Source of the DNA: a virus
Taxonomy: Duplodnaviria; Caudoviricetes
Length of the DNA stretch: 64,000 nucleotides
Direction: 5' to 3' (one strand)
IMG/VR virus record: IMGVR_UViG_3300036971_000130
The first letter of the stretch is position 1. Every line of letters begins with the position of its first letter. The notes below the pieces were generated by a model. It ran no database searches. It was given only the letters and a program-made list of their open reading frames with translations, and was not told where the DNA came from. This document shows, piece by piece, positions 1 through 64,000 of the stretch. Both the position numbers and the translations under genes were made by a program.

Positions 1-1
1 G

Positions 2-415
2 ACGAACCCTCCGTTCCAGGATTCGACCACCCGAGGTAAGACCAGGCACAAGGTCTGGATCGAGTTCACGCTCGCAGCGTTCGATCGCCTGCTGGCCGAC
101 GGAGGCCATCTCGTCCAGGTGACCCCGGCCTCCATCGGGTCTCCGTCGTCGCCAGTCCTGAAGTTGCTCCGGTCGAACTGGACCAGGAAGCTCCGCTTCG
201 GAACCGAAGGCCACTTCCCTTCGGTCGCATCCACGTTCTCCGACTACTGGGTCACGAAGGGTGGCGACGGAGCAACGGCCGTCATCGGACCCGATGGAAC
301 GTTGTTCCACACGAGAATCGACGAGTCGACGATCTACCTCCCGAACGACATCTGTGACGAGGCGCTCTCGATCCACCAGAAGGTGATGTTCAGCGACCGT
401 CCGAGGACCAGGTGA
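2..415 (+). pseudogene. 3' part of an N6-adenine DNA methyltransferase (Eco57I-like); starts before the window and appears C-terminally truncated
   Basis: Frame 2 reads TNPPFQ...HKVWIEF...GGHLVQVTP...F..V: NPPF catalytic motif IV with typical following strands. Ends abruptly inside a convergent small gene. Confidence 0.65.
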
Positions 416-557
416 ACGCCGATCCGGCGAAGATGACCGACGAGATCACCAGGAGGGCGAACCAGATGGTTGTCTGCTTCCTCGCCTTGTCCACCTTCGC
501 TGTCGAACGTGGGCGAGTTGCGATCTCGTAGCTGTACTCGGTCTCGTAGTCGTGCAT
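390..557 (-). CDS. 55-aa membrane peptide (absent from ORF track)
   Basis: ATG 5 nt after the motif at 563-572; MHDYETEY...IWFALLVISSVIFAGSAFTW, one TM helix. Confidence 0.6.
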   Translation of the reverse strand: MHDYETEYSYEIATRPRSTAKVDKARKQTTIWFALLVISSVIFAGSAFTWSSDGR

Positions 558-643
558 GACCCCATCATGGGTTGCCGCACTGGCGACGTCAAAGCTGCCG
601 AAAACCCAAGAAGCGGGGGCCGTGGCCCCCGCTTCTCAACTGG

Positions 644-1726
644 TCACTTCCGACGGAACTTCGACGGGAAGCGGAGGGTGCGGACCGTCTGCTTCAGCCG
701 GACGAAGGCACCCGGCTTCAGGTCATCCTCCGGCTTCCACTCGTCCACGTCCGCCACGAACCCTTCCTCGGCCTCGTAGTTGACGAGATGCCCTCGATGT
801 CGCCGTCGCCGTCGTAGTACGGCGACGGCGACATCGTAGGCATCGAGGGCGATCTCGTCAACTACGAGATCGCCCTCGATGCCCTCGATGTCGCCGTCGC
901 CGTCGTAGTACGTGACCTGGGTCACGTCGATCGGACGGTCGATTTCGCAGATCACCTGGAACTGCTCGACCCGCATCTTGCAGGTCTCCCGGTTCGGGAC
1001 CGACACGACATGGGCCGGGTCGAACCGGACAGCGATCGTCCGCTGGCCCCACCGGAAGGCGTACTGGTGGGTACCGATGTGGAGACCGGGAGCGCAGGAG
1101 ACCTCACGGTCGTCGCACACCATGTTCCGGGGCATGCGCACCGTGTCACCGGGGGCGTACGGGATCTGGCCCTCGAACCGGACACCGTTCACCCACGCCA
1201 CGCCGCTGTTGACCGACGTGCCCTCACGGGTGATCCCCTTGTGGCCGACGACGTAGCCGTCCTCGTCGATCGTCACCATGTCGTTGGCGAGCAGCCACGA
1301 GAACAGATCCTCGATGGCCTTGTACGACGGGTTGTTCTGCAACCGCTCCAAGAAGTGCAGGAGGTTGCCGTAGGAGTCGCCCTGGCGGAACTTGTCAGCG
1401 ATGTGCTGGGCGATCACCGAGTGCTGCGGCACACCGTCGAGAAGGACGGTGCCGTCCCGCTGGACCTCGATCCGACCGCCGCTGGAAGCGGCGACGACCT
1501 GGGCCATCACGTCCTTGCCAGCGACCGTGTCGGCCAGCAGCGTCCAGTCGGTCTCACCGGAGTTGATGAGGTCACGGATGAACGGGTAGAAGGACGAGTC
1601 CGAGGTCACCGACATCTCAGCGTAGTCGGTGGAGGTGATGGTCAGGACCGAGACACCGGTGGTGTGATCGGTGACGGTCCGAGTGGTGAGTAGTTCCATC
1701 TTGGGTGTGTTCTCCTTGTTGGTCAT
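644..1726 (-). CDS. rIIB: rIIB-like phage protein
   Basis: FLERLQNNPS, DGYVVGHK, MPRNMVCDD..CAPGLHIG, VVSVP..CKMRV motifs; directly downstream of rIIA-like gene; start set by motif at 1732-1741. Confidence 0.85.
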   Translation of the reverse strand: MTNKENTPKMELLTTRTVTDHTTGVSVLTITSTDYAEMSVTSDSSFYPFIRDLINSGETDWTLLADTVAGKDVMAQVVAASSGGRIEVQRDGTVLLDGVPQHSVIAQHIADKFRQGDSYGNLLHFLERLQNNPSYKAIEDLFSWLLANDMVTIDEDGYVVGHKGITREGTSVNSGVAWVNGVRFEGQIPYAPGDTVRMPRNMVCDDREVSCAPGLHIGTHQYAFRWGQRTIAVRFDPAHVVSVPNRETCKMRVEQFQVICEIDRPIDVTQVTYYDGDGDIEGIEGDLVVDEIALDAYDVAVAVLRRRRRHRGHLVNYEAEEGFVADVDEWKPEDDLKPGAFVRLKQTVRTLRFPSKFRRK

Positions 1727-1746
1727 GGTTCCATCATGGGTGGTGG

Positions 1747-3699
1747 TCATGCCACAGCCGAAGCGGCGGCGGCGGTAGCAGCCCGGTCACGGTCGGCCAG
1801 GGCGATGTACGAGTAGAAGTCGGCCTGGTTGCCCCACGAACTGAAGTGGTGGGCCAGCGGGTACCGCTCGTCGAAGACGTTGTTCTCGGGGATGTCGATG
1901 CTCTCGTCCTCGACGGTGAACTGACGGAGCCACGACGGGAAGCGCCGGTTCCGGCAGGCGGCGAGGTCGGCGTACTCGACACGAAGCTCGTGATCCTCGG
2001 GGAGACGAGCGAGATCGGAGGTCCAGCGACCACGGGCTTTCAGCGAGATGGCAGCGGCACGACGGTCGGCCATCGGAAGGGCCTTGTAGTACGCCTCACG
2101 CTCCTTGTCGGTGAGCGAGACGACCTTCGCCGTGCGGCTCACCAGGGTGCTGTACTGCTGGCGGGGCTTCAGGCAGACGATGTAGCGCACTTCCTCCGGC
2201 ATGAACGGGATCAGGGTCACCGATTCGTCACGGTTGTAGTTGTCGCAGCGGAGCACGGTCTCGTCCTTCAGCGACGTAACCGGAACGTCGGTCCATTCCT
2301 CCGTCGAACGGTCCCAGACACGGTACGCCTGAGCCGACCGGGCGAGGCCGGAACTGGACCGGACGATCTTGTAGTCCTCCACGTCCTTCGCCGTGTAGGT
2401 GATGAAGCCCGTCTCGCCGGTCAGGTCGAGAAGTTCCGACTTGACCGGCTCCGAAGCGAAGATCACGTTGACCGTCTCGTTGCCGTACTGGGACGAAGCG
2501 ATGACGGAGTTCACCATCTGAGCCAGCTTCGTTCCGTTGGTCGTCGGGTCCACGCCATCGAAGAACACCGTGGGCCGATCGAGCAGGGTCGTGAGGGAGA
2601 ACGTCGGCATGAACATGCGACCCTTGCCGGGAGCCTTCGAGTAGACCGACAGCGACGGGAAGTCCTTGTTGAGATCGTCCACGTCGATCGGCTTCTTCAG
2701 GTCGATGCCGTTCCACTTGTAGCCGACGATCTCCCTCACCGTCGGGGACTCGTTGATGAGGCGGATGGCCTCGATCGCCGTCTCCGCAGCATCGACCTTC
2801 TTCGCCACCTTCTTGCGGAGCGAATCGAGGGCCTTGGTCCGAAGGCTGTCGAGGCGAGTGGCGTTCTCCGGGGTCTCCATGAGGTAGTCCCGGCTCGGGA
2901 CCGGCTTCAGGAAGCCGATCGGGGCGTGGACGTAGAGCGGGAAGGGCACCCGGATGTTCGTGTCGAAGATGATGCCGCCGACGATCGCCTTCATGTAGCT
3001 CTCGCCATTGATCATGGCGCAGCCGTACTTGTTCTTGGCGACGACCTTCTCGTCCTCGTAGATGGACGGCAGAACCTCACCGTTCAGGGTGACGGTGCCC
3101 GGCTCCATGCCGTAGGCGAGGCGCTTGGCACCGCTGATGAAGTCCATGATGTCGCTCGGGTCGGTGACCGAGGCGTTGATCTCGGTGCCGGACTGCGGAC
3201 GGGTCTCGATCTGGTGGTAGTGGCCGACGAACATGCCGCTCTCGTCCTGGGCGTACACGCCACGCCAGGTCTGGCCCTCGAAGGTCGTGATCACCGAGAA
3301 GGTGTGGGCGATGGCGATGAGCGCCTTCGCACCGAGACCGAAGCCGCCGATGGCGTCCTTGTCCTCGGCCTTCGTGGAGTTGCCGAACGAGCCGAAGTTC
3401 TGGGCGAGGGTCTCGATAGACATGCCGATGCCGAAGTCGGTGATCGTGATGGTCGTGCCACCGTGCTCGTCGATCGGAGCCGTGAAGTGGACCTCCGGCT
3501 TGACGCCGAGAGCGACGCAGGCGTCGATGGAGTTCGAGCCGGTCTCTCGGGCGACGGCGATGCCGGAGTTCCGGTAGATGCGGGCGAACAGCGCCGTCAT
3601 GGCAGCGACCGACTCGGGGCTGAACCCGACGGTGGACTGGAAGGCGAAGCTCTTGGCGTCGATGTCGTTGGCGGTGGTGGGCTGGGTGTTCAGGATCAT
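1747..3699 (-). CDS. rIIA: rIIA-like protein with N-terminal GHKL/HATPase domain
   Basis: RETGSNSIDA, DFGIGMS, STK..IGGFGLGAK, SGTEI, PSRDYL; paired with rIIB. Confidence 0.85.
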   Translation of the reverse strand: MILNTQPTTANDIDAKSFAFQSTVGFSPESVAAMTALFARIYRNSGIAVARETGSNSIDACVALGVKPEVHFTAPIDEHGGTTITITDFGIGMSIETLAQNFGSFGNSTKAEDKDAIGGFGLGAKALIAIAHTFSVITTFEGQTWRGVYAQDESGMFVGHYHQIETRPQSGTEINASVTDPSDIMDFISGAKRLAYGMEPGTVTLNGEVLPSIYEDEKVVAKNKYGCAMINGESYMKAIVGGIIFDTNIRVPFPLYVHAPIGFLKPVPSRDYLMETPENATRLDSLRTKALDSLRKKVAKKVDAAETAIEAIRLINESPTVREIVGYKWNGIDLKKPIDVDDLNKDFPSLSVYSKAPGKGRMFMPTFSLTTLLDRPTVFFDGVDPTTNGTKLAQMVNSVIASSQYGNETVNVIFASEPVKSELLDLTGETGFITYTAKDVEDYKIVRSSSGLARSAQAYRVWDRSTEEWTDVPVTSLKDETVLRCDNYNRDESVTLIPFMPEEVRYIVCLKPRQQYSTLVSRTAKVVSLTDKEREAYYKALPMADRRAAAISLKARGRWTSDLARLPEDHELRVEYADLAACRNRRFPSWLRQFTVEDESIDIPENNVFDERYPLAHHFSSWGNQADFYSYIALADRDRAATAAAASAVA

Positions 3700-3704
3700 G
3701 GCGT

Positions 3705-3734
3705 CATCATGGGTGGCTGATCTGGGGGTGTCCA
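3705..3734 (-). promoter_or_regulatory. Complete example of the element promoter: TGGACA-N17-CATGAT-N6-ATG (rIIA)
   Basis: Minus strand TGGACA cccccagatcagccacc CATGAT gacgcc ATG. Confidence 0.8.
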
Positions 3735-3738
3735 ACCC

Positions 3739-4026
3739 TCAGATCAGCCGTTGACGGCACCACCAGGAGTTGATCTGCTCGTTGATCTCAGCGATCCTTC
3801 GAGCGATCAGATCGTACTCGTATCCACCGACAGCGACGATCTTCGGGACCGGATACCCCTCCTGCAACCGGAACGGGAACTGCCCGAACATCGCCACGTT
3901 GAACATGCCCGGACCAGTCGTCAGGAGGCTGACTGCCATCGCCTGCTCGTAGGGGTCGTCGGAGACGCCGACTTCACTCACAAGGAGTTCGTAGAGGCTG
4001 TCGGCCTCATCTTCCGTCAGCTTCAC
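3739..4026 (-). CDS. Hypothetical protein, paralog of 41170..41460
   Basis: (M)KLTEDEADSLYELLV...IAEINEQI resembles MKITKRQAEAIWDILI...IDAINEKI. Confidence 0.6.
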   Translation of the reverse strand: MKLTEDEADSLYELLVSEVGVSDDPYEQAMAVSLLTTGPGMFNVAMFGQFPFRLQEGYPVPKIVAVGGYEYDLIARRIAEINEQINSWWCRQRLI

Positions 4027-4279
4027 GACGTTCCTTCTTCGAGACACGACGAGCCATCTCCCGTAGAGCTTCCGGTGCGCCTGGCACACCAGCACCACAT
4101 GACCGGCCTTCAGCGGACCTGATCAGGATGGCGAACTGCTTGGAACCAGGCGAGACGGGTACGTGGCCGAGCTTCGCCTTGTCACTTGCAGCCCATCTGC
4201 CGCCGTTGGCTGAGTTGGCGGCTACGTCCTTCTCACGTCTGGTCATCGAACCATTCTACTGGGCCAGGCAGCCGTCCGA

Positions 4280-4561
4280 TCAAGGCCGGAACCCTCCGAC
4301 GACGAGGGTGGCTCCGACCATCCAGATCGGGACGATCCAACATCCGAGGACCACGAGGTGCCGGACGATCGGTTCGTGCTTCGTGCCCTTCGATGCGTAG
4401 GTGGCAGTCACCGCTGTGAAGATGCAGCGGATCACGAACATCACCGAGACGAACCAGTACCAACGGGACAGGTCATCGAGGTTGACGATGTAGAGCGCCG
4501 TCACCGGAAGCGACAGGAGGCTCAGGACATCGTAAGCGAGAAGTGCTTTACGCCAGTTCAT
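4280..4561 (-). CDS. Small membrane protein (about 3 TM)
   Basis: Three hydrophobic segments. Confidence 0.6.
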   Translation of the reverse strand: MNWRKALLAYDVLSLLSLPVTALYIVNLDDLSRWYWFVSVMFVIRCIFTAVTATYASKGTKHEPIVRHLVVLGCWIVPIWMVGATLVVGGFRP

Positions 4562-4577
4562 CGGTCAGATGGTGAGT

Positions 4578-4609
4578 GATGGCGGGTGGCACCAGAACCA
4601 CCCGCCATC
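4578..4609 (-). terminator. Hairpin downstream of 4615..5316
   Basis: GATGGCGGGTGG-N8-CCACCCGCCATC, perfect 12-bp stem. Confidence 0.7.
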
Positions 4610-4614
4610 GGATC

Positions 4615-5316
4615 TCAAAGCTCGAAGTCGTCGTCACCGAGGGAGTTGGCGGCTTCCTCGGCACGCTTCTCGTCCTCGGTGGCGACCGGCTCGAAGTCGC
4701 TGAAGTCGTCGAACTCGGTGGACTTCTCCGCATCGTCGACAGCGGGGGTCGTGTCAGCGAACTCGTCGACCGGTTCGTCGGTCTTGTCCGACTTGTCCGT
4801 CTTGTCGGCGGTGGCACGCTGCTTGCTGGCCTGACGCCTCGCCGGAGCCTTGCGCTTCCGGCCGAAGTTCACCGGCACCTCGTTCTCGGCGTCCACGGTC
4901 TGCTCGTGGTTGACGACGACCGAACCGTCGGTGGCGAGGGCGGCGGTGACCGCAGCGGCGGTGGCAGCGGCGACGGTCTTCTTGTCGAAGCCGTCGACGA
5001 CGATCACGATGGATCGACCGGGGGACTCGTCACCGAGGGACCGGACGTTGAGGCGGGCAGCCGAGGGGTTGACGCCGTAGAACTCGGCCATCGAGCCGGT
5101 GAGCGGCTGGTCGGTGCGGGTCGTGGTGGGCTCGGTGCCGTAGATCACGGTCGTCTCGGTCACGAGGTTCTTGACGGTGGCGTCGGCGGACACGTCGGGG
5201 ACCATCGTGATCTCGACCTCGTAGGGGAGGCCCTTGGCGATCTCGTTGGCCTTCGCCTCGTCGTCTGCTGTGGCGACGGGCACGTTGGTGCTCTTGCGAG
5301 CGATGATGTAGGTCAT
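4615..5316 (-). CDS. Hypothetical protein with basic patch and acidic tail
   Basis: Strong codon bias; motif variant ACCCATAATG 6 nt upstream. Confidence 0.75.
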   Translation of the reverse strand: MTYIIARKSTNVPVATADDEAKANEIAKGLPYEVEITMVPDVSADATVKNLVTETTVIYGTEPTTTRTDQPLTGSMAEFYGVNPSAARLNVRSLGDESPGRSIVIVVDGFDKKTVAAATAAAVTAALATDGSVVVNHEQTVDAENEVPVNFGRKRKAPARRQASKQRATADKTDKSDKTDEPVDEFADTTPAVDDAEKSTEFDDFSDFEPVATEDEKRAEEAANSLGDDDFEL

Positions 5317-5384
5317 GGACTCCATTATGGGTGGTGGGGCTGACAGGGTTGGACAGGGTCGAATACCCGACCCATGTTGTGGAT

Positions 5385-5768
5385 ATGACCGTGACCTTCG
5401 CCATCGACGCCGCCTGCTTCTGCACCCCCGCCAACTGCTGGGAGAACTGCGAGGAATTCCGCTCCTTCCACTACTGCGGCCACGCCCACAAGGCCGCCGA
5501 GGTCATGCGTGAGCAGTGCTCACTTTGCTCACTCTCCGTGAACCTTGCGAACGTAAGGGCGAGCATCACGATGTCGATGTTCGGGTTCGACTACGCCGCC
5601 GGAGACACCTCCGGAACGGTCGATCCAGAGGTCTTCGTGACCGGTCTCGTCGAGGTCGGTTTCGGCGGTGGAACCGTCGATCAGCGGCTCGATCTGAGCA
5701 CCCTGCAACGGCTGATCCGGCTCGGCCAGGGTGCCGCCGATCGCAAGGCCCAGATCGTCTGGGCCTGA
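5385..5768 (+). CDS. Cys/His-rich (SWIM-like zinc finger) hypothetical protein
   Basis: CFC...C...C..YCGHAH; full promoter TGGACA(5350)-N17-CATGTT-N6-ATG. Confidence 0.65.
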   Translation: MTVTFAIDAACFCTPANCWENCEEFRSFHYCGHAHKAAEVMREQCSLCSLSVNLANVRASITMSMFGFDYAAGDTSGTVDPEVFVTGLVEVGFGGGTVDQRLDLSTLQRLIRLGQGAADRKAQIVWA

Positions 5769-6060
5769 TCGGTCAAACCGGCCAAAACTGACTGAAACGG
5801 ACATCGGAGCCCTGAATCTGGGCTCCGATGGTGCCGTTTTCGGCCCGGAGAGGCCCCTGGAAGCCCCTGAGAGCCGTTTCGGCGTGAACCGAGCGTTCTC
5901 GGCGCTCTCGGCCCGCTGAGAGCCTCCTGGGGCCGAATCCGAGCACCTGGGAACCCACCCGGCGGGGTGAGCTTCCCGAGAACCCCGATTCGGGCTCCGA
6001 ACGGGGGACCTGAAAAGTCCGGACATCTGTACAGAGTCGACTCTTAGTGAAAAACACTAG

Positions 6061-6170
6061 AGCTGTATGGAGAGAGGGGTGGGAGGGTAAATTATAGACA
6101 TATGTATGGATTTACTCAGTCACCTACTACTACTACTACCCCCTTTCCCCTACATACTTCTCTAGTATTT
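6061..6170 (+). repeat. AT-rich ~110-bp element, copy 1 (inverted homologue at 49441-49550)
   Basis: GA/G-tract, TAGACATATGTATGGA core, (CTA)5, C-tract, CTCTAGT. Confidence 0.8.
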
Positions 6171-6443
6171 TTGCTGCTCAGACGGCGAAAAACGTCGAAC
6201 TGAGAGCCCCGCCGGAGGACAAAAGCCCAGGTCGCTCTAGAAGCGCCGATTTTCGCCCTCGACGGCCATCACGCCCCACTCGAAGCGGCTATAGCGGTCG
6301 AAACGGACAGTTCGGACTTTTGGCGACTGTGATGGATCGTCCGCAATCTTGTGACGGCCGTCTCTCCTTGACTCAGAAACAACTTGGTGGACTACTGGAC
6401 AAACGTCCAGACTCGGGTCTTGAAACGAGCCCCAGATCCTCGA

Positions 6444-6720
6444 AAACGGAGTAAATGCTCCGGTATTTGCGGAACCGCAAATCGTAAACCGGAGTGTTTG
6501 CTCGGCTTTCTCGGATGGATTTTCTGAACGACGTTCATCTTTCCTCGAAAACTCGCCCCGTGGAGTGGATTCCATAACGCTGTTATAACGATGTTATGGA
6601 ACGTCCTGAGAGGGCTGTGGAACGCTGTTCCAGAGGCGTCGAACGGGGGACGAGAACGCCTATGGAACAGCGTTCGATAATGCTCACTCTCCGTAGTGAT
6701 GAAACGGAGTGTTTGCTCGG
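6444..6720 (+). repeat. Three iteron-like repeats AAAC(C)GGAGTNNNTGCTC
   Basis: Copies at 6444, 6486 and 6702. Confidence 0.7.
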
Positions 6721-7131
6721 GTTCCGAGGCGATTTGACCTGCCGTGGTCGCCAGACGCCGACATCCGGCGACCTCGTGAACGTGGCTATGGTGTTGTGCC
6801 GGACACCCCACCACGAGGTCCGCTGACGACCGAGGCCGAAGCCCCAGATCACATCACCTCGGTGACACCACCCGAGCGACCGGATGAACTCGACGGCCTG
6901 GTGAATGCGGATGCTGTCCAGACAGACGCACACGACACCGTCGTCGGCCATGAGCGGCAGCCAGTTCTCGAAGGTGGCCCACAGGAACCCTTCGTCCTTC
7001 CCGTCGACGTAGGACGATGCGGGGCCGGACTGGGACTTCCCAGTGCCGTACGGCGGGTCAGTCCACAGGAGACGTGGCCGTAGACCGTCCGGCGGCGTCT
7101 GAGCGTCTCTGACCTCAACCGTCCAGGTCAC
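6583..7131 (-). pseudogene. Truncated beta-class N4/N6 DNA methyltransferase
   Basis: LWTDPPYGTG...DDGVVCVCLD...VIW...RHNTI; no FxGxG SAM motif; runs into the non-coding repeat island near 6745. Confidence 0.7.
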
Positions 7132-7573
7132 ACGAGACCTCGGTGAGCCATCGGACGAAGCGATCGACGTGGTGCTGGACGGCACGGCTGTTGTCCGCCC
7201 ACCCAGGTCCAACGACGTGTTGGACTCCCCGGAGCATCCCCGAGTTCAGGAGTTCGCACTGGTAGTCGCCGTCGAGGACGATCATCAGGGCGACACCGAG
7301 CGCACCGGCGAGCATTTCCTCGTGGAGTGCATCGGTCAGCAGCGGGGTCATCTTGGACTTCTCGAACCAGTGGGGACCGCTGTTCTGGTAGTCGGTCTCA
7401 CCGCTGTACGGGTCAGGCCCAACGCCGAAGTTCGAGAGGCCACGACGGAACCTCGGGCACACCAGGAAGTGGCCGATCTCGTGAGCGTAGGTCTCGGGTC
7501 CCCGAAGGTTGATGGTGTTCAGGGTCGTTCCATCCCAGACGGGGTCTGAAGCGTCACCGAGCCTCGTTCTCAT
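7115..7573 (-). CDS. HExxH protein, EpmC/YfcM-like motif (paralog 1)
   Basis: AHEIGHFLV..RR.LSNFG...EE.LA; tail HHVDRFVRWL. Confidence 0.55.
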   Translation of the reverse strand: MRTRLGDASDPVWDGTTLNTINLRGPETYAHEIGHFLVCPRFRRGLSNFGVGPDPYSGETDYQNSGPHWFEKSKMTPLLTDALHEEMLAGALGVALMIVLDGDYQCELLNSGMLRGVQHVVGPGWADNSRAVQHHVDRFVRWLTEVSCDLDG

Positions 7574-7575
7574 CC

Positions 7576-7893
7576 ATGCAAGCCGGTAACGAGTACGCCA
7601 TGTTCAGGTACGGCGATTCGATCGCCAACTGCGCCGAGGTGAAGAACTCGAAGAAGTCCGGCTACCAGACCAGTCAGATCCAGTTGCAGGGTCGGAAGGC
7701 GAAGTCCGAGAAGTGGAGCACCGAGTTCCGCTGCACCAGGAAGAAGTCTGTGACCAGGTTCAACTCGGTGGTCACCATCGAGAAGATCGACGGGAAGCTC
7801 AACAGCGGCAGGGTCCAGTTCCCCAGAGGCTTCTGCATCAGCGAAATCCGCTCGGGAACCTTCAACGAGTGGTTCTGCTACGGCATCTCATAG
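7576..7893 (+). pseudogene. Member of the basic Cys lipoprotein family lacking the signal peptide
   Basis: C..FRCT..C..C pattern, Lys-rich; starts 2 nt from a divergent ATG. Confidence 0.45.
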
Positions 7894-8388
7894 ATCCGAG
7901 AGCCACCGCACGAAATGATCGACATGGTGACGGACCGCCCGATGGGCGTCGTCCCACAGGTCAGAGACGAAGTACCGGTAGCCGTACGGCGCACTATCGT
8001 CTTCGATCATCCGATACAGATGTTTGACGTGCATGAACATCTCCGACATGTCTTCCCCGAGGATGTCGGAGATGATGAGGCCGATGACCGCAGCTTCACG
8101 TTCCTCCTGGATCATGTCGAACAGACGACGGCTAGGACTGCACCAGCCGTACTCGACCATCTTCCGTCGTTCCTTGGTGGCAACGAGGTAGTGACCAAGC
8201 TCGTGAGCGGTGTACTCGATCACCGAGTTCTCGAACAGGGTTGACCCGTTCCAGTTTGACCCTGGGGCATCCCGCCTGAACCCCATGCCAACCTCAGTCA
8301 TGTACCGCTTCAGGATGGCGACGTTCTGACTGGCTTCAGGGTTGGTCGACGGCTTCGATGATGTGATGTCTTGGCCTGAAACGATCAT
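7888..8388 (-). CDS. HExxH protein, EpmC/YfcM-like motif (paralog 2)
   Basis: TAHELGHYLVATKERRKMVEYG...EEREAA; tail RHHVDHFVRWL; motif variant ACCCATGCTG upstream. Confidence 0.6.
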   Translation of the reverse strand: MIVSGQDITSSKPSTNPEASQNVAILKRYMTEVGMGFRRDAPGSNWNGSTLFENSVIEYTAHELGHYLVATKERRKMVEYGWCSPSRRLFDMIQEEREAAVIGLIISDILGEDMSEMFMHVKHLYRMIEDDSAPYGYRYFVSDLWDDAHRAVRHHVDHFVRWLSDL

Positions 8389-8406
8389 GTGCTCAGCATG
8401 GGTCGG

Positions 8407-8652
8407 TCAGACCTTCGTGTCCAACCAGCGAACGAATCGGTCGATGTGGCGTCGGACCACAGGAGATACCTCAGACCAACGGCTGGTGACTTCGAGAGCG
8501 GTTCGGCTGTACCTGTCGAAGAACTCGACGGGCATCGTGGTGCAGAACATGTGGTCGTTGACGATCCCGAAGACATCACAGAGAGACACCCCGAGGACGG
8601 CCGCTTCGACTTCCTCTTGGTTGCCGGAGAGGGTCTTGGATGGTCGCTGCAC
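8407..8652 (-). pseudogene. C-terminal remnant of the same HExxH family (paralog 3)
   Basis: QEEVEAAVLG...RRHIDRFVRWL without HExxH. Confidence 0.55.
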
Positions 8653-8700
8653 CGTCCCTGTGGATCAGCACCGTGATCGTGTTCTGTCGTCGTTCGAGCT

Positions 8701-9981
8701 TCATCCCTGACCGAACTTCGTGTACGTCCTCTCGAACGGTGTCGGACCGAACATCCAACGGTCGAGATCCGGCGGCGTCGAGAAGATCGGGGCGACATCC
8801 CTCAGCCAGTACGGCACGCCGTAGAGCAGCGACGAGTTACCGATCGCTGATGTGAACGGCTCGTAGTCCGAAGGAGCAAACGTCACCGATGACGGGTCCG
8901 ACAGCGACACCGGCTCCCAGAGGTTATCCCCTTCGCCGGTCGGTCGGATCGCCTTCATCTTCAGGAAGTCGTCAGAGAAGCCGCCCAACTCGGGGAACCA
9001 GTCCTTCCAGCGAACGACAGCCACCCGCTCACGGAGACGCAGACGCCGGGCGTTGATCCTCGGGTTCAAGGCGTCGAGGATGCCCTTCGTCAGCGGGTTC
9101 ATCACCTCGCTGTCACGGGCGTCGGGGTCACCGGCGTCGACGAAGACGATGATGGTTCCGGACTCGTCGTACTCGGCGTGGGAGAGGATCTCCAACCACT
9201 TGTCGAGCTTCGCTCTCGCTCTCGTCTGACGAGTCGATGTGGTGATCTCGAAGACGATGCGGAGGCCGTCGCCTCGAATCATCATCAGGTCACCAGCGCC
9301 CGAGGTCGTCACCGGATGGGTGCCGGTGACATCGAGCAGGTGGTGGGCTGCCATCCCTTCCCCGAAGACCGCCGCCGGGTTACAGAACTCAGCGATCCGG
9401 AGTCCCAGTTCGACCGACAGGATGTTGTGGCGGTCATGTCGTGGTCCGGCAGTCGGGTTGATCCCGCCGGTGACCTTCAGCCACTCGGTGAACGGCAACT
9501 CGGAGAGGATCGACGGGATCGAACGGTCACGGGTCATCCGCCAGACCATCGGCACGCCAGCGGCGTTGATCGAGAACCGACCTCGTTCAGCGAGGTGACC
9601 TGACCACAGATGACGGAGCGGTAGGGGAACCTCCGCTCGTCGTCCGCCCGGCTGGTACATCTTCGAGTCCCACCCTCCGAACGCAGCAAGCTGGTCCGAG
9701 GTCCCGGTGCGCCACATCATCAGAGCGCCGAGCGCCTTGCGGGCATCCTCGTCGGTGGACTTGAAGGCTTCGACAGCGATCTCCGGCGTGTCCCGCTTGT
9801 CTCTGAAGGTCATCCGGCTGATCCCGGCCTTCGCACGACGTTCAGCGAGACGACGTGATTCCCAGGAGACCTGAGAACTGTCACCCCAGAGACCGGCCCA
9901 GAACGGATCGACTCGGTTCTCGGACCGGTGCAACCGGTTGGGGACGACCGAATGGGCGTCCTCGAAGTACGTGACCGTCAT
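8701..9981 (-). CDS. Replication-relaxation-family-like protein (wHTH plus PD-(D/E)xK), candidate relaxase
   Basis: TSDQLAAF helix, RHDRHNIL, GDLMMIRGDGLRIVFEIT; near VirD4-like ATPase. Confidence 0.55.
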   Translation of the reverse strand: MTVTYFEDAHSVVPNRLHRSENRVDPFWAGLWGDSSQVSWESRRLAERRAKAGISRMTFRDKRDTPEIAVEAFKSTDEDARKALGALMMWRTGTSDQLAAFGGWDSKMYQPGGRRAEVPLPLRHLWSGHLAERGRFSINAAGVPMVWRMTRDRSIPSILSELPFTEWLKVTGGINPTAGPRHDRHNILSVELGLRIAEFCNPAAVFGEGMAAHHLLDVTGTHPVTTSGAGDLMMIRGDGLRIVFEITTSTRQTRARAKLDKWLEILSHAEYDESGTIIVFVDAGDPDARDSEVMNPLTKGILDALNPRINARRLRLRERVAVVRWKDWFPELGGFSDDFLKMKAIRPTGEGDNLWEPVSLSDPSSVTFAPSDYEPFTSAIGNSSLLYGVPYWLRDVAPIFSTPPDLDRWMFGPTPFERTYTKFGQG

Positions 9982-9994
9982 GCCCTCGACTGTA

Positions 9995-10354
9995 TCAGGA
10001 GCAGGAGGACCAGCGAGGATCTACCTGGTAGTAGCAGACCTTCGAGTGCTTCGACTCACCGACGAACTTCCCCTCGACTCGAACGATGCCGGTCTTGGAG
10101 TAGTCGATCTTGGTCACCACCCGCAGCTTCCTCAGCGACCCCTTGTAGGTGCAGAGGAAGACATCGGTGGCCGTGGACCCCTGACGTTCGGCGCTGGTGC
10201 TCTTGCACGAAGCCTTCCCGCTCGCCCCGGCCGGACGGAGGATGGTCGAGATGTCCTGGACCATCGGCTTGATCTTGGCGTCGTGGTCAGCCGGGACACA
10301 GGCTGACAGCACGAGGATGAACGCCACGACAGGGAGGATCAGGAGCTTCTTCAT
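9995..10354 (-). CDS. Basic secreted lipoprotein (MKKLL family)
   Basis: Lipobox LSAC, four further Cys; TAGAAT-N6-ATG. Confidence 0.8.
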   Translation of the reverse strand: MKKLLILPVVAFILVLSACVPADHDAKIKPMVQDISTILRPAGASGKASCKSTSAERQGSTATDVFLCTYKGSLRKLRVVTKIDYSKTGIVRVEGKFVGESKHSKVCYYQVDPRWSSCS

Positions 10355-10387
10355 GTAGTGATTCTACCACCCACGGCGAGGCCAGGG

Positions 10388-10780
10388 TCAGACCCGGAAG
10401 CAGAAGTACGGCGACCCGCTGATCTTGCCGTCATTCAGACGGACCTTGCAGTGCAGGTTGTTCTTCGGGGCCGACGAGGTCGCCACGTCGATGAACTCGC
10501 CTTCGCCCTTCCACTCACCGTAGAAGGCGTGCGTGACCACCTTAAAGGTGCCGGTGGCCTTCGGCACGGTGCAGGACCACTCGTTGCTCACCGACGGACG
10601 GCCGTTGCTGGCCTTGCTGTCCCACTGCCGGATGCTCTTACAGGTCGGCTGCTGGCCTCCACGGGACTGCCGGAGGATCAACTCGGCGGATTCCTTGGTC
10701 ACCGAGTTGTGGTACGACGGGATGCAGGCGGACAGCACGAGGGCGAATGCCACGACGGGAAGAACCAGGAGCTTCTTCAT
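10388..10780 (-). CDS. Basic secreted lipoprotein (MKKLL family)
   Basis: Lipobox LSAC, four further Cys; TAGACT-N6-ATG. Confidence 0.8.
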   Translation of the reverse strand: MKKLLVLPVVAFALVLSACIPSYHNSVTKESAELILRQSRGGQQPTCKSIRQWDSKASNGRPSVSNEWSCTVPKATGTFKVVTHAFYGEWKGEGEFIDVATSSAPKNNLHCKVRLNDGKISGSPYFCFRV

Positions 10781-13272
10781 GGACTGAGTCTACCATCTGG
10801 ACCCCAGCCCTGAGCTTTCCGGAACCGGGCGAGCGCCGCCCTGGTCGCTTCCGGGCCACGTTCACGAAGTCCATCCTCGAACGAGGCGAGCCTCAACATC
10901 GTAGTCGGTGGCCGTTGACCGTCGACGGTCGTCCTGATCGCAGCGGTGTACCGCTCCATGCCTGCGATGTCAGCCGAGGACCATTCCTCGCCGTTGAGCG
11001 CCAGGTCGGCAACGATGTCTGCGATGACCCGGTGGTTGTTCTGGGAGAAGGCCAGCAACGTGCCGAAGCCCATGACGGTGACACGGAGAGCGTCCGGCAA
11101 CTGCTCCGGGTACTGGGTGGCGAAGAACGGCTTGACCCCGAAGGACCGACCCTGGTTGCGGAGCCAGGACAGAACCTCCGACGAGTTGCCAGCGAGGTAG
11201 GTCAACTCGTCGGAGAAGATGGAGACCGAACGACCCTGGTTCTGCCATCCGGGGCACGTCTGCTCGATGGCGGTCTTCAGCCCGAACATCAGGAGCGACG
11301 AGAGAGCCTTCACCGACTCGGTGTCCATGATCTCACCCGATGACGAGTTCGAGGTGTTGATGATCACAGCACCGTGGTTGTCGAGCACCTGCTTCCAGGT
11401 GATCTTCTTGCGGTCAGGAGACCAGAACGGCTCCAACGCCATGAGCGCCTTGATCTTGTTGCGGGCGGCTTCGGTCTGGGTGCGTCGGACGGACTCGGAC
11501 ACCGGCTTGGCGTTGCCGAACCCGAAGATCGGGTTCAACTCCTTCACGACCTCACCGAGTTCGGTGAACGCCTTGTCGGCGTCGACCTTCGATCCGTCGG
11601 TCAGTTCCCGCTGGTGCGCCTTCTTGGCTTCGGCCTCTGCTTTGTCGGCGGCAACCGCCAGAGCGGTAGCGAGCCTCACAGCCTCAGCGTCGCCCTTGGA
11701 GCCGAGAAGGATCGAGGCGTACCCGAACGGGGAGAGGTTCGTGGGGACACCGGCCTCCGTGGCGATCTCCGGTGTCACGCTGAGAGCGGCCGGGAGGACC
11801 ATCTCGAAGGTCTCCGAGGAACGGCCCTTGATCTCACCCTCGTCGAAGGTGTACTTCAGCGCCGACAGCATCCAGCGAGCCTTCTTCGCCGCCGACCCTT
11901 CGACTCCGGCGAACAGGTCGATGGCGTAGGTATTCGGGTCGAGAGCATCGACGACGACCACACGATCACCGAACCCCTCGGACCACGCCTTGTACGCCTC
12001 GGCACCTGACCACTCCTTGCCCTCGAAGGCGATCAGAGCGTTGTGGGAACCAGGGGCACCGGGGATGCCGGAAGGCTCGATGCGGTCGAGAACCATCCAA
12101 GCCCACAGAGCGTGGATGAACCAGGACTTGCCGGAACCGGGAGCGCCGAAAGCGGAGATCCCGGCGAACAGATCACGGGCGGAGATGTGCACCGGGGTGT
12201 CGTCCGGACCACCGAAGCCGATGACCGGGCCGATCCTCGTGACGAGTTCCTTCGGGATGGCCCTGATCTCGTTCACGTTCGAGCCAGTCGCAGCGCCAGC
12301 GTGCGGAGCCACCAGGCCGATCGGGACCGTCGGACCAACGAGGAACGACGAGGTTGCGAGAGGGTACGAACCGGGGTCGCCTTCGGCCGCTCGGGTGCCA
12401 GCGATCTGCGCTGCCTTCGGGGACTTCGGCTTCTTCGGCGGGAACCGGCGGCTCAGCGACTTCGGGAGACGGCCGGTGGCGAGCGTCGACAGGGTCTTCG
12501 ACGACTGCGTCGGGATTACCCCGGTGGAGATGCCGACTGCGTAACCTGCGGGAACAGCCCCGGCTGCGTTCGCAAGCAGGAGGTCGCCTTTCGTCAGGTA
12601 GGCAGTGCCACCGAAAGCAGTTAGTCCGAGAACGGCGGGTAGGACGACGGCCTTCGCCGGAGCGGCGATCTTGACTCCGGTGGTGACATCGAAGCCGGGG
12701 AGCATGGCCGACACCTGCGACAGCATCGACTTCACTTCGTCCTTGCTGTGGCCTCCGGCGAACACCGAGATGACGACAGTTCCATCACTGAAGGCGTGGT
12801 GCGTCGGAAGTGCGGTGCCGAGACGGTGCTTGTACCAGCGGTGTGAACGGCGGATCTCAGCCCGCTTCGGCTGACGGATCGAGATTCCGACCCAGGACCC
12901 AGCCTGCATCATGCGGGCGAGACCACGGGACACCTCGGCGGGATCGGTTCCGGCCTGGGTGTCACGGGTGGCTGCACCCGGCTTCGCCACCAACCATCCG
13001 ACGTACGGGGCGTCGAGGTCAGGGAGACCGTCCGCCTGATCCGCTCGTGCGGCAAGCGAAGTGGCGAGGTTGATGGCTGCGTTCGACGCCTGCTGAGAAG
13101 CCGGTGCAACGAACCAGTCGGTGATCGCCTCACGGTCACGGGTCACGATGAGACTCACCGGACCGGTCTGATCGAGCGTGGAAGTGAACTGACGTGCCCG
13201 AGTCGACAAGGCTTGGAGGTTGATAGAAGCTCCCGCTGCACGAGACAGCTTCCAGGCGTTCAGTTGTTCCAT
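10777..13272 (-). CDS. VirD4/TraD-like type IV coupling ATPase
   Basis: TM hairpin, Walker A GAPGSGKS, Walker B IFSDEL, RNQGRSFGV, ATQYPEQL. Confidence 0.8.
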   Translation of the reverse strand: MEQLNAWKLSRAAGASINLQALSTRARQFTSTLDQTGPVSLIVTRDREAITDWFVAPASQQASNAAINLATSLAARADQADGLPDLDAPYVGWLVAKPGAATRDTQAGTDPAEVSRGLARMMQAGSWVGISIRQPKRAEIRRSHRWYKHRLGTALPTHHAFSDGTVVISVFAGGHSKDEVKSMLSQVSAMLPGFDVTTGVKIAAPAKAVVLPAVLGLTAFGGTAYLTKGDLLLANAAGAVPAGYAVGISTGVIPTQSSKTLSTLATGRLPKSLSRRFPPKKPKSPKAAQIAGTRAAEGDPGSYPLATSSFLVGPTVPIGLVAPHAGAATGSNVNEIRAIPKELVTRIGPVIGFGGPDDTPVHISARDLFAGISAFGAPGSGKSWFIHALWAWMVLDRIEPSGIPGAPGSHNALIAFEGKEWSGAEAYKAWSEGFGDRVVVVDALDPNTYAIDLFAGVEGSAAKKARWMLSALKYTFDEGEIKGRSSETFEMVLPAALSVTPEIATEAGVPTNLSPFGYASILLGSKGDAEAVRLATALAVAADKAEAEAKKAHQRELTDGSKVDADKAFTELGEVVKELNPIFGFGNAKPVSESVRRTQTEAARNKIKALMALEPFWSPDRKKITWKQVLDNHGAVIINTSNSSSGEIMDTESVKALSSLLMFGLKTAIEQTCPGWQNQGRSVSIFSDELTYLAGNSSEVLSWLRNQGRSFGVKPFFATQYPEQLPDALRVTVMGFGTLLAFSQNNHRVIADIVADLALNGEEWSSADIAGMERYTAAIRTTVDGQRPPTTMLRLASFEDGLRERGPEATRAALARFRKAQGWGPDGRLSP

Positions 13273-13350
13273 CTCAGCCTTTCACGGAAACGTGCAGATC
13301 AGAGTAGCTGAAAGTTGCGGGACCCGCCACATCTGACCCATGATGGAGCA

Positions 13351-13680
13351 ATGGAACTCTGGGCTGCCACCGTCGATGGCGAAACCCCCGATCTCACGCT
13401 CGGTCTCTACCTGACCGAAGAAGGCGCACGGAAGACCCACCGTTCGGTGATGCCGGTGACCGTCGGCGGGGACATGGACATCTTCGAGAAGCTGATCCGT
13501 CTGTTCCAGAGCGGTTCCAGGTACGACACCTGGGACGAGAACATGGCGGTCGACCACCTTCTCGAACGAGCGATGAACGGTGACAGCGAAGCGATCGTGC
13601 GGCTGGAAACGGCCAAGGAAGCGTACGAACGAGGGATGCTGGCACTCCAACAGTCCGGCGCTCTCGACTTCCTCGACTGA
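13351..13680 (+). CDS. Hypothetical protein
   Basis: Motif at 13336, ATG at +5. Confidence 0.7.
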   Translation: MELWAATVDGETPDLTLGLYLTEEGARKTHRSVMPVTVGGDMDIFEKLIRLFQSGSRYDTWDENMAVDHLLERAMNGDSEAIVRLETAKEAYERGMLALQQSGALDFLD

Positions 13681-13689
13681 CCACCACCC

Positions 13690-15346
13690 ATGATGGAGGG
13701 GAATCTTCCCCTACTGAACGGACCAATCGTGTTCACCTCCGTCCGTAACCGCAACGGCCAAATGGCAATCGAGATGTCGGTCACCGACATCTCCGTCAAC
13801 AACGCACATCGCACGGTCACCATCACCTTCGAGGGTGACCTCGACGAGATCGGCGTCACCGAAGTCGTCGGGGTTCCCGGCTTCGAGATGATGCGGGGCG
13901 AGAAGCTCCTGCTCGTCTACGACGACAACCCGATCGGCAACAGCCCCGTCGGGATGGCTTCGGTCTGGGCTGACCAGAACCGCTCGTACAACTTCGGTTC
14001 GACCGACGGCCAGGTCGACAACCGGATCATCCGTGAGGTCGCCGCCCCGGTGCCCACCGACGACTGGTCCCCGATTCCTCTGGCTGCTGACCCGACGACC
14101 GACCCGACCACGTTCACGCCACCGCCGGACGACTGGCTCGACGAGATGCTCAGGGCGAACCCGATCAACCCCGACGGGTCCTTCTGATGCAGCCAACCGT
14201 CACCGGGTGGTCCAAGGGACCGGCTGGGCGACTCAGGATCGACTTCTCCGCTGGCGATCAGAGCACCCACGGGTTCATCCAGATCACGCCGGACACCCGC
14301 ATGGACCGGTACGGCCCGAACGTGATCGGCTCGTACCGTGAGCGTGGGTTCGAGATCGTCCGCATCGCCATGATCCCCAACGTCAACGAGATCGTCTCGA
14401 TGGTGACCGTGAACGCCGACGGGAGTACCCCGCCGTGGCAGTTCTACAACTCCACGCCGCCGGACAGCTACATCGAGTTCGATCACCAGGTCTGGCTGGA
14501 AACCCAGCTTCACGATGAGGAACGGCTACCACGAGTTCATGTCGTCGGCGGCACAGCGAACCTCTGGCTCGGAAGTCTGGATGACGACCCCGAGGTCGAG
14601 ATCATCTCCGGTTGGGTCCAGGGTGACTTCAGCCCGGAGAGGATGATCTCCGACATCCTCGAAGCGGACTTCGTGCTGGCGATCACGACGAACGGAAGTC
14701 CTCCGTCGGACGCCATCTCGATGGTGAAGCTCCACCGGAAGCCGCTGGTCGTCATGGGCGACACCGTCGAACTCGACGGCGACCAGATCGTGCTCGACTC
14801 TATCACCTCGATGTTCCGCTACGTGGAGGCCGTCGCATGATCCTGATGTACGGGTCCTCGAACCTCCTGGGTGAGCACGGCGAACGCTGCCTCTGGTGGT
14901 TGCTCACCGGCTCCTGGTCGGGAGAACCCGTTGTTGCACGGGAGAACGCCATCTTCTACGCCTACCTCGAAGATCCCGATGATCTGGATGGCGAGTTCGA
15001 GGTGACGATGACGTTCGTCAACGGCGAATGGCAGCGGACCGGGGAGGCTCCGCCGGTGTCCTACATCCGGCTGATGTCGGACTGGTCAGTGGAAGTCCTT
15101 CACCCGGTGGCTGGCCGAATCACGCTCGCACCTGAGTCGACTCTGAACGGCCTGCCTCTGGACCCGCAAGGACGGGACCCGGAGACGCACCTCGTCGAAG
15201 TGGCCGAGCGGCTCACCGCTTACGCCCGAGGGCTCGACGGTGACGTGTTCCCGGTGGTCATCTTCGTGGACAACGAGCACGTCGAGTCTATCCCCGTCTG
15301 GGATGGGGAGAACGCTCAGATCGTCCCCATCGACGGCTTCGGCTGA
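13690..15346 (+). CDS. Three translationally coupled acidic hypothetical genes (13690..14187, 14187..14840, 14837..15346)
   Basis: TGATG/ATGA overlaps, codon bias. Confidence 0.65.
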
Positions 15347-15350
15347 TCGG

Positions 15351-15776
15351 TCAGATACCCGGAGCGAAACTCGTCTCGCAGAACCCGGTGTCGAACGTGT
15401 TCGCACCCGACCTGATGTAGTAGCAGGTGAGAAGGTGCAGTCCGCTGAAGGATGCGTTCGGAACGCTGGTCTGAACCTCGGCGTGGTACTTGATGCTCAC
15501 CCCGTTGAGGTTCTTCTGCTTGACCGAGGCGTAGAAGGTCGCCCGAGACATGGCCTTGGCGTACGATCGCTTCGTGGTGCAGGAGTAGTCGTTGACCACC
15601 TTGGACGCCGAAGCACTGACCTCCTTGGCGAACTTGCAGACAGGACGGAAGCTCCCGTAGGACTTCGACTGAGCGACGATCTGCTTCTGCACGGTGTCGT
15701 CGTTGTACGGGACCTTCGTCTGCCTGCAAGACACCAAGACCAAGACGGCTGCGGTCAGGAGCAAGAGCTTCTTCAT
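15351..15776 (-). CDS. Basic secreted lipoprotein (MKKLL family)
   Basis: MKKLLLLTAAVLVLVSC; C..YSCT..CYY..C; TAGAAT-N7-ATG. Confidence 0.8.
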   Translation of the reverse strand: MKKLLLLTAAVLVLVSCRQTKVPYNDDTVQKQIVAQSKSYGSFRPVCKFAKEVSASASKVVNDYSCTTKRSYAKAMSRATFYASVKQKNLNGVSIKYHAEVQTSVPNASFSGLHLLTCYYIRSGANTFDTGFCETSFAPGI

Positions 15777-15789
15777 GCCCCTGATTCTA

Positions 15790-17860
15790 CTACCACACGG
15801 TGACGGTGGTGATCCCGAGGTCCGACTTGATCGGGTGGAAGATGGCCGACTCACCGTCGTGGAACCACGGGGTTCCGTCCGGCTTGCTGGCGAACCCGAG
15901 CGCCCGATCGAAGGACCTGAACACACCGAGACGGAGACCGTCATGGGTGACGATGTGGACCTGGTCGTCGGCGTCGGAGATGTCCGAGACCGGCTCGACG
16001 GTGACGAACATGTTGCTGCCGATGAACTCGTAGGCGGAGACCTCGACGAGCCCGGTCGGGCGATCGGACGAGATGTCCGCCCACGTCACCTTGGTCGAGA
16101 CGGGGAAGTGAGCTAGGCCCGTTCTCGGACCGAACATCTGGATGTGGCGGCTGAAGGGGTGATCGAACGGGATGACGTACATGACCCCATCATGGGTGGT
16201 CAGATGTTGACCGTCACAACCACGTCGCCGCAGCGAGCTTCCCGGCCGTCCCAGGAGAACAGGCGGTTCGAGAACTGACGGAGGCATCCGACGAACGTGT
16301 CCGCTCGACCGATGTTCTTGTCGCCCCACCGGACCTCGAAGGTCGCCTCGACCGGGAACGTGTTGGGCCACGGCTCGATGAGCGCCTTGATCGTGTTGTT
16401 CTCCGTGGAATGGACGACAGCGGTCGTTCCGAGAGTCGGATGGATCACCCGGTCACAGACCTTCACGGTCGGATTCATCGACAGCGGAACGTTGACCGCA
16501 TCACCGACGTGCCCTGCACTCATCGGGCGAATCTCGACATCCCGTTCCGGGGAGAGCGATACCAGCACGTAGCCGGTCAGCAGCCACACATCATCCGGCC
16601 GGGAAGCGAGCGCATCGTCGAGACGAGTGTGCTCGGACTCGACACCATCACGAGAGCGAACCTGGAACCGGACACCAGGAGTGTCGAAGGTCGATCGGAC
16701 AGCGACGCCACGAACCTTGACGGTCCCATCGTCGAGGACATCGGCGGAGACGACCTTGACCATGTTGGGTGTACCAGGGATCGCCAAGGTTGCCCCGGTG
16801 AACCACTCGTCCTGGAACTGGATGGCGAGTTCGCCTTCGAGGCTGAACGTGAAGTCGGAGATCACAGGTCAGTCCTTGATGGTCGTGATGTAGAGCCAGC
16901 GGATCGGGTTGGAGTTCCAGTTGTCGAAGTCGTAGCCGGTGCAGAAGCCACCGTCCCGAGGGAACCAGGCGACATCGGGGTACGCCGAGATCACGTCCTC
17001 GATCTTCCGGTAGGAGACCGGCTCCACCTCGGAGAAGGTCGGGAAGTGGCAGAGAGCGACGTAGACGATGTTGTCGCCGGAGTCGATCTTGGTCCCGTTC
17101 GGCTCGACGGTGAAGGTGATCTCGTCCTTGGTCGTCACGACCTTCGTCACGGTGGCGAGTTCACCGGAGGCCAGGAGGATGCTTCCCCCTTCGTTGACGC
17201 CGTTCAAGTTCTGCTTCTTGGGGTAGGTGAGTTCCATGCACCCATCATGGGTGGTCACCGGAGTGGTGCCCCGACGATGAACGGAATCGAGCCAGGATCA
17301 TGGATGTCGACCCCGTGACCTTCGGTCCGGTCCTCGTGGATGACGACCTTGACGAACGGAAGCGAGCCACCTCGTGCCGCTGACTCGAACGTCTCGTGGA
17401 CGGACCAGCAGTGACGCTCATCGAAGACACCCCAGACGGCGTCCGGCGTGAGTTCGACCTCGACATCGGTGACCGTGAAGGTCCACTGGTGCGTGCGGCC
17501 TTCGACGACGAGGTCCATGTCGGTGACCTTGATCGTGTGCTCACCGTCATGGGAGACGAACGAGTTGATGCCGTAACGCCAGATCGTGTCCACCATCCCG
17601 GCGACATGAGCGATCGAACGGGACATCGAGTAGAAGTCGTTGTCCAGCATGAACTGGACGTTCCCGCCGAAGACCAGCGGGTGATCCTCCGTGGTGACCG
17701 TGATGTACGGCTCGCCGTCCGAGTGATGACGTTCCGAACTCAGGAGCCGTACGCCAGCAAAGGTCTTCGGGTGGAGGATGACCGCCCTGTCCCGCACCCA
17801 CGAATGGACCGCCGCAGCGGGAGAACCGGGGATGGGTCTGGTGACGGGAAGACTGAACAT
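15790..17860 (-). CDS. Four hypothetical genes (15790..16182, 16200..16865, 16869..17237, 17255..17860)
   Basis: Three start 5-6 nt after the motif (16188, 17243, 17867). Confidence 0.65.
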
Positions 17861-17879
17861 GACCCCCATCATGGGTGGC

Positions 17880-18490
17880 GCTCAGACGCCCGAGGCGCTC
17901 AACATGGAACGCCGCCACAGGACGTGGGACCACCGGGGAAATCCGCACCCAGAGTGAGGGACTCGCGCCAAAAGCCTGTGGATAAACCCCCGGAAGGCCC
18001 CGACCCAGCGAAATCGCCTGCTCCGCTTCGCTCCGCATGTCGTCGCTTCGCTCCTTCGTTGACCTTCGGTCAGGGTTTTGCCTGTCAGGGGGATGTCTGT
18101 TTCTCACGTTTTGTTCCGTTTCGTCCCACCATGTCCCGTTCTGTTCCTAAGGTAAGAGTTCAAGTCAGCATCAGATTCAGTCAGCATCATCCAGTCACCA
18201 GTTTCACCAGTCCCATTCTCCATTGCGTAGCTCCAACGAACACGCCTACGGCGTGAACCCCGAACCCCAGAACCACCGAAACCACGAACCGCCCAACACG
18301 TCCCAGCACGTCCCGACACGCCCCACCGCCGGAGGCGGAAGCCGAAGGCGGAGACGGCGAAGCCGTCGCAGCCGCAGGCTCTTTTTATCGGCCTCCCGGC
18401 CCCGGCGCTTCGCTCTGTCCGATCCGGTGGGTTCGGGGTTGGGTGTGGGATGACCTTGCGGTCGTCGCCGGGTTCGGTCTCCGTGGTTGG
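17880..18490. other. Non-coding island with a DnaA box and GAA-loop mini-hairpins (origin-like)
   Basis: TGTGGATAA 17977-17985; GACGGC-GAA-GCCGTC near 18352; GCTTCGCTC x3; flanked by divergent motif promoters. Confidence 0.5.
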
Positions 18491-18514
18491 GTGTCGCCAC
18501 CCATGATGGTTGGC

Positions 18515-18784
18515 ATGGACTTCTTCGTCTCTCGTGTGTTCCGTTCTGCCTCTCCGGTGTTGGGTTGGTGCCGTCCGTTCGTGTTGCCGGTTCTCGGGTT
18601 CCTGTTCGCTTGCGTGGGGTGGTCTGCGTTCTTCGCTGCTGTCATGGCTGTGAAGCTCGAAGGTGAGTACGGGTCGTTCATGGCCGGTTGGAACTGGGTT
18701 TGGGAAGCGCCGGTCATCCCGGCCTTCCTCGGGCTGGGCTTCGCTGCCGTTACCTGTTCGGCTGTCTCCGAGTTGAAGGGCTGA
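18515..18784 (+). CDS. Membrane protein
   Basis: Motif at 18499; hydrophobic segments. Confidence 0.6.
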   Translation: MDFFVSRVFRSASPVLGWCRPFVLPVLGFLFACVGWSAFFAAVMAVKLEGEYGSFMAGWNWVWEAPVIPAFLGLGFAAVTCSAVSELKG

Positions 18785-18789
18785 TCTTC

Positions 18790-19434
18790 GTGACTCGTGT
18801 GGCGTTCTCTCCGTCCGATTCGATCCGTAGTGTCTCGTTCCCGTTGGAGGGTTCGGAGGTTGGCCGTACGGTCTTGTACTTCTCGTTCTCGGGGATGCGG
18901 GCTGCTGGTGTTCCGGCGGAGTTCGTCTCGTTCTACTCCTTCGAGGACGAGGATGTGTTGGAGTGCGATGACACTTCGGTGTTGGTGTCTCGGGCGGTTG
19001 CTGGTCGAACAGTCCGTTCTCAGAACGCTCTGTTCGAGGATGTCCGGGTGGCTCCGTTCACGTCTCTCGCTGGCGGTGACTTCCGGGGTGTACGCCTCGG
19101 TGGCGTGAACTTTCGTGGCGGCGATCTGTCGTTTGCGACTTTCGACGGTGGCCTTCTCCGAGGTGCTGATCTCTCTGGGTGTTCTGGTGAGCATGTGAGC
19201 TTCGATGGCACGTCGTGTTTCGGTGCGTCGTTCCGTTATGCGAGGTTCCTGTGCGGGTTCTTCCGTGACGGGAACTTTGCGAAGGTGAACTTCGATGGGG
19301 CGGATCTGAGCTTCTCTGAGTTCGACTCGGTGGTTCTCACCGGGTCGTCGTTCAACGGAACGATCCTGCGTGGTGTGCGCTTCGAGAACGTCGACCTGTC
19401 GTTGGTCGATCTGTCGTCTGCGATCTTGGACTGA
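18790..19434 (+). CDS. Pentapeptide repeat protein
   Basis: GDFRG-VRLGG-VNFRG-GDLSF-ATFDG...ADLSG; T-rich codons atypical for this window. Confidence 0.8.
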   Translation: MTRVAFSPSDSIRSVSFPLEGSEVGRTVLYFSFSGMRAAGVPAEFVSFYSFEDEDVLECDDTSVLVSRAVAGRTVRSQNALFEDVRVAPFTSLAGGDFRGVRLGGVNFRGGDLSFATFDGGLLRGADLSGCSGEHVSFDGTSCFGASFRYARFLCGFFRDGNFAKVNFDGADLSFSEFDSVVLTGSSFNGTILRGVRFENVDLSLVDLSSAILD

Positions 19435-19476
19435 TCGAGGTTGGACATGGCCGCTACCGCCATCCATAGTGGAGGT

Positions 19477-19557
19477 ACAAGCCACCAACCGCCGGACCAG
19501 GAACCCGGCGAGACATAGAACCCACGAGGCCCGGACCTTATGGTTCGGGCCTCTCTA
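19477..19557 (+). ncRNA. Candidate small RNA
   Basis: TGGACA(19442)-N17-CATAGT promoter, no ORF, two hairpins, the second terminator-like. Confidence 0.5.
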
Positions 19558-19604
19558 CATCTGAGGTCGTTGATCAGGTTCATTGTCATCGGTAGCCTGC
19601 CGGG

Positions 19605-20439
19605 ATGTCCTCTTACGCTGCTACCGCAGTCCTCCCTGACCTGACCGATTCACTGGGCTTCACCTGGCCGTCGGAAGGCAAGGCTCGAAACCCGAAGGGC
19701 ATCCTTCGACTGTGTCGTCGTCCTCCGGGTCCTCCGATCCGATGCCGACTACGTCGCTGACTACGGCTACGTGATGCTGAACACCGGCCTGGCGTCCCTC
19801 TCCAAGCTCGCAGAGGGCGGGATCGTGCCTCTGACGGACTTCATCGGCAAGACGGGTGTCACGATCCGCCGTCAGTCCATCACCGACGGTCAGACCAGCT
19901 ACGTCCAGTACAAGGACGGGTACGTCAACGTCGGTCCCGATCACACCCTCCGGATGGGCACGGCGACCTGTGCCGCCGGTGACATCGTCCGTACGAGCCG
20001 GGATGACGAACCGATGACCCACGAACTCGTCGTCTCCACGATCTACGGATACGCCTTCGGCATCAACGGTCCGATCTCTCCGGTCGAGGTGATGAAGAAC
20101 GGGTTCACCAAGACGGTCCCGTTGTCCACCTTCCCGGAGGGCACCTTCCGTAGCCTCGCCCTGAGCAACCGTCTCATGGACTCGTTCGGCTACCCGGTCT
20201 CGCCCATGTCGACCCAGACGGACGGCATCAACGTCCTCGTCGCCCACCAGCAGATGACCCAGGCCCAGGTCGCTCTCGCCATGAGCATGAGCGACCTTGG
20301 TATCCGGGTGTTCACCTGGGACAAGGATGCGAACCTGACCCCGATCGAGGAATTCACGATGTCGGGCGGTTCGTACACCGTGTGGGGTCGGAACAAGCAG
20401 TTCAGCAGGTCGGGTGACCTCGAAGCGTTCGTCGCCTGA
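19605..20439 (+). CDS. Hypothetical protein with an apparent 1-nt frameshift near 19703
   Basis: TAGCCT-N6-ATG at 19605; coding-like sequence continues in the 19771 frame. Confidence 0.55.
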
Positions 20440-20703
20440 TCTACTCGTACGCCGCCCGGACTCTCTCACTGAGGGTCCGGGCGCTCGGGTCAGCCAACAG
20501 AGCGATCTCGGACAGAGCGAGCACACCGTCCCTCACCGATTCGTACCGAGCAAGATCACACCGGGAGCAGAAGGCGAACTCCGAACACCAGTCCGAACAA
20601 GCTGAACACCACTGCCGGTGGTTCTTCGCCTCGCCGGTGCAGTTGCAGAAGTGCCCACCATCGACCATGCTCTGATCCTCCTACCAAGAAACGGAACCGT
20701 CAA

Positions 20704-21156
20704 ATGGCTGACCGAAAGCCGTCGCCTCAACTCGCTCAGTTCATCGAGAACGCCATGGACTTCATTGCCCATGTGCGAGAGATGCACGATGACCCATCCG
20801 AGGCTGAGTTGGCTGCGATCATCTACCTGGATGCATCAGCTTCCGTCGCCAACTTCGTCGTCAGCGCAACCAACGGGGACCCACACACGTCCGACATCCT
20901 GAACTCGTCCATCGGGCTCGTTCTCGCCCTGGCGATCGTGCACGGCGCTGACATCGGCGGGATCGACCACGTCGAAGTGCCGATCACGTCCCTCCCTGCG
21001 ATGATGGGGATTCTGGGAACGCCCACACGCTTCCTCTGGAAGCGGGACGACTCGCTGATCGACTTCCCCAACGAAGCTCACAAGAAGGTCGCTGAACTGA
21101 ACCTCAGGCTCGCTCTCGGTGGCCTGTTCAACCTGCGATGGGGAGCCAACCCGTGA
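20704..21156 (+). CDS. Hypothetical protein
   Basis: ORF, codon bias. Confidence 0.6.
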   Translation: MADRKPSPQLAQFIENAMDFIAHVREMHDDPSEAELAAIIYLDASASVANFVVSATNGDPHTSDILNSSIGLVLALAIVHGADIGGIDHVEVPITSLPAMMGILGTPTRFLWKRDDSLIDFPNEAHKKVAELNLRLALGGLFNLRWGANP

Positions 21157-21271
21157 CCGAAGCGAACGAGTACCTGATCCGTGCCGGAGAGACGAAGTGG
21201 AACGCATGCGCCGCTGCGTCTCAGATCGTCGACCTGTTCCTCGATCTGATCCAGAAGTGACCCCAGGAGGC

Positions 21272-22237
21272 ATGGTCCTCACCCCTCACGGGGTATGTGT
21301 CATCCACGGCATCGACGCTCGTGAGGCTGTGGTGCAGTCAGTCGACGATCGCTTCCACGTCGTGGCGAGAGAGGACATCTCGGACTACGACGGTGAGGCG
21401 TGGGCTGTCGACGGCGGAGGGCTCCGCTACATCGGGGACAACACCCATCTCGCTGTGGATCTCACGACCATCGACCCCGGCGACCTTCAGGTTGAAGCCA
21501 CCGCCGATGGCGTCAACTGGGGTACCACTGGGCTGCATGGCCGCATCAAGCGAACCGGCAGAGACATGTCAGATGCGATGGACTTCGTCAGGGGGCGCTC
21601 CGATCTCATCTCGGTCTCGTCCACCTCGATCGTCTTCGAGACCGGCGAGGAACTCCCGATCCGTCGTTGGGCGGGTCGACCGGTCGTCTACACCATCGAG
21701 ATCCGCAAGCCCGAGGGCGTCTGGGTCCCGTACGCCGCCGATGTCTCCGTCGGGAACGTCGTCACCGACGGGACCGAGTTCGGGATGGTGGTGACGATCA
21801 TCGGCACGGTGCCGGTGATGGTCCGACGTGACGGAACCCTGGATGTGGCGTTCCCGAAGATCGTTGGCGGACCTGAAGGTCTGGTCGCCTGCGCCTCTGA
21901 GAAGGAACGGCTCTCGCTGATCCTCTCCGGCGAAGCTGCCGTCTGGAACGAACACGGCCGACTGATCCCGGTGACCCTCGAAGATGTCGTGGAGTCCGGT
22001 GAGGTGGACTGGCTGATCCGTGTCCCCCAGGGGCCTCCCGACAGCAAGAGGCTCATCGAGCATCTCGTGTACGGTCGTGAGATCACCTGCGATGGTCGGC
22101 CTGTCACCTCCGTCGAACGGATCGACGGGAAGTGCGTGATCGTCGTCGACGGGAACCCGGTCTCGAACCCTCGCACCATCAGGGTGCAGCCGACATCGGA
22201 AGACCTCAGCTTCTACTCGAAAGGACTCGACCTGTGA
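21272..22237 (+). CDS. Beta-rich multi-domain hypothetical protein (family G)
   Basis: SD AGGAGG; C-terminal LIEHLVYGREITCDGRPVTSV. Confidence 0.65.
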   Translation: MVLTPHGVCVIHGIDAREAVVQSVDDRFHVVAREDISDYDGEAWAVDGGGLRYIGDNTHLAVDLTTIDPGDLQVEATADGVNWGTTGLHGRIKRTGRDMSDAMDFVRGRSDLISVSSTSIVFETGEELPIRRWAGRPVVYTIEIRKPEGVWVPYAADVSVGNVVTDGTEFGMVVTIIGTVPVMVRRDGTLDVAFPKIVGGPEGLVACASEKERLSLILSGEAAVWNEHGRLIPVTLEDVVESGEVDWLIRVPQGPPDSKRLIEHLVYGREITCDGRPVTSVERIDGKCVIVVDGNPVSNPRTIRVQPTSEDLSFYSKGLDL

Positions 22238-22271
22238 CCACTCCCGAGTACGACGCAGCGGACTCCTGTAC

Positions 22272-22697
22272 ATGAACCACATCGACGAGGGCCTGAAGAT
22301 CCTCGATGCGATCGAAGCTTCAGACACCGCCAAGCGGGCGTTCTGTCTGCACCCGCTTGCCCAGGGCGATGCGGAGATCGGGCAGTTCGATCCTCACCTG
22401 GCGTCGTCGCCCGAAGTCCTGGTGGCGACCATCGAGTACCGCAACGTGGCGAACAGGTACCTGTCACATCACCACGGCGTTGCTGGTCTCCGGCCGATCC
22501 CGTCGCCGCTGGCGGTCGTCAACGACATGCTGATCGCTGACAAGGTCCAGAACCGCAAGGACTTCCTGACGAACCCGGCGATCACCGGCGAGAAGTGGGA
22601 TCGGCTGAACAGCTACTTCCTGGCCTGGCTGGAAGCTCTCGGCGTCTCCGACAACGAGTACGTCTGGCTCTGCGAGATCGCCTCCGACCATCCATGA
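22272..22697 (+). CDS. Phage-type hypothetical protein (NHIDEGL...MLIADKVQNRKDF)
   Basis: Recognisable conserved motifs; stop codon lies inside the motif (DHP*). Confidence 0.65.
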   Translation: MNHIDEGLKILDAIEASDTAKRAFCLHPLAQGDAEIGQFDPHLASSPEVLVATIEYRNVANRYLSHHHGVAGLRPIPSPLAVVNDMLIADKVQNRKDFLTNPAITGEKWDRLNSYFLAWLEALGVSDNEYVWLCEIASDHP

Positions 22698-22704
22698 TGG
22701 TCCC

Positions 22705-23634
22705 ATGACGAACTTCACCATCTCGCACCGGCGTTCCGTCGGGTTCACCGACTCCGATGGTAAGCCCGTCTTCCACACCGGGTACGTGCTGGGGTCCAGC
22801 GGCCTGCTGTCGGTCTACTACTACCCATCGAACGGGACAGCAGTGGCCGAACGAGGGATCGGGAAAACCACGGCCGGACACCCGCTCGGGGCCGACCGTC
22901 GACCGATGACGCTCAGCGGTGACTACGTCGACTACCAGGACTTCCTCGTGGAGATCGGGACGGACAACGTCACCTTCGCCAACAGGGCGGTGGTCGAACT
23001 CTCCGACGGAACCTGCCGGTACGTGCCTCACAGCCGCCCGGACCTGATCGACCGGACCTCGTACCCGACACCCACCGACTTCGATGTCGAGGTCGACATC
23101 GACCCGTTCGACTTCGAGCAGCCGTGGCAGTGCTACGTCGGCAGCGAAGCGTGGCTCAATCACGACATCGTCCGAGGCTTCCACATCGGCCGTGGCCGAG
23201 CGACCGTCGAACGTCCGTGGCCCGGCGAGAAGGTGCCGGTCTTCTCGATCTACGAGTTCCCCGGCGGCGAACGTCGGCTCGTCGACTTCCAGTCCGAGAT
23301 CCTGCCGATCTCCGCCTGCCTCGGCTACGAGGACGACGACTACTTCAACGATGTCGACCCGCCGGAGTCACGGCTCTGCCTCGGAGGCCGTGTCCTCGAC
23401 ACCGTGCCGTACAAGACCGCCAACCTCGACCAGTACGGGGCGTGGCTGTTCGAGACGAACCGTGTCACCGACGCCGATGGGGAAATCCTCGACCGTTGGA
23501 CGGACGGCCCGATGGTCTACCACCGGTTCCGGCCGAAGCCCGAGAAGGAGATCGACCGGGCGGTCTGGATCACCGACATCTTCGCCAACCGCTGGTCCTA
23601 CGAGAACGGAGAGATCAGGTTCGACGAAGGCTGA
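22705..23634 (+). CDS. Hypothetical protein
   Basis: Motif at 22690, ATG at +5. Confidence 0.7.
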   Translation: MTNFTISHRRSVGFTDSDGKPVFHTGYVLGSSGLLSVYYYPSNGTAVAERGIGKTTAGHPLGADRRPMTLSGDYVDYQDFLVEIGTDNVTFANRAVVELSDGTCRYVPHSRPDLIDRTSYPTPTDFDVEVDIDPFDFEQPWQCYVGSEAWLNHDIVRGFHIGRGRATVERPWPGEKVPVFSIYEFPGGERRLVDFQSEILPISACLGYEDDDYFNDVDPPESRLCLGGRVLDTVPYKTANLDQYGAWLFETNRVTDADGEILDRWTDGPMVYHRFRPKPEKEIDRAVWITDIFANRWSYENGEIRFDEG

Positions 23635-24163
23635 ACGCCGACATGTCGTAGACCCGAAGGAAGCCATCGGATTCCACGCCGTACCCCTCGTAGGTCACGT
23701 CCTCGTTGTAGTAGTCCTCCCACGCCATCTCGGCCTCCCAGTAGTCCGTGTCGTCGTAGTCCTCGATGTACGGCTTGGTGTCGTACCCTCCGGTCTCGAA
23801 GGTGAAGTCCCCGAAGGTCACCGTGTCATACCCGATCTCGACGCCGTTCACACCACCACCGAAGGTGACGAGACGATCCTTGTCGAAGGTGGGGTTGGAC
23901 GTGATGCCGAAGCCGTACGGAGTCACGGCGATGAACCCGGAGTCGCAGTTGATCGGGGTCGAGTCGTCGTTGTTCGTGGCGAACATGGTCTTGGTCCGGC
24001 ACGCCTTCGGCAGACGAGCCACCACCGAGTCGTCGAACCGGAAGGTCTCCTGGTCGCCTGCGACGGTCAGAAACCGTTCGAGGTCAGCTTCCTCGGTGAT
24101 GAGGTCCGTCGGGTCGCCCACGAGGTAGACGCCGGACGGGAAGGTGATGTCGGTCTCGTTCAT
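23615..24163 (-). CDS. GDP(CY)...DSG family protein (paralog 1)
   Basis: FPSGVYLVGDP...CDSGFIAVTP. Confidence 0.7.
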   Translation of the reverse strand: MNETDITFPSGVYLVGDPTDLITEEADLERFLTVAGDQETFRFDDSVVARLPKACRTKTMFATNNDDSTPINCDSGFIAVTPYGFGITSNPTFDKDRLVTFGGGVNGVEIGYDTVTFGDFTFETGGYDTKPYIEDYDDTDYWEAEMAWEDYYNEDVTYEGYGVESDGFLRVYDMSAFSLRRT

Positions 24164-24187
24164 GGGATCATCATGGGTGGCAACGGC

Positions 24188-25124
24188 TCAGAGGACCAGC
24201 TTGGCTTGGAACTGCTGGATCTTCTTCGTGAGTTCCGGCGTGACCTCGCCAGCCGTCAAGGCGGCGATGATCTCGTCGGCCTCGCTCAGCCAGTACGAGT
24301 CGTCTCGCCATCCGACCGGCCACGATTCGTAGTGATCGGTGTCCCATGACCAGTGGATGGAGCGGTCACGGGAAGACTGCTCGTCTTCGATGTGGCCGAA
24401 GTCACGAGCGCACCCTCCGCCGGGGCCGACCGCATCACACCTCGAACGCTTCCGAGGGTCCGGAGAGCCGCTCAACATGGCGTCAGCGATGGCGGCGTTC
24501 ATCTCTCCCTTGGTCATCCCGATATCAGAGAGTTTCGGAGCTTCGATGAGGTCGAGCGTCCCAGGGGAACAGTCGCCTTGGAAACAGGTGACAGTGGTTT
24601 CGTCGCCGCAGCGGGGGCATTGCACAGGATCATCCGATCGTTCGTTGGTGGGTTCTGAGGCGGGCCAACCCGACAGGTCAGCCCCGGTCCGCCCAGAGGT
24701 CCGGCCGGTTCAGGAAGTCGGAGAACTCCTGCCGGAGCGTGTCCGTGAGACCGTCTTCGAGCAGTTCTTCGATCAGCATGTCGACATCACGGAGAAGTTC
24801 CTCGTCGTCCTTCAGGCCGATCGGCCAGTACATGTAGTGGTCACCGGGGCGGGCCGAATGCTTGTTGTTGTCGTACCACGGGGTGTCGAGATGCCCGGCG
24901 GAACGGTCACACCTGACTCCGTCGTAACGGTGGTTGCAGAGGTGTCGCCGGTCCCGAACGTCAGGGTCTCGGTCAGCCATCGCAGCGTCGTACTCCGCAC
25001 GGGTGCGACCGGCATCCTCAGGGGTCGGAGCGGGAACGAGCATGGGCATCAGCGTGCCCGGCACGCACTCACCTTCGACGCAGATGTGGGTGATCTGCTT
25101 GTTGCAGCGTGGGCAGTTCTTCAT
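24188..25124 (-). CDS. Two tandem zinc-finger paralogs (24188..24625, 24678..25124)
   Basis: CPRC..TxxCxxGxCxPGTL...C..C.R..GH...WP.G in both. Confidence 0.7.
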
Positions 25125-28100
25125 CGGTCCTGTCCTCCGAACATGGTCTCCATCGTCTCCCGAGGGTTGATGTCGGCCTCGTAGAACAGCGTTCCACCGG
25201 CGAGGAACGCTTCGAGCATCCCTCCGCCGAGCGACCACGACATGTACTCCCGGTCCGCAGCAGCCCGCTCCTTCTCCCGTTCACGCAGGACAGCGATCTC
25301 ATCCGTCAGAGCGTTGATCTTCCTGTGTGCCTTGGCGAGTTCACGAAGCAGGTCTTCCTCCCGAGGATTGAACTCGTCGTCCCACGGATCGTCACACCAG
25401 CCGTAGAAGCTCACCCGAACACCGTCCGAACGAAGTCCTCGCCTTCGGCGGTCAGGGTCGGATTCCCGTAGATCCCGTCCTTGCACTCGATCCGGCGACC
25501 GTCTTCGGAGCCGGGGACGACGAGCCCGTCGCTGTCGAAGACGAGAACGGCGATGATGTCCTGAGCCGAGATGCGGCGCTCTCTTGCGATGTCGATGATC
25601 GTCTTCATGGCACCATCATGGGTGGCCCGGTGGCGATCACCGTCTCCGGTTGAGCGAACAGGATGAAGTCCTCGACCTTCGATGCGTCGTCGACGATCAC
25701 CGTCTTAACCGAGAAGTCGGACATGGTGACGAGACCGATGGACGCAGACCGGAGATCCATGACCTCCACGTCGGCTGCGACGAAGTACCCACGAGTCACC
25801 GTGGCACCCGACAGGTCGATCGTGTCGAGGTTGCGTCCTTCGGTTCGGAAGTCGCCGGTCCCATGGAACTCGACGAAGTCTTCGAGGATCTGAAGCTTCG
25901 TCGGCGTAGCACCGAAGTTGCCCCACCATCGCTGCTTCGGTCGAACCGGGAAACACATGGCGTCGAACGCCTCGTGGTTGTAGTCGGTGCCGGAGACCAC
26001 GTACCGTTCGGCGGTGATACCGAACGCCCGGATCTTGCCGATCTGCTTGCGGTCCAGGAGCACCCGTCGTGCGGTCACCCGGAAGAACTGGGCAAAGAGC
26101 ACCTTCGCTCCACGGATGTCGAGCGTGTCAGCGTGCACGTCAAAGATGTAGCCGGACCGGTAGGTGCCGCTCAACTTCACGTTCTGGCCGTAGAGGTGCG
26201 AGGTCACCGAACGGCTGTTCTTCGAGATGAGGTGGATGTTCTCGCCACCGATCGGGAGGATGTCGAAGGTCATCAGAACGGAAGCGGGGAGAGGGTGATG
26301 GTGCGGTCGGCGTAGAACGGGTGGTCGGCTCCGGGCATGCGGAGGGTAGCTGCTCCCTCGAACTCGCACGCTGCGGCCCACTGCGGATCGCAGAGGCCGA
26401 TCTTGCCCGCCCACCAGACGAACATGTGGGCTTGGACTCGGTCCTTCGGCTCCTTCGACAGCATGTGGTGGTGACCTTCGGTCTTCGACGGCAGGAGGTC
26501 GAATTCGTACTCCATGAAGACGAGTGACCCAGGTCCGGTGAGGCGGATGTTGACGTGCATGTAGGCGGCGAACAGCGCCACCTCACGGTCGGTCAGCGTG
26601 GCGTCGAGGCCGGTGACCTTGATCTCGCCGTAGAATTCGTCGAGTTCGACCGCCACATCGTCCATGTCCAGCATCAGGAACGCATGCGGCGAACGCTGGA
26701 TGCTGTCGATGGTGTAGTCCTTGCCAGGGGTGTAGGCGATCGACGAGAGGACGTTCGGGACGCCCGTGAACATGCCCTCGTCGAGTTCGAACTCGGTGTA
26801 GTCGTCGCTCGGCGTTTCCATCTCGGAGCGCAGCGGTCGGTTCAGCGGAAGGGGGCGCAGGATGTCGTGCATGGTCACATCATGGGTGGTCGACGATGTC
26901 GGCCTCGCAGGAGAGCGTGAGCCAGGTGGCGAACCCGGTGTAGACGATACACCACACTTTCATCAGCAGGTCACCGTCCCAGGTGAAAGTGACGAGGATG
27001 GTCAGGATCTCCATGACGGAGAGGTTGATCATCGCCACCCCATACGCGACCCTCTCCCCGAAGTAGACCACGATCGTGCGGAAGACGATCCCGACACCGT
27101 AGGTGACCATCAGGAGGCTGAATGCGATCGCCTCACCGGACACGAGTTGGTAGGACCCAATCCCGACGAGGGTGGCACCGATGAGTTCCAGGAGGACCAT
27201 CATGGTCTTCGTCATCCGGACCTCATCGGGAAGTTCGGTCGACATCAACCGAACACCGCAGCGATGCGAGCCTGCTCGACGAGGCGGGTGTACGCCTCGG
27301 CGGAGAGGACCACGCCGATCCCGTGGTCGCTGCGACCAACGGTGACGGTACCGACGTGGATGCCGAGGTCGACGAGAGCGTCGGTGCTGTCGTCGATCGC
27401 CTTCTTGCAGGCGTCGACGTTGCGGGCACGACGGGCACGGGATTCCTCGTACTCAGCCTGACGCTGCTCGGCTTCGGCCTTCTCCTTGGCCTTGGAGTCC
27501 TTGGCGGCGACATGGATCTCGGTGATCGTGTCGAGGTTCATCTCGACGCCGACCTCGTGGTGACGGGGACGCTCGACGCTGACCCCGACGGCGATCATCT
27601 TCACGTCGTCGCCGTAGCTGTCGGTGGGAACGGCGAAGACCTGGCCGGGCTTCGAGAGGGGAAGCTGGGCGTGGCGGTGGGTATCCGACAGGCTTCTGAC
27701 GAAGTCCCTCATCTCCGAGCCGGAGACACCGAGGGCGGTCTGGGCGGCGACCTTCGTCGGGGTGGCGACGTAGAGCCGGACCTGGGAGATGTGCGATCGG
27801 CAGCCGAGGGCCTTGGCGATCTGGTAGTTGCAGACGATGACGGTGTGAACGGTGTTGGTCATGTCGTCAACATGGGTGGCACATCCGGGTGTGTCCAACC
27901 ATCAGCAGATGAAGCCACGTCGCTTCAGGAACTCGATCATCTCGGGATCGAGAGGAACGTCTCCGACCGGGACAGCAACCAACGAACGGTAGAACTCGTA
28001 CATCTCGTCAACCGTCTCCGTCACATGGTCGAGGACGGCAAGGCCAGCAGCGAGGACTGCGTAACCCACACGGTTCGCCGTGATCGGATCTGACCGCTTC

Positions 28101-28842
28101 GGGTAGAGACTGTGCTTCGTGAAGTCGTCCCCGTCGACGGTGATGAAGTAGTCACCGCCCCGTGAGTAGGCGAACAGCCGCACCATCAGGACTCACCCGA
28201 GAGAGCGTCGAACTGTGCCGTGTACCGCTCCGGATCGTCACGGCACTCGAAGGAACGCCAGTAGAGGTTCGAGAGGGCAGCCATCCGAGCTTCAGCGTCC
28301 TGCCGGACCTCCGGGTCCTTCGACTTCGTGCCAGCCAGGAACTTCACGAACGCCGGACGGGCATGGTCGTTCATGTACGAGGTACCCCGCATGTACCACA
28401 TCCAGGCGTAGTACCACGTCAGGACAAGAGCAGCCGCTCCGGTGAGCTTCCACGGGCTGGTCACCGCCAGCACGACCCCGGCGACCAGCAGGGCAACGAT
28501 CGAGAACAGGAGCCACTTGTCGAACCAGAGCCCGACGACAGCGTTCGGACGACGGAACCCGTCGGAACGGTACAGGACCGGATGACCGGGGATCGGGCCA
28601 GCGGAGATGTGGACCGCCCCGATCGTCACCTCGCCCTGTGAGACCGACACCGCCGCATCCTGGTCGACCACGAGGTTGTGGTAACCGGTCGTCGGTTCGA
28701 TGTCGAACCACCCAGATCGGGTTTCGACGACCATCCCGTTCGACCCGGTGACCCAGGTGTCCCCGCCGGTCGAGAACCGGGGGAAACCCCGGTCGCTCGG
28801 AGCGTCCGACACGAGATGAGTTCCAGCTTCGATCACGGTCAT
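25121..28842 (-). CDS. Run of hypothetical genes (including 25411..25608, 25605..26273, 26273..26872, 26880..27245 membrane, 27245..27862, 27902..28186, 28186..28842 membrane)
   Basis: Coupled ORFs; motifs at 25614, 26878 and 27868. Confidence 0.6.
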
Positions 28843-29073
28843 CGACCAGCCTCGATCCTTTCGACGGTCCGACGGAAACGACATCCCCATCGGAACCCGA
28901 CCCAGAACGACTCGGCCTTCACTTGACGACCTCGCTGAGCCAGAGGTGGCATCGGAGCATCTGGTTGACATCCATGATGAGGCGTCTGTTCATGGTGACA
29001 TCATGGGCGGTACGGTCAGGCCAGCCAAACCGAGACCTGTCGGCGTTGGTCTCGGGTGTGGTAGAACGACCCC

Positions 29074-29439
29074 ATGAAGCTCAACGTCTACTACTCGGCC
29101 GAGCAGAACAACCGGATCTCGTTCACCGCCTACGAGGACTACGAGTGCGTGAACTCGTCGAGGCCGTGGCCGTCGATCGTCGGGATCGCTGACGCCACGA
29201 AGCTGATGAAGCCGTCCGACGGACTCAACCAGCGCAACGTCTGGACTCTCGTCGACGCTCCCGTTCGTGGGGCGTACAAGGTCACCTACTGCTACCAGCA
29301 CGCTGATGGCTCCGTGGACCTCGTGGTTCTCGACTCGGACCATCTCGGTGACCTGATCGTGGCGATTCGCTTCGACGATCAGGCAGCCTTCGACCTCGAC
29401 TTCGACGAGCCGCTCTGGCTTCTCACCGGCCATCCATGA
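29074..29439 (+). CDS. Hypothetical protein
   Basis: Stop codon inside the motif (GHP*). Confidence 0.6.
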   Translation: MKLNVYYSAEQNNRISFTAYEDYECVNSSRPWPSIVGIADATKLMKPSDGLNQRNVWTLVDAPVRGAYKVTYCYQHADGSVDLVVLDSDHLGDLIVAIRFDDQAAFDLDFDEPLWLLTGHP

Positions 29440-29447
29440 TGGCGGAC

Positions 29448-30152
29448 ATGGACATCTACGACGACGAGTTCCTGGCCGAACTGCTGCGCCCACACTGGAC
29501 TGATCACACCCATGATGGAAAGGTCATGCACGAACAGATCCCATCCCACGTCGACATCGGCATCGCCAGGCTCGCAGCAGCACCAGACGATGAGTTCATC
29601 GTCGGTCGAACCAGCGACGGCGAGGTTCGGTGGGATGTGACCCAGGAGCAACACCTCTGCCTGTTCGGCCCTGCACGTTCCGGTCTGACCACCGCAAGGA
29701 TCGCCGTCACAGCGAATGCGGTCGCCCGAGGGTGGGACATCATCTCGTTGGAGACCAGCGAACCGGCATGGCGGGCGATCGAGGGCACCTTCGACCATCT
29801 CGACGACATCCGGTTCCAGCGGGCAGCGGTCGTGAACCTGCTCCGCAAGGCCGAGACCCGTGGAACGCTCGTCGTCGTCGATGATGCAGCAGAGATCGCC
29901 GGGGAACTCGTCGAGAGCCTCACGGAATCCGACAGATCGGACATTCACCTCCTTCTGGTCTCGAACACCACCCCGAAGATCGCCACCGAGCTACCCGACA
30001 GCGCCAGATGCGTTGTCGGGTCCACCCAGACGTTCGCCAATCGGGCGCTGAGGCGTCCTGTGCGCTATGGGCGGCTTCCCAGGGGCCGATGCATCTTCGA
30101 GACCGCTGACGGGCGTCAGAGGCTCGCACAGGTCGGTTTCGTGACCGGCTGA
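29448..30152 (+). CDS. Degenerate FtsK/SpoIIIE-like P-loop domain
   Basis: HLCLFGPARSGLTT (Lys lost), LVVVDD, LPRGRCIF. Confidence 0.6.
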   Translation: MDIYDDEFLAELLRPHWTDHTHDGKVMHEQIPSHVDIGIARLAAAPDDEFIVGRTSDGEVRWDVTQEQHLCLFGPARSGLTTARIAVTANAVARGWDIISLETSEPAWRAIEGTFDHLDDIRFQRAAVVNLLRKAETRGTLVVVDDAAEIAGELVESLTESDRSDIHLLLVSNTTPKIATELPDSARCVVGSTQTFANRALRRPVRYGRLPRGRCIFETADGRQRLAQVGFVTG

Positions 30153-30197
30153 TCGGCTACGCTCGATTCAACCAGCGTTTAAACGAGAGGTATCTCC

Positions 30198-32207
30198 ATG
30201 CACAACATCGAAGTCATCGTCGGAGACAAGGTCTGCGGAGTCGACATCGACCGTCCGTACGAGTTCCTTCTCATGCTTCGTGGTCACGGGATCGTCGCCA
30301 CGATGGTCGAAGAACAGGATGTTCAGGCGACCGTCGAGATCGTGAGCCTCAAAGGCGGGCACTTCAGCCGTCAGATCGCATCGACGAAGATGGATCATCC
30401 CCGTCGTTCGATTGCCAAGGTCACGGCGAAGTCGAACGGACCGGTCACCGTCTACCACATCATCGCCCTCGAAGACGAGATCGACGAAGCGGTGGCCGAA
30501 GTCGAGGACGAGATCGAGAACGGGAACGTCCGGATCGGAGAGAGGATCATCTCCGGTCGGATCAAGACGGAGCAGCACGAGCACCGCTACGAGGACGTGA
30601 CCATCGAGCGCATCTACACGGTCGCTGCCGACCCCAGCGGTGAGATCCACGATGTCACCTACACCCCGGCCATCAACATCGGAGAACTCCGCATCCAGGA
30701 GACCCCCTCCCATGTCGACGGGCTCATCACCGTGACCATCACCGAAGAAGCTCTCCGGAGCGTCGACGAGACCCTTGGACGCCTCTACCTTCGCCATCCA
30801 TGATGGCTGTATGAGCACTGTCACCATCCAAACCCTCCCCTCCGTTCTCGGTCAGGCGATCGCCATGGGGGACACCCTCGACGTGAGCGGCGCAGACCTC
30901 ACCGGAGCCGACTTCTCGGAACTCGATCTCACCGGGGCCAACTTCTCGGGATGCAAGCTCGGGATCGACTACCACGCTTCTGGCCTCAGCACGCACGAGA
31001 TCGCCTCCCTGATCCGGGAGCATCGGATCTTCGTCAACGACCGGCCGATCGACTCCATCGAGTTCGGTAGGGGCACGTCCTACCTGATCTCAGGCAACCG
31101 TCGGATGACGGCCCTCTACGACCACAGGCTCAGGGACGCCACCGGGCTTCAGATCACCCCGACGGCCGATGACGCCAAGACCATCTCCACCATGAAGGAC
31201 AGCAGACGATGAGCTTCGCCGTTGGTGACTGCGTCACCCATCCGAGTTCGTTCACCATGTTCATCGTCGTCGGCTCCGATGACGATGCCACCTACGTCGT
31301 GACCTGGATCGGCGGTTCGGTCAGGTCGTTGCCGACGAAGGAGTGCCGTGCGGTGCTCGACGGCTACTACCCGACCGAGAGAGGGGTGGAGTTCCACAGC
31401 ACTCAGGTGAAGAACATCCCGCTCTGCCGGGTGACCTTCGAGGACACCATCCAAGCCCGTCAGGTCGAGCGGATCAACTTCAGCAGCGTCGTCTGTGCAG
31501 GCGGGGTCGAGTCCTTCGCAGACGATGTCACAGAGACCCCACACATCAGGGTGGATGCCCTGGTCCCGAACGTGAAGCGTTGGGTTCCGCCGGAGCATGT
31601 CGACGTTGTCGGGAAGTTCGTCATGGACGAGCACGGCACGATCCTGAAGGTCGAACGTCAGGTTGGCCTCTACGTCGAAGGACAGGGCGCTGTCGGACCT
31701 GTCACCGCCTACAACTGGACTCGGACGCAGGTCAAGGAGCAGATCGCCGCCGACGGCACCCCGGTCTGGCGCAACGACCCGACGACGGAGCAGCCTCATC
31801 CGGATGAGATCCTCACCGCTCTCGTCTTTGGGAAGCTGTTGGTGTGGGTCGACTCACGATGGGTCGACGTTTCCAGGACCCACTTCGGCGTCACCAGCTT
31901 CAGTGACACCGCCCTGTTCGCCGTTCGGAACGAGGACCGTGGACCCAACCTCGAACGGCTCGTCGAACGCATCACCAGGGGGAGCGTCTACGTCTACCAT
32001 TCGAGGGACGACTACAAGGCTTCCAGGAAGTCCCCCGACCGTCAGGTGACCGGCGTCTCGAAGTTCTCCGAAGACGAGTACCACCTTCACTTCCGGGGGA
32101 ACACGTACTACGACTTCCATCAGACCCGGAGGTTCTACGGCCACATCGTGATCGAGCCGTCGAAGTCGGAGATGAAGTGGTACGAGAATCTCAGCGATTC
32201 CCGCTGA
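30198..32207 (+). CDS. Three hypothetical genes: 30198..30803; 30811..31212 (short pentapeptide repeat); 31209..32207 (family G)
   Basis: ADLTG-ADFSE-LDLTG-ANFSG; motif at 30796. Confidence 0.65.
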
Positions 32208-32223
32208 ATGGTAGGATTGGCGG

Positions 32224-32616
32224 ATGAAGAAGACCGTCGCTCCCATCATCGCCGTGATCGTTGCTCTGCTCATCACATCCTGCATGCCGAAGGAGACCAG
32301 CGACTTCAGCAACCAGATGGCGAACAAGGCCGCTCAGAGGTTCGTCTCCGAGAGGAAGTGGAGCAGCGGCACCGTCACCTGCAAGCAGATGCTTGTGGGC
32401 ACCGGCCCCGGCCATGTCTCACGCCAGGACGAGCGCATCTCGGACTACAAGTGCGTCTTCAGCCCACCCGTCGGCAAGCGACGTGAGTTTGGCGTGAAGA
32501 CGACCCTGCGGTACGAAGATGGTCGATGGACGAGGTCGTACGCCCAGGTCGACTACCAGGGCAGCTACCGCCTGTTCAGCTTCTCCATGAAGGCCGGGCG
32601 ACCTGTCCTGATCTGA
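32224..32616 (+). CDS. Basic secreted lipoprotein (MKK family)
   Basis: LITSC lipobox; TCK..YKCV; TAGGAT-N6-ATG. Confidence 0.75.
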   Translation: MKKTVAPIIAVIVALLITSCMPKETSDFSNQMANKAAQRFVSERKWSSGTVTCKQMLVGTGPGHVSRQDERISDYKCVFSPPVGKRREFGVKTTLRYEDGRWTRSYAQVDYQGSYRLFSFSMKAGRPVLI

Positions 32617-32625
32617 GCACCACCC

Positions 32626-33039
32626 ATGATGGTCCAATACGCCATCAGGGAGTTGCAGATGCCGGAACAACGAACGGGATGGTCCGTTCAGGAGCTTGAC
32701 GAGTTCGAGGATGAGCCGATCATCTTTGGGTTCTTCGACGATGAGGACGACGCCGCAAGAGCGGTCGACTACATGAACGGGATCTCTGACGAGTTCGGCG
32801 GAGTCCCCGCTGAAGCTGTCCCGGTCGACGAGTTCACGCATGACCCGGAGCGACCGATCCCGGTGCACCTGGTGGCGATCAGCGGCCGGGTGGTCGTAGG
32901 GAGCCACGCCACGATCGGAGTCGATGACACGCCTCAGATGATCGACCTCGGCAGGGTCGTGATCTACACCGGGGATCGTGAGTTCGTCGAGACGATCACG
33001 AAGGTCTCGACCTGGATCACCGAAATCCCCGAACTCTAG
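32626..33039 (+). CDS. Acidic hypothetical protein
   Basis: ORF following the motif at 32622. Confidence 0.6.
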   Translation: MMVQYAIRELQMPEQRTGWSVQELDEFEDEPIIFGFFDDEDDAARAVDYMNGISDEFGGVPAEAVPVDEFTHDPERPIPVHLVAISGRVVVGSHATIGVDDTPQMIDLGRVVIYTGDREFVETITKVSTWITEIPEL

Positions 33040-33079
33040 GGGGTTTGTCGGTGTTCAGTGTTCAGTAATGAACGAACAC

Positions 33080-33316
33080 TCACACCTTCATGTCGAAGCA
33101 GGACCCGGACGGGTAGGCGTTGGCCCGCCGGACCACGTTCCCGTTCGACAAAACACGGTAGGCGCACTCGTGCTTCGAGCCTGAGGTGTAGGCGATCGCT
33201 GACATCGACTCGTAGCCTCCGCCAGCACCCCGGCCAGTGGTGAGGTACGCCCCCACCGTGGTCGTCTGCTTCTTCTTGCCGATCTCCCAGGTGCAGGACC
33301 AGAACTGCGTCCGCAA
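33080..33316 (-). pseudogene. 3' half of a lipoprotein-family gene, cut at the motif
   Basis: FWSCT...HECAY...GSCF matches the family C-terminus; no signal peptide. Confidence 0.6.
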
Positions 33317-33330
33317 CCCATGATGGGGCC

Positions 33331-33681
33331 ATGGAGTCGAAGACGGCCGAGATCAACCTCTACCGCATCCGTGCGGCGATGGAGTCACTTCGTGACGCCC
33401 TGAAGTCCACCGGAGGCGACATCGGTCGTGCGCCGGAGTTCTTCATGGACGGCTCGATCATCGACCAGATCACCGACGCTCTCACGTCGACGCCGGTGGA
33501 CCGCTTCGACTACGCCGTCATCGTCGATGTGATCGACCGTCATCGTGCCTACGTCGACCTCTACTTCCAGGTCCGGCACTGGGAGCCGCTCGGCAACGAG
33601 ATGGACTGGGTCGTGCCGTGGGAAGACCTCGACAACATGATCGACCACGAGAGGGGCATCCTGTGGCACAACATGCGTTGA
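33331..33681 (+). CDS. Hypothetical protein
   Basis: Motif at 33316, ATG at +5. Confidence 0.7.
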   Translation: MESKTAEINLYRIRAAMESLRDALKSTGGDIGRAPEFFMDGSIIDQITDALTSTPVDRFDYAVIVDVIDRHRAYVDLYFQVRHWEPLGNEMDWVVPWEDLDNMIDHERGILWHNMR

Positions 33682-34160
33682 CCGACGGCCTCGTGCCCGC
33701 AGAGCTACTCGACCGAACTGCTCTCCCGTTCCTCGACCGGCGTTCCCGTCGTCGCTTCGACGGTGACGTGGAGAGGTGGTACGACCGCAAGGGGAACCTC
33801 CACCGTGCGGGAGCGCCCTCGTCGCTACATCCGCAGGGTCAGATCGAGTTCCACCACTACGGCGTCCGACGTGGAGCCATCTGGGGCGAAGCGTCCGCCT
33901 GGTACGACCAGCGGGGACTCCGCCACCGTGACGATGGGCTCCCGGCTCTCACCGACTTCGACGGCAACCGGTTCTGGATCGACCACGGTCGACTGCACAA
34001 CCCGGACGGACCGTCGATCATCCGAGTCGACGGCACCTGCGAGTGGCACATGTTCGGCCTCCGCCACCGCCAGGACGGCGGTCCGACGATCATCGAGCCG
34101 AACGGGATCGAGCACTACCACCACCTCGGGATCAGCATGAAGGTCGTGATGCCAGGATGA
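33678..34160 (+). CDS. LHRxDGP-repeat phage protein
   Basis: GNLHRAGAP, GLRHRDDGLP, GRLHNPDGP, GLRHRQDGGP. Confidence 0.75.
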   Translation: MTDGLVPAELLDRTALPFLDRRSRRRFDGDVERWYDRKGNLHRAGAPSSLHPQGQIEFHHYGVRRGAIWGEASAWYDQRGLRHRDDGLPALTDFDGNRFWIDHGRLHNPDGPSIIRVDGTCEWHMFGLRHRQDGGPTIIEPNGIEHYHHLGISMKVVMPG

Positions 34161-37100
34161 AGAAGTACGTGGTCCGGACTCCCGGCAGAAGCGACATCGC
34201 TCAGTTCATCGCTCCGACGACCAGGATCGTCCCGTGTCCCGGACGGGACCTCGTGATCCACGGCTACCTGTTCGAGCGAGAGGACGGAAAAGCGGTCTTC
34301 GTCTTCCCCCACAACGTGGTGGCGGTCGCATGAACGACGTGTTCTACGACCAGGTGATGCGCTCGATCGCCAACCTCTCCCTCGCCTCGATGCGGGTTCT
34401 CCGGATCGTGTCCGGAAGTCACCTGGCGACCCCACAGGGCGATCTCCGGGCGGCGCTCGAAGCCGTCGAGACCGAACTGGACACGATCGTCGAGTTCTGC
34501 GGGATCAGGGGATCGGAGTCCGACGAGTTCTACGCCATGTTCCACGAGGACAACCTCGTGATCGTCGTCGGTGTCCTCGTCGAGACGATGCTTCTGGTCC
34601 ACCAGTGCGATCTCGTCCCTCAGTGCGAGAAGCACTCCACGTACCGCCACGACAAGCAACGACTCGGCGTCGAGATCAAGCTCGTCCGGAGCGTCATCGC
34701 CTCCTACCGACGGTTCTACCGCCTGAGCAGCCCATGATCTACGTCGGGATCATCACCATCACCACCTTCGTCATCGTCGGCGTGCTCGTGCGCCAGTCGG
34801 TTCTCCGGTGGCGTCGGCCGGAGAACCACCAGGTCTCCCTGACCATCCATCGCCCAGAGCCTCCGGTCTGGTATGACCCTCTCGACATCTCGATCCCCGG
34901 AGCCGACGACCTCAACCTCGACATCGTCGGAGCCAGGATCGAGGGGTGGTCCTGTGACGGCAACGTCTTCAGCTTCCGGCTGATCCACGGCGACGGCTGG
35001 TACACGTCCTACGATGGGGACGACACCAACTACGTTCACCTCGGGTCCGTCGACATCCGTGCTGGTGTCCCCACCGGGTACTGTCAGCACGCAGCGGAGA
35101 CCCTCAACGACTTCTCCGACGGTCGTCCCCTCCAACTCGTCAGGTCGCACAACGGCCTTCTCACCCTCACCGACGAAGCGTTCCACAACGTCTGCTTCGC
35201 AGCCTGAAAGGACACATCATGGGCGTATCGCCATCAGTCACCATCGGTGTCGGGATCGACTTCGGGTCGTCCGATTTCGGTTTCGGTACCTGGATTCCGA
35301 GCAACCTCCGAGAAGCCATCATCGAACACAACGACGTTGAAGCTGTCGTTGCCATGTGCCTCGACAATGGCGACGTGCCAAGCATCGACGACCAGATCGG
35401 TTGGAGTGAGCGCCGGGCCATCTTCGACGAGTTCGGTGTGACCTTCCGGGTGTACGGAACAGACGGCTACATGGGCGACGTTCTCATGGTCACCGACACC
35501 ATGTCCACATCCTATGACTACGAGCCGATGGGGTTGGACCCGAAGCCCACCGAAGACACCGAGGGGTGCAGGTCTGCGGCATCGGTGCTCTCGGGTCGAC
35601 CGTCCACATCGAATGCGACTTCCTGCTGCTCGACGAGGACGGGAAGAAGATCGGCAACACCAGGGTCAAGAGGTTCTACGACATGGTCGACATCGAAGCT
35701 CCGACGGAGATCGTCGAGAAGGTCGACCAGATGAACGACACGAGGGTCGAAGCGTGAGCACCGCCTACGATCTGAACGCTGCGTCGTCCGAAGCGATCGG
35801 GCTCGTCCGGTCGATGAGGGAGGGCCAGACCGACATGCAGATCGCCTTGGAGTTGTCCGACCTGATCGCATCGTTCCCCGAGGCTCTCACCGAGTCCATC
35901 GGGAGCGGCGAGTTCGAACCCCAGTCCTCTCCGTTCGAGAAGGCGATCCTGAACCTGACCATCACGATCGGCGGGTTGCTCGAACTCGAACTCGGAGGGG
36001 TCACACCAGCCCCGGTCGACCTCGATGCCATCGAATCGTGGGGCTCCTACCTCCTGTCGCTCATCGAGCCGTACCAGGACGCAGACGATCTCTCGGTGAT
36101 CCCCGAGGACGAGATGGTCGTCATCCGACACATCACGCTGAAGCTCATCCGGCTCGGCCTTGCATTCCTCTGAAGGAACCATGAGAACCAGAATCGTCAT
36201 CATCATCGCTCTGCTGCCGCTCGCCCTCGGCCTCGTCTTCGTCTACAAGGCGACCACCGAAGGCAAGAAGTCGGCCGACTTCGTCAAGATCCAACAGGTC
36301 GAGAAGGTCGTGTTCACCAGTCACGAAGACGGCAAGGCCACCTTCGAGACCTCCGGTGGAGCGAAGTGCTCGGCCGACTACGAGATCAACAGGAAGGTCG
36401 TCTTCTCGAACGAGGTCTGTGACCGGGACGCTTCGATCAAGCTCGGGTCCTACAACGCCGTGTTCAAGGTGAACGGGAATCTCCAAGCGATCTCCATTGC
36501 CGTGTTGTTCCTCGGCGCAGCCGTGACAGCGTTGTCGGCTCGGCTGCTGATCGAGGACAGGAACCAGATGTGCGAGTTCTACATGGTGTCGGTGCTCGTT
36601 CCTGGTTTCCTTCTGTTCTGCTTCCTCGTCTTCCCGAGCATTGTGGCAGGCCACAGCAGACCTCAGGAGATGACTCGCTACGAGATCAACTACTCCGAGT
36701 TCAAGATCAGGAACGACGCTGAAGTCGTCGGATTCGAGAACGGCATCCTCACCGCCCGCCGTGGGGATGAGACCTGTCGGGTCTGGGTTGACCCGTATGT
36801 GCGGAGTGACCTGGCCGCTGTGAACGGAACGGACTGCTCGTTCCCGATCAACCCGACGGTCGTGGTCGTCCGCTGACGGTTGGACAGCCGTCGAGAGGCC
36901 ACTCATGTTGATGGCATGACCAACACCAAGAACGCCGGAACCGAGACCACCAAGAGCGGGTGCATCACCTCGATCATCAACCTCGGAGTCCGCTTCGTCG
37001 TGGCCGTCGCTCTCGCCACCTACTTCGGCCAGTCCCTCGACAGCAACGTGAAGCCGGTGACCCTCGTCGTCACCATCGTCCTCACCTGGTTCTCCACGAT

Positions 37101-37311
37101 CGTCTTCGGCGGCTTCCGCCCCAAGACCTTCCGAGGCAAGGCCATCCTCATCGTCACCCGACCGGTCGGTGCCACGCTGATCGCAGCGGTCATCCTCTGG
37201 TTCATCGGCAAGGAACTCGACCTCGGAGCGATGGTCGCCATCGCCGCCGCCATGACGATCTCCACCGTCCCGCTCCGCCGGAAGCCGAAGGTCGCCGCAC
37301 AGCCGTTCTGA
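34157..37311 (+). CDS. Coupled hypothetical genes (34157..34333, 34330..34737, 34734..35207, 35219..~35757, 35754..36173, 36181..36876 membrane, 36916..37311 membrane)
   Basis: ATGA/GTGA overlaps; full promoter TGGACA-N17-CATGTT before 36916. Confidence 0.6.
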
Positions 37312-37323
37312 TCGCCCTCAACC

Positions 37324-37354
37324 GAGATGCCCGGACCACCGGTCCGGGCATCTC
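37324..37354 (+). terminator. Intrinsic terminator
   Basis: GAGATGCCCGGACC-acc-GGTCCGGGCATCTC followed by acgTTTT. Confidence 0.8.
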
Positions 37355-37381
37355 ACGTTTTGCCGTGCTACAGTGGCGACC

Positions 37382-37417
37382 ATGACCCTCCTGATGGTTC
37401 TCCCCGGATGCTGTTGA
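37382..37417 (+). CDS. Leaderless uORF MTLLMVLPGCC*
   Basis: TACAGT-N7-ATG, UGA stop, 8-bp hairpin at 37422-37441, then SD of the release factor gene. Confidence 0.45.
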   Translation: MTLLMVLPGCC

Positions 37418-37466
37418 CGTAGATCGAACCACCGTTCGATCCGACAACCGACCCCAGGAGACCGTC

Positions 37467-38102
37467 ATGCTGACCATCGAGGTCCGCCCCGGCGAGGGAG
37501 GCGAAGACGCAGAGGCGTTCGCTTCCGAACTCGTCACAACCATCACGTCCATCGTCCGCCGTCTCGGCGGTGACAGCACCACCGAGACTGATGCCGCACG
37601 CACCACCACCATCTCCGTTCGAGATGAACTCGAACTCGACTGGCTCGCAGGTGTCCACCGCATCCAGCGCATCCCGAAGAACGACCGCCGAGGCCGACGC
37701 CACACGTCGACCGCCACCGTGAACGTCCTCGGGGAAGTCCACGTTGCCGAAGTCGACCTGACCTCGGTGCGCTACGAGATGTTTTCCGGTTCGGGACCAG
37801 GAGGCCAGCACCGGAACAAGTCCCAGAACTGCGTGCGAGCCATCCACCCGTCCGGTGTCACCGCAACATCGACCGAGCACCGCTCCCAGTTCCAGAACCA
37901 GAAGGCAGCGACCGCAGAACTCGTCAGACGGCTACAGGAGCAGTCAGAGTCCGATGCCGCTGACGCCGTGAACAGTCAGCGCAACATCGCTGCTGGACGA
38001 GAAGCGAAGACCTGGACATGGAACACCCAGAGGTCTGAGGTGGTCGCCCATCACCTCGGACGAAAGTGGCCGCTCGGGCGGTTCTCGAAGGGTCAGGTCT
38101 GA
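37467..38102 (+). CDS. Class I peptide chain release factor homologue lacking domain 1 (PrfH-like architecture)
   Basis: EVRPGEGGEDA, GVHRIQRIP...GRRHTSTATV, GSGPGGQHRNK, RSQFQN. Confidence 0.9.
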   Translation: MLTIEVRPGEGGEDAEAFASELVTTITSIVRRLGGDSTTETDAARTTTISVRDELELDWLAGVHRIQRIPKNDRRGRRHTSTATVNVLGEVHVAEVDLTSVRYEMFSGSGPGGQHRNKSQNCVRAIHPSGVTATSTEHRSQFQNQKAATAELVRRLQEQSESDAADAVNSQRNIAAGREAKTWTWNTQRSEVVAHHLGRKWPLGRFSKGQV

Positions 38103-38126
38103 TCCACCCCGACCCATGATGGATGC

Positions 38127-40081
38127 ATGGTCCATCCAAGCAACAGCATCGTCGTGCGTCCAGGTGACGTGGCCCTCTACATCGTCGAGCACTCCGACGA
38201 GAGGACCGTCATCACCCAGAGCTACCGTGACGGTCGGTTGCATCAGTTCTCGCCGGACGAGGTGACTCCGGTCCCCGAACTCCACTGCGACGGCTACTAC
38301 ATCTACCACCGTTACGACGGCATCCACCAGGGCCACCGGGAGATGACCTACCCGCCGCTCGGGAACGAGCACTACGTCCCTGAGACGAACTCCTGGGAGC
38401 CAGGTGAAGGATCTCCGGGAGATGTCCACCGTTGCCCTGCTGAGATCAAGAAGCGGATGGGCTACAGCCGGGCGAGGTACCACACGATCGACGGTCACCC
38501 CTTCCTCGGGATCGACGGAGACGTAGCGGTCGTCGACGGCGACGACGCCGAGTACCCGATCCACGACGACGGGACCATCGACGTTGACCTCTGGGCGTTC
38601 CCTGCCCGCAGGAACGAGAAGCCTGCCGCTCTCCCCGTCGGGAAGCGTGTCATCGTCGGAGACCTCATCGGTGAGGTGGCTCACTCCTACGGAACCGTGA
38701 ACGCTGTGGTGACCGAGAGCGGGATGATCCTCGCCTACCCGACTTCGATGTCGGTGATCCACGAGGACGCCGACGGCATGTCGCAGGTCCGAGCCGAAGA
38801 AGCTCTCCCGGACGACGAGCAGGAAGCGATCAGCGCCATCACGGCAGCCATGAACACCTCGTCGCTGTTCGGCCATCGAGGCACCCAGCCGGGTACCTCC
38901 ATCTCCCACCCGATCCGCCGGATCGAGGATCTGCTCTCCTACCATCCGGCGCAGGTCAGCATCAGGCGGCTCGTGCAGGAGTCCGTCCTCGACGACACCA
39001 TCGTCAAATGGACCGTGGAAGGCCGCAAGGTCTTCGTCGAGGATGTGGAGGGGACACCGGTCGAGATCGGCGGTATCCTTCCGACCCGGCGAGACGACGA
39101 CTCCATCGTCATCTCCTGGGACGGCGAGTTCGTGAACGCTGGGGCGTGGTTCCGGGCGTACCCTGGCCCGACAGAGACCGAGAACACCATCATCAAGGAG
39201 TGGTTGAACCAATGACCTACAGGAACAACGATGCCGTCATCTACGAAGACGGGATCGCTTACGTCGTCGACACCGAAGACGACAACGACAACGTCATCAT
39301 CAGCACCGGCCGGGAGACGCTTGTCGCCGTCGACGCAACGAAGCTCTGCTTGGCCGACTCGGTGAGCGTCGTCGACGGAGGCTTCCGAGCCAACTACGTC
39401 CCCGGATGGCATCACGATCGACGGAGAGAAGGTGTTCATGGTCACCGACCGCTTCGCTGCCACCGGCTCCGGCAGTCACCCGATCGACATACACGGGACC
39501 GTCTGGGCGGACCTGCTGACACCTCTGTCTGTGAGCCCGGAGGTCAAGACGCCCTCTGTCGGCACCAGGGTGCTCCACAACGGCGAGGTCGCTGTCGTGG
39601 TGTCGCAAGGTCAGCACCACTTCGAGGCAGAGACCTCCAACGGGGTCCGTTTCCTCGGTGAGTCCAGGCGAGCCAAGATCGTCTACGGAGATCGGGTGAT
39701 CCCGTCTTGTACTGGGTCGATCCCGCAGCCTTCGGCGCTGCCGACGAGTACGTGAAGCTGGTCGAGACCGGCAGCGTCATGGTCGGAGATCACCTCATCA
39801 TGGGGGTCGGGGAACTCGTCGGGTTCGATCCTACGGAGATCACCGTCGTCCGCCGGGACGCCCCAGTCGACCCCATCGTCATCGTTCGAGCATTCGCCAG
39901 AGGCCGCAAGGTGACCCTCCGAGGCCGAGACATCACCGGCGTCTCCCCGGAAGGCAACGGAGTATTCAGCCTCATGGGCGAGATGTCCAGGATCGAGACC
40001 GGCATCGACTTCGTCGTCGACATCGAGAACGACCCCCACGACGTTCGTCTGGTCCAGTCGTGGCTCGATGTCAACCGTTGA
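38127..40081 (+). CDS. Two family-G-like hypothetical genes (38127..39215; 39212..40081 with two frameshifts)
   Basis: Motif at 38112; frameshifts in C/G runs near 39401 and 39695. Confidence 0.55.
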
Positions 40082-40343
40082 GCTACCCTGGGTCAATCCA
40101 ACCCTGAAAGGGTCGACTTGACCTCCACCGACGCCGACATCCTCAGTTCCTACGGGACGATCATCCTGGTGCTCGCTCACAGCGACACCCACGAAGATCA
40201 ACGTGACGAGATCGTTGCGCTCACGAATCGGTTGTTCGACCATGCGGCGGCGCTACAGAACGGCTCCGACGACACGTCGACAACCGTAGCCCTCCACCGG
40301 CAAGCTCTCCCGTTCGTTCAGGCCGAGCTTGCCTTCCAGGGTC

Positions 40344-41119
40344 TCACGAAGTCCGAGATCGCCATGAACGTTGACCGTTGGACTTCGCAACTGAGAGCCA
40401 CTCGCTGAGGTCGATCGGAGTGAGATCCTTGTTCTCAGAGTGGAATTTCGCCGCCATCAACGGCAGGTCCATCAACGAGAACAGCGGAGTCCTTCTCACC
40501 GGGTAGATGGTCGCCATCTTCATCAGAAGATCGCTGGTGCACAGCCTGTTCGAGAACCGGATGGCGTGCATCAACCTCGCCGTGAGATGGTCGTCCAAGG
40601 AGCCCGCTTCGTAGCCGGTTGCCTCAGGCTTCCGGGCCATCCACCACGAGATCCCGTAGCCCGTGTTCCCGGTGTCGAGAGCGTGACGCCAGTCGGCCAT
40701 GAAGATCGTGGCGTCAGTCCTCCGCCTACGTTCGATAGAGTCGTCCCTGAGATGACGAGACGAGTCGATCTCCGTCCGCTGGTACACGAAGTCGAACGCT
40801 TCGAGGTACAGGAGCATCAGAACGCTTTCACGCTCAGGTACAGCGGTGTTTCCTTGTGCTCGGGGTCGACGACCACACGGGCGACCAGGGACGTGTCGCC
40901 GCTCGTGAACTCGACGACACGGGAGCAGCGTCCGTTCGTGAACTCGACACCTCCGGCGTCGACACCGGGAATCGACTCGGGCGTCTCGTTCCCCGTCACG
41001 GAGATCAGGTACGGGAAGGCGTCGAAACCGAGCAAACCACCGACCATGATGTCGGTCGACTGACCGTGGACACGGCCGTCGGTGGATTCGTGAACGGTTG
41101 CAACGAGAAGGAGTTCCAT
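40344..41119 (-). CDS. Two hypothetical genes (40344..40817, 40817..41119)
   Basis: Motif at 41125 (-). Confidence 0.6.
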
Positions 41120-41169
41120 GGCACCATCATGGGTCGGATCACCCAACCGCCGCAACCCATGATGAGACC

Positions 41170-41460
41170 ATGAAGATCACGAAGCGACAAGCCGAAGCCA
41201 TCTGGGACATCCTCATCACCGACGGAGGTGTCAACGGCAACGCCACGTACATCGAGTTGGACAAGAGCTTCTTCGTCGGCTACGTGACCGGCGACAACAA
41301 CTTCGAGTACCGGTTCCAGGGCAAGTTCGGCTTCGGCGGCAAGCTCCACGCTGGCGGTCCGCACCGTCCCCCGATCGTCACCCAGTACGCCGAGAACGAG
41401 ACCGAGCAGTCGAAGGCGGAGATCGACGCCATCAACGAGAAGATCGCAGCCCTGTTCTGA
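41170..41460 (+). CDS. Phage-type hypothetical protein (EYRFQGxxGFGGK)
   Basis: Motif at 41155 (+), divergent from 41125. Confidence 0.75.
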   Translation: MKITKRQAEAIWDILITDGGVNGNATYIELDKSFFVGYVTGDNNFEYRFQGKFGFGGKLHAGGPHRPPIVTQYAENETEQSKAEIDAINEKIAALF

Positions 41461-42404
41461 TGAACGCCGCCGAAGTCCGAGAGCGGCTCGAACGACGGTG
41501 GCCGAACAACGGACACCTGATCGTGCACGAAGCGCCGATGAACGCAGACCGGTCAGGCCAGCGCATCGACATGCTCGTGCTTGGTCTCTGGGCCTCCCGT
41601 GGCTACGAGATCGAGGCGGTCGAGATCAAGGTCTCCGTCGGAGACTGGCGTCGAGAGCAGAAGAACCCCGGCAAGGCCGACTTCTGGGTGCGTCACACCG
41701 ACCGCTTCTGGATCGCAGCACCCTCCGAGGTCGCCAAGAAGATCCAGCACGAGATCCCGCCAGCCTGGGGCCTCATCTCGGTCGGTGAGAGTCAGAACCG
41801 GGTCCTCATCGAAGCTCCACGTCGCACCGACCGTGAGCCGCTACCGTGGGCAGCCACCGTCGGCGTCCTCCGGTCCGCTGCTGACGCCGGAACCAACGCC
41901 CTCGCCCGAGCCCACCGAGATGGAGTCACCGAAGGCAAGAAGTCGGTGACGGTCACCACGGCGACCGACGCTGAGGTGACACGTCTGAGGAAGATCGAGC
42001 GGGAACACAAGAACCTGCTCCAAGCGATGTCCGAGTACGCAGCCGCTTCCGGGGTCGACCTGACGAAGCGCCCGTATCAGGCGCAGGATCTCGGGTTCGT
42101 CGTGGGTCTCGTCAACCGGTTCGACACCAACCCTCGACGGGTGATGCACGGCGTCAACAACAACATCGAGCAGCTTCGGCGGAGCCTCGAAGCGTTCGAG
42201 AGCTTCCTGAAGATCATCGAAGGCGAGACCGACTTCGACGGCTCGATCACGATGTGGCCGTGCGAGAACTACCTCGACGCCGCCCAGCCGTACCCGTACG
42301 ACGACCCGGCGCTCCGCAACGGGATGTGCGACAACTGCGGTTGGCCGATGGTCAGCCACCGAGCGGGGACGTTCCCCTCGATGTCCAAGAAAGGAAACCA
42401 GTGA
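41460..42404 (+). CDS. MmcB-like PD-(D/E)xK nuclease
   Basis: RIDML...EIKVSVGDWRRE...K...FWIAAP...EIPPAWGL. Confidence 0.75.
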   Translation: MNAAEVRERLERRWPNNGHLIVHEAPMNADRSGQRIDMLVLGLWASRGYEIEAVEIKVSVGDWRREQKNPGKADFWVRHTDRFWIAAPSEVAKKIQHEIPPAWGLISVGESQNRVLIEAPRRTDREPLPWAATVGVLRSAADAGTNALARAHRDGVTEGKKSVTVTTATDAEVTRLRKIEREHKNLLQAMSEYAAASGVDLTKRPYQAQDLGFVVGLVNRFDTNPRRVMHGVNNNIEQLRRSLEAFESFLKIIEGETDFDGSITMWPCENYLDAAQPYPYDDPALRNGMCDNCGWPMVSHRAGTFPSMSKKGNQ

Positions 42405-43051
42405 GCATCAAGGTCTACGACGGTCACCGTCTGAAGCTGACGACCCCGACGACGCTCGTCGAGTTCTTCGTCGCTGTTCGAGATTCCGTCTCCGCTGAGT
42501 TCGAAGACCAACGAGATCGTCTGCTGGCCGAAGTCGCCATCGAGGCTCTCGACGACAGAAACCGGATGCAGCATCAGGCGTGTGTCAAGTGGTCGGGCAG
42601 GACACCCCTGGACCTCGCTGAGAGGGTCATCCAGTCAGCGCACCAGTCTGCACGTCGTTCGATCTACGACCTGAACTTCAGCCTCGTGATCCTCCCGGAT
42701 GCGTCCGACAGGGACCATGTCCTCGTCAGGTACCTCTACGACTTCGGTCGCTACGATCAGGTCGTCACCGACCTCGTCGAGCGGATCGACGGTCTCGAAC
42801 CGTTCCCCTACTGGAACAACACGGACCGGCCAGACGAACTCACCGAGGCCGAGTGGGAAGCTCGCAGGATCTCCTGGTCGAGTTTCGGAAACCAGTCGAT
42901 GAATGCGACGACACTCGGATGGTCAGCAGTCGGGTCGGACCTCGACCTGGCTTTCGATGGGTCGAGGTGGTCGCAGACCCGCCAGGAACGCTGGACCGAG
43001 ATTCTCGGCCCCGACAACTGGTACGCCGTCAACACCCGGTACGTCGACTGA
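42401..43051 (+). CDS. Phage-type hypothetical protein
   Basis: SIKVYDG...YWNNTDRPDELTEAEWEARR. Confidence 0.7.
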   Translation: MSIKVYDGHRLKLTTPTTLVEFFVAVRDSVSAEFEDQRDRLLAEVAIEALDDRNRMQHQACVKWSGRTPLDLAERVIQSAHQSARRSIYDLNFSLVILPDASDRDHVLVRYLYDFGRYDQVVTDLVERIDGLEPFPYWNNTDRPDELTEAEWEARRISWSSFGNQSMNATTLGWSAVGSDLDLAFDGSRWSQTRQERWTEILGPDNWYAVNTRYVD

Positions 43052-43052
43052 T

Positions 43053-43265
43053 CTACCAGTACCAGAACTGAATCCAGACGGAGTGCTGCGAGAACCAGCG
43101 ATGGTTCGGGATCTCGTCGTAGTCCTCGTGGCTCAGAGCTTCCCTGACCCGTTGACGGTACGGACGTTCGTACTTCAGGCTCGAACGGTACATCCGCTCC
43201 AACTCGTCGTACCAATGAGGATCAGATCGGTACGCTCGGGGAGCGTCCTTCCAGGTGCGGGCCAT
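43053..43265 (-). CDS. Small basic MSRTxKD-family protein
   Basis: MARTWKDAP...VREALSHEDYDEIP. Confidence 0.75.
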   Translation of the reverse strand: MARTWKDAPRAYRSDPHWYDELERMYRSSLKYERPYRQRVREALSHEDYDEIPNHRWFSQHSVWIQFWYW

Positions 43266-43618
43266 CAGTAGCACTCCCAGTCAGCACCACGACGGTAGGC
43301 ACGACGGTAGTGGGGCATCGCGTCGTAGTCCTCGTGAGCGATCGCATCACGCACAGCGGCACGGAGACGGGGCTCACACGCCTTCAGGGTCCGAAGGAAG
43401 ATGGCGTGGATCTCGACCTGGCGCTGATCCCAGATGTCCTCGATGGGATCGTAGTCCTCGTTGTAGATGCCGGGGATGTTGACGTGTCGGCCGTTCTCGA
43501 AACGACCGCCGGGCTTCCGGGTCCAGTAGGACTCACGGGAACGCCAATCAGACGGCACACAGCCGTTCTTGCGATGAGCCTTCACGGCTCGGGGTGCATC
43601 CTTGAAGGTGCGGGACAT
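43265..43618 (-). CDS. Small basic MSRTxKD-family protein
   Basis: MSRTFKDAP...VRDAIAHEDYDAMP. Confidence 0.8.
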   Translation of the reverse strand: MSRTFKDAPRAVKAHRKNGCVPSDWRSRESYWTRKPGGRFENGRHVNIPGIYNEDYDPIEDIWDQRQVEIHAIFLRTLKACEPRLRAAVRDAIAHEDYDAMPHYRRAYRRGADWECY

Positions 43619-43697
43619 GTTGGTTCCTTGGGGTAGCGAATCAGGTACCTAACATGTCGAGCCTTCCGTTGAGCATGTGATCATCATGGGTGGTCGG

Positions 43698-43952
43698 TCA
43701 CCAGCAGCACGGACACGTCGGCCCGTTCGTCCAGGCCAGCTTCAGATCCTTCGGGATCATGTCGTAGTCGCCGGAGCGGATCAGTCGCCGTTCGAGATGA
43801 CGGCGTTGGCGAATGTGGGTTCCGAAGCGTGGCTTGATCCGGTTGGTCCTCCACAGGTATGGAGCGTTGCTCTGCCAGTCGGACGGGAGCGGTAGCCCCG
43901 CCTGCTCGTACGCCCTCATCTTCAGAGGCCGGTCCTTGTGGGTGCGACTCAT
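43698..43952 (-). CDS. Small basic MSRTxKD-family protein
   Basis: MSRTHKDRP...ERRLIRSGDYDMIP..CPCCW. Confidence 0.8.
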   Translation of the reverse strand: MSRTHKDRPLKMRAYEQAGLPLPSDWQSNAPYLWRTNRIKPRFGTHIRQRRHLERRLIRSGDYDMIPKDLKLAWTNGPTCPCCW

Positions 43953-43955
43953 CAT

Positions 43956-44306
43956 CTACCTCGGCGGTTTGCTCATCTTGCAGTGGTCGTTCGAGGAACC
44001 ACCGTCCCTCGTCAGAGCGAACTTCCTCTCATCCGGGATCAGATCATACTCCTGCCGGACGATCAAGTCACGCTCGGAAGGTCGGAAGGTCGAAGCGTAG
44101 AGCTTCGCTGCACCTCGGCGGTGGAACCCGTGGCTGTACGGGCCGTGCTTGCACGCTGGGTCGTAGTTCGGGCTCATCACCCGTCTGAACGGCCCATCAC
44201 CGACGAAGGAGATGATCTCACGTTCACGCCAGTCAGCCGGGGGTCGACGGCCGAGGTAGTCGTACTCCTGCAACGGGGCTGGACGGTCCTTGTAGGTGCG
44301 GGACAT
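43956..44306 (-). CDS. Small basic MSRTxKD-family protein
   Basis: MSRTYKDRP...ERDLIVRQEYDLIP. Confidence 0.8.
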   Translation of the reverse strand: MSRTYKDRPAPLQEYDYLGRRPPADWREREIISFVGDGPFRRVMSPNYDPACKHGPYSHGFHRRGAAKLYASTFRPSERDLIVRQEYDLIPDERKFALTRDGGSSNDHCKMSKPPR

Positions 44307-44356
44307 CGTGACCTCTCGGGTGGCGAACAGGACATCTTCACACACCTGTCAAGGGG

Positions 44357-44545
44357 TCAGCGCAGGCGCTCTCCGTAGTCCCAGAGGGCGGCGGTGTGGC
44401 AGTGCTTCCGGTCGTCCGGGATGTCGTCGTAGTCGCCGGTTGCGATCGCCTCACGCTCTAGGGTGCGGAGCTTGCCGTTGTACTTCTTCTTCTTCCGGCG
44501 TCCACGATCAGCCTTGATCGGGTCTGGGTTGTGTCGACGCCCCAT
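44357..44545 (-). CDS. Small basic protein, divergent family member
   Basis: MGRRHNPDP...EREAIATGDYDDIP. Confidence 0.7.
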   Translation of the reverse strand: MGRRHNPDPIKADRGRRKKKKYNGKLRTLEREAIATGDYDDIPDDRKHCHTAALWDYGERLR

Positions 44546-44736
44546 CAGAAGGAACCTCGGCAAGCGTTCTTGCTGGCAACGGCCTTGCCGTTCTTCTGGG
44601 TCCAGACCCGGCGACCGCCGTTGCGCCAACCGATGACGGAGCCACCGGCGGCGAAGTGCGTATCACGCTCACGCCCGGAGACGGCAGCCAGCATCTTCTT
44701 CTGGGCCTGCGCCTTCTTCTTGGACTGCTTGTTCAT
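44545..44736 (-). CDS. Small Lys-rich protein
   Basis: TTGACA-N17-CATAGT-N6-ATG promoter; tail KNGKAVASKNACRG. Confidence 0.75.
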   Translation of the reverse strand: MNKQSKKKAQAQKKMLAAVSGRERDTHFAAGGSVIGWRNGGRRVWTQKNGKAVASKNACRGSF

Positions 44737-44767
44737 GCCTCCACTATGGGTGGCTCAGGCCGTCCTG

Positions 44768-45169
44768 TCAAAGAGGTGCGTAGCAGGTGGCTCCGAAGAC
44801 ACCGCCAGACCTGATGCGCTGAAGGCACATCTCCACAGCGTCAGGCCAGGTGACCCCACCATCGAGAGTCCTCCGGGCGATCTCGTCATCCATGCGTGAG
44901 ACACACCAGTGGAACTCCCGGTCATGGAAGACGACGGTCGCAACCAAGGTCGGCAGGATCTCCGTCGGCATCCTCGTCGGCAGAGTCGACACCCGAAGGC
45001 CGATCTCGTCCAGTCGACAGGCGAGGATCATCGAGAGGACCATCTCGGTCTTCTTCGGGTCGCAGATGAAGGTCTGGGACGACACCTCACGTCGAGGGGC
45101 GGAGTGGACCGACACGCCACCGAAGGCAACAGCGAGCTTCAGGTAGTCGTGCGGGTCGATCTCAGCCAT
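44768..45169 (-). CDS. Hypothetical protein
   Basis: CATGAT-N7-ATG. Confidence 0.55.
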   Translation of the reverse strand: MAEIDPHDYLKLAVAFGGVSVHSAPRREVSSQTFICDPKKTEMVLSMILACRLDEIGLRVSTLPTRMPTEILPTLVATVVFHDREFHWCVSRMDDEIARRTLDGGVTWPDAVEMCLQRIRSGGVFGATCYAPL

Positions 45170-45197
45170 GCCTGCCATCATGCCACACAGGTCAAGG

Positions 45198-45419
45198 TCA
45201 GAACGGCCAGCAGCAGCGGTAGCGGCAGGTCTCCGGCGTGTGCTTCCAGGCGAGCTTCTTCTCGTCGACGACGACCCTCTCGAAGTCACCGACGGCGATG
45301 GCCGTGCGATCCGAGGTGCGACGACGGCGGACGTTGTTCTTCGTCGAGTGCCGAGCCTTCGCCCAGCGGGCGTTCGACGAACGCCGGGAAGTCGGAGAGT
45401 CCTTCTTGGTCCTGCTCAT
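45198..45419 (-). CDS. Small basic MSRTxKD-family protein
   Basis: MSRTKKDSP...DRTAIAVGDFE...CRYRCCW; motif at 45425. Confidence 0.75.
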   Translation of the reverse strand: MSRTKKDSPTSRRSSNARWAKARHSTKNNVRRRRTSDRTAIAVGDFERVVVDEKKLAWKHTPETCRYRCCWPF

Positions 45420-45503
45420 GGGTCCATCATGGGTTGTCCACCTACGAAGTCGTCAACCGGGGTTGCTTGGACACCGCTCGTCGTGGTACCCATGATATGC
45501 ACT

Positions 45504-46067
45504 ATGACATACACCATCGCAGGCACCAATCTCAGCATCGTCGCTGAGGAAGCGGCCGAGATCACGAGGGTCCACCCTCGTGCCGAGGTCGCCATCCAGT
45601 TCGCCACCATGTCCCATGGGGCGCAGACCTACGGGACCGGAGACAGCCGAGTCCCGTACATGGTCCACACGATCGGGGTCGCACACCTCGTCCTCCGCTG
45701 CGGAGGGACCGAAGCCGAGGTCATCGCAGCGATCCTGCATGATGTCGTCGAGGACACGCCGGTCAAGCTCGTCGCCATCCGTCGGATCTTCGGCCACGAG
45801 GCCGCAGGTCTCGTCTGGGAGGTCACGAAGGAGGAAGGTGTCGACCACCTGACCAAGATCGGTGATGCCGCTCTCGTGAAGCTCTGCGACTCCGTCTACA
45901 ACATCAGCCGGATCGGGGGTCTGAAGCCCGCCCGCAAGGAGCGGCTCGTCGTCAAGTACACCCGGAACTTCCAGGTGTTGCTCACTCGTCCTCGGCTCGT
46001 TGGTCTGGCGCTGCCCGGCGACGTACAGGAAGTCGTCAGCCGGGACAGCGCCGACTTCCTGGCCTAA
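45504..46067 (+). CDS. Stand-alone RelA/SpoT-type HD hydrolase (small alarmone hydrolase/Mesh1-like)
   Basis: FA..SH..Q...PYMVH..GVA...AAILHDVVEDT...VTK...VKLCD..YN. Confidence 0.85.
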   Translation: MTYTIAGTNLSIVAEEAAEITRVHPRAEVAIQFATMSHGAQTYGTGDSRVPYMVHTIGVAHLVLRCGGTEAEVIAAILHDVVEDTPVKLVAIRRIFGHEAAGLVWEVTKEEGVDHLTKIGDAALVKLCDSVYNISRIGGLKPARKERLVVKYTRNFQVLLTRPRLVGLALPGDVQEVVSRDSADFLA

Positions 46068-46477
46068 CCCACGAGGTGCTGGTCCGGCAGGTGGAGGTGC
46101 ATCTTCATGTGCGTCATCCACCCGCCGATCAGCGACCAAGCGTCGAGGAACGGCGCTTCGGCTTCCTCGTAGCTGATCTCCCTGTTCAGGAAGGAGATGT
46201 AGGCGGAGAGGCCACGTCGGATGCGTCCGATGATGTGGTCCCACTCGGCCGGGTCGAGGTTCTCCGGACACGGATGCTCCTGGCCCACGACGAGACCGAG
46301 AAGCGTCACGACGACATCCTCGAAGCACGGTGGTAGCGGCTCCGGGCGGAGCCGGTCGAAGGCGGACATGGCGAGGGACTTGATCGGCATGATCAGATCA
46401 TCCTTCGGTAGTTGGGGTCAGTAGTCGCATTCGCATTCGTCGTAGCTCTCGGAGCAACGATCGCACGTATTGCAGGT

Positions 46478-47002
46478 TCAGTCATCCCCGTCGGCACCGC
46501 AGGTGTGGCAGACTTCTTCTTCGGGCTCGACTTCGGGGTCCGTGTCGATACGGATGTGCCCGAGCACGATGTACCCGCCATCACGCATGCACCTGATGTC
46601 CTCGTCGAAGGTCACGAAATCATGCCCTTCGATCGGTCCTTCGACCGGGACCAGGCCGATCATCCCGGAGTCCACCGGGTACTCGTTGCCGTCGTCGCCG
46701 TAGTAGCGACCGTCGCCGTGGACCGTGTGGACGCCGACAGCGTGCCCGTCGCCGTGCGGTGCGACGATCAGGTTTTCGTCCTTGGTCGACTCACAGAAGT
46801 CGCTCCACTCACCGTCCTCGATCACGTAGCAGGGGTCACCGATGACGTAGGTGCCCGCCGGGAGCGTCACAACCCCCTCGTCGTCGATGATGCCGTATCG
46901 GGACGGGACAGGCAGATCGACCACTCCGTCTCGGTAGCTGTTGGGTGCGAACCGAGTGGAGTTGCTGGTTCCGAGGTCACGCTCACGCATCTGGTTGCTC
47001 AT
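46478..47002 (-). CDS. GDPCY...DSG family protein (paralog 2)
   Basis: LPAGTYVIGDPCY...GDGRY...VDSGMIGLVP. Confidence 0.75.
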   Translation of the reverse strand: MSNQMRERDLGTSNSTRFAPNSYRDGVVDLPVPSRYGIIDDEGVVTLPAGTYVIGDPCYVIEDGEWSDFCESTKDENLIVAPHGDGHAVGVHTVHGDGRYYGDDGNEYPVDSGMIGLVPVEGPIEGHDFVTFDEDIRCMRDGGYIVLGHIRIDTDPEVEPEEEVCHTCGADGDD

Positions 47003-47011
47003 GGCCTCATC

Positions 47012-47236
47012 CTAGCCGACGATGCCGAACTGGAATCCCAGAGCGGCGAGACCGGCGATGACCGCCACACCGAGCACCAGCGGTCCGATCACGATGTCGA
47101 GCACCTTCCCGAGCACCGTGGTGCCGACGATGGCGATGAGCAAGATGATGCCGAAGGTCGCCGGGTCGATCGGCCAGGTCTGCTCGATGTGCTGGTAGAA
47201 CTCACCGATGGAGGGCAGGTCGATCTTCTCACTCAT
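47012..47236 (-). CDS. Small membrane protein
   Basis: TACAAT-N6-ATG; 2 TM. Confidence 0.6.
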   Translation of the reverse strand: MSEKIDLPSIGEFYQHIEQTWPIDPATFGIILLIAIVGTTVLGKVLDIVIGPLVLGVAVIAGLAALGFQFGIVG

Positions 47237-47290
47237 CTGGTGATTGTACCGCACCTGCGGCTCCGTCGACCAAAGGTGCGGTACAGACCA

Positions 47291-48544
47291 TCACGAGAAC
47301 ACGGCCAGGTAGGTCAGCTTGATCCGGTCGAGGTTCCACTGGATCATCTCGTTGTTCATCACACCGCAGGTCCCGCCCTTGACGTTGATCGAGTCGTACT
47401 TCGCTCGCTCCCTTTCCGAGTGGGCGAGCATCCGATCCCGAGGCCGCATCTCCCGTCCCATCGCCACATCGGCAACGAACATCGAGACCTCGTTGGAGCC
47501 TCGGCCACCGCCGCCCCAGTACCCGTCGGAGTAGTTGAGCGACTTCGTCGACTGGTCCGAGAAGTACACCCCGTCACCGAACATGCGTCCAGCGATGTGG
47601 ATACCGTCGCTGTTCGTCGGGACGATGAGGCCACGGTGCATCAGCGAGATCAGGTTGCCGGTTCCCGTTCCATGCCAGAGGCGCTTGACGTTGCCGACTC
47701 GGTCCGATTCGACCTTGATCCGAGCGGCCAGCGCAGCGTCAGCTTCGGTGATCTCGTAGAGGGCAACGAGCTTCCGCCCGGAACTGGTGTGGATCGAGTT
47801 CACTGTCGAGGTGAACATCTCCTGGATCGACCGGAACTCCGGAGACGACGGGTCGACAGTCGTCAGCGAGTAGCGGAAGATCCGCTTCTTCGGCTCATCG
47901 TCGTTCGCTGCTGCTGCGGCGGCGATCGCAACAGCGCCGTCGAGAGCGTCCAGGAACTCGACCTGCTTCGCCAGGAAGGTCTGCTCGACGAAGTTCTTCT
48001 CCCACCCTCGGGTCCTCCCGATGTCCTGCGGGACGATGGTCATGTAGCGGCCGATGTCGGCGTTCGTCGGGGCCTTCGCCTTGCTGATCTTGTCCAGCAG
48101 CGCCCTCGCTTCGAGGATGGAAGCGGCACCGACAGGACCGAGTGCGGTCTCCACCGAGCCGCTCTTGGCGACGGTGATCTTGCCGCCGGAAGCGTCCTCG
48201 ATCATGTGTCGGTTGGCGTCACACCAAGAGTTGATCCGACGGATCAGATCGGCGTTCTGGGTCGTCGGAAGTTGCGTCACGGCGTAGTCCGAGAGGACAG
48301 AGTTCGAGGTGATCTTGGAGCCGGAGGAACCGTCTCCGGTCGAATCGAAGACCTGGTACCCCTTCTTCTTCTTCGAGGCGATCGCACGCTCGTAACCGGA
48401 GCGTCCGGTGCCCTCCGAAGACGACTGTCCGTTGGCTCCGACACGCCCCCATCGCTTCTTCACGATGTTGCCGTCGAGGGTCACTTCGTAGAACTTGTTG
48501 TTGTTGGAGTTCGGGTCCGAGAGGACCAGCATGGTGGTTTCCAT
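47291..48544 (-). CDS. WGR-domain poly(ADP-ribose) polymerase-like protein
   Basis: NNKFY...WGRVG...KKKKGY; LWHGT, GRMFGDGVYFSD..KSLNY, NNEMI (H-Y-E triad). Confidence 0.9.
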   Translation of the reverse strand: METTMLVLSDPNSNNNKFYEVTLDGNIVKKRWGRVGANGQSSSEGTGRSGYERAIASKKKKGYQVFDSTGDGSSGSKITSNSVLSDYAVTQLPTTQNADLIRRINSWCDANRHMIEDASGGKITVAKSGSVETALGPVGAASILEARALLDKISKAKAPTNADIGRYMTIVPQDIGRTRGWEKNFVEQTFLAKQVEFLDALDGAVAIAAAAAANDDEPKKRIFRYSLTTVDPSSPEFRSIQEMFTSTVNSIHTSSGRKLVALYEITEADAALAARIKVESDRVGNVKRLWHGTGTGNLISLMHRGLIVPTNSDGIHIAGRMFGDGVYFSDQSTKSLNYSDGYWGGGGRGSNEVSMFVADVAMGREMRPRDRMLAHSERERAKYDSINVKGGTCGVMNNEMIQWNLDRIKLTYLAVFS

Positions 48545-48560
48545 ACCCACCATTATGGGT

Positions 48561-48608
48561 GTGACCACTGACAGTTTCGGGCGGTCACCCAAAGCCGTCA
48601 GTGGTCAC
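48561..48608. promoter_or_regulatory. Inverted repeat immediately upstream of the PARP promoter motif
   Basis: GTGACCACTGAC...GTCAGTGGTCAC. Confidence 0.55.
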
Positions 48609-48663
48609 TTTCTGAACGTCGTTCAGGTTTCAGTTGGGACTTTCCGAACGGTGATTCGGAAAG

Positions 48664-48927
48664 TCAGCGGCGGATGCGAAGGCTCGGATCGTTGACCCCG
48701 ATCGCACGCACGACGTTGAACCGGTTCCGCTTCTGACGGAGCACGGCGGAGGTGAAGTCGAGGTCGTCGCCGGGGCGAACTCGGACGGTCATCTTGCCGC
48801 CGAGAGGACCCGACTCGGTGGTGATCTGACCACCCTTCAGGGTGATCTTGTAGACCCGCTTGAAGTCCCCGCCTCGGCGGTTGTCGGGGCCGTGCATCGT
48901 GATGGTTTTGGTGGTGCTGATGGGCAT
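48664..48927 (-). CDS. Possible degenerate stand-alone WGR-like domain
   Basis: KRVYKITLKGGQITTESGPLGG...LRQKRNRF. Confidence 0.4.
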   Translation of the reverse strand: MPISTTKTITMHGPDNRRGGDFKRVYKITLKGGQITTESGPLGGKMTVRVRPGDDLDFTSAVLRQKRNRFNVVRAIGVNDPSLRIRR

Positions 48928-49002
48928 GTAGAGAACATGGGTGCGGTTTTCGCCGTGTCCAACCAGGACCAAAAACATGCGTTTACCTGGGGATATGCCT
49001 TT

Positions 49003-49640
49003 CATGTCATTTCATGTCATTTCTTGCACAGAGGTTTCGGACGTCCCTGGAGATTTTGTTTTTGCCGTTGATCCTGGCCCCTCTCAGTCAGTTTCGTGAA
49101 CTTTCAGTCCTTCTCCTGCCACGACGTGACCTTCTGATCTCGTGACGTTTCATGTCATTTCATTGCCAGAGGTTTCGGATGTCCTGGGAAAACGTCGAAG
49201 TAGCCTTGATCTCGGCCCCGCTCAGTACATCTCGTGTCATTTCATGCTTTGGCCCGATGGGGACGTTCGGCAATATGGGTGGGACACAACCGCCTTCAGC
49301 CTGTGGATAACTGCCTTCAGCCTGTGGATAAGTCCGTTTTGGGGCCTCAGATGGGGCTCGAAACGCCCTGTTGGAGCCCGGTTTTCTGGGTTCTGGCCGG
49401 AGACGGCCGAAAACCGAGGCCAAGCCGCTGACCTGCGAAAACACTAGAGACATAGAAAGGTAGAAGGAGGGGGTAGTAGTAGTAGATGACTGTTGTTTCC
49501 ATACATATGTCTAATAATTACCCCCCCCCTCTCTCTCTGTATACCCCTACCGTTTTCAACTCAGACTGGTTCCCGACGACCGGACTCTCCGACTTCCGAG
49601 ACAGCACGGTTCCGTAACTGCCGCCAATAGTTATCCACAG
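49003..49640. other. Origin-like island: ~80-bp direct repeats, three DnaA boxes, AT-rich element copy 2
   Basis: Repeats ~49013-49090 and ~49151-49229; TGTGGATAA at 49302 and 49323, TTATCCACA at 49631; AT-rich 49441-49550 with (TAG)4. Confidence 0.65.
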
Positions 49641-49663
49641 GCAGAAGAAGGAGCCACGCCAAC

Positions 49664-50152
49664 ATGAAGACCCGGACTAGGATCGTCGCACTCGCCATGG
49701 CACTCTCGGCACTCGTCGGAGTCACCGCAACCGGCTGCGACGAAGACACCTCGAACGGCAGCGGAGTTCCGACAACGGTCGCTGCTTCGACCGCCAAGGA
49801 ACAGACTCGCAAGCTCGTGAACGACGAGCGACGAGACCACGGACTGCGTGCTCTCCCAGCCCGAGCGGACGCCGAACGCAAGGCGCAGAGTTGGGCGAAC
49901 GAACTCGCTCGACGAGGCACGATGTCTCACTCGAACGTGACCTCCGGTATCACCGACTTCTGCTACGTCGCAGAGAACGTCGGCTATGCGGTCGACCCGG
50001 ATTCGCTGCACGACTTCTGGATGAACTCTGCACCGCACAAGGCGAACATCCTCGACCGCCGATGGACCCACATGGGTGTTGGAACTGCGACCGGAACCGT
50101 GCAAGGCTGGAAGGTGAACTTCACCGTCACGGTGTTCGTCCAGGACTGCTGA
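49664..50152 (+). CDS. CAP/SCP-domain lipoprotein
   Basis: LVNDERRDHGL...MSHS...ENVG...WMNSAPHKANIL...MGVG. Confidence 0.9.
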   Translation: MKTRTRIVALAMALSALVGVTATGCDEDTSNGSGVPTTVAASTAKEQTRKLVNDERRDHGLRALPARADAERKAQSWANELARRGTMSHSNVTSGITDFCYVAENVGYAVDPDSLHDFWMNSAPHKANILDRRWTHMGVGTATGTVQGWKVNFTVTVFVQDC

Positions 50153-50218
50153 CGGCACCACCCATGATGGTGTAGACATCCGCCTCGACCGAGGCAACCA
50201 TCGACCCAGGAGTCACCC

Positions 50219-50842
50219 ATGAAGTTCCGCAAGCTGTCCGCTCTCGCTCTCGTCGCAACACTCGCCGTCACCGGCTGCTCCAAGGACGTGAAGTCCGACG
50301 ACTCGAAGCCGAAGTCGACGACCACGACCACCGTCGCCAAGGCGACCGCCAAGGGCAAGGTCTGGGACTTCGACGCATCGAAGGTGCTCGTCACGGCTTC
50401 CGAGGTGAAGTCCGAAAACCCGGAGACCGTGAACCCCGACGACGGGCTGCTCCGGGCCTGCGGTCTTCGCATCGACCAGAAGGCGCTGGACGCCACCGAC
50501 AAGGCGGGTGTCCAGTTCCACGACGGTGACCGGGCCTTCGTGCAGACCGTCGTGAAGTTCAAGACCACCGACGCCGCCGCCGAGTTCTACAAGAACGCTG
50601 CGGAACTCTCCGCTCGGTGCGCTTCGATCCTCAGCACGAACTCCGGCGTGGGCGACGAGTCGATGATGGCCGTCAGCCAGGCGTGGATCGCCAACGCCAC
50701 CGGCGACCAGGAGGTCGTGATCGCACGCAAGGGCAACGCCGTGTTCATCACCGCCCAGCGTCCGACCTCGGACCAGAACAACGTGGACTCCCTCTCGGCC
50801 ATCTCCGCCACCCAGCTTGCGATGCAGCGGGTCGAGGGATGA
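50219..50842 (+). CDS. Lipoprotein, PknH-like sensor fold possible
   Basis: VTGC lipobox; FKTTDAA...C...VGDES...ARKGNAV. Confidence 0.65.
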   Translation: MKFRKLSALALVATLAVTGCSKDVKSDDSKPKSTTTTTVAKATAKGKVWDFDASKVLVTASEVKSENPETVNPDDGLLRACGLRIDQKALDATDKAGVQFHDGDRAFVQTVVKFKTTDAAAEFYKNAAELSARCASILSTNSGVGDESMMAVSQAWIANATGDQEVVIARKGNAVFITAQRPTSDQNNVDSLSAISATQLAMQRVEG

Positions 50843-51001
50843 CGGCCCCGCTGCTGCACGGCGATGACGGGGTTCTCCTGTCCGCCGTGCAGCGGGGGAC
50901 GATCGTCACCGTCGAAGGGCGCTGGCGTGAATCCGCTCGCCGTCTCGCTGATGCGGGGCTCGTCGAGTGGGACGGGACATCGAACCCTCCGAAGGTTCCA
51001 G

Positions 51002-51487
51002 GTGACTTCGCTCGCTGAGGTCACCGGACCGAAGCTGCTCGTGACCGGTTCGAGGGCCTTCGCCGGTGAGCACCGTCAGGGGCGTGATCTGCTGCTCACC
51101 CGAGACGGCGTCGTCGCTGACGAGTTGCTCTCGATGATCTTCGACGGGCATCCCCAGATGACCCTGGTCCACGATGGCTGTCCGAAGGGCGCTGATGCGT
51201 GGGCGAAGGACTGGGCGTACGAGACCGGCAACGAACAGGTCGCTGTCCCTGCGAAGTGGCAGCGGCCTGACGGTTCCACCGATCGTGGTGCCGGGTTCAA
51301 GCGGAACGCCGAGATGGTGTCGAGCTTGCAGCCCGGCGACTTCGTGGTTGCGATGTGGGACTGGACCTCGAACGGCACGAACCACTGCGTGGGCGAAGCG
51401 GTGAAGCGAGACCAGAAGCTCGTCGCTGCCGGAGGTCCGGACAACGCTCTGCGGATCTTGTACATCCGGGGTGTGCCCCACCCATGA
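51002..51487 (+). CDS. SLOG-family (YspA/DUF2493-like) protein
   Basis: LLVTGSR...LVHDGCPKGAD...AGFKRNAEMV...SNGT. Confidence 0.8.
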   Translation: MTSLAEVTGPKLLVTGSRAFAGEHRQGRDLLLTRDGVVADELLSMIFDGHPQMTLVHDGCPKGADAWAKDWAYETGNEQVAVPAKWQRPDGSTDRGAGFKRNAEMVSSLQPGDFVVAMWDWTSNGTNHCVGEAVKRDQKLVAAGGPDNALRILYIRGVPHP

Positions 51488-51494
51488 TCTCGTC

Positions 51495-52013
51495 ATGCGC
51501 CGGAACCTGATCTACCTCGACATCGACGGTGTCCTGAACCCGGACGGCCAGAAGATCCTCCGCCACTGGCCGGACGCCCGGAAGTTCGACTCTCGGGTCG
51601 CAGCAACCGGGCCTGATCGAATCCTGCATCCGGCGTCGAAGATCAAGAGCTTCCGGCTGTGGCGCTCCCCGGCGCTGGTGGGTGCGCTGCTCGGCCTCGA
51701 CGCCGAGATCGTGTGGGCGACGACCTGGACGGAGTACCTCGACACGGTGATCGCCCCGAACTACGGCTTCCCGCTCGGCCTCGACCGGGTGGACTTCCAC
51801 GGTCCGACTCCGGCGGTCGGGTCCGGGAAGCTCCCGCTGGTCTCCGAGCATCTCGGTGCAGCGGGTGACGTTCGGGCGGTCTGGATCGACGACCTGCTGT
51901 CGAAGGACGAGTCCGAGTGGGCTGACGCCAACGGCGTCCTGGCGATCGCTACCACACCCTCGATCGGTCTCATCCAGGCTCACATCGAGTCGATCCGGGA
52001 ATGGCTCTCGTAG
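51495..52013 (+). CDS. HAD-superfamily (Swiss-army-knife type) phosphatase
   Basis: LDIDGVLN, VWATTW, K, WIDD. Confidence 0.85.
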   Translation: MRRNLIYLDIDGVLNPDGQKILRHWPDARKFDSRVAATGPDRILHPASKIKSFRLWRSPALVGALLGLDAEIVWATTWTEYLDTVIAPNYGFPLGLDRVDFHGPTPAVGSGKLPLVSEHLGAAGDVRAVWIDDLLSKDESEWADANGVLAIATTPSIGLIQAHIESIREWLS

Positions 52014-52185
52014 GTTTCGGCCCAGAACAGCCTGATTCTGCCCGATTTTGCCGTTTCCGGGCCTCTGAGCGCCCCGGATGGTCTCTGGGTCATCCGCTAC
52101 CCTCAGAGGCTTAGAGCGGCTCTATGCACGATCGTGCATAGTTATGCTTGACAGGAGGGCTACAATCGGGCGTCAACCAGGAGGT

Positions 52186-52540
52186 CGTAGATGTCGATGG
52201 TTGCCGTAACACAAGCCGTACAGGAGACGGGGACGACCAAGAGCGGTCGATTCTCGACGAGTTGGTGGATGCTCGAAACCGAGTGCCGCCACATCGTTCG
52301 ACGGCCCGTGAAGTTCATCCCCGGAGCGTCCGGCGGACGACGAGGGTGGGCACTGCTGCATCACCCGCCTGCCTCCGATGACAGCCTGCCACCTCCAACG
52401 AAGGTGAAGTGCCCCATGTGCAACGGGGACGGTTGACCGACAATCGTCTGCAAGCCGAACACCACCGACGCCTCGGACTGAAGTTGGACATGGGCGAACA
52501 CACCACCCATGATGAGTACATGGAACTTCTCAGCACCACC
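52186..52540 (+). repeat. 355-bp direct repeat, copy 1 (81-aa Zn-ribbon gene 52191..52436 plus promoter)
   Basis: Matches 53221-53575; the only mismatch I found is 52512 A / 53547 T. Confidence 0.95.
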
Positions 52541-52552
52541 CATGATGGCCCC

Positions 52553-53104
52553 ATGATCCACACCGCTGTCCTCTCCGGGGTCGACAAGGCAACGCACACG
52601 CCAGTCGAGCACTTCGTCGTCTGGCTGAACGCCCGAGCGACCTGTCCCGGCTGCGACCAGTCCGACCGACCTGTGGTCCGAGACATCCCGGTGATGGTCG
52701 ACGACCGAGGCGACATCCAGGCAGTCAGCCAGCAGCACGGATGTGGTTCTTGGTGGGGGCCGGACTGGGACTCGATCAAGCTCGGGTCCGATGATGACGA
52801 CGACCGCAAGGCCGTCATCACCCACGCTCTCGTGAGGCAGGCGGAAGAAAACCGATCGGCGGATCGCCAGGTGGTCAAGGAATCCCTCGAAAGCGACATC
52901 AGGTGGGTCCTGTCGCTCGTCAACGACACGCACGATCCCGACATCGAAGACCTTGACGATCTCCGTTTGGAGATGTCCACGGGCAACGAGGCCAACCCCG
53001 GCGTGTACTTCGACGACGACAAGATCGTCGCCTGGACCTACGACCCGTGGTCCGAGGATATGACGGAGCCGGAACTCATCACGGTCACCGAGACAGTCCG
53101 ATGA
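52553..53104 (+). CDS. Hypothetical Zn-finger protein (in-frame alternative start at 52520)
   Basis: CPGC...HGCG; two motifs in tandem upstream. Confidence 0.65.
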   Translation: MIHTAVLSGVDKATHTPVEHFVVWLNARATCPGCDQSDRPVVRDIPVMVDDRGDIQAVSQQHGCGSWWGPDWDSIKLGSDDDDDRKAVITHALVRQAEENRSADRQVVKESLESDIRWVLSLVNDTHDPDIEDLDDLRLEMSTGNEANPGVYFDDDKIVAWTYDPWSEDMTEPELITVTETVR

Positions 53105-53244
53105 GGAAGGTCATCCACGTCCACCAGCACAAGATCAAGAGGGGCGAACCGGCGATCATCGTCCGGACCTACAAGGGGTCCAGGCACTACACGAGGGTCG
53201 AGATCAACGGGCCGTCGGTGCGTAGATGTCGATGGTTGCCGTAA
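53101..53244 (+). pseudogene. Truncated phage protein (IHVxQH...RTYK...INGPS)
   Basis: Cut by repeat copy 2 at 53221. Confidence 0.6.
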
Positions 53245-53575
53245 CACAAGCCGTACAGGAGACGGGGACGACCAAGAGCGGTCGATTCTCGACGAGTTGG
53301 TGGATGCTCGAAACCGAGTGCCGCCACATCGTTCGACGGCCCGTGAAGTTCATCCCCGGAGCGTCCGGCGGACGACGAGGGTGGGCACTGCTGCATCACC
53401 CGCCTGCCTCCGATGACAGCCTGCCACCTCCAACGAAGGTGAAGTGCCCCATGTGCAACGGGGACGGTTGACCGACAATCGTCTGCAAGCCGAACACCAC
53501 CGACGCCTCGGACTGAAGTTGGACATGGGCGAACACACCACCCATGTTGAGTACATGGAACTTCTCAGCACCACC
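53221..53575 (+). repeat. 355-bp direct repeat, copy 2
   Basis: See copy 1; offset 1035 bp. Confidence 0.95.
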
Positions 53576-53896
53576 AACGCCAAGACCGGGAACTTCGTCC
53601 GCCAACTCCTGGTGACCGACACCGTGATCTACGAGATCGTCGCCGTCTCCCCGAGCGGCAAGACCGTGACCCTCCGGACCACCAAGCAGGCCGTCGAGAA
53701 CGGCAAGCCGGTCGTCCGGTCCGAGACCAACCCGAACGGATCGCCGTACCCGATGTCCTACATCATGCAGGAGGCCGACCCGCTCGGACGGGTCTTCACC
53801 AGCCGGGTGAACAGCCTCGGTCAGTTCGGCCCCTTCCAGGGCAAGCCGCTCTACAACATCGAGGTCCCCGAGCGTCGGGTCGACATGTCCTTCTGA
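53555..53896 (+). CDS. Hypothetical protein
   Basis: TGGACA-N17-CATGTT-N6-ATG. Confidence 0.75.
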   Translation: MELLSTTNAKTGNFVRQLLVTDTVIYEIVAVSPSGKTVTLRTTKQAVENGKPVVRSETNPNGSPYPMSYIMQEADPLGRVFTSRVNSLGQFGPFQGKPLYNIEVPERRVDMSF

Positions 53897-54144
53897 GCCT
53901 CCGCCTGAGCCGGAAGGCTCCCGAGGCCCTTCGAGACTTTGACCCGGTTCCCCGCCATGAGGGTGAACCGGGTCAGAGTTTTTGTCGTGAACCCCTCTCC
54001 TTCACAGACCTCGGCGGAAGCGCCGACAGCGCCGTGCTTGATGATCGCCTTCTTGGCTTCGGACTTCGCCAGCGTCAGCGCATCGAAGGTCTCCGACGCT
54101 GCGACGGTAAGTCCCTTGTCGACGATGATGAACCGGTAGGACAT
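53851..54144 (-). CDS. Hypothetical protein
   Basis: TAGCCT-N6-ATG. Confidence 0.55.
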   Translation of the reverse strand: MSYRFIIVDKGLTVAASETFDALTLAKSEAKKAIIKHGAVGASAEVCEGEGFTTKTLTRFTLMAGNRVKVSKGLGSLPAQAEAQKDMSTRRSGTSML

Positions 54145-54220
54145 CCGGCGAGGCTATCCAAAGGCGTCCGTTTCGTCTAGGTTGGTCCGATCCACCCTGA
54201 ACCAAGAGTAGGGTTCCGCC

Positions 54221-54979
54221 ATGCCACCACGGAAGCGTGCGGCCTCGAAGACGGCCAAGAAGACCCCAGCGAAGAAGGCTCCCCCGAAGCCGAAGCTCGA
54301 CCTGAACTCGGTCGTGCCCAAGGGCGTCCGGACCGATGAGCAGAAGGCGTACTGGTCGACGAGAACCAAGTCGGGCACCTCGGGGATCGTGGAAGTCCAC
54401 ACCGGCGACGTGACTCAGGCGATCGTGGACTTCATCCTGGCGTCCCCGTCGATCGTCGGAGCCGTGGCGTGGCTGACCTCGGGGCCGATGCTCGAAGCGA
54501 TGTCGCTCGTCGGGGATGTGACCATCCTCGTGCAGAAGGAAGCGGACCTTCAGGGCAAGACCGCCCAGTCGAGAGCCCAGTTGGCGAAGTACCGTGCGAT
54601 CGGCAACGGAGTCCTGAAGAACGCTCTCCCGGAGCCGATCAGCCAAGCCCGATGCGGGCCTCGCCTCGGCCCCGTCCGTTCCGTCGGTGCCATCCACGGC
54701 CGGTCGTCGAGGCACACACCTCGGATGCACAACAAGTTCTTGGTCCGAGGTCACTACCGTGGTCGCACCTGGGTTCCTGAAGCTGTCCTCACCGGTTCAT
54801 CGAACGGCTCGATCAACGCCGGGTACTCGTTGGAGAACATCCTGATCGTCCATGACCCGGATGTCGCCGCCTTCTACCTCGACTACTTCGCTCGGATGGC
54901 AGCGATCTCCGAACCGATGAACTCGGTGCATCGCACCGTGCAGCCAGAGTGGGTTCAGCAGCCCCCGGCGAAGAAGTGA
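54221..54979 (+). CDS. Phospholipase D-family (single HxK) nuclease-like protein
   Basis: AVAWLT, MHNKFLV, TGSSN...ENI. Confidence 0.85.
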   Translation: MPPRKRAASKTAKKTPAKKAPPKPKLDLNSVVPKGVRTDEQKAYWSTRTKSGTSGIVEVHTGDVTQAIVDFILASPSIVGAVAWLTSGPMLEAMSLVGDVTILVQKEADLQGKTAQSRAQLAKYRAIGNGVLKNALPEPISQARCGPRLGPVRSVGAIHGRSSRHTPRMHNKFLVRGHYRGRTWVPEAVLTGSSNGSINAGYSLENILIVHDPDVAAFYLDYFARMAAISEPMNSVHRTVQPEWVQQPPAKK

Positions 54980-56132
54980 TGGGGCTCAACCTAGGTACGC
55001 TCTGGCCTGGGTCCGTGCTGTCGTTCCTGATCGGGTACGGGCTCTTTCGTTGGCGGCTCCGCAAGAAGGACCCGGTCGGAGCAGCCAGATGTCTGGTTGT
55101 CGGTTTCGGGGTCTCCGCTCTCCTGTTCATGGCCCCGATCGCTCACGCACGGCTGGATTGCTACTCGTGCTGACCCCGACCCATGATGACGGCATGAACA
55201 GACTCGCCTACCTCATCGGTACCGCTGTCGCCGCCGTCGTGGTCGGAACAGCGAACCGGCTGCTGGGTCTCCGTGGAGGTTCCCGATGACATCGGCCATC
55301 CTGATCCTTCTGGTGCTCGCCGCTCTCGCTGCGCTCACGATCATCGTCGTCTACGGTGACGCTGGGTCGGTCCGCTCCTACGTCAAGGACGCTTGGTTGC
55401 GGGTCAACGTCAAGATGTCGTCAAGGATCGACTCGGCCCTGGAACGGGAGGAAGACCGTTGATCTACACGTCCAAGTTCTTCGATCGACCGGGGCTCGAA
55501 CCTGTCGAGTACCGGATCATCTCAGACGAGGAAGCGATGCCCGAGCTTCTTCGTCGGGCGCAGGCGTCCGCAGCCAATGACGACGCCGACGGCGTGGTCC
55601 TGAACCGGGTGCTCGCTGTCGGTCCCTTCCGGCTGATGTCCCGCAAGGAGGTCTCGGCTCCCACGAGTCGCTGGCCGCAACTCGTGGCCGAGAACTTCGG
55701 TCCGACCACCACGATCGGACTCAACTTCCGTTCGACGCTCCACACGACCACAGCCTGGAAGGCAACATGAAGTTCGTTCTGAACATCCCCGGATGGGACC
55801 CGACCGAGACCAATGTCGAGGTCATCAACCCGCCTGCCGACCTCGACGAGAACGAAGACCTCCTGGTCGAGATCACGGAGTCGATGGTCAGAAGCCTTCC
55901 TTGGAAGCCCGCTCCCGGCGAAGCGTGGAGCGTCTTCCTTCGGAACCGATCGGTCTTCGGGGTGAAGATCGGACTGTCCACTCAGCGTGGCTCCTGGCTT
56001 TTGAGGGTTCGCTTCCCGAAGGTCAGCTTCCGACTGCGTGCGAACGGGCTGTTCGTCAGCTTTCGTCACGGGACCGACTACCGTGCTGCGGTCCTCATCT
56101 GGCGCTGACCGACGCCACCCATGATGTTCAAC

Positions 56133-57095
56133 ATGGAACCAGTCATCTACAGCGGCAACCTCTACTACCGAGACGGCATTCCGACCCCGACAGGGGAGTC
56201 GTTCATCACCGACGACGGATTCGAGTTCCTTCGGGTCCCTCACCGGGTTCTCCGGACGGCCGTCGTCGAGAATGGTGAGGCGCTCGTCAAGTCGGCGGGA
56301 ACTAGCGTCCCCGTCAGGGATCTGAAGCCCGGCATGTACGTCAACGGCGAGCGGGTCAAGATGATCGGCGTCGGGAAAGACAAGCAATTCACGGCATGGA
56401 CCGACGATGGCACGCCGATCCCCCTGCTCGACACGGTGTTCGTCGACGGCTGTGTCCCTGTCTCCCCTCCCAAGTCGTTCATCCCCCGTTCCGTCGACAG
56501 AGGCGACCTCTACGTGGTCAACGGCAAGGTCCACACCGTCATCAGCACGAGCGTCGGCGGCGGCATGGTCCTCACAGCGAGAGGCCAGAGCACCAAGTAC
56601 ATCCGCATCCCCAATGATGCCGAGAAGCTCGACCGGAACCTCGTCGACAACTGGATCGACAACACGCCGATCCCACTCGACCCGGCTGCCCTCTCCCGCA
56701 TGCTGGTTCAGGGGCGAGTCGAGTTCTTCGAGGTGGACCCCGCCGGGCGAGAGGAACTGACCATCGACGGGGATGTTCGCTCTGGGACATGGCGCACTGT
56801 GACCGGTGTGCGGTTCAACTACGACCTTCGGTACTACCGGATCGTCGACCGTGACACGTTCGACTTCGCAACGATGATGGACGCCATCAAGAACGGGCGT
56901 GTCAGCATCAGGGGGTTCAACGTGGACTTCATCGAGTTCGATCCTGACCTCAGTCGGCCGTGGACCTTCGGCGGAGGTTCACAGAAGCACCTGGCATCGC
57001 TCACGGATAGCCAGGTCGCAGCCGCCGAAGTCTTCGATGTCAAGGTCAACCCGCACAACGCCGAGCAGATGAACTACGTTCTCTGCATCGACTGA
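56133..57095 (+). CDS. Family-G hypothetical protein
   Basis: Motif at 56117; DLKPGMYV, VDRGDLYV, AIKNGRVSIRG. Confidence 0.65.
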   Translation: MEPVIYSGNLYYRDGIPTPTGESFITDDGFEFLRVPHRVLRTAVVENGEALVKSAGTSVPVRDLKPGMYVNGERVKMIGVGKDKQFTAWTDDGTPIPLLDTVFVDGCVPVSPPKSFIPRSVDRGDLYVVNGKVHTVISTSVGGGMVLTARGQSTKYIRIPNDAEKLDRNLVDNWIDNTPIPLDPAALSRMLVQGRVEFFEVDPAGREELTIDGDVRSGTWRTVTGVRFNYDLRYYRIVDRDTFDFATMMDAIKNGRVSIRGFNVDFIEFDPDLSRPWTFGGGSQKHLASLTDSQVAAAEVFDVKVNPHNAEQMNYVLCID

Positions 57096-57107
57096 GTGGA
57101 GTTGCCG

Positions 57108-57878
57108 ATGACCGGCTCGAAGAAGGTTCGGTTCGCTGAACTCGAAGCACGAGGGTGGACCCGTGAGATCGCTGGTCTCTACGGGCTACGGCCCCGTTCG
57201 CACTGGTGGGAGATCGACGAAGCTCTCCGCATCGAGAAGTCAGGCCGCTGGCAACGTGATCGTGATGCGGTAGCCCGAGGTGAGACGATCGTCTTCACGA
57301 AGGCGATGCTCATTCCCCGAGGGTGGACCGACGGGTCGATCAAGACCTTCCTCGGTGAGCCCGATCATGTCGTCGACCTCCCGAAGAAGCGCAAGGCGTT
57401 CTACTGGCGTTCCGGTCGTGTCCTGCATGCCGAGGCAAGCCCGGAGTGGCAGGAGAAGGCCCAGAAGGTGCTCTCGGAGCGTCCGAAACGTTCCGCTGCG
57501 GTCCAGCAGGTGATGGACACGAAGATCGCTGCGGTGAAAGCCGCTTCGGAGGAACAGGTCGAGAGCCTGTGGATCAGGGTCCCGGCAGGGTCCACGATCA
57601 GCGGCCTCACCGAGAAGGCGATCAGGTCCCAGGTCGACTGGCTCCGAGAGAAGAAGGGCATCGACTACAACGTCTCGAAGATGACCGATGCCGACCGAGC
57701 GAAGTGGCTCCGGAACTACGTCAGGCACGAGTTGACGAACTACGACACGCTGCTCCGAGGTCTATCTGCCCGGTTCCGTGGTCAGCCTGGTGTCGTCGCC
57801 ATGTACGAGGAAGTGGTCCGGCCTCACGTCGACCGGATGGTCGAAGACGCTCTGGCTGAGTTGCCCGACCACCCATGA
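57108..57878 (+). CDS. RGWT-repeat hypothetical protein
   Basis: LEARGWT, LIPRGWT..I..FLGEPD, YVRHELTNYD; ends DHP* in the motif. Confidence 0.7.
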   Translation: MTGSKKVRFAELEARGWTREIAGLYGLRPRSHWWEIDEALRIEKSGRWQRDRDAVARGETIVFTKAMLIPRGWTDGSIKTFLGEPDHVVDLPKKRKAFYWRSGRVLHAEASPEWQEKAQKVLSERPKRSAAVQQVMDTKIAAVKAASEEQVESLWIRVPAGSTISGLTEKAIRSQVDWLREKKGIDYNVSKMTDADRAKWLRNYVRHELTNYDTLLRGLSARFRGQPGVVAMYEEVVRPHVDRMVEDALAELPDHP

Positions 57879-57928
57879 TGTGATCGGCCGATCAAGTCGA
57901 TGGTCTGACCACATCACGGGAGACACCC

Positions 57929-58390
57929 ATGAAGAACCTTCGCAACATCGCCTTGCTGCTCGTCACTTTCACTGCGTTCGCCGTCCAAGGTGGCACAGCG
58001 TCGGCATCGCCATCCAACGACCTCGCCGTCGACAAGTTCGCCTACGAGAACGAGGACGACCTGACCTTCAAGGCCGTGTGGGTCGTCGAGAACAACGGGG
58101 CTTCGTCGTCGGCTTCACAGCCTCTCGTCGACATCGTTCAGGACGGCTACAAGGTCATCCGGGCTTCCAACGGCGGTGTGTACGACCAGAAGAAGAACAC
58201 CGTCGAGTGGGACCTGCCTGCCATCCAGCCCGGAGAGCAGATCAAGCTCACGGCGGTCATCGGCCGTTCCACGGCGACCACCGATGAAGCGGTGGCTTCC
58301 GAGACCGACAACACGCTGAAGTACGTCGCTGCGGCCTTCGGTCTCGCCCTGCTGACCGGCCTGATCTACCGTCGGTCCTTCACCAGTTGA
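57929..58390 (+). CDS. Secreted Ig-like (DUF11-like) protein with C-terminal anchor
   Basis: Signal peptide; DLAVDK...VENNG...TVEWDL..IQPGE; TM plus RR. Confidence 0.7.
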   Translation: MKNLRNIALLLVTFTAFAVQGGTASASPSNDLAVDKFAYENEDDLTFKAVWVVENNGASSSASQPLVDIVQDGYKVIRASNGGVYDQKKNTVEWDLPAIQPGEQIKLTAVIGRSTATTDEAVASETDNTLKYVAAAFGLALLTGLIYRRSFTS

Positions 58391-58437
58391 TGGCGTGACG
58401 TTGGACGCCACAGCAACCGCCAACCCATGATGGTGGC

Positions 58438-59189
58438 ATGACCAAGACCTTCACCAAGCGTGTCCGCTCGTTCGCAGACACCCTCACCGAAACGATCGGA
58501 CGCATCCAGTTCGTCGAGCAGGATGCCGACGCCACTGGCCCGATGATCGTCGAGTTCAACTCGTACATCCACGACGAGATGGCCGGAGGAAGGATCAAGT
58601 CGCTGACCATCAGCGACACCGAGACCCCCGGCTCCATCAAGGGGTCGCCCTGGAAGGCGAAGCGGGTCCGTAACATCTGGTTCGTGACCTTCACCTTCCG
58701 GGTCGAGGAAAGCGACTACGACATCACAGCGGTCGACGTGACGATCGAGTCGAAGACGACCCCCTCCCTCGAAGATGTCATGTACCTCTCGTGGACGACC
58801 GACCGACTGGACAACCGATGAGCAAGACCTTTACCACGAACATCGAATCGACCGTCTACACCTTCGACGACGAGGTCGGCCCCGTCCAGTTCCTCATCCA
58901 AGGGCCGGACGATCACGAGTCCATGATGGTCGATTGCGACTCGTACATCCACGGGGATGTAGTCGATGGGGACTCGATCAAGACGTTGACCATCAGCGAC
59001 ACCGAGACCCCCGGTTCCATGAGGGGCAAGCCCCGGAAGGCCAACGAGATCGGTGGACGGTGGTACGTCACCTACGTCTTCCAGGTCGACGGAGCGGACT
59101 TCGCCCTGACCTATGTCGGTGTGCAAGTCCCCGTCGACGGGACCCCCGATCTCAACGAGGGCATGTACCTCTCGTGGAGGACCGCATGA
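58438..59189 (+). CDS. Tandem paralogs (58438..58821, 58818..59189)
   Basis: Shared SYIH...IKxLTISDTETPGS..G.P.KA...MYLSW. Confidence 0.8.
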
Positions 59190-59593
59190 GTTACCAGGTC
59201 GATCTGCCAGCCGGTACCTACTACGTGGGTGACCCTGTCCACACGATCCCCGAGGATCGCTTCGATCGGTGGTTCCGGGACGCTCAACTGCACTCCGAGG
59301 TCGCATTCTCGGCGCACCGAGCGTTCGGCCAGGACTACGGCCAGGACACGTTCATGGAAGCGAAGATCGACGGGAAGCTCGCTGTCGGCGCTGAGACGAA
59401 CAGCCGGAAGCGGACCTACGTCGGCAGCAACGGCTTCTTCTTCTACATCGAGACCGGCCTACTCGGGGTCGTCCCCGTCGAGGTCGGAGTCCCCTCCGGT
59501 CTCAGTCAGGTCGTGACCTTCGAGGACGATTTCTCCTGTTCGAACGACTACGAGATCATCACGATCGGTGACATCAAGATCAGCACGATGTAG
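59186..59593 (+). CDS. GDP...(D/E)(S/T)G family protein (paralog 3)
   Basis: LPAGTYYVGDP...IETGLLGVVP. Confidence 0.7.
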   Translation: MSYQVDLPAGTYYVGDPVHTIPEDRFDRWFRDAQLHSEVAFSAHRAFGQDYGQDTFMEAKIDGKLAVGAETNSRKRTYVGSNGFFFYIETGLLGVVPVEVGVPSGLSQVVTFEDDFSCSNDYEIITIGDIKISTM

Positions 59594-59602
59594 CATGCCT
59601 CG

Positions 59603-60645
59603 ATGGTGACCGACCCGTGCTTCGCAAGGTTCTCTCCGCACTCGGATCTGCACCTCGGGGTCAGAGGCCACGACAGCCAGCGACGTGATCGACTGGTCGA
59701 CGCCGTTGCTTCGGAGGCTGCTGATGGTGGGTGGCCGGTCATCGAGGTCAACACCAGGACCACTTCGAGGTGCGAGTCTGCGCTCGGTCAGATCGAAGCG
59801 GAGATCCACCATCGCCTCATGTCGAAGCTGACTCCGTCACCGTTCCTGGTGGTGGTCTCATCGGTCACCGACCTCCTGGATCGCACGAGCCCGGCGGTGT
59901 TGGGCCAGATCGTCCGGCACGGCCACAAGGCTGGGTTCCATGTCCTGGCTGGCTTCGACGGCACGTTCAGCACCGGTGCGTCGATCATCTCGGAGGCGAT
60001 CCCGACCTGGATGCATCTCGATCCTGTACGCCACATCGAGTCGAACGAGAACCTCCGCTCGAACGAGATGGTCCTGGCTCGCACATCGAGGTTCGATGTG
60101 GTCGAAGTGTCCGTTCCTTGACAGGCCGATGAACAGGCTGTAGACAGTCGCATCCCCATTCAAGGAGTTTCTGAATGACTGACGCCACGTTCGCCGGGTG
60201 GAATGGCCTGATCGTTGCCGGAGACGACGAGCACACGATGGGTGCCGTCCATGCCGTACTCGAAGGCGAGTACGACCTCGTTCCGTTCCCGTCCAGCCGT
60301 GTCCCGAACCTCGAAGCCCTCAACGGTGAGTTCAGCCGCCGTCACGAGAAGGCCGTTGCTCGGGGAGGGAACCAGTTCAGTTCTCCCCTCGGCCGTCATC
60401 TCGTGCTGGTCGTCGACGAGAGGACCGACAAGAAGACCGACGACGAGGCCCAGGCCGTGATGACCAAGATCGCCCGTGAAGGGCGTTCGTACTGCGTCTC
60501 CTTCGTCCATCTCACTGGTGAGGAACTGCCGGTGAACCACGACCCGATGGTTGCGAAGCTCTCCGTCGGAGAGCCCACGGAGAGCCATCACACCGGCTCG
60601 TACGAGTTCGGTTCAGCGACGATCCCGCTGTCCCTCCCACTCTGA
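59603..60645 (+). CDS. Two degenerate FtsK-like domain proteins (59603..60121, 60175..60645)
   Basis: EAEIHHR..FLVVV..IVRHGHKAGFHV; EFSRR..LVLVVDE..IAREGRSY. Confidence 0.5.
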
Positions 60646-60760
60646 TCACTCGACAGCGGTTTCATCCGCTAGTCTGAGATCGAGGACCGCCCTGGCCTCG
60701 GCTTTCCGTCGGCCGAAGGAGGGGCGGTCCTCCCCTTTCAAGACGGAACAGAGGAACGCC

Positions 60761-61234
60761 ATGCAAGACATCAAGCCCAAGGACATCTCCTACCTGCGGA
60801 TGTGCCTGTCGATCGCCAACGAGTTCTCTACCTGCGGGAAGCGCCAGTACGCAGCGATCATCGTCGACCACCGTGGCACGGTCATCGCCACCGGCTACAA
60901 CGGCACGCCGTCGGGGTTCGAGCACTGCAAGGACGGCGGCTGCCCGAGGTTCTTGGAGAACACCCCGTCGGGGACGAGCTACGGGAACTGCCTCTCGGTT
61001 CACGCTGAGGTCAACGCCATCATCCGTTCGACTCCGGCGACCCGTGAACGGTCGACCCTCTACGTGAACGGCCTGCCGTGCTGGGACTGTGCGAAGGTCA
61101 TCATCGGTTCCGGCATCCCTCGGGTTGTCTGCCTCGGTGGACGTGACACCCTCGACGAGAAGTTGGTGATCGACCTGTTCGGCAGATCCGAGGTTTGGTT
61201 CCACGAGGTTCCGCCATCCATGTTGGAGGCATGA
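60761..61234 (+). CDS. dCMP deaminase (ComEB-like)
   Basis: STC.KRQ, ATGYNG, HAEVNAI, PCWDCAK. Confidence 0.92.
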   Translation: MQDIKPKDISYLRMCLSIANEFSTCGKRQYAAIIVDHRGTVIATGYNGTPSGFEHCKDGGCPRFLENTPSGTSYGNCLSVHAEVNAIIRSTPATRERSTLYVNGLPCWDCAKVIIGSGIPRVVCLGGRDTLDEKLVIDLFGRSEVWFHEVPPSMLEA

Positions 61235-62097
61235 ACTTCTCCAACGAAGATGCTCCGGCCCTCTACTCGATGATGGTCGGAGACGGCTATTCCACCTTCT
61301 GGTACCTGGGGCGGTACAAGGGTCGTCTGATCCTCGGCTCCGGTGATCGGGTGCTCTGCATCTCCGAGCACAAGACCCGGCCGATGGCCGAGGTCGACGG
61401 CCGAGCCGTGGCTTACCGGTCCATGCCCGGCTTCCCGCTTCCGGGCAGCACCATCGACGGCTCCGAGGTTGTCGAGTGGCACACCGGGTTCTGTGTCACC
61501 GAGGACGGCGAGATCCACAAGAACATGGGGCTCCGCTACGACCTCTGGACCGATCTTCCGGCCGTGCCGACGGACTCGTCCACGAACCTGGCCCCCGGCG
61601 ATCTCTACTTCGACGAGAACGACGTGCTCATGGAGGTCATCGCTCTGACGAACCGTTCGATGAACGTCAAGCGGCACCCCTCCGACGGATGGACGATCGT
61701 TCCCCAGTCGGTCCGGGAGAAGGTCTCGGTCGATGACGCCATCGGGGTGCCCGGCCAGAGCGCTATGATTCGCAAGTCCATCATCATCGAAGCTGACTAC
61801 AACGAGCGTCGGTGGTTCTACATCCAGGGGCGTCTCTCGGAGTTCTCGTACGGGTCGTGGGTTCGGAACCGTCCTTCGTCGGGAACGAGGAACACCTACC
61901 GCCTGACCGAGCCGACCAAGGACATGACCCCGGAGATCCTCGCATCGGTCTACCCGTTCCTCGGCTTCGGTGGCGAGAAGGTCAACGGCATGGTCTTCCG
62001 TGACGGCGTGATCTCGTTCCGGGGCAACGACGACGAGGTGCTCTGGTCGGGTACCTTCCACGACCTGACTCGTGCCGACGGGTTCAGCGTCCGATGA
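61231..62097 (+). CDS. Hypothetical protein
   Basis: Motif at 61216, ATG at +5. Confidence 0.65.
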   Translation: MNFSNEDAPALYSMMVGDGYSTFWYLGRYKGRLILGSGDRVLCISEHKTRPMAEVDGRAVAYRSMPGFPLPGSTIDGSEVVEWHTGFCVTEDGEIHKNMGLRYDLWTDLPAVPTDSSTNLAPGDLYFDENDVLMEVIALTNRSMNVKRHPSDGWTIVPQSVREKVSVDDAIGVPGQSAMIRKSIIIEADYNERRWFYIQGRLSEFSYGSWVRNRPSSGTRNTYRLTEPTKDMTPEILASVYPFLGFGGEKVNGMVFRDGVISFRGNDDEVLWSGTFHDLTRADGFSVR

Positions 62098-62866
62098 GAC
62101 GTTGGCTACTGGTTCTGAGCCTGGTCGCTCTGGTGTCCTGCTCAGCCAACGACTCGACCAACCAACCGGACGAGACCACGACGACGGAAGCCCGGCCAAC
62201 CCAGGCCGAGACTCGGACGAGGGTCGACCTGGGCGAAAACTTCCCGATGGTCGCATCCGAGTGCGACGGCGACAACCGGGTGTACCTCGCTGCGAGCGGC
62301 GACAACATCGACATGTCGGTGATAGAGACCCACTACTCGTGCTGGGAAGCTCCCGAGAGCAGCGACCCGATGATCCTTCGGTTCGGAGAGTCGATGCCCA
62401 AGGTCATCGCTCGCTGCGACAACGGCAACAGGGTGTATGTGGCTGTTGGCGAGGATCAGAAGGCGAAGATGGTGGTCGTCAAGAACAACTACCGGTGCCA
62501 AGACTGAGCCACCCATGATGGGGGTGACACCGGCGACCGCTGGTGCATGACCCAACAAGGTGAGTTCACATGAAGACCCGCATCGCCCTCGCTCTCGTCA
62601 GCCTCCTGTTCGTCACGTCCTGTGCCGGGATGGACAAGGCCACGGAGCAGTACAAGGACGCTCCGAGGGGCAAGGCCGACAACTCGGCTGCGGACACGAT
62701 CAACTTCCCCGACGGCTTCTCCAACGTCGCCGTGAAGTGTGATGGCCCGAACCGGGTGTACGTTGCCTTCAAGGGCAACGACAACCGTGCAGCGATCGCT
62801 GTCGTCGGCAACGACGATCGTTGCCCGTGGGGTGAAGGCGTCACCACCACGACCACCGGGAACTGA
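62094..62866 (+). CDS. Two related lipoproteins (62094..62507 with two repeats; 62570..62866 with one)
   Basis: Lipoboxes; V..xCDxxNRVY.A repeat unit. Confidence 0.75.
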
Positions 62867-62928
62867 CGGTCTCGGGTCTTCGTGGCAGGGTGCTTGCGTC
62901 CTGATCGAAGATCATCTAATGTGTCGCA

Positions 62929-63008
62929 CATCCCCCACCCCTACGTGACAGCCGCAAGGTGGTCCGTAGTTGAGAAGGCCCGGTCCCTCCCCCGACCGGG
63001 CCTTCTGC
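62929..63008 (+). ncRNA. Candidate structured small RNA upstream of cas3
   Basis: TTGCGT-N17-TAATGT promoter; GCAA-tetraloop stem; 13-bp terminator-like stem. Confidence 0.5.
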
Positions 63009-63218
63009 ATTCCCAACCCATGATGGCGTTGGACCATGGATCTAGAACCCGCCTGATCGACATGGCTGCGTGATGGTGCTACGGTCCCATCTCCACGACA
63101 GGACGGAACCGACGATGGACCTGATGGATTACTTCATGGCTGCTCAGAACTCATCTGATGATGAGGGGTTCACGATCGTCGAAGGAGACGACGAGGGGTC
63201 GTCTGAGGGCACGCCCGA

Positions 63219-64000
63219 GTGAAAGCCCACTCTCCCAACCAGTTCGGTGAGTGGCATGACCTCACCGAACACCTCGAAGCGGTAGCGGTGTCAGCCGCAG
63301 CCTTCGGTGCTCCGTTCGGCCTCGGTGATGTGGCGTTCTGGGCTGGTCTCTGGCATGACGTGGGGAAGACCTCATGCGTCTTCCAGCAGTACCTCAGGGA
63401 CACGGTCACCCACGGCGATGCGAAAGCCCGTCTCATGCATCCGAAGCGGGGACACAAGGATCTCGGCACCTCGATGGCGTTCCGCAACTCGAAGATGTTC
63501 GAGGAAGGCGGAGATGTCTCGGTTGCGCTCTCGATCGAAGCTCACCACGGTGGCCTACCTGACTGGCCGGACTTCCATGGCCGCAAAGGTGCCAAGCTCA
63601 TCGAGATGTCGAAGGACGAGGCCCTGTTCGAGACGGTGAAGTCGGTCTTGTCGAAGCCGTCACCGACTTCCACGGTCCCGTTCCCGAAGCTTCAGTCGAG
63701 GATGGACTTCGAGATGATGGTCAGGTTCCTGACCTCGTGTCTCGTGGACGCCGACTACCTGGACACGTCCAGGCACTTCACGCCTCATCTCGCTGCCATG
63801 TCGAGCTACAAGGGCGACATCTCCCAGACGATCGGGCGCATTCGGCAGTTCGATGACCCGACGAGGCCGGTGGACATCCAGCGTGCGCTCTGGCGGGAAC
63901 GGGCGATCGGATCTGCCCGCCACTCCGCCAAGGGGATCTTCCGTCTGACTGGGCCGACTGGGATCGGCAAGACCGAAGGTGGCTTCGCTGCGGTTCTCGC
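63219..64000 (+). CDS. cas3: Cas3 HD nuclease-helicase, 5' part (continues past the window; absent from ORF track)
   Basis: GTG start; AHS...WHDLTEHL..VA...GLWHDVGK...FQQYL...HHGGL...SCLVDADYLDT...GPTGIGKT in one open frame. Confidence 0.9.
   Translation, partial: MKAHSPNQFGEWHDLTEHLEAVAVSAAAFGAPFGLGDVAFWAGLWHDVGKTSCVFQQYLRDTVTHGDAKARLMHPKRGHKDLGTSMAFRNSKMFEEGGDVSVALSIEAHHGGLPDWPDFHGRKGAKLIEMSKDEALFETVKSVLSKPSPTSTVPFPKLQSRMDFEMMVRFLTSCLVDADYLDTSRHFTPHLAAMSSYKGDISQTIGRIRQFDDPTRPVDIQRALWRERAIGSARHSAKGIFRLTGPTGIGKTEGGFAAVL

Follow-up and report, generated by a model that had tools for sequence, protein, structure and literature searches.

A probable promoter class for leaderless mRNAs, private to an actinobacterial megaplasmid-like element

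INTRODUCTION

The element described here has a T4SS coupling-protein module in common with Micrococcales megaplasmids, and the relatives considered here are defined by the coupling protein together with its neighbour gene. Three of the relatives examined (the Arthrobacter caoxuetaonis plasmid, pACHL01, and the metagenomic relative L297) each have a motif of their own in the same register as the motif described below. Specifically, CCGCACACAT-N7-ATG occurs in 52 copies in the A. caoxuetaonis plasmid and in 79 copies in pACHL01; the 52 copies of the former read CCGCACACATR-N6-ATG and are accompanied by a GGTGAGAG -35 box, while L297 carries GCCACCCAC-N9-ATG, and a Curtobacterium plasmid has 15 motif copies. 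The plasmid motif of the relatives gives only 2 hits in 81 Micrococcales genomes.

The window, the whole stretch of 64,000 nt analysed here, contains two genes that place the element in this company:

8701..9981 (-): 426-aa gene, syntenic with the coupling protein in 4/4 relatives compared
10777..13272 (-): T4SS coupling-protein-like gene, 831 aa, which ties the element to Micrococcales megaplasmids

Judged by its gene content, the element resembles a conjugative megaplasmid, an actinobacterial mobile replicon of ~233.5 kb with additional phage-like genes (rIIA/rIIB, PARP). A plain phage identity was considered and rejected, as the element shares the coupling-protein module with Micrococcales megaplasmids.

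RESULTS

Class A motif

The exact sequence ACCCATGATG is present in 29 copies in the window, against 0.10 expected (100 dinucleotide shuffles, largest count 1), and the looser ACCCATnnT is present in 43 copies, where Markov-3 simulations that took the window as their training sequence average 7.6. Curation yielded 47 sites, termed class A. All 46 positions listed in an earlier note on this DNA are present, and one further copy, at 48942 (-), had been overlooked. The class A sites are as follows:

555..592 (-): TTGACG-17-ACC-CATGAT-N6-ATG; 55-aa ORF
1724..1741 (-): ACC-CATGAT-N6-ATG; rIIB-like gene
3697..3734 (-): TGGACA-17-ACC-CATGAT-N6-ATG; rIIA-like gene
5314..5332 (-): ACC-CATAAT-N7-ATG; divergent partner of 5350..5387
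5350..5387 (+): TGGACA-17-ACC-CATGTT-N6-ATG; divergent partner of 5314..5332
8386..8423 (-): TGGACA-17-ACC-CATGCT-N6-ATG
13336..13353 (+): ACC-CATGAT-N6-ATG
13686..13694 (+): 9-mer, no ATG at +6/7; the ORF may begin at the motif's ATG, 10 nt past the upstream stop
16180..16197 (-): ACC-CATGAT-N6-ATG
17235..17252 (-): ACC-CATGAT-N6-ATG
17858..17876 (-): ACC-CATGAT-N7-ATG
18499..18517 (+): ACC-CATGAT-N7-ATG
19442..19470 (+): variant, TGGACA-17-ATC-CATAGT, no ATG at +6/7; possibly leadered
22690..22707 (+): variant, ATC-CATGAT-N6-ATG; upstream gene stops at motif TGA
24161..24178 (-): ACC-CATGAT-N6-ATG
25606..25623 (-): ACC-CATGAT-N6-ATG
26870..26887 (-): ACC-CATGAT-N6-ATG
27860..27897 (-): TGGACA-17-ACC-CATGTT-N6-ATG
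28991..29008 (-): variant, GCC-CATGAT-N6-ATG; 24-codon ORF
29432..29450 (+): variant, ATC-CATGAT-N7-ATG; upstream gene stops at motif TGA
29508..29516 (+): 9-mer; ATG 9 nt downstream
30776..30813 (+): variant, TGGACG-17-ATC-CATGAT-N6-ATG
32622..32630 (+): 9-mer; probably a short leader with GGGAG, ATG ~37 nt downstream (or perhaps the motif's own ATG)
33316..33333 (+): ACC-CATGAT-N6-ATG
36881..36918 (+): variant, TGGACA-17-ACT-CATGTT-N6-ATG
38112..38129 (+): ACC-CATGAT-N6-ATG; 362-aa gene
41117..41134 (-): motif copy, divergent partner of 41155
41155..41172 (+): ACC-CATGAT-N6-ATG; divergent partner of 41117..41134
43674..43691 (-): heads an 11-codon leaderless mini-ORF, followed by an SD-led gene
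44734..44771 (-): TTGACA-17-ACC-CATAGT-N6-ATG
45417..45434 (-): motif copy, divergent partner of 45468..45506
45468..45506 (+): TGGACA-17-ACC-CATGAT-N7-ATG; divergent partner of 45417..45434
48542..48560 (-): ACC-CATAAT-N7-ATG; WGR+PARP gene
48925..48961 (-): TGGACA-16-ACC-CATGTT-N6-ATG; the overlooked copy
49272..49280 (-): variant, ACC-CATATT; within a repeat-rich non-coding region
50160..50168 (+): 9-mer; SD-led lipoprotein-like gene ~48 nt on (ATG 50219)
51480..51497 (+): motif copy; upstream gene stops at motif TGA
52485..52522 (+): TGGACA-17-ACC-CATGAT-N6-ATG
52538..52555 (+): second copy, 33 nt past the 52485..52522 copy
53520..53557 (+): TGGACA-17-ACC-CATGTT-N6-ATG; paralogous cassette of 52485
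55179..55196 (+): heads a 31-codon hydrophobic ORF
56117..56135 (+): ACC-CATGAT-N7-ATG; 320-aa gene
57871..57879 (+): 9-mer; SD-led signal-peptide gene ~50 nt on (ATG 57929); upstream gene stops at motif TGA
58402..58440 (+): TGGACG-18-ACC-CATGAT-N6-ATG
61216..61233 (+): variant, ATC-CATGTT-N6-ATG
62511..62519 (+): 9-mer; SD-led lipoprotein-like gene ~50 nt on (ATG 62570)
63016..63024 (+): 9-mer; directly past a terminator-like hairpin, upstream of a Cas3-HD gene

An ATG follows the hexamer in 38 of the 47 sites, at a distance of 6 nt (31 sites) or 7 nt (7 sites), where an earlier count gave 37, while no GTG or TTG start is found 6–7 nt past the hexamer at any of the curated sites. At -1, 33 of these 38 heads have C, 4 have T, and 1 has A, which makes a pyrimidine in 37/38. 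With the A of ATG as +1, the consensus CC-ACC-CATGAT-Gg-N3-C-ATG comprises C-17, C-16, A-15, C-14, C-13, C-12, A-11, T-10, G-9, A-8, T-7, G-6, g-5, and C at -1, with G-6 and g-5 forming a G-rich discriminator. As proposed earlier, the motif is positioned where, at the level of sequence, the -10 element of a leaderless mRNA would be expected. The A-11 and T-7 that were described as invariant are so in this element; the relatives, however, keep CCRCMCA at -17 to -11 but not T-7. In our reading, the family-conserved core would be CCRCMCA rather than the A-11/T-7 hexamer.

The -35 box

Upstream of the class A hexamer, at a distance of 17 nt, is a degenerate GGTTGGACA -35 box, and about half of the class A copies have a GGTTGGACA-like box at this canonical spacing. 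T[TG]GAC[AGC] is found 16–18 nt upstream in 14 class A sites, against ~0.3 expected, a number that the earlier count of 10 had put too low. Furthermore, TTG falls within -37 to -33 in 21/49 sites, against a background of 2.5%, indicating that the promoter is often bipartite and not the ~15-nt unit first suggested. The box accompanies 8/10 CATGTT, CATGCT, and CATAGT sites but only 5/31 perfect ACC-CATGAT sites (Fisher p=4.5e-4), in agreement with the suggestion that it compensates for weak hexamers.

From these features we infer that the class A motif is very probably a promoter. It would be very surprising if the motif acted on RNA, either as a processing site at which polycistronic RNA is cut before AUG or as an SD-independent translation enhancer. 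The fixed spacing to AUG, the absence of SD sequences, and the dense same-strand gene arrays without classical terminators are what such a function would predict, but a -35 box that lies at 17 nt and compensates is a property of promoters at the level of DNA, and the motif is, by our own reasoning, not complementary to the 3′ end of the 16S rRNA. The copies at 50160, 57871, and 62511 are located 45–50 nt upstream of SD-led genes, a spacing that points to a promoter and not a translation signal. The divergent back-to-back pairs reported previously (5323/5370, 41125/41155, and 45425/45488) are all present and likewise argue against an RNA-level role. At sites 22690, 29432, 51480, and 57871, the TGA within the motif is the stop codon of the upstream gene.

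Two discrete promoter classes

The window contains a second class of heads, TGg-TAGRRT-N6-ATG, in the same register as class A. This class B looks host-type, and comprises the following sites:

9979..9997 (-): TACAGT-N7-ATG
10352..10369 (-): TGG-TAGAAT-N6-ATG
10778..10795 (-): TGG-TAGACT-N6-ATG
15774..15792 (-): TAGAAT-N7-ATG
32209..32226 (+): TGG-TAGGAT-N6-ATG
47000..47017 (-): TAGGAT-N6-ATG
47234..47251 (-): TACAAT-N6-ATG
54142..54159 (-): TAGCCT-N6-ATG; divergent partner of 54206
54206..54223 (+): TAGGGT-N6-ATG; PLD-like gene; divergent partner of 54142..54159
59588..59605 (+): TAGCAT-N6-ATG

An ACC-like triplet at -15 to -13 is present in 35/36 heads with C-12 but in 0/10 heads with T-12 (p=3e-9), and no intermediates exist among the window heads compared. 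Classes A and B are thus two discrete promoter classes, and C-12 with ACC in place of TGn sets the motif apart.

The class A motif is private to the element. Its strict form is near-absent from 401 Actinomycetota genomes, which give 12 hits and never more than 2 in one genome, whereas the window has 19. Among 185,579 species genomes, none has the strict motif in multiple copies, and single copies occur at chance level.

A host SigA/HrdB-type sigma might instead read CATGAT as a weak -10 element, with the CCACC flank serving as the operator for an element repressor or activator in a global on/off switch, a reading that we consider unlikely. Class A has the SigA-type features A-11, T-7, a G-rich discriminator, and a TTGACA-like -35 box at 17 nt, and CATGAT could be tolerated by the host housekeeping sigma, a point against a dedicated one. 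The 90 window ORFs contain no sigma or RNAP domain, matching an earlier remark, and hence encode no reader; the Curtobacterium plasmid, whose sigmas are one FliA-like and one ECF, keeps its motif copies with no RpoD-like sigma. However, a protein bound at -17 to -12 would get in the way of sigma regions 2 and 3, and a host sigma does not readily account for two discrete classes, for the retention of CCRCMCA with loss of T-7 in relatives, or for the near-absence of the motifs from chromosomes, where SigA promoters abound.

Candidate readers of the class A motif

Recognition of the -17 to -5 block by a non-sigma70 polymerase, whether a T7-like single-subunit RNAP or a multisubunit one of phage type, with its gene in another part of the element, appears extremely improbable. 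The binding region of T7-type promoters has the same extent as this block, and phage-like genes are present on the element; but no RNAP beta subunit is found on either Arthrobacter-type plasmid (A. caoxuetaonis, pACHL01) with its parallel motif, the canonically spaced -35 boxes and A-11 fit sigma70-type recognition, and the region from -4 to -2 is variable and GC-rich.

The plasmid-encoded sigmas of the relatives leave the assignment of the motif to one sigma type ambiguous. The A. caoxuetaonis, zg-Y1110, and Curtobacterium plasmids encode FliA-like sigmas but pACHL01 does not, and the Curtobacterium plasmid lacks an RpoD-like sigma; therefore, the three motif-bearing plasmids do not share any single plasmid sigma. 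We doubt that the reader is a FliA/WhiG-like (group 3) sigma of the element. The -10 consensus of sigma-28 is GCCGATAA, to which ACCCATGA matches at 5/8 positions, and in A. caoxuetaonis the FliA-like gene has a host-type TATGAT-N6-ATG head and the RpoD-like gene the plasmid motif, an arrangement that fits a cascade. Against a group 3 reader, pACHL01 carries its 79 copies without a FliA-like gene, the -35 boxes are TTGACA-like and not TAAA, and the G-rich discriminator points to a sigma that possesses region 1.2, a region missing from group 3 sigmas.

On balance, we favour the reading that the class A motif is the core of an element-private promoter class for leaderless mRNAs, probably with a sigma encoded by the element as its reader. 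DNA opening by RNA polymerase would occur at A-11 and the transcript would begin with the A of ATG, such that most class A genes would yield leaderless mRNAs, with one promoter per gene, and a few copies would drive leaders of 45–50 nt that include a Shine-Dalgarno sequence. Speaking against this reading, the ORFs behind the copies at 13686 and perhaps 32622 may begin at the ATG within the motif. Host core RNAP is the most likely reader, in combination with a sigma70-family factor whose gene would lie on the element but outside the window. Our best guess for this factor is an RpoD/SigB-like paralogue: its region 4.2, being normal, would recognise the TTGACA-like -35 box, and its altered region 3.0 would recognise CCRCM at -17 to -13, where housekeeping sigmas read TGn.

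RpoD/SigB-like sigmas are encoded on both Arthrobacter-type plasmids, with WP_081434859.1 as the candidate reader in pACHL01. That these two plasmids have both a motif of their own in register and sigma genes lends indirect support to the earlier idea of a dedicated factor. In the RpoD/SigB-like sigmas, regions 2.4 (WWIRQAI[ST]R) and 4.2 (TRERIRQ) are canonical, whereas region 3.0 reads PVH[YF]H[DE] in place of the PVHMVE of HrdB. Position -12 is read by region 2.4, whose near-canonical sequence is not enough to account for the fixed C-12. The plasmid motif precedes both of these RpoD/SigB-like sigma genes, that of the A. caoxuetaonis plasmid and that of pACHL01.

A class A motif stands in a fixed register before start codons

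The class A motif consists of an ACC-CATGAT-type hexamer with a fixed C at −12, ending shortly before an ATG whose A is numbered +1. All 46 motif positions listed in the earlier note are present in the window. The window has a GC content of 62% and contains 29 exact copies of ACCCATGATG, compared with a mean of 0.10 and a maximum of 1 in 100 dinucleotide-preserving shuffles, while ACCCATnnT occurs 43 times, where Markov-3 models built from the window's own sequence give 7.6 on average. The observation of the motif is confirmed, and the motif is highly non-random.

In a curated list of 47 class A sites, an ATG follows the CATnnT hexamer at 38, with a spacer of 6 nt in 31 and 7 nt in 7; the earlier note had counted 37. 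These 38 sites share A−11 and T−7 of a hexamer that ends 6–7 nt before the start codon, and position −1 is occupied by C in 33 of them, by T in 4 and by A in 1. GTG or TTG at the same distance was found at none of the 47 sites. In a position-by-position tally of 40 copies, A−15, C−14, C−13, C−12, A−11 and T−10 are invariant because they constitute the search pattern itself. Outside this pattern, the tally gives C−17 in 35 of 40 and C−16 in 27 of 40 upstream, G−9 in 36, A−8 in 33 and an invariant T−7 within the hexamer, and G−6 in 37, G−5 in 23 and C−1 in 27 downstream. C is found at −12 in all class A copies.

A further ten gene heads in the window carry TAGRRT or TACAAT-type hexamers with T at −12, in the same register as class A; we refer to these host-type heads as class B. 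TGg is present 5′ of the hexamer in four of the ten, namely TGG-TAGAAT, TGG-TAGACT, TGG-TAGGAT and the TAGAAT head at 15776 (minus strand), where TGG lies one triplet further upstream (GTGTGGTAG-TAGAAT). We take the heads with TGg and TAGRRT to be the classical actinobacterial, Streptomyces-type −10 element with an extended TGn. The triplet at −15 to −13 is ACC, ATC or ACT in 35 of 36 C−12 heads but in none of the 10 T−12 heads (p = 3e-9), indicating that the two classes do not blend and that the T−12 heads form a separate class. Specifically, ACC accounts for 30 of the 36 C−12 heads and TGG for only 1, so TG at −15/−14 is not a feature of class A. Genes with a plain Shine-Dalgarno sequence occur in the window as well.

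A −35 element accompanies many copies and supports a promoter reading

A T[TG]GAC[AGC] box is located 16–18 nt 5′ of the hexamer at 14 sites, compared with approximately 0.3 expected. With a looser definition, TTG falls within −37 to −33 in 21 of 49 sites (2.5% background), T is found at −36 in 29 of 49, and the consensus of the −35 region in the window is GGTTGGACAc. The strict box is carried by 8 of 10 CATGTT/CATGCT/CATAGT sites but by only 5 of 31 perfect ACC-CATGAT sites (Fisher p = 4.5e-4), bearing out the proposal of the earlier note that weak hexamers are compensated from upstream. The same note had described a promoter of about 15 nt; the presence of a −35 box at many copies, together with the compensation, instead indicates that the class A signal is often bipartite and extends over about 38 bp.

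The copies at 50160, 57871 and 62511 lie 45–50 nt 5′ of genes led by a Shine-Dalgarno sequence. These leadered genes, at 50219, 57929 and 62570 (all on the plus strand), all encode signal-peptide or lipoprotein-like N-termini, which suggests that exported proteins avoid the leaderless format. Since the motif occurs with start codons at distances of both 6 nt and about 50 nt, and has a spacing-dependent −35 element, it very probably acts as a DNA-level promoter rather than as a translation signal. Sequence logic and comparative data give good support to this predicted promoter role. At the sites with the short spacer, the ATG would be the first codon of the mRNA and the transcripts would be leaderless.

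Two other roles were considered and set aside. A palindrome or operator role of ACCCATGATGGGT as the main function does not fit, as GGGT is found in a minority of copies and the reverse strands head no genes, and pairing of the motif with the 3′ end of 16S rRNA was, on our own reasoning, not convincing. Classical U-tract terminators are not enriched in the window.

The motif is confined to the element

Five copies of the 17-base form CCACCCATGATGGNNNCATG are present in the window; among 185,579 species, each represented by one genome, it gives only 51 single matches, which is chance level. Similarly, ACCCATGATG-N5-ATG occurs 19 times in the window and 12 times in 401 Actinomycetota genomes, with at most 2 per genome. 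An equal abundance before host genes, which the earlier note had named as counting against its reading, was thus not seen in the genomes searched. A near-identity DNA search of the window against phages and plasmids gave no match. Exact and motif scans of the viral_contigs and metagenome_contigs collections returned single chance matches only, and the window's own contig was likewise not returned. In the full texts searched, the motif strings matched unrelated primers only, and a literature search for Arthrobacter megaplasmids and sigma factors gave nothing relevant.

The element resembles a conjugative megaplasmid

The window proteins lie on a contig of 233,542 bp (JGI and Logan data). Two contigs of the same population, L001 and L296, are about 100% identical to the window and, being useless for conservation tests, were left out of them. 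Pfam and PHROG scans of the 90 window ORFs revealed no sigma or RNAP domain, in line with the earlier note, which saw no such factor in the window. The scans matched rIIA/rIIB-like genes, a WGR+PARP protein, a dCMP deaminase, an RF-H-like release factor, an HD_4 hydrolase and, at the right edge, a Cas3 HD domain. Phage structural or packaging genes were absent from the 90 ORFs, the PHROG matches being of the rIIA/rIIB and PARP types only; no close relatives of rIIA were found, and the tRNA and Rfam scans of the window were empty. Rhodococcus phage Grayson, which has the best rIIB identity (41–43%), was rejected as a comparator: its GC content is 40%, its operons are unidirectional, and it lacks a motif of this kind.

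The nature of the element is indicated above all by the following gene:

10777–13272, minus strand: T4SS coupling-protein-like gene, 831 aa, relatives 38–48% identical

One relative of the 831-aa protein is annotated by NCBI as a type IV secretory system conjugative DNA transfer protein of Arthrobacter terrae. By tblastn, the protein is found on megaplasmids of Arthrobacter, Pseudarthrobacter, Paenarthrobacter, Glaciihabitans and Curtobacterium, with a more distant match in Bifidobacterium. Its 426-aa neighbour (28–42% identity) adjoins the coupling protein in all four relatives inspected (L297, L298, L299 and L304). The description that fits the element best is therefore that of a conjugative-megaplasmid-like replicon with phage-like genes; it may alternatively be a phage-plasmid. 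Its host is actinobacterial and probably Micrococcales-like.

Related plasmids carry their own motif in the same register

In L297, a metagenomic relative with 64% GC whose coupling protein has 47% identity, (A/G)GCCACCCAC-N9-(c)ATG occurs about 14 times in 22 kb. The signal of the A. caoxuetaonis plasmid NZ_CP099467.1 is GGTGAGAG-N13-gtCCGCACACATAG-N5-(Y)ATG, and CCGCACACATR-N6-ATG is present in 52 copies in its 375 kb. Furthermore, CCGCACACA-N8-ATG occurs 79 times in pACHL01 of P. chlorophenolicus A6 and 15 times in a Curtobacterium plasmid. The control count was 0 for all three plasmids (reversed pattern for NZ_CP099467.1), and the CCGCACACA-type motif has 2 copies in total across 81 Micrococcales genomes. 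No enriched motif was found in the 13 kb of L298, a relative with 70% GC, and the Curtobacterium region around the coupling protein has mostly ordinary TANNNT heads.

When aligned on the ATG, the three motif types have in common CC at −17/−16, R−15, C−14, C or A at −13, C−12 and A−11, as well as a pyrimidine, mostly C, at −1. The family-level core, as read from this alignment, is CCRCMCA at −17 to −11. The types differ 3′ of −11, with TGATG in this element, CATAG/CATnn in the Arthrobacter type and Cnnnn in L297, indicating that the invariant A−11/T−7 hexamer is a property of this element only.

Two further features of the relatives were recorded. The stretch 116785–139073 of the Curtobacterium plasmid NZ_CP126274.1 contains a near-palindromic 10-mer, CGGACACCGG/CCGGTGTCCG, seven times in 22 kb, and the A. 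caoxuetaonis megaplasmid carries housekeeping-like secE and trxB.

An RpoD/SigB-like sigma is the favoured candidate reader

Motif copies and sigma genes of the related plasmids
A. caoxuetaonis plasmid: 52 copies, CCGCACACA(T)-type; RpoD/SigB-like sigma of 370 aa with regions 1.2–4 (WP_227897361.1); FliA/WhiG-like sigma of 285 aa (WP_227897748.1)
pACHL01: 79 copies; RpoD/SigB-like sigma of 990 aa, 51% identical over regions 1.2–4 (WP_081434859.1); no FliA/WhiG-like sigma
Curtobacterium plasmid: 15 copies; no RpoD/SigB-like sigma; FliA/WhiG-like sigma, and an ECF sigma

The RpoD-like genes of both Arthrobacter-type plasmids are headed by the plasmid motif, CCGCACACATT-N6-ATG. The A. caoxuetaonis FliA-like gene has a host-type TATGAT-N6-ATG head and adjoins an Lsr2 gene. 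An RNAP beta subunit is absent from both Arthrobacter-type plasmids.

Alignment of the plasmid RpoD-like sigmas with Streptomyces HrdB shows that WWIRQAI[ST]R of region 2.4 and the TRERIRQ recognition helix of region 4.2 are kept, while the region 3.0 helix reads PVH[YF]H[DE] where HrdB has PVHMVE. In extended −10 promoters, the bases immediately 5′ of −12 are read by sigma region 3.0, and we infer that in these sigmas this region would recognise CCACC or CCGCA. The normal region 4.2 fits TTGACA-like −35 boxes, that is, TGGACA in this element and GTGAGA in A. caoxuetaonis. On this comparison, an RpoD/SigB-like element sigma is favoured as the putative reader of the class A motif, and the dedicated factor proposed in the earlier note is plausible, with concrete candidate sigmas in cultured relatives. 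The Curtobacterium plasmid, which has no RpoD-like sigma, and the near-canonical region 2.4 argue for caution.

The reader may instead be a FliA-like sigma. The sigma-28 (FliA/WhiG) promoter is TAAA-N15-GCCGATAA, and ACCCATGA matches its −10 element at 5 of 8 positions; however, the −35 element is TTGGACA here and GGTGAGAG in A. caoxuetaonis rather than TAAA. The best 120 matches to the A. caoxuetaonis FliA-like sigma include no homologue from this element. A host sigma acting together with an operator-binding protein may also read the motif.

Comparison with known promoter systems

Leaderless TANNNT-N6/7-ATG promoters are known from Actinobacteria and Deinococcus-Thermus (PMC4633059; PMC12340547). 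The class B heads are ordinary members of this group, and class A shares with it a hexamer with A−11 and T−7 that ends 6–7 nt before the start codon, without a Shine-Dalgarno sequence. Class A differs in having C−12, and CCACC at −17 to −13, instead of T and TGn, and in being confined to the element, with relatives that keep the upstream block without T−7. Accordingly, of the actinobacterial sigma70 leaderless architecture invoked in the earlier note, the geometry (A−11, T−7 and spacer) holds, while T−12 and use on the host chromosome do not.

The closest plasmid analogue is SigN of B. subtilis pBS32, a plasmid-encoded, self-activating sigma that has a plasmid-borne regulon and its own consensus and uses host core RNAP (PMC6751061). 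The SigN gene has a promoter of its own class, which gives positive feedback, and a comparable arrangement is seen before the RpoD-like genes of the two Arthrobacter-type plasmids. By the genomes searched, the motif of the window and that of the relatives are each confined to their elements. SigN differs in being ECF-like with a limited regulon tied to DNA damage, whereas the candidate here is, judged from sequence, RpoD/SigB-like, and the motif heads a large share of genes, with 52–79 copies per plasmid and transcripts that would be leaderless.

Late promoters of phage T4, read by gp55, consist of TATAAATA with no −35 box, and in Thermus phage phiYS40, as reportedly described by Sevostyanova et al. 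in 2007 (listed in PMC12340547), middle and late promoters yield leaderless mRNAs with transcription starting at the start codon. In both cases, as here, a single extended −10-type signal recurs before many genes of a mobile element; the present element is, however, plasmid-like, half of its copies have a −35 box, and the sequence is unrelated. The extended −10 (TGn) element offers a further parallel, in that conserved bases at −17 to −13 lie directly 5′ of the hexamer and can make the −35 element dispensable. It is precisely in the region 3.0 helix that the plasmid sigmas depart from HrdB. The conserved positions hold CCACC or CCGCA here instead of TGn; class B heads do have TGg. In cluster A mycobacteriophages, stoperators serve as repressor sites and are not known to keep a set distance to start codons or to have −10/−35 geometry. 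They resemble class A in that one asymmetric 13-bp site recurs dozens of times, oriented with transcription, in the short gaps between genes of an actinobacterial mobile element, but the register of class A to the ATG is exact.

A possible orthogonal expression channel

The following model is a serious candidate that falls just short of being probable. A lineage of actinobacterial, Micrococcales-type conjugative megaplasmids would express much of its gene set through an orthogonal transcription channel in which a plasmid RpoD/SigB-like sigma with a re-tooled region 3.0 reads CCRCMCA at −17 to −11 and starts leaderless mRNAs, its own gene being under the same code. The codes would have diverged between lineages (CCACCCATGATG in this element, GCCACCCAC and CCGCACACAT), insulating the expression of each plasmid from the host and from other plasmids. 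We propose a combination of a private mobile-element sigma regulon with leaderless actinobacterial promoters.

If the model is true, a private sigma-promoter pair rather than host housekeeping promoters drives the expression of plasmid DNA amounting to hundreds of kilobases in common soil actinobacteria (Arthrobacter, Pseudarthrobacter, Curtobacterium and this uncultured element). The way in which replicons of this size keep cost and timing under control would then be explained. Such a system would also provide naturally orthogonal, very compact expression parts (about 40 bp, no 5′ UTR) for high-GC hosts, and its naturally occurring promoter and sigma variants would form a series in which to study how region 3.0 reads bases upstream of −12. 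Cultured P. chlorophenolicus A6, with the 79 copies of pACHL01, makes the hypothesis directly testable.

Additional sequence features

The non-coding region 48990–49650 may be a replication origin or iteron region. It contains three perfect DnaA-box-like TTATCCACA cores inside GTTATCCACAGGC(T/A)GAAG, two in tandem at 49288–49329 and one inverted at 49629–49647, and four GTCATTTCATG-type repeats at 48998–49247. The RF-H-like release factor at 37467–38099 (plus strand) is truncated, comprising the PCRF end and an RF-1 domain with GGQ, and its nearest Atlas cluster is partly viral. At 822–877, the window and the Logan contig L001 differ by a short repeat-bounded indel.

Several class A copies have distinctive surroundings. 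A leaderless 11-codon mini-ORF (43640–43691, minus strand) lies directly behind a class A motif and before a Shine-Dalgarno-led gene, and a leaderless 31-codon hydrophobic ORF (55179–55290, plus strand), also directly behind the motif, has an ATGA overlap with the next gene. At 62975–63995, a class A motif and then the Cas3 HD gene, which is cut by the window end, come after a terminator-like hairpin. At about seven sites (including 22690, 26887, 29432, 30796, 51480 and 57871), the upstream gene terminates at the TGA within CATGAT, and the ATC-for-ACC variants coincide with these overlaps. In the duplicated cassette at 52400–53900, the promoter and first codons at 52485–52522 and 53520–53557 are identical except for CATGAT versus CATGTT.

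Follow-up and report, generated by a model that had tools for sequence, protein, structure and literature searches.

A repeated word with the layout of a leaderless promoter meets, and at six sites terminates, the gene in front of it in a very large phage-like element

Introduction

Why would six unrelated genes end with the same two amino acids inside the same repeated word? The question is raised by a 64-kb window (the whole stretch of DNA analysed here) of a 233-kb element, a very large uncultured phage-like element in which the word stands directly 5′ of about 40 genes. An earlier note on this DNA had described the motif as a gene boundary that supplies the stop codons of upstream genes, had likened the layout to integron cassettes, as if units of motif plus gene or genes were joined at or just before the motif, and had named selection for compaction as the fallback. 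Judging from the sequence, we consider it probable that the motif is a promoter −10 region abutting the start codon, and that genes end inside it through tight packing and not as mobile cassettes.

Results

A conserved word at a fixed distance from start codons

Counting both strands, the window contains 40 copies of CCATGATG, where 2.1 would be expected; none of 100 shuffles reached 40. A conserved 13-nt word, CCACCCATGATGG, in which the hexamer CATGAT is embedded, is used about 45 times per 64 kb. From 54 candidates we retained 45 sites, dropping nine that had no CA[C/T] flank or were intragenic without a start behind them. The motif occupies no more than about 1% of the window, its core is a 9-bp palindrome (CCATnATGG), and at all sites its direction is that of the gene behind it; two divergent pairs stand back to back (41132/41157 and 5330/5372). 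The ATG lies at +13 in 31 of the 45 sites, at +14 in six, at +16 and +18 in one each, and is absent in six, with a pyrimidine at +12 in 36/45 sites and a purine at +13 in 39/45. This layout, CCACCCATGATGG-N3-C-ATG, is arranged as a −10 box serving a leaderless mRNA would be: CATGAT, 6 nt, C(−1)A(+1)TG. Among the PWM sites, A is found at −11 in 97% and T at −7 in 95%, C occupies −12 in 97%, where TAnnnT has T, and the TGA letters are equally conserved at sites without an overlapping gene.

The gene calls and start choices are our own, and a bonus favoured motif-linked starts when starts were chosen, so that the ATG start of all 33 motif-led genes is a partly circular figure. A Shine–Dalgarno word is absent from 32 of these 33 genes and present in 33 of the 75 other genes. 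Behind four of the six sites without an adjacent ATG, a gene with a Shine–Dalgarno-like word lies 22–57 nt downstream (at 32659, 50219, 57929 and 62570). Paralogues differ in their start signal, the motif standing before one of three, one of six and one of two members of three families. Genes are closely packed: the median gap at co-directional junctions (n = 89) is 16 nt, 28 of these junctions overlap, the window has 19 strand runs, with 18 orientation flips in 64 kb, and its units hold one to eight genes. The element has rIIA- and rIIB-like genes, and 90 of the 108 window proteins are without a Pfam match at E ≤ 0.001; no tRNA genes and no Rfam families were found.

Upstream genes end in, or just before, the motif

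Six open reading frames end in CA[C/T] CCA TGA, encoding His-Pro-stop inside the motif, and two more read through it, exactly where the earlier note had placed them:

22688–22707, plus strand: motif CCATCCATGATGG; TGA at 22695–22697 stops gene 22272–22697 (...DHP-stop); next ATG at 22705.
26870–26889, minus strand: motif CCACCCATGATGT; TGA at 26882–26880 stops gene 27215–26880 (...DHP-stop); next ATG at 26872.
29430–29450, plus strand: motif CCATCCATGATGG; TGA at 29437–29439 stops gene 29074–29439 (...GHP-stop); next ATG at 29448, 14 nt past the core start.
30794–30813, plus strand: motif CCATCCATGATGG; TGA at 30801–30803 stops gene 30198–30803 (...RHP-stop); next ATG at 30811.
51478–51497, plus strand: motif CCACCCATGATCT; TGA at 51485–51487 stops SLOG/YAcAr gene 51002–51487 (...PHP-stop); next ATG at 51495.
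57869–57881, plus strand: motif CCACCCATGATGT; TGA at 57876–57878 stops gene 57108–57878 (...DHP-stop); no adjacent ATG.
25605–25625, minus strand: motif; gene 26273–25605 (...PPMMVP-stop) runs through it in the ATG-ATG frame and stops at the TGA of the ATGA at the next start, 25608.
61214–61234, plus strand: variant motif CCATCCATGTTGG, read through by dCMP deaminase gene 60761–61234 (...PPSMLEA-stop); the stop overlaps the next ATG, 61231.

In both read-throughs the TGA is formed by the downstream ATG and an A. The six genes ending in the motif score as strongly coding (65–117, in our own gene calls), their products find no match among one another in all-against-all BLASTP, and no other protein among the 108 called has a His-Pro C-terminus. 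One point of the earlier description needed correction: at the site at 57873 no ATG follows the motif, and the next gene starts at 57929, 56 nt on, behind a GGGAG ribosome site, a spacing with which this copy would drive a leadered mRNA.

For the SLOG gene (51002–51487), an outside annotation gives the same end on a contig that is 99% identical. A comparison of C-termini with homologues could be made for this one His-Pro gene and fits either reading: the 99% identical twin ends in His-Pro, and two homologues at 35–42% identity do not. The SLOG protein found no PDB match, and solved structures align with the dCMP deaminase (157 residues) only up to residue 124–149, short of the C-terminus.

A co-directional upstream gene ends near 27 of the 45 sites; none does so at the other 18. 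These 27 ends fall at the motif's TGA (6), at the next ATGA (2) or 0–7 nt before CCAC (13, the 'about a dozen' of the earlier note), and the remaining ones lie at 14 nt (1) or 2–9 nt before a −35-like box (5). Among the 21 closest upstream genes, the three frames are represented 7:9:5. Of the seven genes in the TGA frame, six take their stop from the motif; of the five in the frame of the next start, none enters the box. We rejected the idea that the TGA belongs to the motif's upstream flank, because, of about 12 sites that have no co-directional upstream gene, only 3 have a TGA there.

A promoter read at the start codon would account for these ends

These positions are consistent with a simple mechanism. 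The motif would be the −10 region of an element-specific promoter, to which some copies add a −35-like box, and we infer that a polymerase and sigma factor reading it would start transcription at the A of the start codon, giving a leaderless mRNA. Such a promoter must occupy about 20 nt directly before the ATG. With the promoter fixed there and spacer DNA nearly absent, the 3′ end of the upstream gene would therefore meet the promoter or enter it. The box holds a TGA in one frame, so a gene arriving in the CCA TGA frame would end in His-Pro-stop; a gene in the ATG-ATG frame could continue to the ATGA of the next start, and one in the frame of the next start would have to stop just before the box. 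Because promoter placement and reading frame would account for the ends, we take the stop-codon role to be a by-product of packing and not a joining scar.

Nine of the copies have a two-part form. The box GTTGGACA occurs 10 times against 2.6 expected, and GTTGGACA-N17-CAT eight times against none expected, with a ninth copy having N16; these nine sites carry GTTGGACA at a 16–17-nt spacer before CAT, and the other 36 have the −10-like word alone. The boxes depart from the consensus of E. coli. Three examples are:

27872–27899, minus strand: GTTGGACA, 17 nt, CATGTT; the upstream gene stops 2 nt ahead of GTTGGACA.
3709–3736, minus strand: same two-part layout.
36879–36906, plus strand: same two-part layout.

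Wherever an upstream gene ends near a −35-like box, its stop lies 2–9 nt before that box (5/5), so the boundary tracks the functional edge of the promoter and not the motif itself.

Ordinary promoters in the window behave alike. A canonical TANNNT stands 6–7 nt before the ATG of eight genes, at the same spacing as the motif, and six of these eight have the upstream stop inside the box or at most 1 nt away. Two supply their own TAG stop:

47000–47014, minus strand: canonical leaderless promoter TAGGAT-N6-ATG; the hexamer's TAG (47014–47012) is the upstream gene's stop.
59591–59605, plus strand: canonical leaderless promoter TAGCAT-N6-ATG; the hexamer's TAG (59591–59593) is the upstream gene's stop.

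A generic sigma-70 scan found nothing above chance (2 sites against 2.5 expected), and terminator-like sites showed no excess in the 20 kb scanned (7 against 7.6). Counting against the promoter reading are C in place of T at −12, the null sigma-70 scan, and one duplication that ends exactly in the motif. None of the nine sequencing runs found to contain this DNA is an RNA run. Compaction, moreover, leaves one pattern unexplained, namely a T for C just before the core (the variant CCAT-CCATG), which is found at four of the eight overlapped sites and at one of the 37 others (p = 0.002).

Breakpoints and possible recombination at promoter copies

Two insertion or deletion events were seen:

52186–52540, plus strand: 355-bp direct repeat, copy A (copy B, 53221–53575); the two copies have one mismatch, inside the −10 box.
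22253–25282, no strand: 3,030-bp segment absent from the contigs of four other wastewater runs (4/4).

The duplication is recent; its right junction falls exactly at the motif's CCACC (52540) and its left junction off the motif, and it placed a second promoter and seven codons before the gene at the 52540 motif. The deletion junction carries a 6-nt microhomology, ACGCAG, and neither of its ends lies at the motif. The deletion between samples, lying away from the motif, speaks against cassette-like joining there; the duplication has one of its two ends in the motif. Three further joints were set aside as matches to repeats or other organisms: 24728 to 41125 and 27472 to 36221, with only 21 letters on one side, and 29194 to 35707, with 31 foreign letters in between.

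The duplication end exactly at CCACC therefore keeps in play a reading in which dispersed promoter copies act as short homologies for the insertion, deletion or swap of the genes between them, as in the promoter-early stem-loop (PeSL) cassettes of T4-type phages, the abutting units being partly a result; we regard this as unlikely. The junction falls in the motif although the motif is such a small part of the window, the CCAT-CCATG variant is enriched at overlapped junctions, and the many genes without a Pfam match resemble PeSL regions, which PMC2839356 describes as similarly rich in unknowns. Against it stand the duplication's other end, the microhomology-flanked deletion in all four other runs, the uneven use of the motif among paralogues and the lack of a stem-loop component: 80-nt stretches at the 45 sites fold no better than 300 random ones (mean −12.30 against −12.22 kcal/mol, p = 0.92). 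Viable breakpoints would be expected between genes anyway, and intergenic DNA here is almost all promoter. In its strongest and improbable form, the approximately 45 promoter copies per 64 kb would be a recombination grid, a hairpin-less, leaderless PeSL counterpart in a huge actinobacterial-type phage; exchanges between copies would shuffle accessory genes, and misaligned exchange would leave CCAT-CCATG.

Two improbable readings: a translation signal and site-specific cassettes

Quite unlikely, in our estimate, is a signal at the mRNA level, either a Shine–Dalgarno substitute or a termination–reinitiation site at which ribosomes ending at UGA restart at the AUG 8 nt downstream, the stop being part of the function. 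The motif does contain ATGA and TGATG, classic stop–start overlaps, its distance to the ATG is as tight as that of a ribosome site, motif genes are nearly devoid of Shine–Dalgarno words, and start–stop overlaps are widespread at co-directional junctions. A −35-like box at a fixed 17-nt spacer would, however, make no sense in an RNA signal; six sites have no nearby ATG, four of them preceding genes led by Shine–Dalgarno words; the 18 sites without a co-directional gene end have nothing to feed ribosomes; and by eye the motif is without evident anti-Shine–Dalgarno complementarity.

Integron-like cassettes, in which a dedicated recombinase would join gene units at the motif, share with the window the layout of stops in or just before a repeated site and could draw on the core palindrome, but this reading is already close to refuted, because no recombinase or integrase Pfam family was found among the 108 window proteins and no hairpin excess at the 45 sites (both as the earlier note had stated for integrase and attC-like hairpins), the units of one to eight genes lie on both strands in 19 runs with divergent motif pairs back to back, paralogues do not carry the motif along, and the motif, located 5′ of genes, keeps a constant distance to the ATG.

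Searches for relatives

No related genome for a synteny comparison was found among phage records, IMG/VR, metagenome and genome contigs or the protein set. A 20-kb megablast query found no match among phage records, and motif pattern searches gave single hits only, nine in IMG/VR, 18 in metagenome contigs and 13 in genome contigs. The loci fetched showed no enrichment of the core word, with at most three copies each and 0.0–0.3 per kb (loci >5 kb) against 0.63 in the window. The rIIA-like protein has no relative in IMG/VR and matched only itself in a set of 5.8 billion proteins at E ≤ 1e-10; the PARP-like protein led to 14 distant loci, all without the motif. In the literature searched, the 13-mer CCACCCATGATGG was not found and, among the matches listed, shorter forms appeared only as primers; nor did those matches include a paper on leaderless promoters in jumbo phages.

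Discussion

Of what the earlier note had proposed, the motif's role as a boundary that supplies stop codons to unrelated genes is borne out, and so is selection for compaction; cassette-like joining finds no support. The six unrelated His-Pro C-termini would be explained as a side effect of promoter placement and should be taken neither for a protein signal nor for evidence of mobile cassettes. The packing seems extreme, with leaderless mRNAs whose promoter would be the whole intergenic region and, in eight cases, coding sequence as well. When similar uncultured elements are annotated, the word fixes the exact starts of genes together with the ends of upstream genes. If recombination at promoter copies were nevertheless true, the PeSL idea of promoter-mediated gene shuffling would extend to a very different phage and host group; if these copies formed a recombination grid, one 13-nt word would be transcription start, translation start context, upstream stop and recombination site at once.

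Each integron cassette carries at its 3′ end an attC site, whose imperfect inverted repeats form a hairpin, and integron arrays have an IntI-type tyrosine recombinase with attI alongside, their cassettes lying in one orientation and being mostly promoterless. As in such cassettes, an upstream stop can fall here within a repeated boundary site; unlike them, the window has no attC-type hairpin and no integrase, its units are of mixed orientation, and the promoter-like site is on the gene's 5′ side.

In the T4-type phages, promoter copies in PeSL cassettes mediate gene exchange (Arbiol et al. 2010, PMC2839356; Comeau et al. 2014, PMC4122927). The likeness lies in a large phage with some 50 copies of a repeated promoter motif, which directly separate an upstream stop from the next start and mostly lead genes whose function is unknown; the present element has rIIA- and rIIB-like genes and one duplication junction in its motif. 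PeSLs differ in combining a stem-loop terminator with an AT-rich tract and a Shine–Dalgarno site, whereas the motif is without hairpin, terminator excess or leader, and one of two events here has one end at the motif.

A further comparison is with the leaderless promoters of actinobacteria. In Corynebacterium glutamicum, 33% of mRNAs are leaderless, and the sigma-A layout places a −10 TAnnnT a few nucleotides ahead of the start codon, at which transcription itself begins (both from PMC3890552). Like these promoters, the motif has a box ending 6 nt before the ATG (6 nt at 31 of 45 sites and 7 nt at six, where leaderless sigma-A promoters have 6–7 nt), A and T at −11 and −7, an ATG start and no Shine–Dalgarno word, and canonical examples occur in the same window at the same spacing. 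Unlike them, its hexamer is CATGAT, with C at −12, within a conserved 13-nt word that recurs about 45 times in 64 kb. Finally, as where promoters overlap upstream gene ends in other compact genomes, the final codons of the neighbouring gene, its stop included, lie within the box; unlike in those cases, eight copies of one word do so here, giving a recurrent His-Pro C-terminus.

Gene ends at the repeated motif

Upstream genes end at the repeated motif in a pattern that is real and non-random. The word CCATGATG occurs in 40 copies against 2.1 expected, and the weight matrix of the motif runs from CCACCCATGATGG through three free bases to C and then ATG, giving three frames: that of ATG-ATG, that of TGA and that of the downstream ATG. 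Of 54 candidate sites, 45 were analysed and nine discarded, either because the upstream CA[C/T] was missing or because the site fell within a gene and no start followed it. Using our own gene calls, made with a self-trained codon model (108 genes), we found that 27 of the 45 sites have the end of an upstream gene of the same direction close by. Six of these genes end inside the motif as CA[C/T] CCA TGA, exactly at the positions claimed in the earlier note (22697, 26880, 29439, 30803, 51487 and 57878). As it also described, two genes read through the motif and stop at the following ATGA; they do so in the ATG-ATG frame, and their TGA consists of the last two letters of the next start codon plus A. 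Its 'about a dozen' stops just before the motif correspond to 13 further genes that stop 0–7 nt before CCAC. The remaining ends lie 14 nt before CCAC (one site) or 2–9 nt before a −35-like box (five sites, precisely the ones that carry the box).

The six genes that end in His-Pro-stop within the motif are unrelated, as had been proposed: no protein among them matches another, and they alone among the 108 proteins have this ending. Homologues exist for only one of the six; a 99% identical twin also ends in His-Pro, and two homologues at 35–42% identity do not. One correction concerns the copy at 57873, which has no ATG behind the motif.

A probable promoter for leaderless transcripts

The motif is most likely a promoter with a predicted transcript start at the start codon itself. 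ATG follows the start of the core by 13 nt at 31 of the 45 sites and by 14 nt at six, with a pyrimidine at the place of −1 in 36 and a purine at the place of +1 in 39. With CATGAT taken as the −10 hexamer, its A falls at −11 and its T at −7, leaving six bases to ATG. The −35-like box GTTGGACA, which resembles TTGACA, is present in 10 copies (2.6 expected); eight of these have the form GTTGGACA-N17-CAT, for which none are expected, and a ninth has a 16-nt spacing. The weaker hexamers CATGTT, CATAAT, CATAGT and CATGCT tend to go with this box. A plain TANNNT, often TGGTAGAAT, precedes the ATG of eight other genes in the window by 6–7 nt. All motif-led genes start with ATG, in calls whose start choice favoured motif-linked ATGs, and a Shine-Dalgarno word is missing from 32 of 33 of them, compared with its presence in 33 of the 75 genes not led by the motif. 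At four of the six motif copies without an ATG, a gene with a Shine-Dalgarno-like word lies 22–57 nt downstream. At the following three copies the next gene begins ATGAAG, in each case 56–57 nt downstream:

50162, motif copy without adjacent ATG; next gene at 50219
57873, motif copy without adjacent ATG; next gene at 57929
62513, motif copy without adjacent ATG; next gene at 62570

Motif-led genes whose proteins are otherwise unrelated often open with the same codons (MTNT, MTNK, MTKT, and MEL in five cases; gene starts 27862, 36916, 1726 and 58438), perhaps because leaderless initiation favours them or because promoter-plus-start modules were copied.

Upstream ends follow the probable promoter

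What sets the classes of upstream end is the probable promoter and not the word itself; stop-to-start distances are consequently quantised at −4, 7–8, ~17 and 39 nt. Among the 21 closest upstream genes the three frames are almost evenly represented (7:9:5); six of the seven genes in the TGA frame stop at the motif TGA, and the motif is entered by none of the five that share the frame of the next start. The TGA letters of the motif are equally conserved at sites without an overlapping gene. Among the eight canonical TANNNT promoters, six have the upstream stop in or against the box or are read through to ATGA: in two (TAGGAT and TAGCAT) the upstream gene stops at the TAG of the hexamer, in one TGA immediately precedes TACAGT, one is read through as far as ATGA, and in two the upstream gene abuts the box. 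The window is tightly packed, with a median co-directional gap of 16 nt and overlaps at 28 of 89 junctions.

A leaderless promoter would be fixed against its ATG and could not be moved away. Gene ends in the motif thus probably follow, in an ordinary way, from dense packing around leaderless promoters, a mechanism that agrees with the compaction offered as an alternative in the earlier note and to which tight gaps and ordinary promoters alike point.

The element and the search for relatives

The window has a G+C content of 62% and genes on both strands, and we read it as part of a very large phage or phage-like element. Its promoter style would suit an actinobacterial-type host. A search with 20 kb of the window gave no near match among phage records, and 90 of the 108 gene calls lack a Pfam match. 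An adjacent gene pair matches the phage families rIIA (E 7e-30) and rIIB (E 2.5e-39), and one contig of 233,542 bp is the sole known source of the rIIA-like protein. PARP-like, release-factor-like and HD-domain proteins and a dCMP deaminase are also encoded. Parts of the window are present in nine wastewater DNA runs, four of which yielded contigs identical to it over kilobases; no relatives were found in any of the collections searched. Other features were as follows:

37467-38102, 211-residue protein with PCRF (E 1e-14) and RF-1 (E 6e-17) domains, an element-encoded shortened peptide-chain release factor
47291-48544, minus strand, WGR and PARP catalytic domain protein; closest phage matches in Stenotrophomonas and Xanthomonas jumbo phages (38% identity)
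18799-19434, pentapeptide-repeat protein
30811-31212, second pentapeptide-repeat protein, directly behind a His-Pro-stop junction
63219-63998, HD or Cas3-HD-like domain protein extending past the window end
5769-7114, 17861-18514, 48928-49663 and 39216-39706, stretches (0.5–1.3 kb) in which no gene was called convincingly

Two of these last four have a lower G+C (0.585), and all four lack tRNA and Rfam matches. TGA is the stop codon in 96 of 107 complete genes.

Possible recombination at the motif

Recombination at motif copies, as in the promoter-early stem-loop (PeSL) cassettes of T4-type phages, is an improbable, minor alternative, kept open by the end of a 355-bp direct repeat and by a variant of the motif. 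The two copies of the repeat differ at a single position, which lies in the −10 hexamer:

52186-52540, copy A
53221-53575, copy B

One end coincides exactly with CCACC of the 52540 motif; the other falls between a ribosome site and ATG. Within the repeat lie an 81-codon open reading frame whose product has a CPMCNGDG motif, a promoter of the two-part form and the start of the next gene (seven codons, MELLSTT); through copy A, gene 52553 has a second promoter, 33 nt upstream of its motif. The variant CCAT-CCATG, with T for C just before the core (22688, 29430, 30794, 61214 and 19460), occurs at four of eight overlapped sites versus one of 37 others (p = 0.002), and coding does not explain it because CAT and CAC both encode His. 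However, breakpoints compatible with viability would be expected to lie between genes anyway.

The integron-like joining of motif-plus-gene units proposed in the earlier note fares worst: no recombinase family was found within the window, the motif sites show no excess of hairpins, and terminator-like sites are at chance level. The window comprises 19 strand runs, with divergent motif pairs back to back, and motif-headed units hold one to eight genes. In three paralogue families the motif is carried by one of three, one of six and one of two members; duplication units are therefore not motif-bounded. Contigs of all four other wastewater runs skip 22253-25282 (3,030 bp; five genes plus part of another), a junction with 6-nt microhomology (ACGCAG, present on both sides) that has one end in the spacer ahead of a motif-less gene and the other inside a gene.

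Comparison with known systems

The known system to which a recombination role of the motif can be likened is PeSL, as outlined in PMC2839356 and PMC4122927. The eight plain TANNNT promoters of the window have the layout of the leaderless sigma-A promoters described in PMC3890552 and PMC4633059. As a putative promoter, the motif resembles these, but differs from known sigma-A boxes in having C at −12.

What the first reader, a model, noticed from the sequence alone, without database searches (positions are those of the whole stretch)
43053..45419. Tandem array of six diverged small basic 'MSRTxKDxP...(E)R..I..xDYD.IP' proteins
Seen: six co-oriented paralogs of 62-117 aa with a conserved N-terminus (five of six) and C-terminal DYD.IP-type block, variable middles and Trp/Cys-rich tails (CPCCW, CRYRCCW), plus a seventh Lys-rich peptide (44545..44736). 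The array is divergent from a SpoT-type HD hydrolase. Established: small, basic, poorly structured proteins of this size include ribosome rescue factors (ArfA, BrfA, ArfT) that recruit release factors. Inference: a diversified set of ribosome- or RNA-binding peptides, possibly partners of the release factor homologue 5 kb away. I see no direct homology to ArfA.
Basis: partly seen in the sequence, partly recalled or inferred. Interest (0 to 1): 0.75.

Follow-up and report, generated by a model that had tools for sequence, protein, structure and literature searches.

The report
Six-gene array of an uncatalogued phage protein
Six neighbouring small genes on a giant actinobacterial plasmid-like element are real, diverged copies of an undescribed protein family. 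Relatives that share its fixed 12-residue start sit inside the tRNA gene clusters of large phages, so a role in the contest over the cell's translation machinery is likely but untested.

Summary
Six co-oriented minus-strand ORFs (62-117 aa) have a coding GC3 signature and are true paralogs. A profile built only from outside sequences picks exactly these six of 954 window ORFs.

They match no Pfam, PHROG or PDB family. They form a rare "DYD.IP" subfamily of 23 known members; the outside ones looked up were all metagenome singletons.

Their N-terminal motif MSRTxKDxP(YWV) also heads a much larger set of 66-260 aa proteins in uncultured viral contigs and in cultured Streptomyces and Microbacterium phages, all annotated hypothetical. 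In 14 of 20 sequence clusters these genes lie within 1.7 kb of a tRNA gene. The nearest tRNA was on the same strand for 26 of 26 genes that had one in the fetched DNA. RNA ligase, macro domain, PTH2 or RF-1 genes are often nearby.

The link between the window's subfamily and the long forms rests only on the first 14-16 residues and a similar overall layout.

The window has no tRNA, and linkage to the release-factor homologue is weak. AlphaFold gives an ordered start and one long basic helix, with no known fold.

Best guess (0.35): accessory proteins that bind tRNA, ribosomes or their attackers. The scan held no look-alike on other DNA.

The parts
43053..43265 (-). p1, 70 aa, starts MARTWKDAP and ends in a Trp-rich tail. 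Its ATG overlaps the p2 stop by 1 nt (the longer GTG start at 43274 is less likely).
43265..43618 (-). p2, 117 aa, starts MSRTFKDAP and has the longest variable middle. It is the best match to outside relatives.
   Evidence: (E 9e-7)
43641..43676 (-). 11-codon leaderless mini-ORF (MLNGRLDMLGT). It starts 6 nt after the CATGAT box and ends 22 nt before the p2 ATG.
   Evidence: read; promoter word
43682..43690 (-). Copy of the element-wide promoter word CCCATGATG. It heads the mini-ORF/p2/p1 unit.
   Evidence: 39 copies in the window against 1.8 expected
43698..43952 (-). p3, 84 aa, starts MSRTHKDRP with tail LAWTNGPTCPCCW. This is the protein that was folded.
43956..44306 (-). p4, 116 aa, starts MSRTYKDRP. 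GAGAGG lies 5 nt before its ATG.
44357..44545 (-). p5, 62 aa, with a degenerate start (MGRRHNPDP) and an intact DYDDIP block. Its ATG overlaps the stop of the Lys-rich ORF by 1 nt.
44545..44736 (-). Lys-rich 63-aa ORF, not a family member. It is leaderless behind CATAGT, with TTGACA 17 nt upstream, and is the first gene of the unit that includes p5, p4 and p3.
44742..44750 (-). Promoter word CCCATAGTG heading the Lys-rich ORF.
44768..45181 (-). Intervening ORF of 133-137 aa with no Pfam or PHROG match.
45198..45419 (-). p6, 73 aa, starts MSRTKKDSP with tail LAWKHTPETCRYRCCWPF. It is leaderless behind CATGAT-N6.
45425..45433 (-). Promoter word CCCATGATG heading p6, back to back with the promoter of the HD gene.
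45504..46067 (+). Divergent neighbour: an HD_4 (RelA/SpoT-type) phosphohydrolase of about 187 aa.
   Evidence: phrog_990, E 1e-26
37467..38102 (+). Truncated release-factor homologue (C-terminal part of PCRF plus RF-1), 5 kb away. Listed as context only; linkage to the array is not shown.

Best explanation
The six ORFs are expressed genes. They are a local six-fold expansion of the short "DYD.IP" branch of an uncatalogued protein family of large actinophages and related mobile elements. The wider group is defined by an almost invariant start, MSRTxKDxP(YWV).

Most likely they are accessory proteins that act on the translation apparatus. The fixed N-terminal peptide would dock onto something that does not vary between hosts: a tRNA feature, a ribosomal site, or a nuclease that attacks these. 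The long Arg-rich helix and the Trp-rich tail would add RNA or partner contacts. The variable middle and tail would set which target each paralog handles.

On this giant plasmid-like element the six copies are driven by three of the element's own promoter boxes. They would protect or retune translation while the element establishes itself.

Shown here: the genes are real, they are paralogs, the family exists, and genes sharing the motif sit in tRNA arrays. Inferred: any binding to RNA or ribosomes, and the direction of the effect.
For: - The genes are real and related.
- Three copies of the element's promoter word head the array, against 39 in the window and 1.8 expected by chance.
- Family size: a profile of the six found 13 outside relatives among 1.84 billion representatives, and 3 more turned up.
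- The N-terminal motif aligns with the long forms at hhalign probability 92-96%.
- In IMG/VR, 43 of 45 motif hits are ORFs of this architecture.
- tRNA proximity: 26 of 53 family genes have a tRNA or tmRNA in the fetched DNA, and the nearest one is on the same strand in 26 of 26. 14 of 20 clusters (40% identity or more) have a tRNA within 1.7 kb, mostly 28-300 bp away. A conservative within-locus placement test gives a combined p of 0.006 over 13 loci.
- Cultured phages: LuckySocke gp45 lies between tRNA-Arg(acg) and tRNA-Arg(tct), with Ro-like and RNA ligase genes near. A3Wally gp176 lies 103 bp before tRNA-Met, near an RNA ligase and an ADP-ribosyltransferase.
- L034, a DYD.IP member like the window's, has PTH2 and tRNA(CUA) directly upstream.
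- Window neighbours fit the same theme: a RelA/SpoT-type HD gene, a truncated release factor and a PARP.
- AlphaFold2 gives an ordered start (pLDDT 80-87 over the first 30 residues) and a long basic helix.
- The short forms are basic and Trp-rich.
- The family was found in 1 of 401 sampled genomes of one phylum, and that one was the seed genome. This fits a family confined to mobile elements.
Against: - The window has no tRNA in 64 kb, so the array itself is not tRNA-embedded.
- Beyond the first 14-16 residues, the window's subfamily and the tRNA-array forms show no significant similarity. hhalign on the tails alone gives 10% probability, and there is no edge between the two clusters once the start is removed.
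- Context for the window's own subfamily is known for only two places, the window and L034.
- tRNA arrays of large phages are also general dumping grounds for accessory genes, so proximity need not mean shared function.
- 5 of 20 clusters have no tRNA in the fetched DNA, including the most often sampled one (19 near-identical loci).
- No RNA-binding fold or motif was recognised.
- The long forms are near neutral in charge.
Confidence: 0.35

Rival explanations
1. They are generic anti-defence or host-takeover accessory proteins. They would inhibit host proteins unrelated to RNA, and they diversified in an arms race. Their place in tRNA arrays would reflect only that these arrays are hyperplastic accessory regions.
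For: - Tandem diverged copies with variable middles.
- The family is rare and patchy: all 10 outside members looked up are singleton clusters.
- It was not found in the cellular genomes sampled, apart from the seed.
- The neighbours are a mixed bag: PARP, HD, an MmcB-like nuclease, HNH and NUDIX genes.
- No RNA-binding fold was found.
Against: - The start of the protein is nearly invariant across phages of 38-70% GC. That argues for an invariant target, whereas host defence proteins vary quickly.
- The gene sits tightly against tRNAs and on the same strand in many unrelated clusters.
Confidence: 0.3
2. The shared N-terminal peptide is an address tag, for example for packaging into a capsid or for transfer with the DNA. 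The bodies behind it are diverse cargo proteins, much as phage internal proteins share a capsid-targeting sequence.
For: - Only the first 14-16 residues are significantly shared between the subfamilies.
- At least three body types with no detectable sequence relation carry the motif.
- Earlier notes of this scan describe a different shared N-terminal tag on unrelated proteins of the same element (I did not check this).
Against: - Nearly all carriers also share the same layout after the tag: a basic helix, then an acidic D.D patch, then an aromatic C-terminus. The C-terminal Trp is nearly invariant. That fits diverged homologues better than unrelated cargo.
- AlphaFold2 gives the N-terminal stretch pLDDT 70-87 in both models, so it is not predicted as a floppy tag.
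- No protein longer than 451 aa scored against the family profile.
Confidence: 0.1
3. They are small DNA-binding regulators or nucleoid-type proteins of the element. The basic helix would bind DNA.
For: - Basic charge in the short forms.
- A long Arg-rich helix.
- Small size and several copies.
Against: - No HTH, RHH or other DNA-binding family was recognised.
- The long forms are near neutral.
- Nothing in a DNA-binding role explains the tRNA-array position.
- I did not look for repeated operator-like words around the array, beyond the element-wide promoter word.
Confidence: 0.1
4. One reading: they are ArfA/BrfA-like ribosome-rescue adaptors that recruit the nearby truncated release factor to stalled ribosomes.
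For: - A truncated release factor lies 5 kb away.
- L034 has PTH2 0.5 kb upstream.
- L067 has an RF-1 domain ORF in the same tRNA array.
- The proteins are small and basic.
Against: - An RF-1 type neighbour was seen in 1 fetched locus besides the window.
- The release factor is in a separate unit on the other strand.
- No similarity to any solved structure's sequence at E up to 1, and no ArfA-type Pfam hit.
- The conserved, ordered end is the N-terminus. From recall, the known adaptors work through a basic C-terminal tail.
- Six copies are hard to explain for a single adaptor role.
Confidence: 0.07
5. They are precursor peptides of a ribosomally made natural product. A conserved leader would be followed by variable Cys/Trp-rich cores.
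For: - A tandem array of diverged small ORFs with conserved N-termini and variable C-terminal tails. CPCCW and CRYRCCW are shared by p3 and p6.
Against: - No maturation enzyme, protease or exporter was recognised among the larger ORFs scanned between 36 and 49 kb.
- The most conserved block (DYD.IP) lies next to the supposed core.
- Relatives reach 260 aa with a confidently folded beta-hairpin.
- The composition is highly charged.
Confidence: 0.03

Closest known systems
Hypothetical proteins of cultured actinophages: Streptomyces phage LuckySocke gp45, its relatives in BRock (UniProt A0A1J0GW70, uncharacterized), Alone3, GiJojo and pSt2308, and Microbacterium phage A3Wally gp176 with relatives in Pumpernickel, Zooman, Cece and Big4
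   Same: - They share the N-terminal motif MSRTxKDxP(YWV); hhalign between the window's six and the long forms gives 92% probability over 14 residues.
- They share the overall order: a basic helix, then an acidic patch, then a C-terminal Trp.
- They come from actinobacterial mobile elements.
- All are annotated only as hypothetical.
   Different: - They are 145-260 aa long, with His/Cys-bearing middles and a long beta-hairpin.
- They are near neutral in charge.
- They are single-copy and embedded in tRNA arrays.
- Past the first ~16 residues there is no significant similarity to the window's proteins.
ArfA / BrfA / ArfT ribosome-rescue adaptors (properties of the known adaptors from recall)
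   Same: Small basic proteins, and a release-factor homologue is encoded on the same element.
   Different: - No sequence relation.
- The conserved end here is the N-terminus.
- There are six copies.
- The predicted helix is ordered.
- Linkage to release-factor type genes is seen in few loci.
Internal proteins of T4-type phages, which share a short N-terminal capsid-targeting sequence in a hyperplastic locus (from recall)
   Same: A cluster of small, often basic, fast-diverging proteins whose most conserved part is a short N-terminal peptide.
   Different: - No homology was tested or expected.
- Here the C-terminal layout is also shared.
- No prohead protease site or virion evidence is known.
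- The element here is plasmid-like.
Phage tRNA-array and RNA-repair islands: tRNA genes together with RNA ligase, macro domain, peptidyl-tRNA hydrolase and Ro-like genes
   Same: This is the genomic setting of the genes that share the motif.
   Different: It is a neighbourhood, not a protein family. No role for a protein of this kind in such islands came up in my two literature searches.

Membership tests
MSRTxKDxP superfamily (defined here, not a catalogued family) | N-terminal motif M-S-R-T-x-K-D-x-P starting at residue 1 | tested here: met
   Five of six paralogs carry it (p1 has A for S); p5 is degenerate, MGRRHNPDP. hhalign of the six against 25 long forms gives 92% probability, E 6e-7, over 14 columns.
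MSRTxKDxP superfamily (defined here) | C-terminal layout: Arg-rich helix, then an acidic (D/E)x(D/E) patch, then a Trp within the last ~15 residues | tested here: inconclusive
   The pattern is visible in 5 of 6 (p4 lacks the terminal Trp). Tail-only profile comparison of short against long forms gives only 10% probability.
MSRTxKDxP superfamily (defined here) | The gene lies inside or next to a tRNA array, on the same strand as the tRNAs | tested here: not met
   No tRNA in the 64-kb window. Earlier notes place the element's main tRNA array about 13 kb beyond the window's end (I did not check this).
DYD.IP subfamily (defined here) | Significant similarity outside the N-terminal 20 residues, centred on R..ER.AI..(E/G)DYD.IP | tested here: met
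   All six fall in one 23-member cluster at phmmer E below 1e-3 with the start removed. The outside-only profile hits exactly the six, of 954 ORFs.
ArfA-type rescue factors (Pfam ArfA family and solved ribosome complexes) | Sequence homology to a known adaptor | tested here: not met
   No Pfam family passed its threshold for any of the six. A profile search of PDB sequences gave 0 hits at E up to 1.
ArfA-type rescue factors | Binds the empty mRNA channel and recruits a release factor to non-stop ribosomes | not testable with these tools
   Needs ribosome binding and peptidyl-tRNA release assays.
RiPP precursor arrays | Linked maturation enzyme, leader protease or exporter | tested here: not met
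   None was recognised by Pfam or PHROGs among the larger ORFs scanned between 36 and 49 kb. Unrecognised enzymes cannot be excluded.
Any Pfam-A or PHROG family | A profile match above threshold | tested here: not met
   Six window proteins, 10 short outside relatives, and 20 long or other forms. The best was phrog_31697 at E 0.008 for one outside relative.

The most novel reading that the evidence does not exclude
The invariant N-terminal peptide MSRTxKDxP(YWV) is a docking module for a universal feature of tRNA or of the ribosome. The proteins would then form a new class of factors, encoded by phages and plasmids, that guard, sort or disable tRNAs during infection or plasmid establishment. 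On this reading, the six paralogs of this element divide the work among different tRNA species or different host tRNA-cutting enzymes.
Probability: 0.22. Interest if true: 0.8.

Novelty: categorically new. Interest (0 to 1): 0.58.

Why it matters
Large phages and giant plasmids carry tRNA arrays. Current work treats these arrays as a way to outlast host enzymes that cut tRNAs.

A protein family that travels inside the arrays in many unrelated lineages, with a start that hardly varies, would be a first protein partner of phage tRNA arrays and a direct handle on how the arrays are used or protected. It is missing from Pfam, PHROGs and the PDB, and is labelled hypothetical in every cultured phage where it was found.

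Cultured Streptomyces and Microbacterium phages carry a single copy, so a knock-out test is feasible. The six-copy array here offers a natural series of variants for mapping which part sets specificity.

If the family turns out to be only another accessory gene family, the finding still adds a well-defined family and a diagnostic motif for annotating actinophage genomes.

Tried and rejected
Family and fold look-ups that gave nothing:
- Pfam and PHROGs on the six, on short relatives and on long forms.
- PDB sequence profiles.
- Foldseek against the PDB for both models.
- VIA-align wide for the p3 model: best Z 4.1, a single-helix match, which is noise.
- BFVD found only the BRock orthologue.
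- The ESM Atlas gave unnamed viral and actinobacterial clusters at 0.90-0.91, with recognition below the usual level.

Sequence searches that gave nothing:
- blastn of the region against phages: no match.
- tblastn of p2 against phages and plasmids: no match.
- tblastn of P0010: no match in plasmids; in phages only three E 0.2 hits inside an unrelated gene.
- tblastn of the L041 257-aa form and of the L052 form against phages: no match.
- Fused forms longer than 451 aa: none among 3913 candidates, which is weak evidence.
- The search for related loci with 4 sequences matched 49 and 93 pattern stretches, but none passed its tblastn check.
- The KDAP-type start has 0 matches in IMG/VR.

Ideas considered and dropped:
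- Homing endonuclease. The gene keeps the same place in all 9 members of the BRock-like cluster fetched from IMG/VR and in LuckySocke, and no nuclease family matched.
- TAG recoding around the tRNA(CUA) genes. ORF coverage barely changes when TAG is read as sense.
- Shared neighbours across lineages. Only a macro domain (3 lineages) and HNH (3 lineages) recur.
- The window's proteins shared no other protein with the first 44 loci by tblastn.

Literature:
- Two searches found no description of the family.
- For PMC7453282 I saw the search listing and the start of the abstract.
- For PMC7824862 I saw only three passages, all in its reference list.
- Supplementary files were not opened.
- This is not proof that the family is unpublished.
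Full report
**1. The observation**

One search lists six minus-strand ORFs at the stated places. Reading the DNA sets the likely starts:

| Gene | Coordinates | Length |
|---|---|---|
| p1 | 43053-43265 | 70 aa |
| p2 | 43265-43618 | 117 aa |
| p3 | 43698-43952 | 84 aa |
| p4 | 43956-44306 | 116 aa |
| p5 | 44357-44545 | 62 aa |
| p6 | 45198-45419 | 73 aa |

- The p2/p1 pair overlaps stop on start by one base. So does the pair formed by the Lys-rich ORF (44545-44736) and p5.
- In frame, GC3 is 0.75-0.88 and GC2 is 0.44-0.59, like the PARP and MmcB-like genes nearby.
- The alignment shows MSRTxKDxP in five of six. All six have R..(E)R..I..(G/E)(D/E)(Y/F)(D/E); the following x(I/M)P is present in five and reads RVV in p6.
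- p3 and p6 also share the tail LAW...P..C..CCW.

**2. The similarity is not chance**

- With the first 20 residues removed, all six still join one cluster with outside proteins, at phmmer E of 4e-7 to 8e-4 in a set of 50.
- A profile built from 35 outside sequences only hits exactly these six of the window's 954 stop-to-stop ORFs of 40 aa or more.

**3. Expression signals**

- The element-wide word CCCAT(G/A)(A/G/T)TG occurs 39 times in the window, against 1.8 expected. Earlier notes of this scan read it as a leaderless promoter.
- Three copies lie in the array on the coding strand:
  - one directly before p6 (CATGAT, six bases, then ATG);
  - one before the Lys-rich ORF, with TTGACA 17 bases upstream;
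  - one before an 11-codon mini-ORF that ends 22 bases before p2.
- So the array is at least three units: p6 alone; the Lys-rich ORF followed by p5, p4 and p3; and the mini-ORF followed by p2 and p1.
- A 133-137 aa ORF of unknown kind (44768-45181) lies between p6 and the Lys-rich ORF.
- The HD gene most likely starts at 45504, behind its own CATGAT box, back to back with p6.

**4. The setting**

- The window has 62% GC, no tRNA and no DNA match to known phages.
- Recognised neighbours are a WGR-PARP gene, a RelA/SpoT-type HD gene, an MmcB-like nuclease and a truncated release factor.
- Earlier notes call the element a giant actinobacterial conjugative plasmid-like element with phage-like genes, and place its main tRNA array about 13 kb beyond the window's end. 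I did not check these.
- p6's exact sequence is on record on a contig of 233,542 bases.

**5. The family**

- No Pfam or PHROG family matches.
- A word-index search with p3 found only itself.
- A profile of the six, run against 1.84 billion representatives, gave 19 proteins at E of 0.001 or better. Six are the window's own, and 13 are new proteins of 64-123 aa. A further search added three.
- All 10 that I looked up are singleton clusters from metagenome assemblies: Logan 8 (one also in ENA), ENA 1, NCBI 1.
- Their consensus is MSRTYKDAPY.VRA.R...P.DWRER, then a variable stretch, then R..ER.AI..EDYD.IP...R...W, ending aromatic.
- Short forms are basic (pI mostly 9-11) and have about 5-6% Trp.

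**6. A wider group sharing the start**

- Scanning for DNA that can encode the start found the following:
  - 16 genome and 28 metagenome stretches. Eight of these loci encode proteins of this architecture: L006, L031, L034, L035, L037, L041, L042 and L044. Two pairs among them are duplicates.
  - 45 IMG/VR stretches, of which 43 encode such proteins of 66-238 aa.
- These proteins begin MSRTxKDxPYWV. Many have H.H and Cys-bearing middles. They end with R...VR..L..A..DY, an acidic D.D patch and a terminal WWD, YYW or similar.
- tblastn finds them in cultured phages, always labelled hypothetical: Streptomyces phages BRock, LuckySocke, Alone3, GiJojo and pSt2308, and Microbacterium phages A3Wally, Pumpernickel, Zooman, Cece and Big4.
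- None has a Pfam or PHROG match.

**7. How firm is the link to the window?**

- hhalign of the six, or of 19 short forms, against 25 long forms aligns only the first 14-16 residues (probability 92% and 96%).
- The tails alone give 10%.
- With the start removed, the short DYD.IP cluster (23 members) and the long/other cluster (21 members) are not connected.
- So the window's proteins are members of the DYD.IP subfamily. Their kinship with the tRNA-array forms rests on the N-terminal module and a similar layout. It may be deep divergence, or it may be a shared module.

**8. tRNA association**

- ARAGORN (repeated) shows that 26 of 53 family genes have a tRNA or tmRNA in the DNA fetched around them. 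In 26 of 26 the nearest one is on the same strand.
- Of 20 clusters at 40% identity or more:
  - 14 have a tRNA within 1.7 kb, mostly 28-300 bp away;
  - one more lies 3.2 kb from a tmRNA, in a contig stretch with 28 tRNAs (L042);
  - five have none. These are a group of 19 near-identical loci, plus L035, L037, L053 and L076.
- A conservative test places the gene at random inside its own fetched locus. It gives a combined p of 0.006 for 13 loci.
- LuckySocke gp45 lies between two tRNA-Arg genes, with a Ro-like protein and an RNA ligase nearby.
- A3Wally gp176 lies 103 bp before tRNA-Met, near an RNA ligase and an ADP-ribosyltransferase.
- A macro domain gene directly follows the member in three lineages.
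- L034 is the only other DYD.IP member whose surroundings I could see. It has PTH2 (E 2.7e-6, above the Pfam cut-off) about 0.5 kb upstream and tRNA(CUA) 58 bp upstream.
- Several copies at one place occur only in the window (6), L041 (3) and L042 (2).
- Of 401 genomes sampled from the phylum of L006's genome, only that seed genome has a match.

**9. Structure**

- AlphaFold2 on p3 with 25 sequences gives mean pLDDT 75 and pTM 0.40. The start is ordered (block means 80-87 over the first 30 residues), there is a short helix at 10-18, and one long helix at 32-60 reaches 96.
- On the 169-aa L046 form with 38 sequences it gives pLDDT 72. The N-terminal secondary-structure elements are similar (a helical turn at 5-7, then a short helix at 10-14 against 10-18 in p3). 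A long beta-hairpin at 28-69 has pLDDT 95-98, and there is a C-terminal helix at 125-143.
- No solved or predicted viral structure resembles either, apart from the BRock orthologue.

**10. Reading**

- The start of the protein hardly varies in elements of 38-70% GC, while everything else drifts. This argues for a partner that is itself invariant.
- Together with the tRNA-array setting and the RNA-repair and peptidyl-tRNA genes around it, the most economical guess is a protein that binds tRNA, the ribosome, or an enzyme that attacks them. The variable parts would set specificity. This is inference; no binding was or could be tested.
- The main rival is that these are ordinary fast-evolving accessory proteins that merely live in the accessory-gene-rich tRNA regions.
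Only one fetched locus besides the window has an RF-1 type ORF. The window's factor is a separate unit 5 kb away. No likeness to known adaptors exists.

**11. Novelty and limits**

- The family is absent from Pfam, PHROGs and the PDB, and is hypothetical in GenBank phage records. My two literature searches found nothing on it.
- The scan's own notes hold no look-alike on other DNA.

Noticed in passing
window 43641-43676 (-): An 11-codon leaderless mini-ORF (MLNGRLDMLGT) starts 6 nt after a CATGAT promoter box and ends 22 nt before the p2 start. It may be a translational or attenuation control of the p2-p1 unit.
   Followed up: no
window 44545-44736 (-): A Lys-rich 63-aa ORF with a coding GC3 of 0.81 has the best promoter match of the region (TTGACA-17-CATAGT) and a 1-nt stop/start overlap with p5. 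It is not a family member and has no Pfam or PHROG hit.
   Followed up: partly
window 43698-43740 and 45198-45250 (-): p3 and p6 share a C-terminal extension, LAW...P..C..CCW, that the other four paralogs and the outside relatives lack. It might bind a metal or be a site of modification.
   Followed up: no
L042 1-9200: A 14-kb metagenome contig carries 28 tRNA genes and a tmRNA, with HNH, DUF4326 and NUDIX genes. It has two genes with the MSRT start: a 125-aa form at 12354-12731 and a 70-aa form with a GTG start at 9600-9812, 414 bp after the tmRNA.
   Followed up: partly
L034 1469-1543; L041 1021-1094 and 11706-11778: tRNA genes with a CUA anticodon (amber-suppressor type, labelled Pyl by ARAGORN) lie next to family genes on two unrelated contigs of 70% and 39% GC. 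Reading TAG as sense hardly lengthens ORFs in L041.
   Followed up: partly
L041 9504-11557 (-): Three tandem, strongly diverged long-form paralogs (193, 202 and 257 aa) lie on a 791-kb metagenome contig of 39% GC. Besides the window, this is the only array of more than two copies.
   Followed up: partly
L067 6718-7062 (-): A 114-aa stand-alone RF-1 domain ORF (E 4e-16) lies inside a 28-gene phage tRNA array, about 4 kb from the family member.
   Followed up: partly
L047, L049, L054, L060, L062-L064, L066, L070, L074, L080-L083, L085-L089: Nineteen near-identical 109-110 aa members (MSRTFKDRPYALIEDE...) come from IMG/VR contigs of 31-217 kb in several samples. None has a tRNA in the fetched DNA, so this is an abundant lineage that breaks the tRNA rule.
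   Followed up: partly
window 46478-47002 (-): A 174-aa ORF has no Pfam hit but matches phrog_20074 (unknown function) at E 2e-22, so it is a phage-type gene between the HD and PARP genes.
   Followed up: no
L025, L027, L033 and L024, L039: Two further small-protein types begin with MSRT(F/Y)KDAP but continue differently: one has ...SVRSVRRDPPDL.KLSRA..., the other ends ...EREYYD. They may be more bodies behind the same N-terminal module, or chance matches.
   Followed up: no

Follow-up and report, generated by a model that had tools for sequence, protein, structure and literature searches.

A 680-nt insert between two copies of a 355-nt repeat in a plasmid-like element, with one of its joints at a promoter word

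Background

How did a 680-nt segment come to lie between two almost identical copies of a 355-nt sequence, and did the short promoter word that covers one of its joints take part in bringing it there? Both questions are raised by positions 52186-53575 of a 64,000-nt stretch of IMG/VR record IMGVR_UViG_3300036971_000130, the whole of which is referred to below as the window. Positions are those of the window, and all features described lie on its plus strand. An earlier note on this DNA regarded the locus as a recent snapshot of gene capture in which the promoter motif served as the crossover point.

Pfam families were found in 12 of the 75 scanned open reading frames (ORFs) of the window, the other 63 having none. 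The families include PARP+WGR, RF-1/PCRF, HD_4, the YAcAr SLOG domain, HAD_SAK_2 and CAP; no recombinase or integrase family was found among the 75 ORFs. A protein of 831 aa resembles, at about 39% identity, type IV secretion coupling proteins encoded by 150-600-kb plasmids of Arthrobacter, Pseudarthrobacter, Curtobacterium and their relatives. The carrier of the locus is probably a giant conjugative-plasmid-like element of an uncultured actinobacterium.

The repeat and its contents

Segments 52186-52540 (copy A1) and 53221-53575 (copy A2) are identical at 354 of 355 nt in an ungapped comparison, with an offset of 1035 nt. The same pair gives 99.718% identity over 355 nt in blastn and 100% identity over the first 300 nt, again at a spacing of 1035, in a repeat scan. 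The first 326 nt contain no difference. The sole mismatch (A at 52512, T at 53547) turns CATGAT of copy 1 into CATGTT of copy 2, which confirms the direct repeat with one mismatch in the -10 box reported in the earlier note. Identity breaks off on the left at 52185 (T versus G) and on the right at 52541 (C versus A). No other long near-identical repeat was found by the scan of the 64-kb window; the remaining direct repeats are short or are formed by older paralogue pairs with 72-78% identity. A repeat of 355 nt with 99.7% identity cannot have arisen by chance.

The assembled layout is U-A1-X-A2-D, where U is the upstream flank, X is the insert and D is the gene downstream; the order of these parts on one molecule is that of the assembly. 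Each copy of A consists of a whole small Zn-finger-like gene (gene A), the promoter word and the first seven codons of gene D.

Flank U lies downstream of a HAD-like gene (51495-52013; match to HAD_SAK_2) and contains an inverted repeat (52061-52080 and 52091-52110) followed by a terminator-like palindrome (52122-52141). A Shine-Dalgarno box AGGAGG, read from the sequence, is situated at 52179-52184, 6 nt before the start codon of the first copy of gene A (52191-52436), which encodes a small Cys/His protein of 81 aa. The repeat begins 5 nt upstream of the ATG of this gene. The box thus lies just beyond the repeat edge, in U, and the second copy of the gene (53226-53471), encoding exactly the same protein according to the ORF list and sequence comparison, has no Shine-Dalgarno box. 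Moreover, the truncated gene that begins at 53101 reads through into copy A2, and its tail overlaps the start of this second copy of gene A.

Besides the query, 42 distant homologues of gene A were found by phmmer among 1.84 billion representatives. The family is uncatalogued, with no match in Pfam or PHROGs. An alignment of 15 homologues has conserved residues C32, H34, C74 and C77 and the pattern WW.LELECGH...LHHPP...PPPKRVRC..C, and gene A is a real gene. The 83 nt 3' of it hold CCACCCATGATG, 4 nt, CATG and then ATGGAACTTCTCAGCACCACC, which encodes MELLSTT, codons 1-7 of gene D.

The promoter word

The pattern CCACCCATGATGGNNNCATG has 27 matches with at most two mismatches in the window, whereas 0.01 would be expected (100 shuffles). 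Five copies in the window are perfect, including the one belonging to X. A tighter pattern, in which the spacer to ATG has to be 6 nt, yields 28 sites. The logo of these sites has a -35-like ggTTGGaC about 17 nt upstream of CATGAT, and the overall layout of the motif is TTGGAC-17 nt-CATGAT-6 nt-ATG. Counted from the A of the ATG, the CATGAT box occupies positions -12 to -7, a geometry that would be expected of a promoter of leaderless mRNA. The form CATGTT, seen in copy 2, is the minority one (5 of the 28 fixed-spacer sites). The word is observed upstream of about 28-40 mostly ORFan genes, often directly past the stop codon of the preceding gene. No stem-loop terminator part accompanying it was seen.

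The candidate promoter of gene D is kept in copy 1 (52485-52522) as TGGACA, 17 nt, CATGAT, 6 nt and the ATG at 52520, with one mismatch to the consensus; indeed, a simple sigma-70 scan finds TGGACA-17-CATGAT at 52485-52513. The motif in copy 2 (53538-53557), with CATGTT, has two mismatches.

The word appears to be private to the lineage of the element. It has one exact match in 2.9 million viral contigs of IMG/VR, and its 51 scattered single matches in 596 Gb of genomes compare with about 70 expected by chance at equal base frequencies. No motif-bearing relatives that could be used for comparison were found in IMG/VR or in the 596 Gb of genomes.

The insert and its left joint

The insert X (52541-53220; 680 nt), delimited by ungapped comparison and blastn, has a GC content of 62.5%, like its surroundings, and its GC3 matches them as well. 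Its beginning perfectly matches the word CCACCCATGATGGnnnCATG that recurs across the window. The full motif copy of X, CCACCCATGATGGCCCCATG (52536-52555), has no mismatches and straddles the joint of A1 with X (J1).

At J1, copy 1 continues as ...CACCACC|CATGATGGCCCCATGATCC, that is, into the word once more, followed by the ATG at 52553, with the identity break at 52540|52541. Copy 2 continues as ATGGAACTTCTCAGCACCACC|AACGCCAAGACC (MELLSTT|NAKTG) into gene D (53555-53896), which encodes a protein of 113 aa (MELLSTTNAKTG...) and is an ORFan according to the ORF list and homologue searches. The heptamer CACCACC (52534-52540) is common to codons 5-7 of D and to the 5' half of the X motif. On all these points, namely the continuation of copy 2, the switch of copy 1 at CACCACC and the motif at the beginning of X, the earlier reading agrees with the sequence.

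Gene X (52553-53104; ORF list and homologue searches), likewise an ORFan, encodes 183 aa. Reading may also begin at the upstream ATG at 52520 and then gives the fusion MELLSTT-HDGP-MIHT... of 194 aa, as the two ATGs are 33 nt apart and in frame, inside the ORF 52409-53104. The tandem promoters and in-frame fusion noticed earlier are therefore retained as two motifs 33 nt apart and a candidate 11-codon extension of gene X. No other such pair of motifs exists in the window, which is what a derived fusion would lead one to expect.

No Pfam or PHROG family, and no transposase- or integrase-like family, was found for gene X, and the only homologues found for D were those of its own cluster. Pfam, PHROGs, ESM Atlas and the PDB sequences gave nothing on the function of A, X or D. 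In the repeat scan, neither end of X had an inverted repeat. A comparison of X with D shows no relationship (E = 14), and an old tandem duplication that subsequently diverged was thus ruled out.

The position of J1 bears on the role of the motif. Its partner on the A side is formed by codons 5-7 of D (AGC ACC ACC), 13-21 nt past the ATG of D, and is not a motif. The motif of D (52503-52522) and that of X (52536-52555) are both intact and stand side by side. Since the D motif, 33 nt upstream, survives whole, J1 is not an in-register exchange of two motifs. It is plausible that the donor read ...CACCACCCATGATGG, which would give at least 7 nt of microhomology at J1; this length is derived from the motif consensus. 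Indeed, several motif copies in the window have exactly CACCACC ahead of CATGAT. Among the CACCACC heptamers of the window (both strands), 7 of 34 are followed by CATGAT or CATGTT, and outside the locus 4 of 31. As 13-20% of CACCACC sites are motif-linked, a joint made by this microhomology would hit the motif by chance about once in five to eight cases.

One possibility is that the word is a regular recombination linker that moves ORFan cassettes from one copy of the element to another, possibly via small circles. The number of mostly ORFan genes preceded by the motif and the location of J1 inside it are what such a mechanism would produce, and there is a precedent: T4-type phages have repeated early-promoter/terminator (PeSL) cassettes flanking ORFans (Arbiol et al. 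2010, PMC2839356), and recombination between the cassettes, with crossovers mapped to the interval from the -10 box to the ATG, is described as producing indels as well as mini-circles (PMC2839356; Comeau et al. 2014, PMC4122927). The present locus resembles the system described there in its repeated promoter word before many ORFans, its large mobile genome and a joint near the -10 box. However, the events in those accounts are exchanges between two cassettes, and the indels are bounded by cassettes on both sides, whereas here one end of four lies in a motif. PeSL as described there also has a stem-loop terminator part and a T4-type phage host; here neither is present, and the carrier is an actinobacterial plasmid-like element. 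Of the defining features, a repeated promoter cassette ahead of variable or ORFan genes is found here. An in-register crossover between two cassettes is not, the partner at J1 being codons 5-7 of D, and neither are cassettes at both ends of the block, J2 having no motif. With two defining features absent, a PeSL-type event was rejected as a class, and the scar works like an ordinary microhomology scar.

The same observations count against cassette shuffling in general: the partner of J1 is coding sequence of D and the motifs were not merged in register, the right joint lies away from any motif, and 13-20% of CACCACC sites are linked to the motif by chance alone. Further, this is a single event, no recombinase is encoded by the 75 scanned ORFs, and the database matches of the word (one in IMG/VR, 51 scattered in 596 Gb) include no motif-bearing relatives. 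We consider shuffling of this kind the least probable of the explanations discussed here, and use of the motif as the crossover point is not supported.

The truncated gene and the right joint

The stop codon of gene X overlaps the start of the next ORF (ATGA). This ORF (53101-53244) is a truncated gene of the phrog_8676 family, of which residues 1-40 (53101-53220) are homologous to other members; they are followed by seven foreign codons and a stop. After GPSV it reads RRCRWLP*, the stop codon lying within A2. The first 40 residues are 82.5% identical (E 4e-20) to the full-length member P0002, which matches phrog_8676, a family with no function assigned there.

Four database homologues of 65-71 aa, 68-83% identical, match the first 40 residues only; after ...INGPSV they continue as MVHSxEPDRCGARVWIETEAEV. 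In IMG/VR, 464 of 595 pattern-matching stretches encode relatives of this family, and all 80 loci that were kept match the query to residues 57-63 of 65. All four database homologues and all 80 viral loci run about 20-25 residues beyond GPSV, and the ORF in the window lacks the conserved C-terminal EPDRCGARVWIET block of this family of about 61-71 aa. As the homologues extend past residue 40 and the window ORF does not, the right end of X cuts a gene mid-way. The claim of the earlier note that X ends in the middle of a gene, at GPSV, is thus borne out: a widespread family of about 65 aa is cut here after residue 40. The missing C-terminal part is absent from the window (best tblastn E 1.7).

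The joint of X with A2 (J2; 53220|53221) reads GGGCCGTCGGTG|CGTAGATG. It is blunt, contains no motif and is situated 5 nt before the ATG of the second copy of gene A. No microhomology is visible with flank U or with the continuation expected from the homologues. A joint without microhomology is less typical of template switching.

Occurrence of the junctions on other contigs

Proteins spanning the joints were looked up in a collection of 15 billion proteins. The X|A junction ORF (P0001; 47 aa) occurs on three contigs. The A|X fusion occurs on two, namely P0011 on a contig of 233,542 nt and P0012 on a contig of 1150 nt, and these two proteins differ at 4 of 204 residues (98% amino acid identity). 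The A|D adjacency occurs on three contigs, as P0008 (V, GTT), P0009 (D, GAT) and P0007; the P0009 contig (1679 nt) carries gene A as well, and the P0007 contig is of 2345 nt. Six spurious ORFs that span junctions (four across U|A, two across X|A) were absent from the collection in an exact look-up, and so was a seventh junction ORF, the longer X|A form 53047-53244.

Between the -10 box and the ATG, P0012 reads HDDGM, the sequence that would be encoded by the motif copy at 55177-55196, as judged at the protein level. For cassette shuffling, considered above, this agreement is a weak hint in favour.

Each of the three novel adjacencies is thus reproducible, with at least one of them stemming from a lineage that has diverged slightly. 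Since junction-spanning proteins are found on other contigs, the joints are real DNA and not a one-off. A k-mer assembler could not have invented the joints from so little shared sequence: J2 has none, and J1 only about 7-10 nt. As both A|X and X|A recur, the arrangement has either been passed on or been sampled more than once, and it is no short-lived intermediate. With the A|X joint on a second contig (P0012, 98% at the amino acid level) and the X|A ORF on three, the description of the locus as a recent snapshot is not supported. The A|X lineage differs by 4 of 204 residues and the two copies of A by 1 of 355 nt; if the diverged lineage also has A-X-A, the copies may have been kept alike by gene conversion, and the event may be older than it looks. 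Arithmetic on contig extents and gene calls is compatible with the 1679-nt contig starting inside X, in which case it would represent an A-X-A allele with CATGAT in both copies.

Reproducible adjacencies could also be threaded by the assembler into an order that no molecule has. A mixed population could contain U-A-D together with an (A-X)n circle, array or strain, or the number of X-A units could be other than one. The 355-nt repeat exceeds typical short reads, so that read pairs must decide the path across it; in related samples the locus lies on short contigs (1150, 1679 and 2345 nt), as happens when an assembler breaks at a repeat; and the version in which A with CATGAT adjoins D exists (P0009). 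On the other hand, X has only A as neighbours, and the assembled order is the sole single-molecule solution that uses each adjacency once. A 1-kb circle without replication genes would fall short of assembly-level coverage, and the contig of 233,542 nt runs through the locus. An artefact of assembly or copy number is, on balance, improbable.

No proven single-A allele was found. A metagenome scan with A|D and A|X protein alignments gave 19 stretches matching the pattern through the shared N-terminus, and none was confirmed; the contigs with P0009, P0012 and P0007 therefore lie outside that collection.

Search for a donor

No donor of X was found in the window, in IMG/VR, in a plasmid collection (tblastn) or among 5.8 billion proteins, and in particular no source of X with an intact version of the cut gene, as the earlier note had envisaged. 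IMG/VR contained no relatives of D, and blastn of 51400-54200 against phage records gave no match. None of the 80 viral loci of the cut-gene family has X, A, D or the neighbouring genes. The same holds for 20 loci of the phrog_8676-like family, with 56-77% identity and 0-1 motif matches each, that were obtained in a metagenome scan. No near-identical intact copy of the cut gene was found in any of the collections, the best full-length relative being 83% identical.

As no donor was found, the template for X is hypothetical. From the GC content of 62.5%, the GC3 and the perfect motif copy, we would say that it was an element of the same kind.

Discussion

Taken as one broad claim, it is probable (about 0.6) that the insert is real and integrated, that its joints were formed by non-specific illegitimate recombination, and that the motif was passive. 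Of the original interpretation of the locus as gene capture, the A-X-A layout is retained and the motif-driven crossover is not.

The ancestral locus would have been U-A-D, with the small Zn-finger gene A led by a Shine-Dalgarno box, a promoter word of leaderless type and gene D. The 680-nt piece would have come from a sister or related element using the same promoter word, and would have been attached by two non-specific joints. It would have brought gene X with its own -10 box and ATG, together with codons 1-40 of the gene that follows X. We consider the most likely route to be a single replicative template switch of the MMBIR/FoSTeS kind: synthesis through U-A into D stalls and is re-primed via CACCACC at the promoter of X, on a second copy of the element or on one closely related to it, and the nascent strand copies X and 120 nt of the next gene before it rejoins the first template, 355 nt back from where it had left. 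J1 would then have used the 7-nt CACCACC microhomology, and J2 would be blunt, inside the gene of the phrog_8676 family. The promoter word would have been passive, offering microhomology because it is the most repeated short sequence on the element. Taken by itself, this one-step route is a tentative proposal.

MMBIR/FoSTeS accounts for complex rearrangements joined by microhomology (Hastings et al. 2009, PMC2621351; complex insertions, PMC5120786). The locus is like the rearrangements described in these papers in that it is non-recurrent, has a putatively templated insertion with a flanking duplication, and has a candidate microhomology at one joint. An insertion with duplicated recipient sequence, as required of a template switch, is indeed observed (355 nt, 354 of them identical). 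However, the model as given in these sources was built on human copy-number variants, and here one joint is blunt and the replicative origin is only proposed.

A history in two steps with two alleles leads to the same arrangement and falls under the same broad explanation, differing in mechanism. An older variant, with U-A-X and the intact gene behind it, would have recombined with U-A-D, by crossover or end-joining, at breaks inside the gene of the phrog_8676 family and just before gene A, giving U-A-X|A-D; J1 would then be an old mosaic boundary. Variant lineages do exist at the locus (P0012, with A|X at 98% identity, and P0009, with A carrying CATGAT joined to D), and other contigs carry several variants of the upstream gene at the 90% level. 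In such a history the last step would create J2 and no other joint, and the bluntness of J2 is what end-joining predicts. Against this history, a separate earlier event is still needed for J1, and no near-identical intact version of the cut gene was found (best 83%), although the truncated junction ORF is seen on three contigs. Considered alone, the two-step history is rather unlikely. We favour the one-step template switch over it by about 55:45, the two-step history being nearly as likely.

Several other classes of event were considered and rejected. A simple tandem duplication would have produced A-X-A-X, but only 355 of 1035 nt recur, and X and D are unrelated; what the locus has in common with tandem duplications formed by unequal crossing-over is direct repeats at a fixed distance, unstable to homologous recombination. 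A transposon or insertion sequence does not fit an X that has no Pfam or PHROG family and no inverted repeat at its ends. Target-site duplications are typically far shorter than 355 nt. The suggestion that A is the terminal repeat of a mobile element was dismissed, as gene A has two distant relatives in viral contigs that are present in one copy each and lack flanking repeats. An integron gene cassette was rejected as well: the 75 ORFs include no integrase or recombinase, and an Rfam search of 51000-55000 matched no structured RNA or DNA family.

Mosaic boundaries in phages and plasmids are made by illegitimate recombination, and an older idea, put forward for lambdoid phages, is that of 'linker sequences'. 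The present locus is similar to such boundaries: a new gene is joined near a gene start, and the remnant of a cut gene is left at the other end. However, mosaic boundaries are known from genome comparison, whereas here both recipient ends are kept as the 355-nt duplication. Since both parental ends are retained in this way, the event is visible in a single sequence.

That the promoter word doubles as a recombination linker, channelling microhomology joints to gene starts, seems to us an improbable reading. Its abundance, by far the highest of any short sequence on the element, and its place ahead of most ORFan genes would be what directs the joints there. If it were true, foreign genes would arrive with a working -10 box and start codon. 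The element would then be a plasmid counterpart of the PeSL system of T4-type phages, and A-X-A would be the first footprint keeping both parental ends.

The rearrangement would have had several consequences for the element. Gene A would have been doubled, with a second copy that lacks a ribosome-binding site. Gene X would stand behind two promoter copies 33 nt apart and may have acquired an N-terminal extension of 11 residues. The gene of the phrog_8676 family is presumably dead. Finally, the 355-nt repeats would leave the insert prone to loss through homologous recombination.

Conclusions

The mechanism of this scar is ordinary, and the element that carries it is unusual. So far the locus represents one event, of an ordinary mechanism, in an uncultured element. 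Its present value is that of a population-variant marker that can be tested by PCR and of a natural construct combining tandem promoters with an N-terminal fusion. Few rearrangement scars preserve both parental ends, and those that do reveal directly how a mobile element gains a gene; in this case the gene was probably picked up through a microhomology of 7 nt at one end, with a blunt cut in the neighbouring gene at the other. If more joints are found at the promoter word, a promoter code of leaderless type would be tied to gene turnover.

Promoter word

Copies of the promoter word, a short repeated sequence with a CATGAT -10-like box 6 nt before ATG, are spread over positions 563-63025 of the window (e.g. 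1724-1743, 16180-16199 and 25606-25625). Since many of them are preceded, at a distance of about 17 nt, by the -35-like sequence ggTTGGaC, the word resembles a promoter of the sigma-70 type whose -10 is extended (CCACCCATGATGG) and which is apparently positioned for leaderless starts. The 2.9 million viral contigs searched contain almost none of it (one match), and 596 Gb of genomes yielded just 51 matches, single and scattered.

Protein P0012, encoded on another contig of 1150 nt, is a variant of the in-frame fusion of repeat copy 1 with the inserted gene. Between the -10 box and ATG it has HDDGM, versus HDEYM in the window (52503-52522). HDDGM is the predicted translation of the motif copy at 55177-55196. 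A short conversion between motif copies may have produced it, as judged at the protein level only.

Other repeats

Two older tandem paralogue pairs, at 58438-59189 (72% over 148 nt) and 9995-10780 (78% over 102 nt), suggest that local duplication is recurrent on the element. An exact 35-nt direct repeat (787-821 and 878-912, 91 nt apart) lies within the ORF 644-1750(-). The intergenic region that separates two divergent genes, 48664-49005(-) and 49664-50152(+), the latter encoding a CAP-domain lipoprotein, holds a 50-nt direct repeat of 80% identity (49002-49051 and 49140-49189) that includes TCATGTCATTTCATGTCATTTC and may serve as an operator or another regulatory sequence.

Nature of the element

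By the standards of plasmid-like elements the cargo is unusual: a PARP catalytic and WGR protein (47291-48592(-)), a short release-factor-like protein of 211 aa with PCRF and RF-1 domains (37467-38102(+)), a YAcAr SLOG protein (50864-51487(+)) and a HAD_SAK_2 protein (51471-52013(+)). An 831-aa protein (10777-13272(-)) has approximately 39% identity to type IV secretion coupling proteins from plasmids of 150-600 kb in Arthrobacter, Pseudarthrobacter, Curtobacterium and Glaciihabitans. This similarity supports an affinity of the element to conjugative plasmids rather than to phages.
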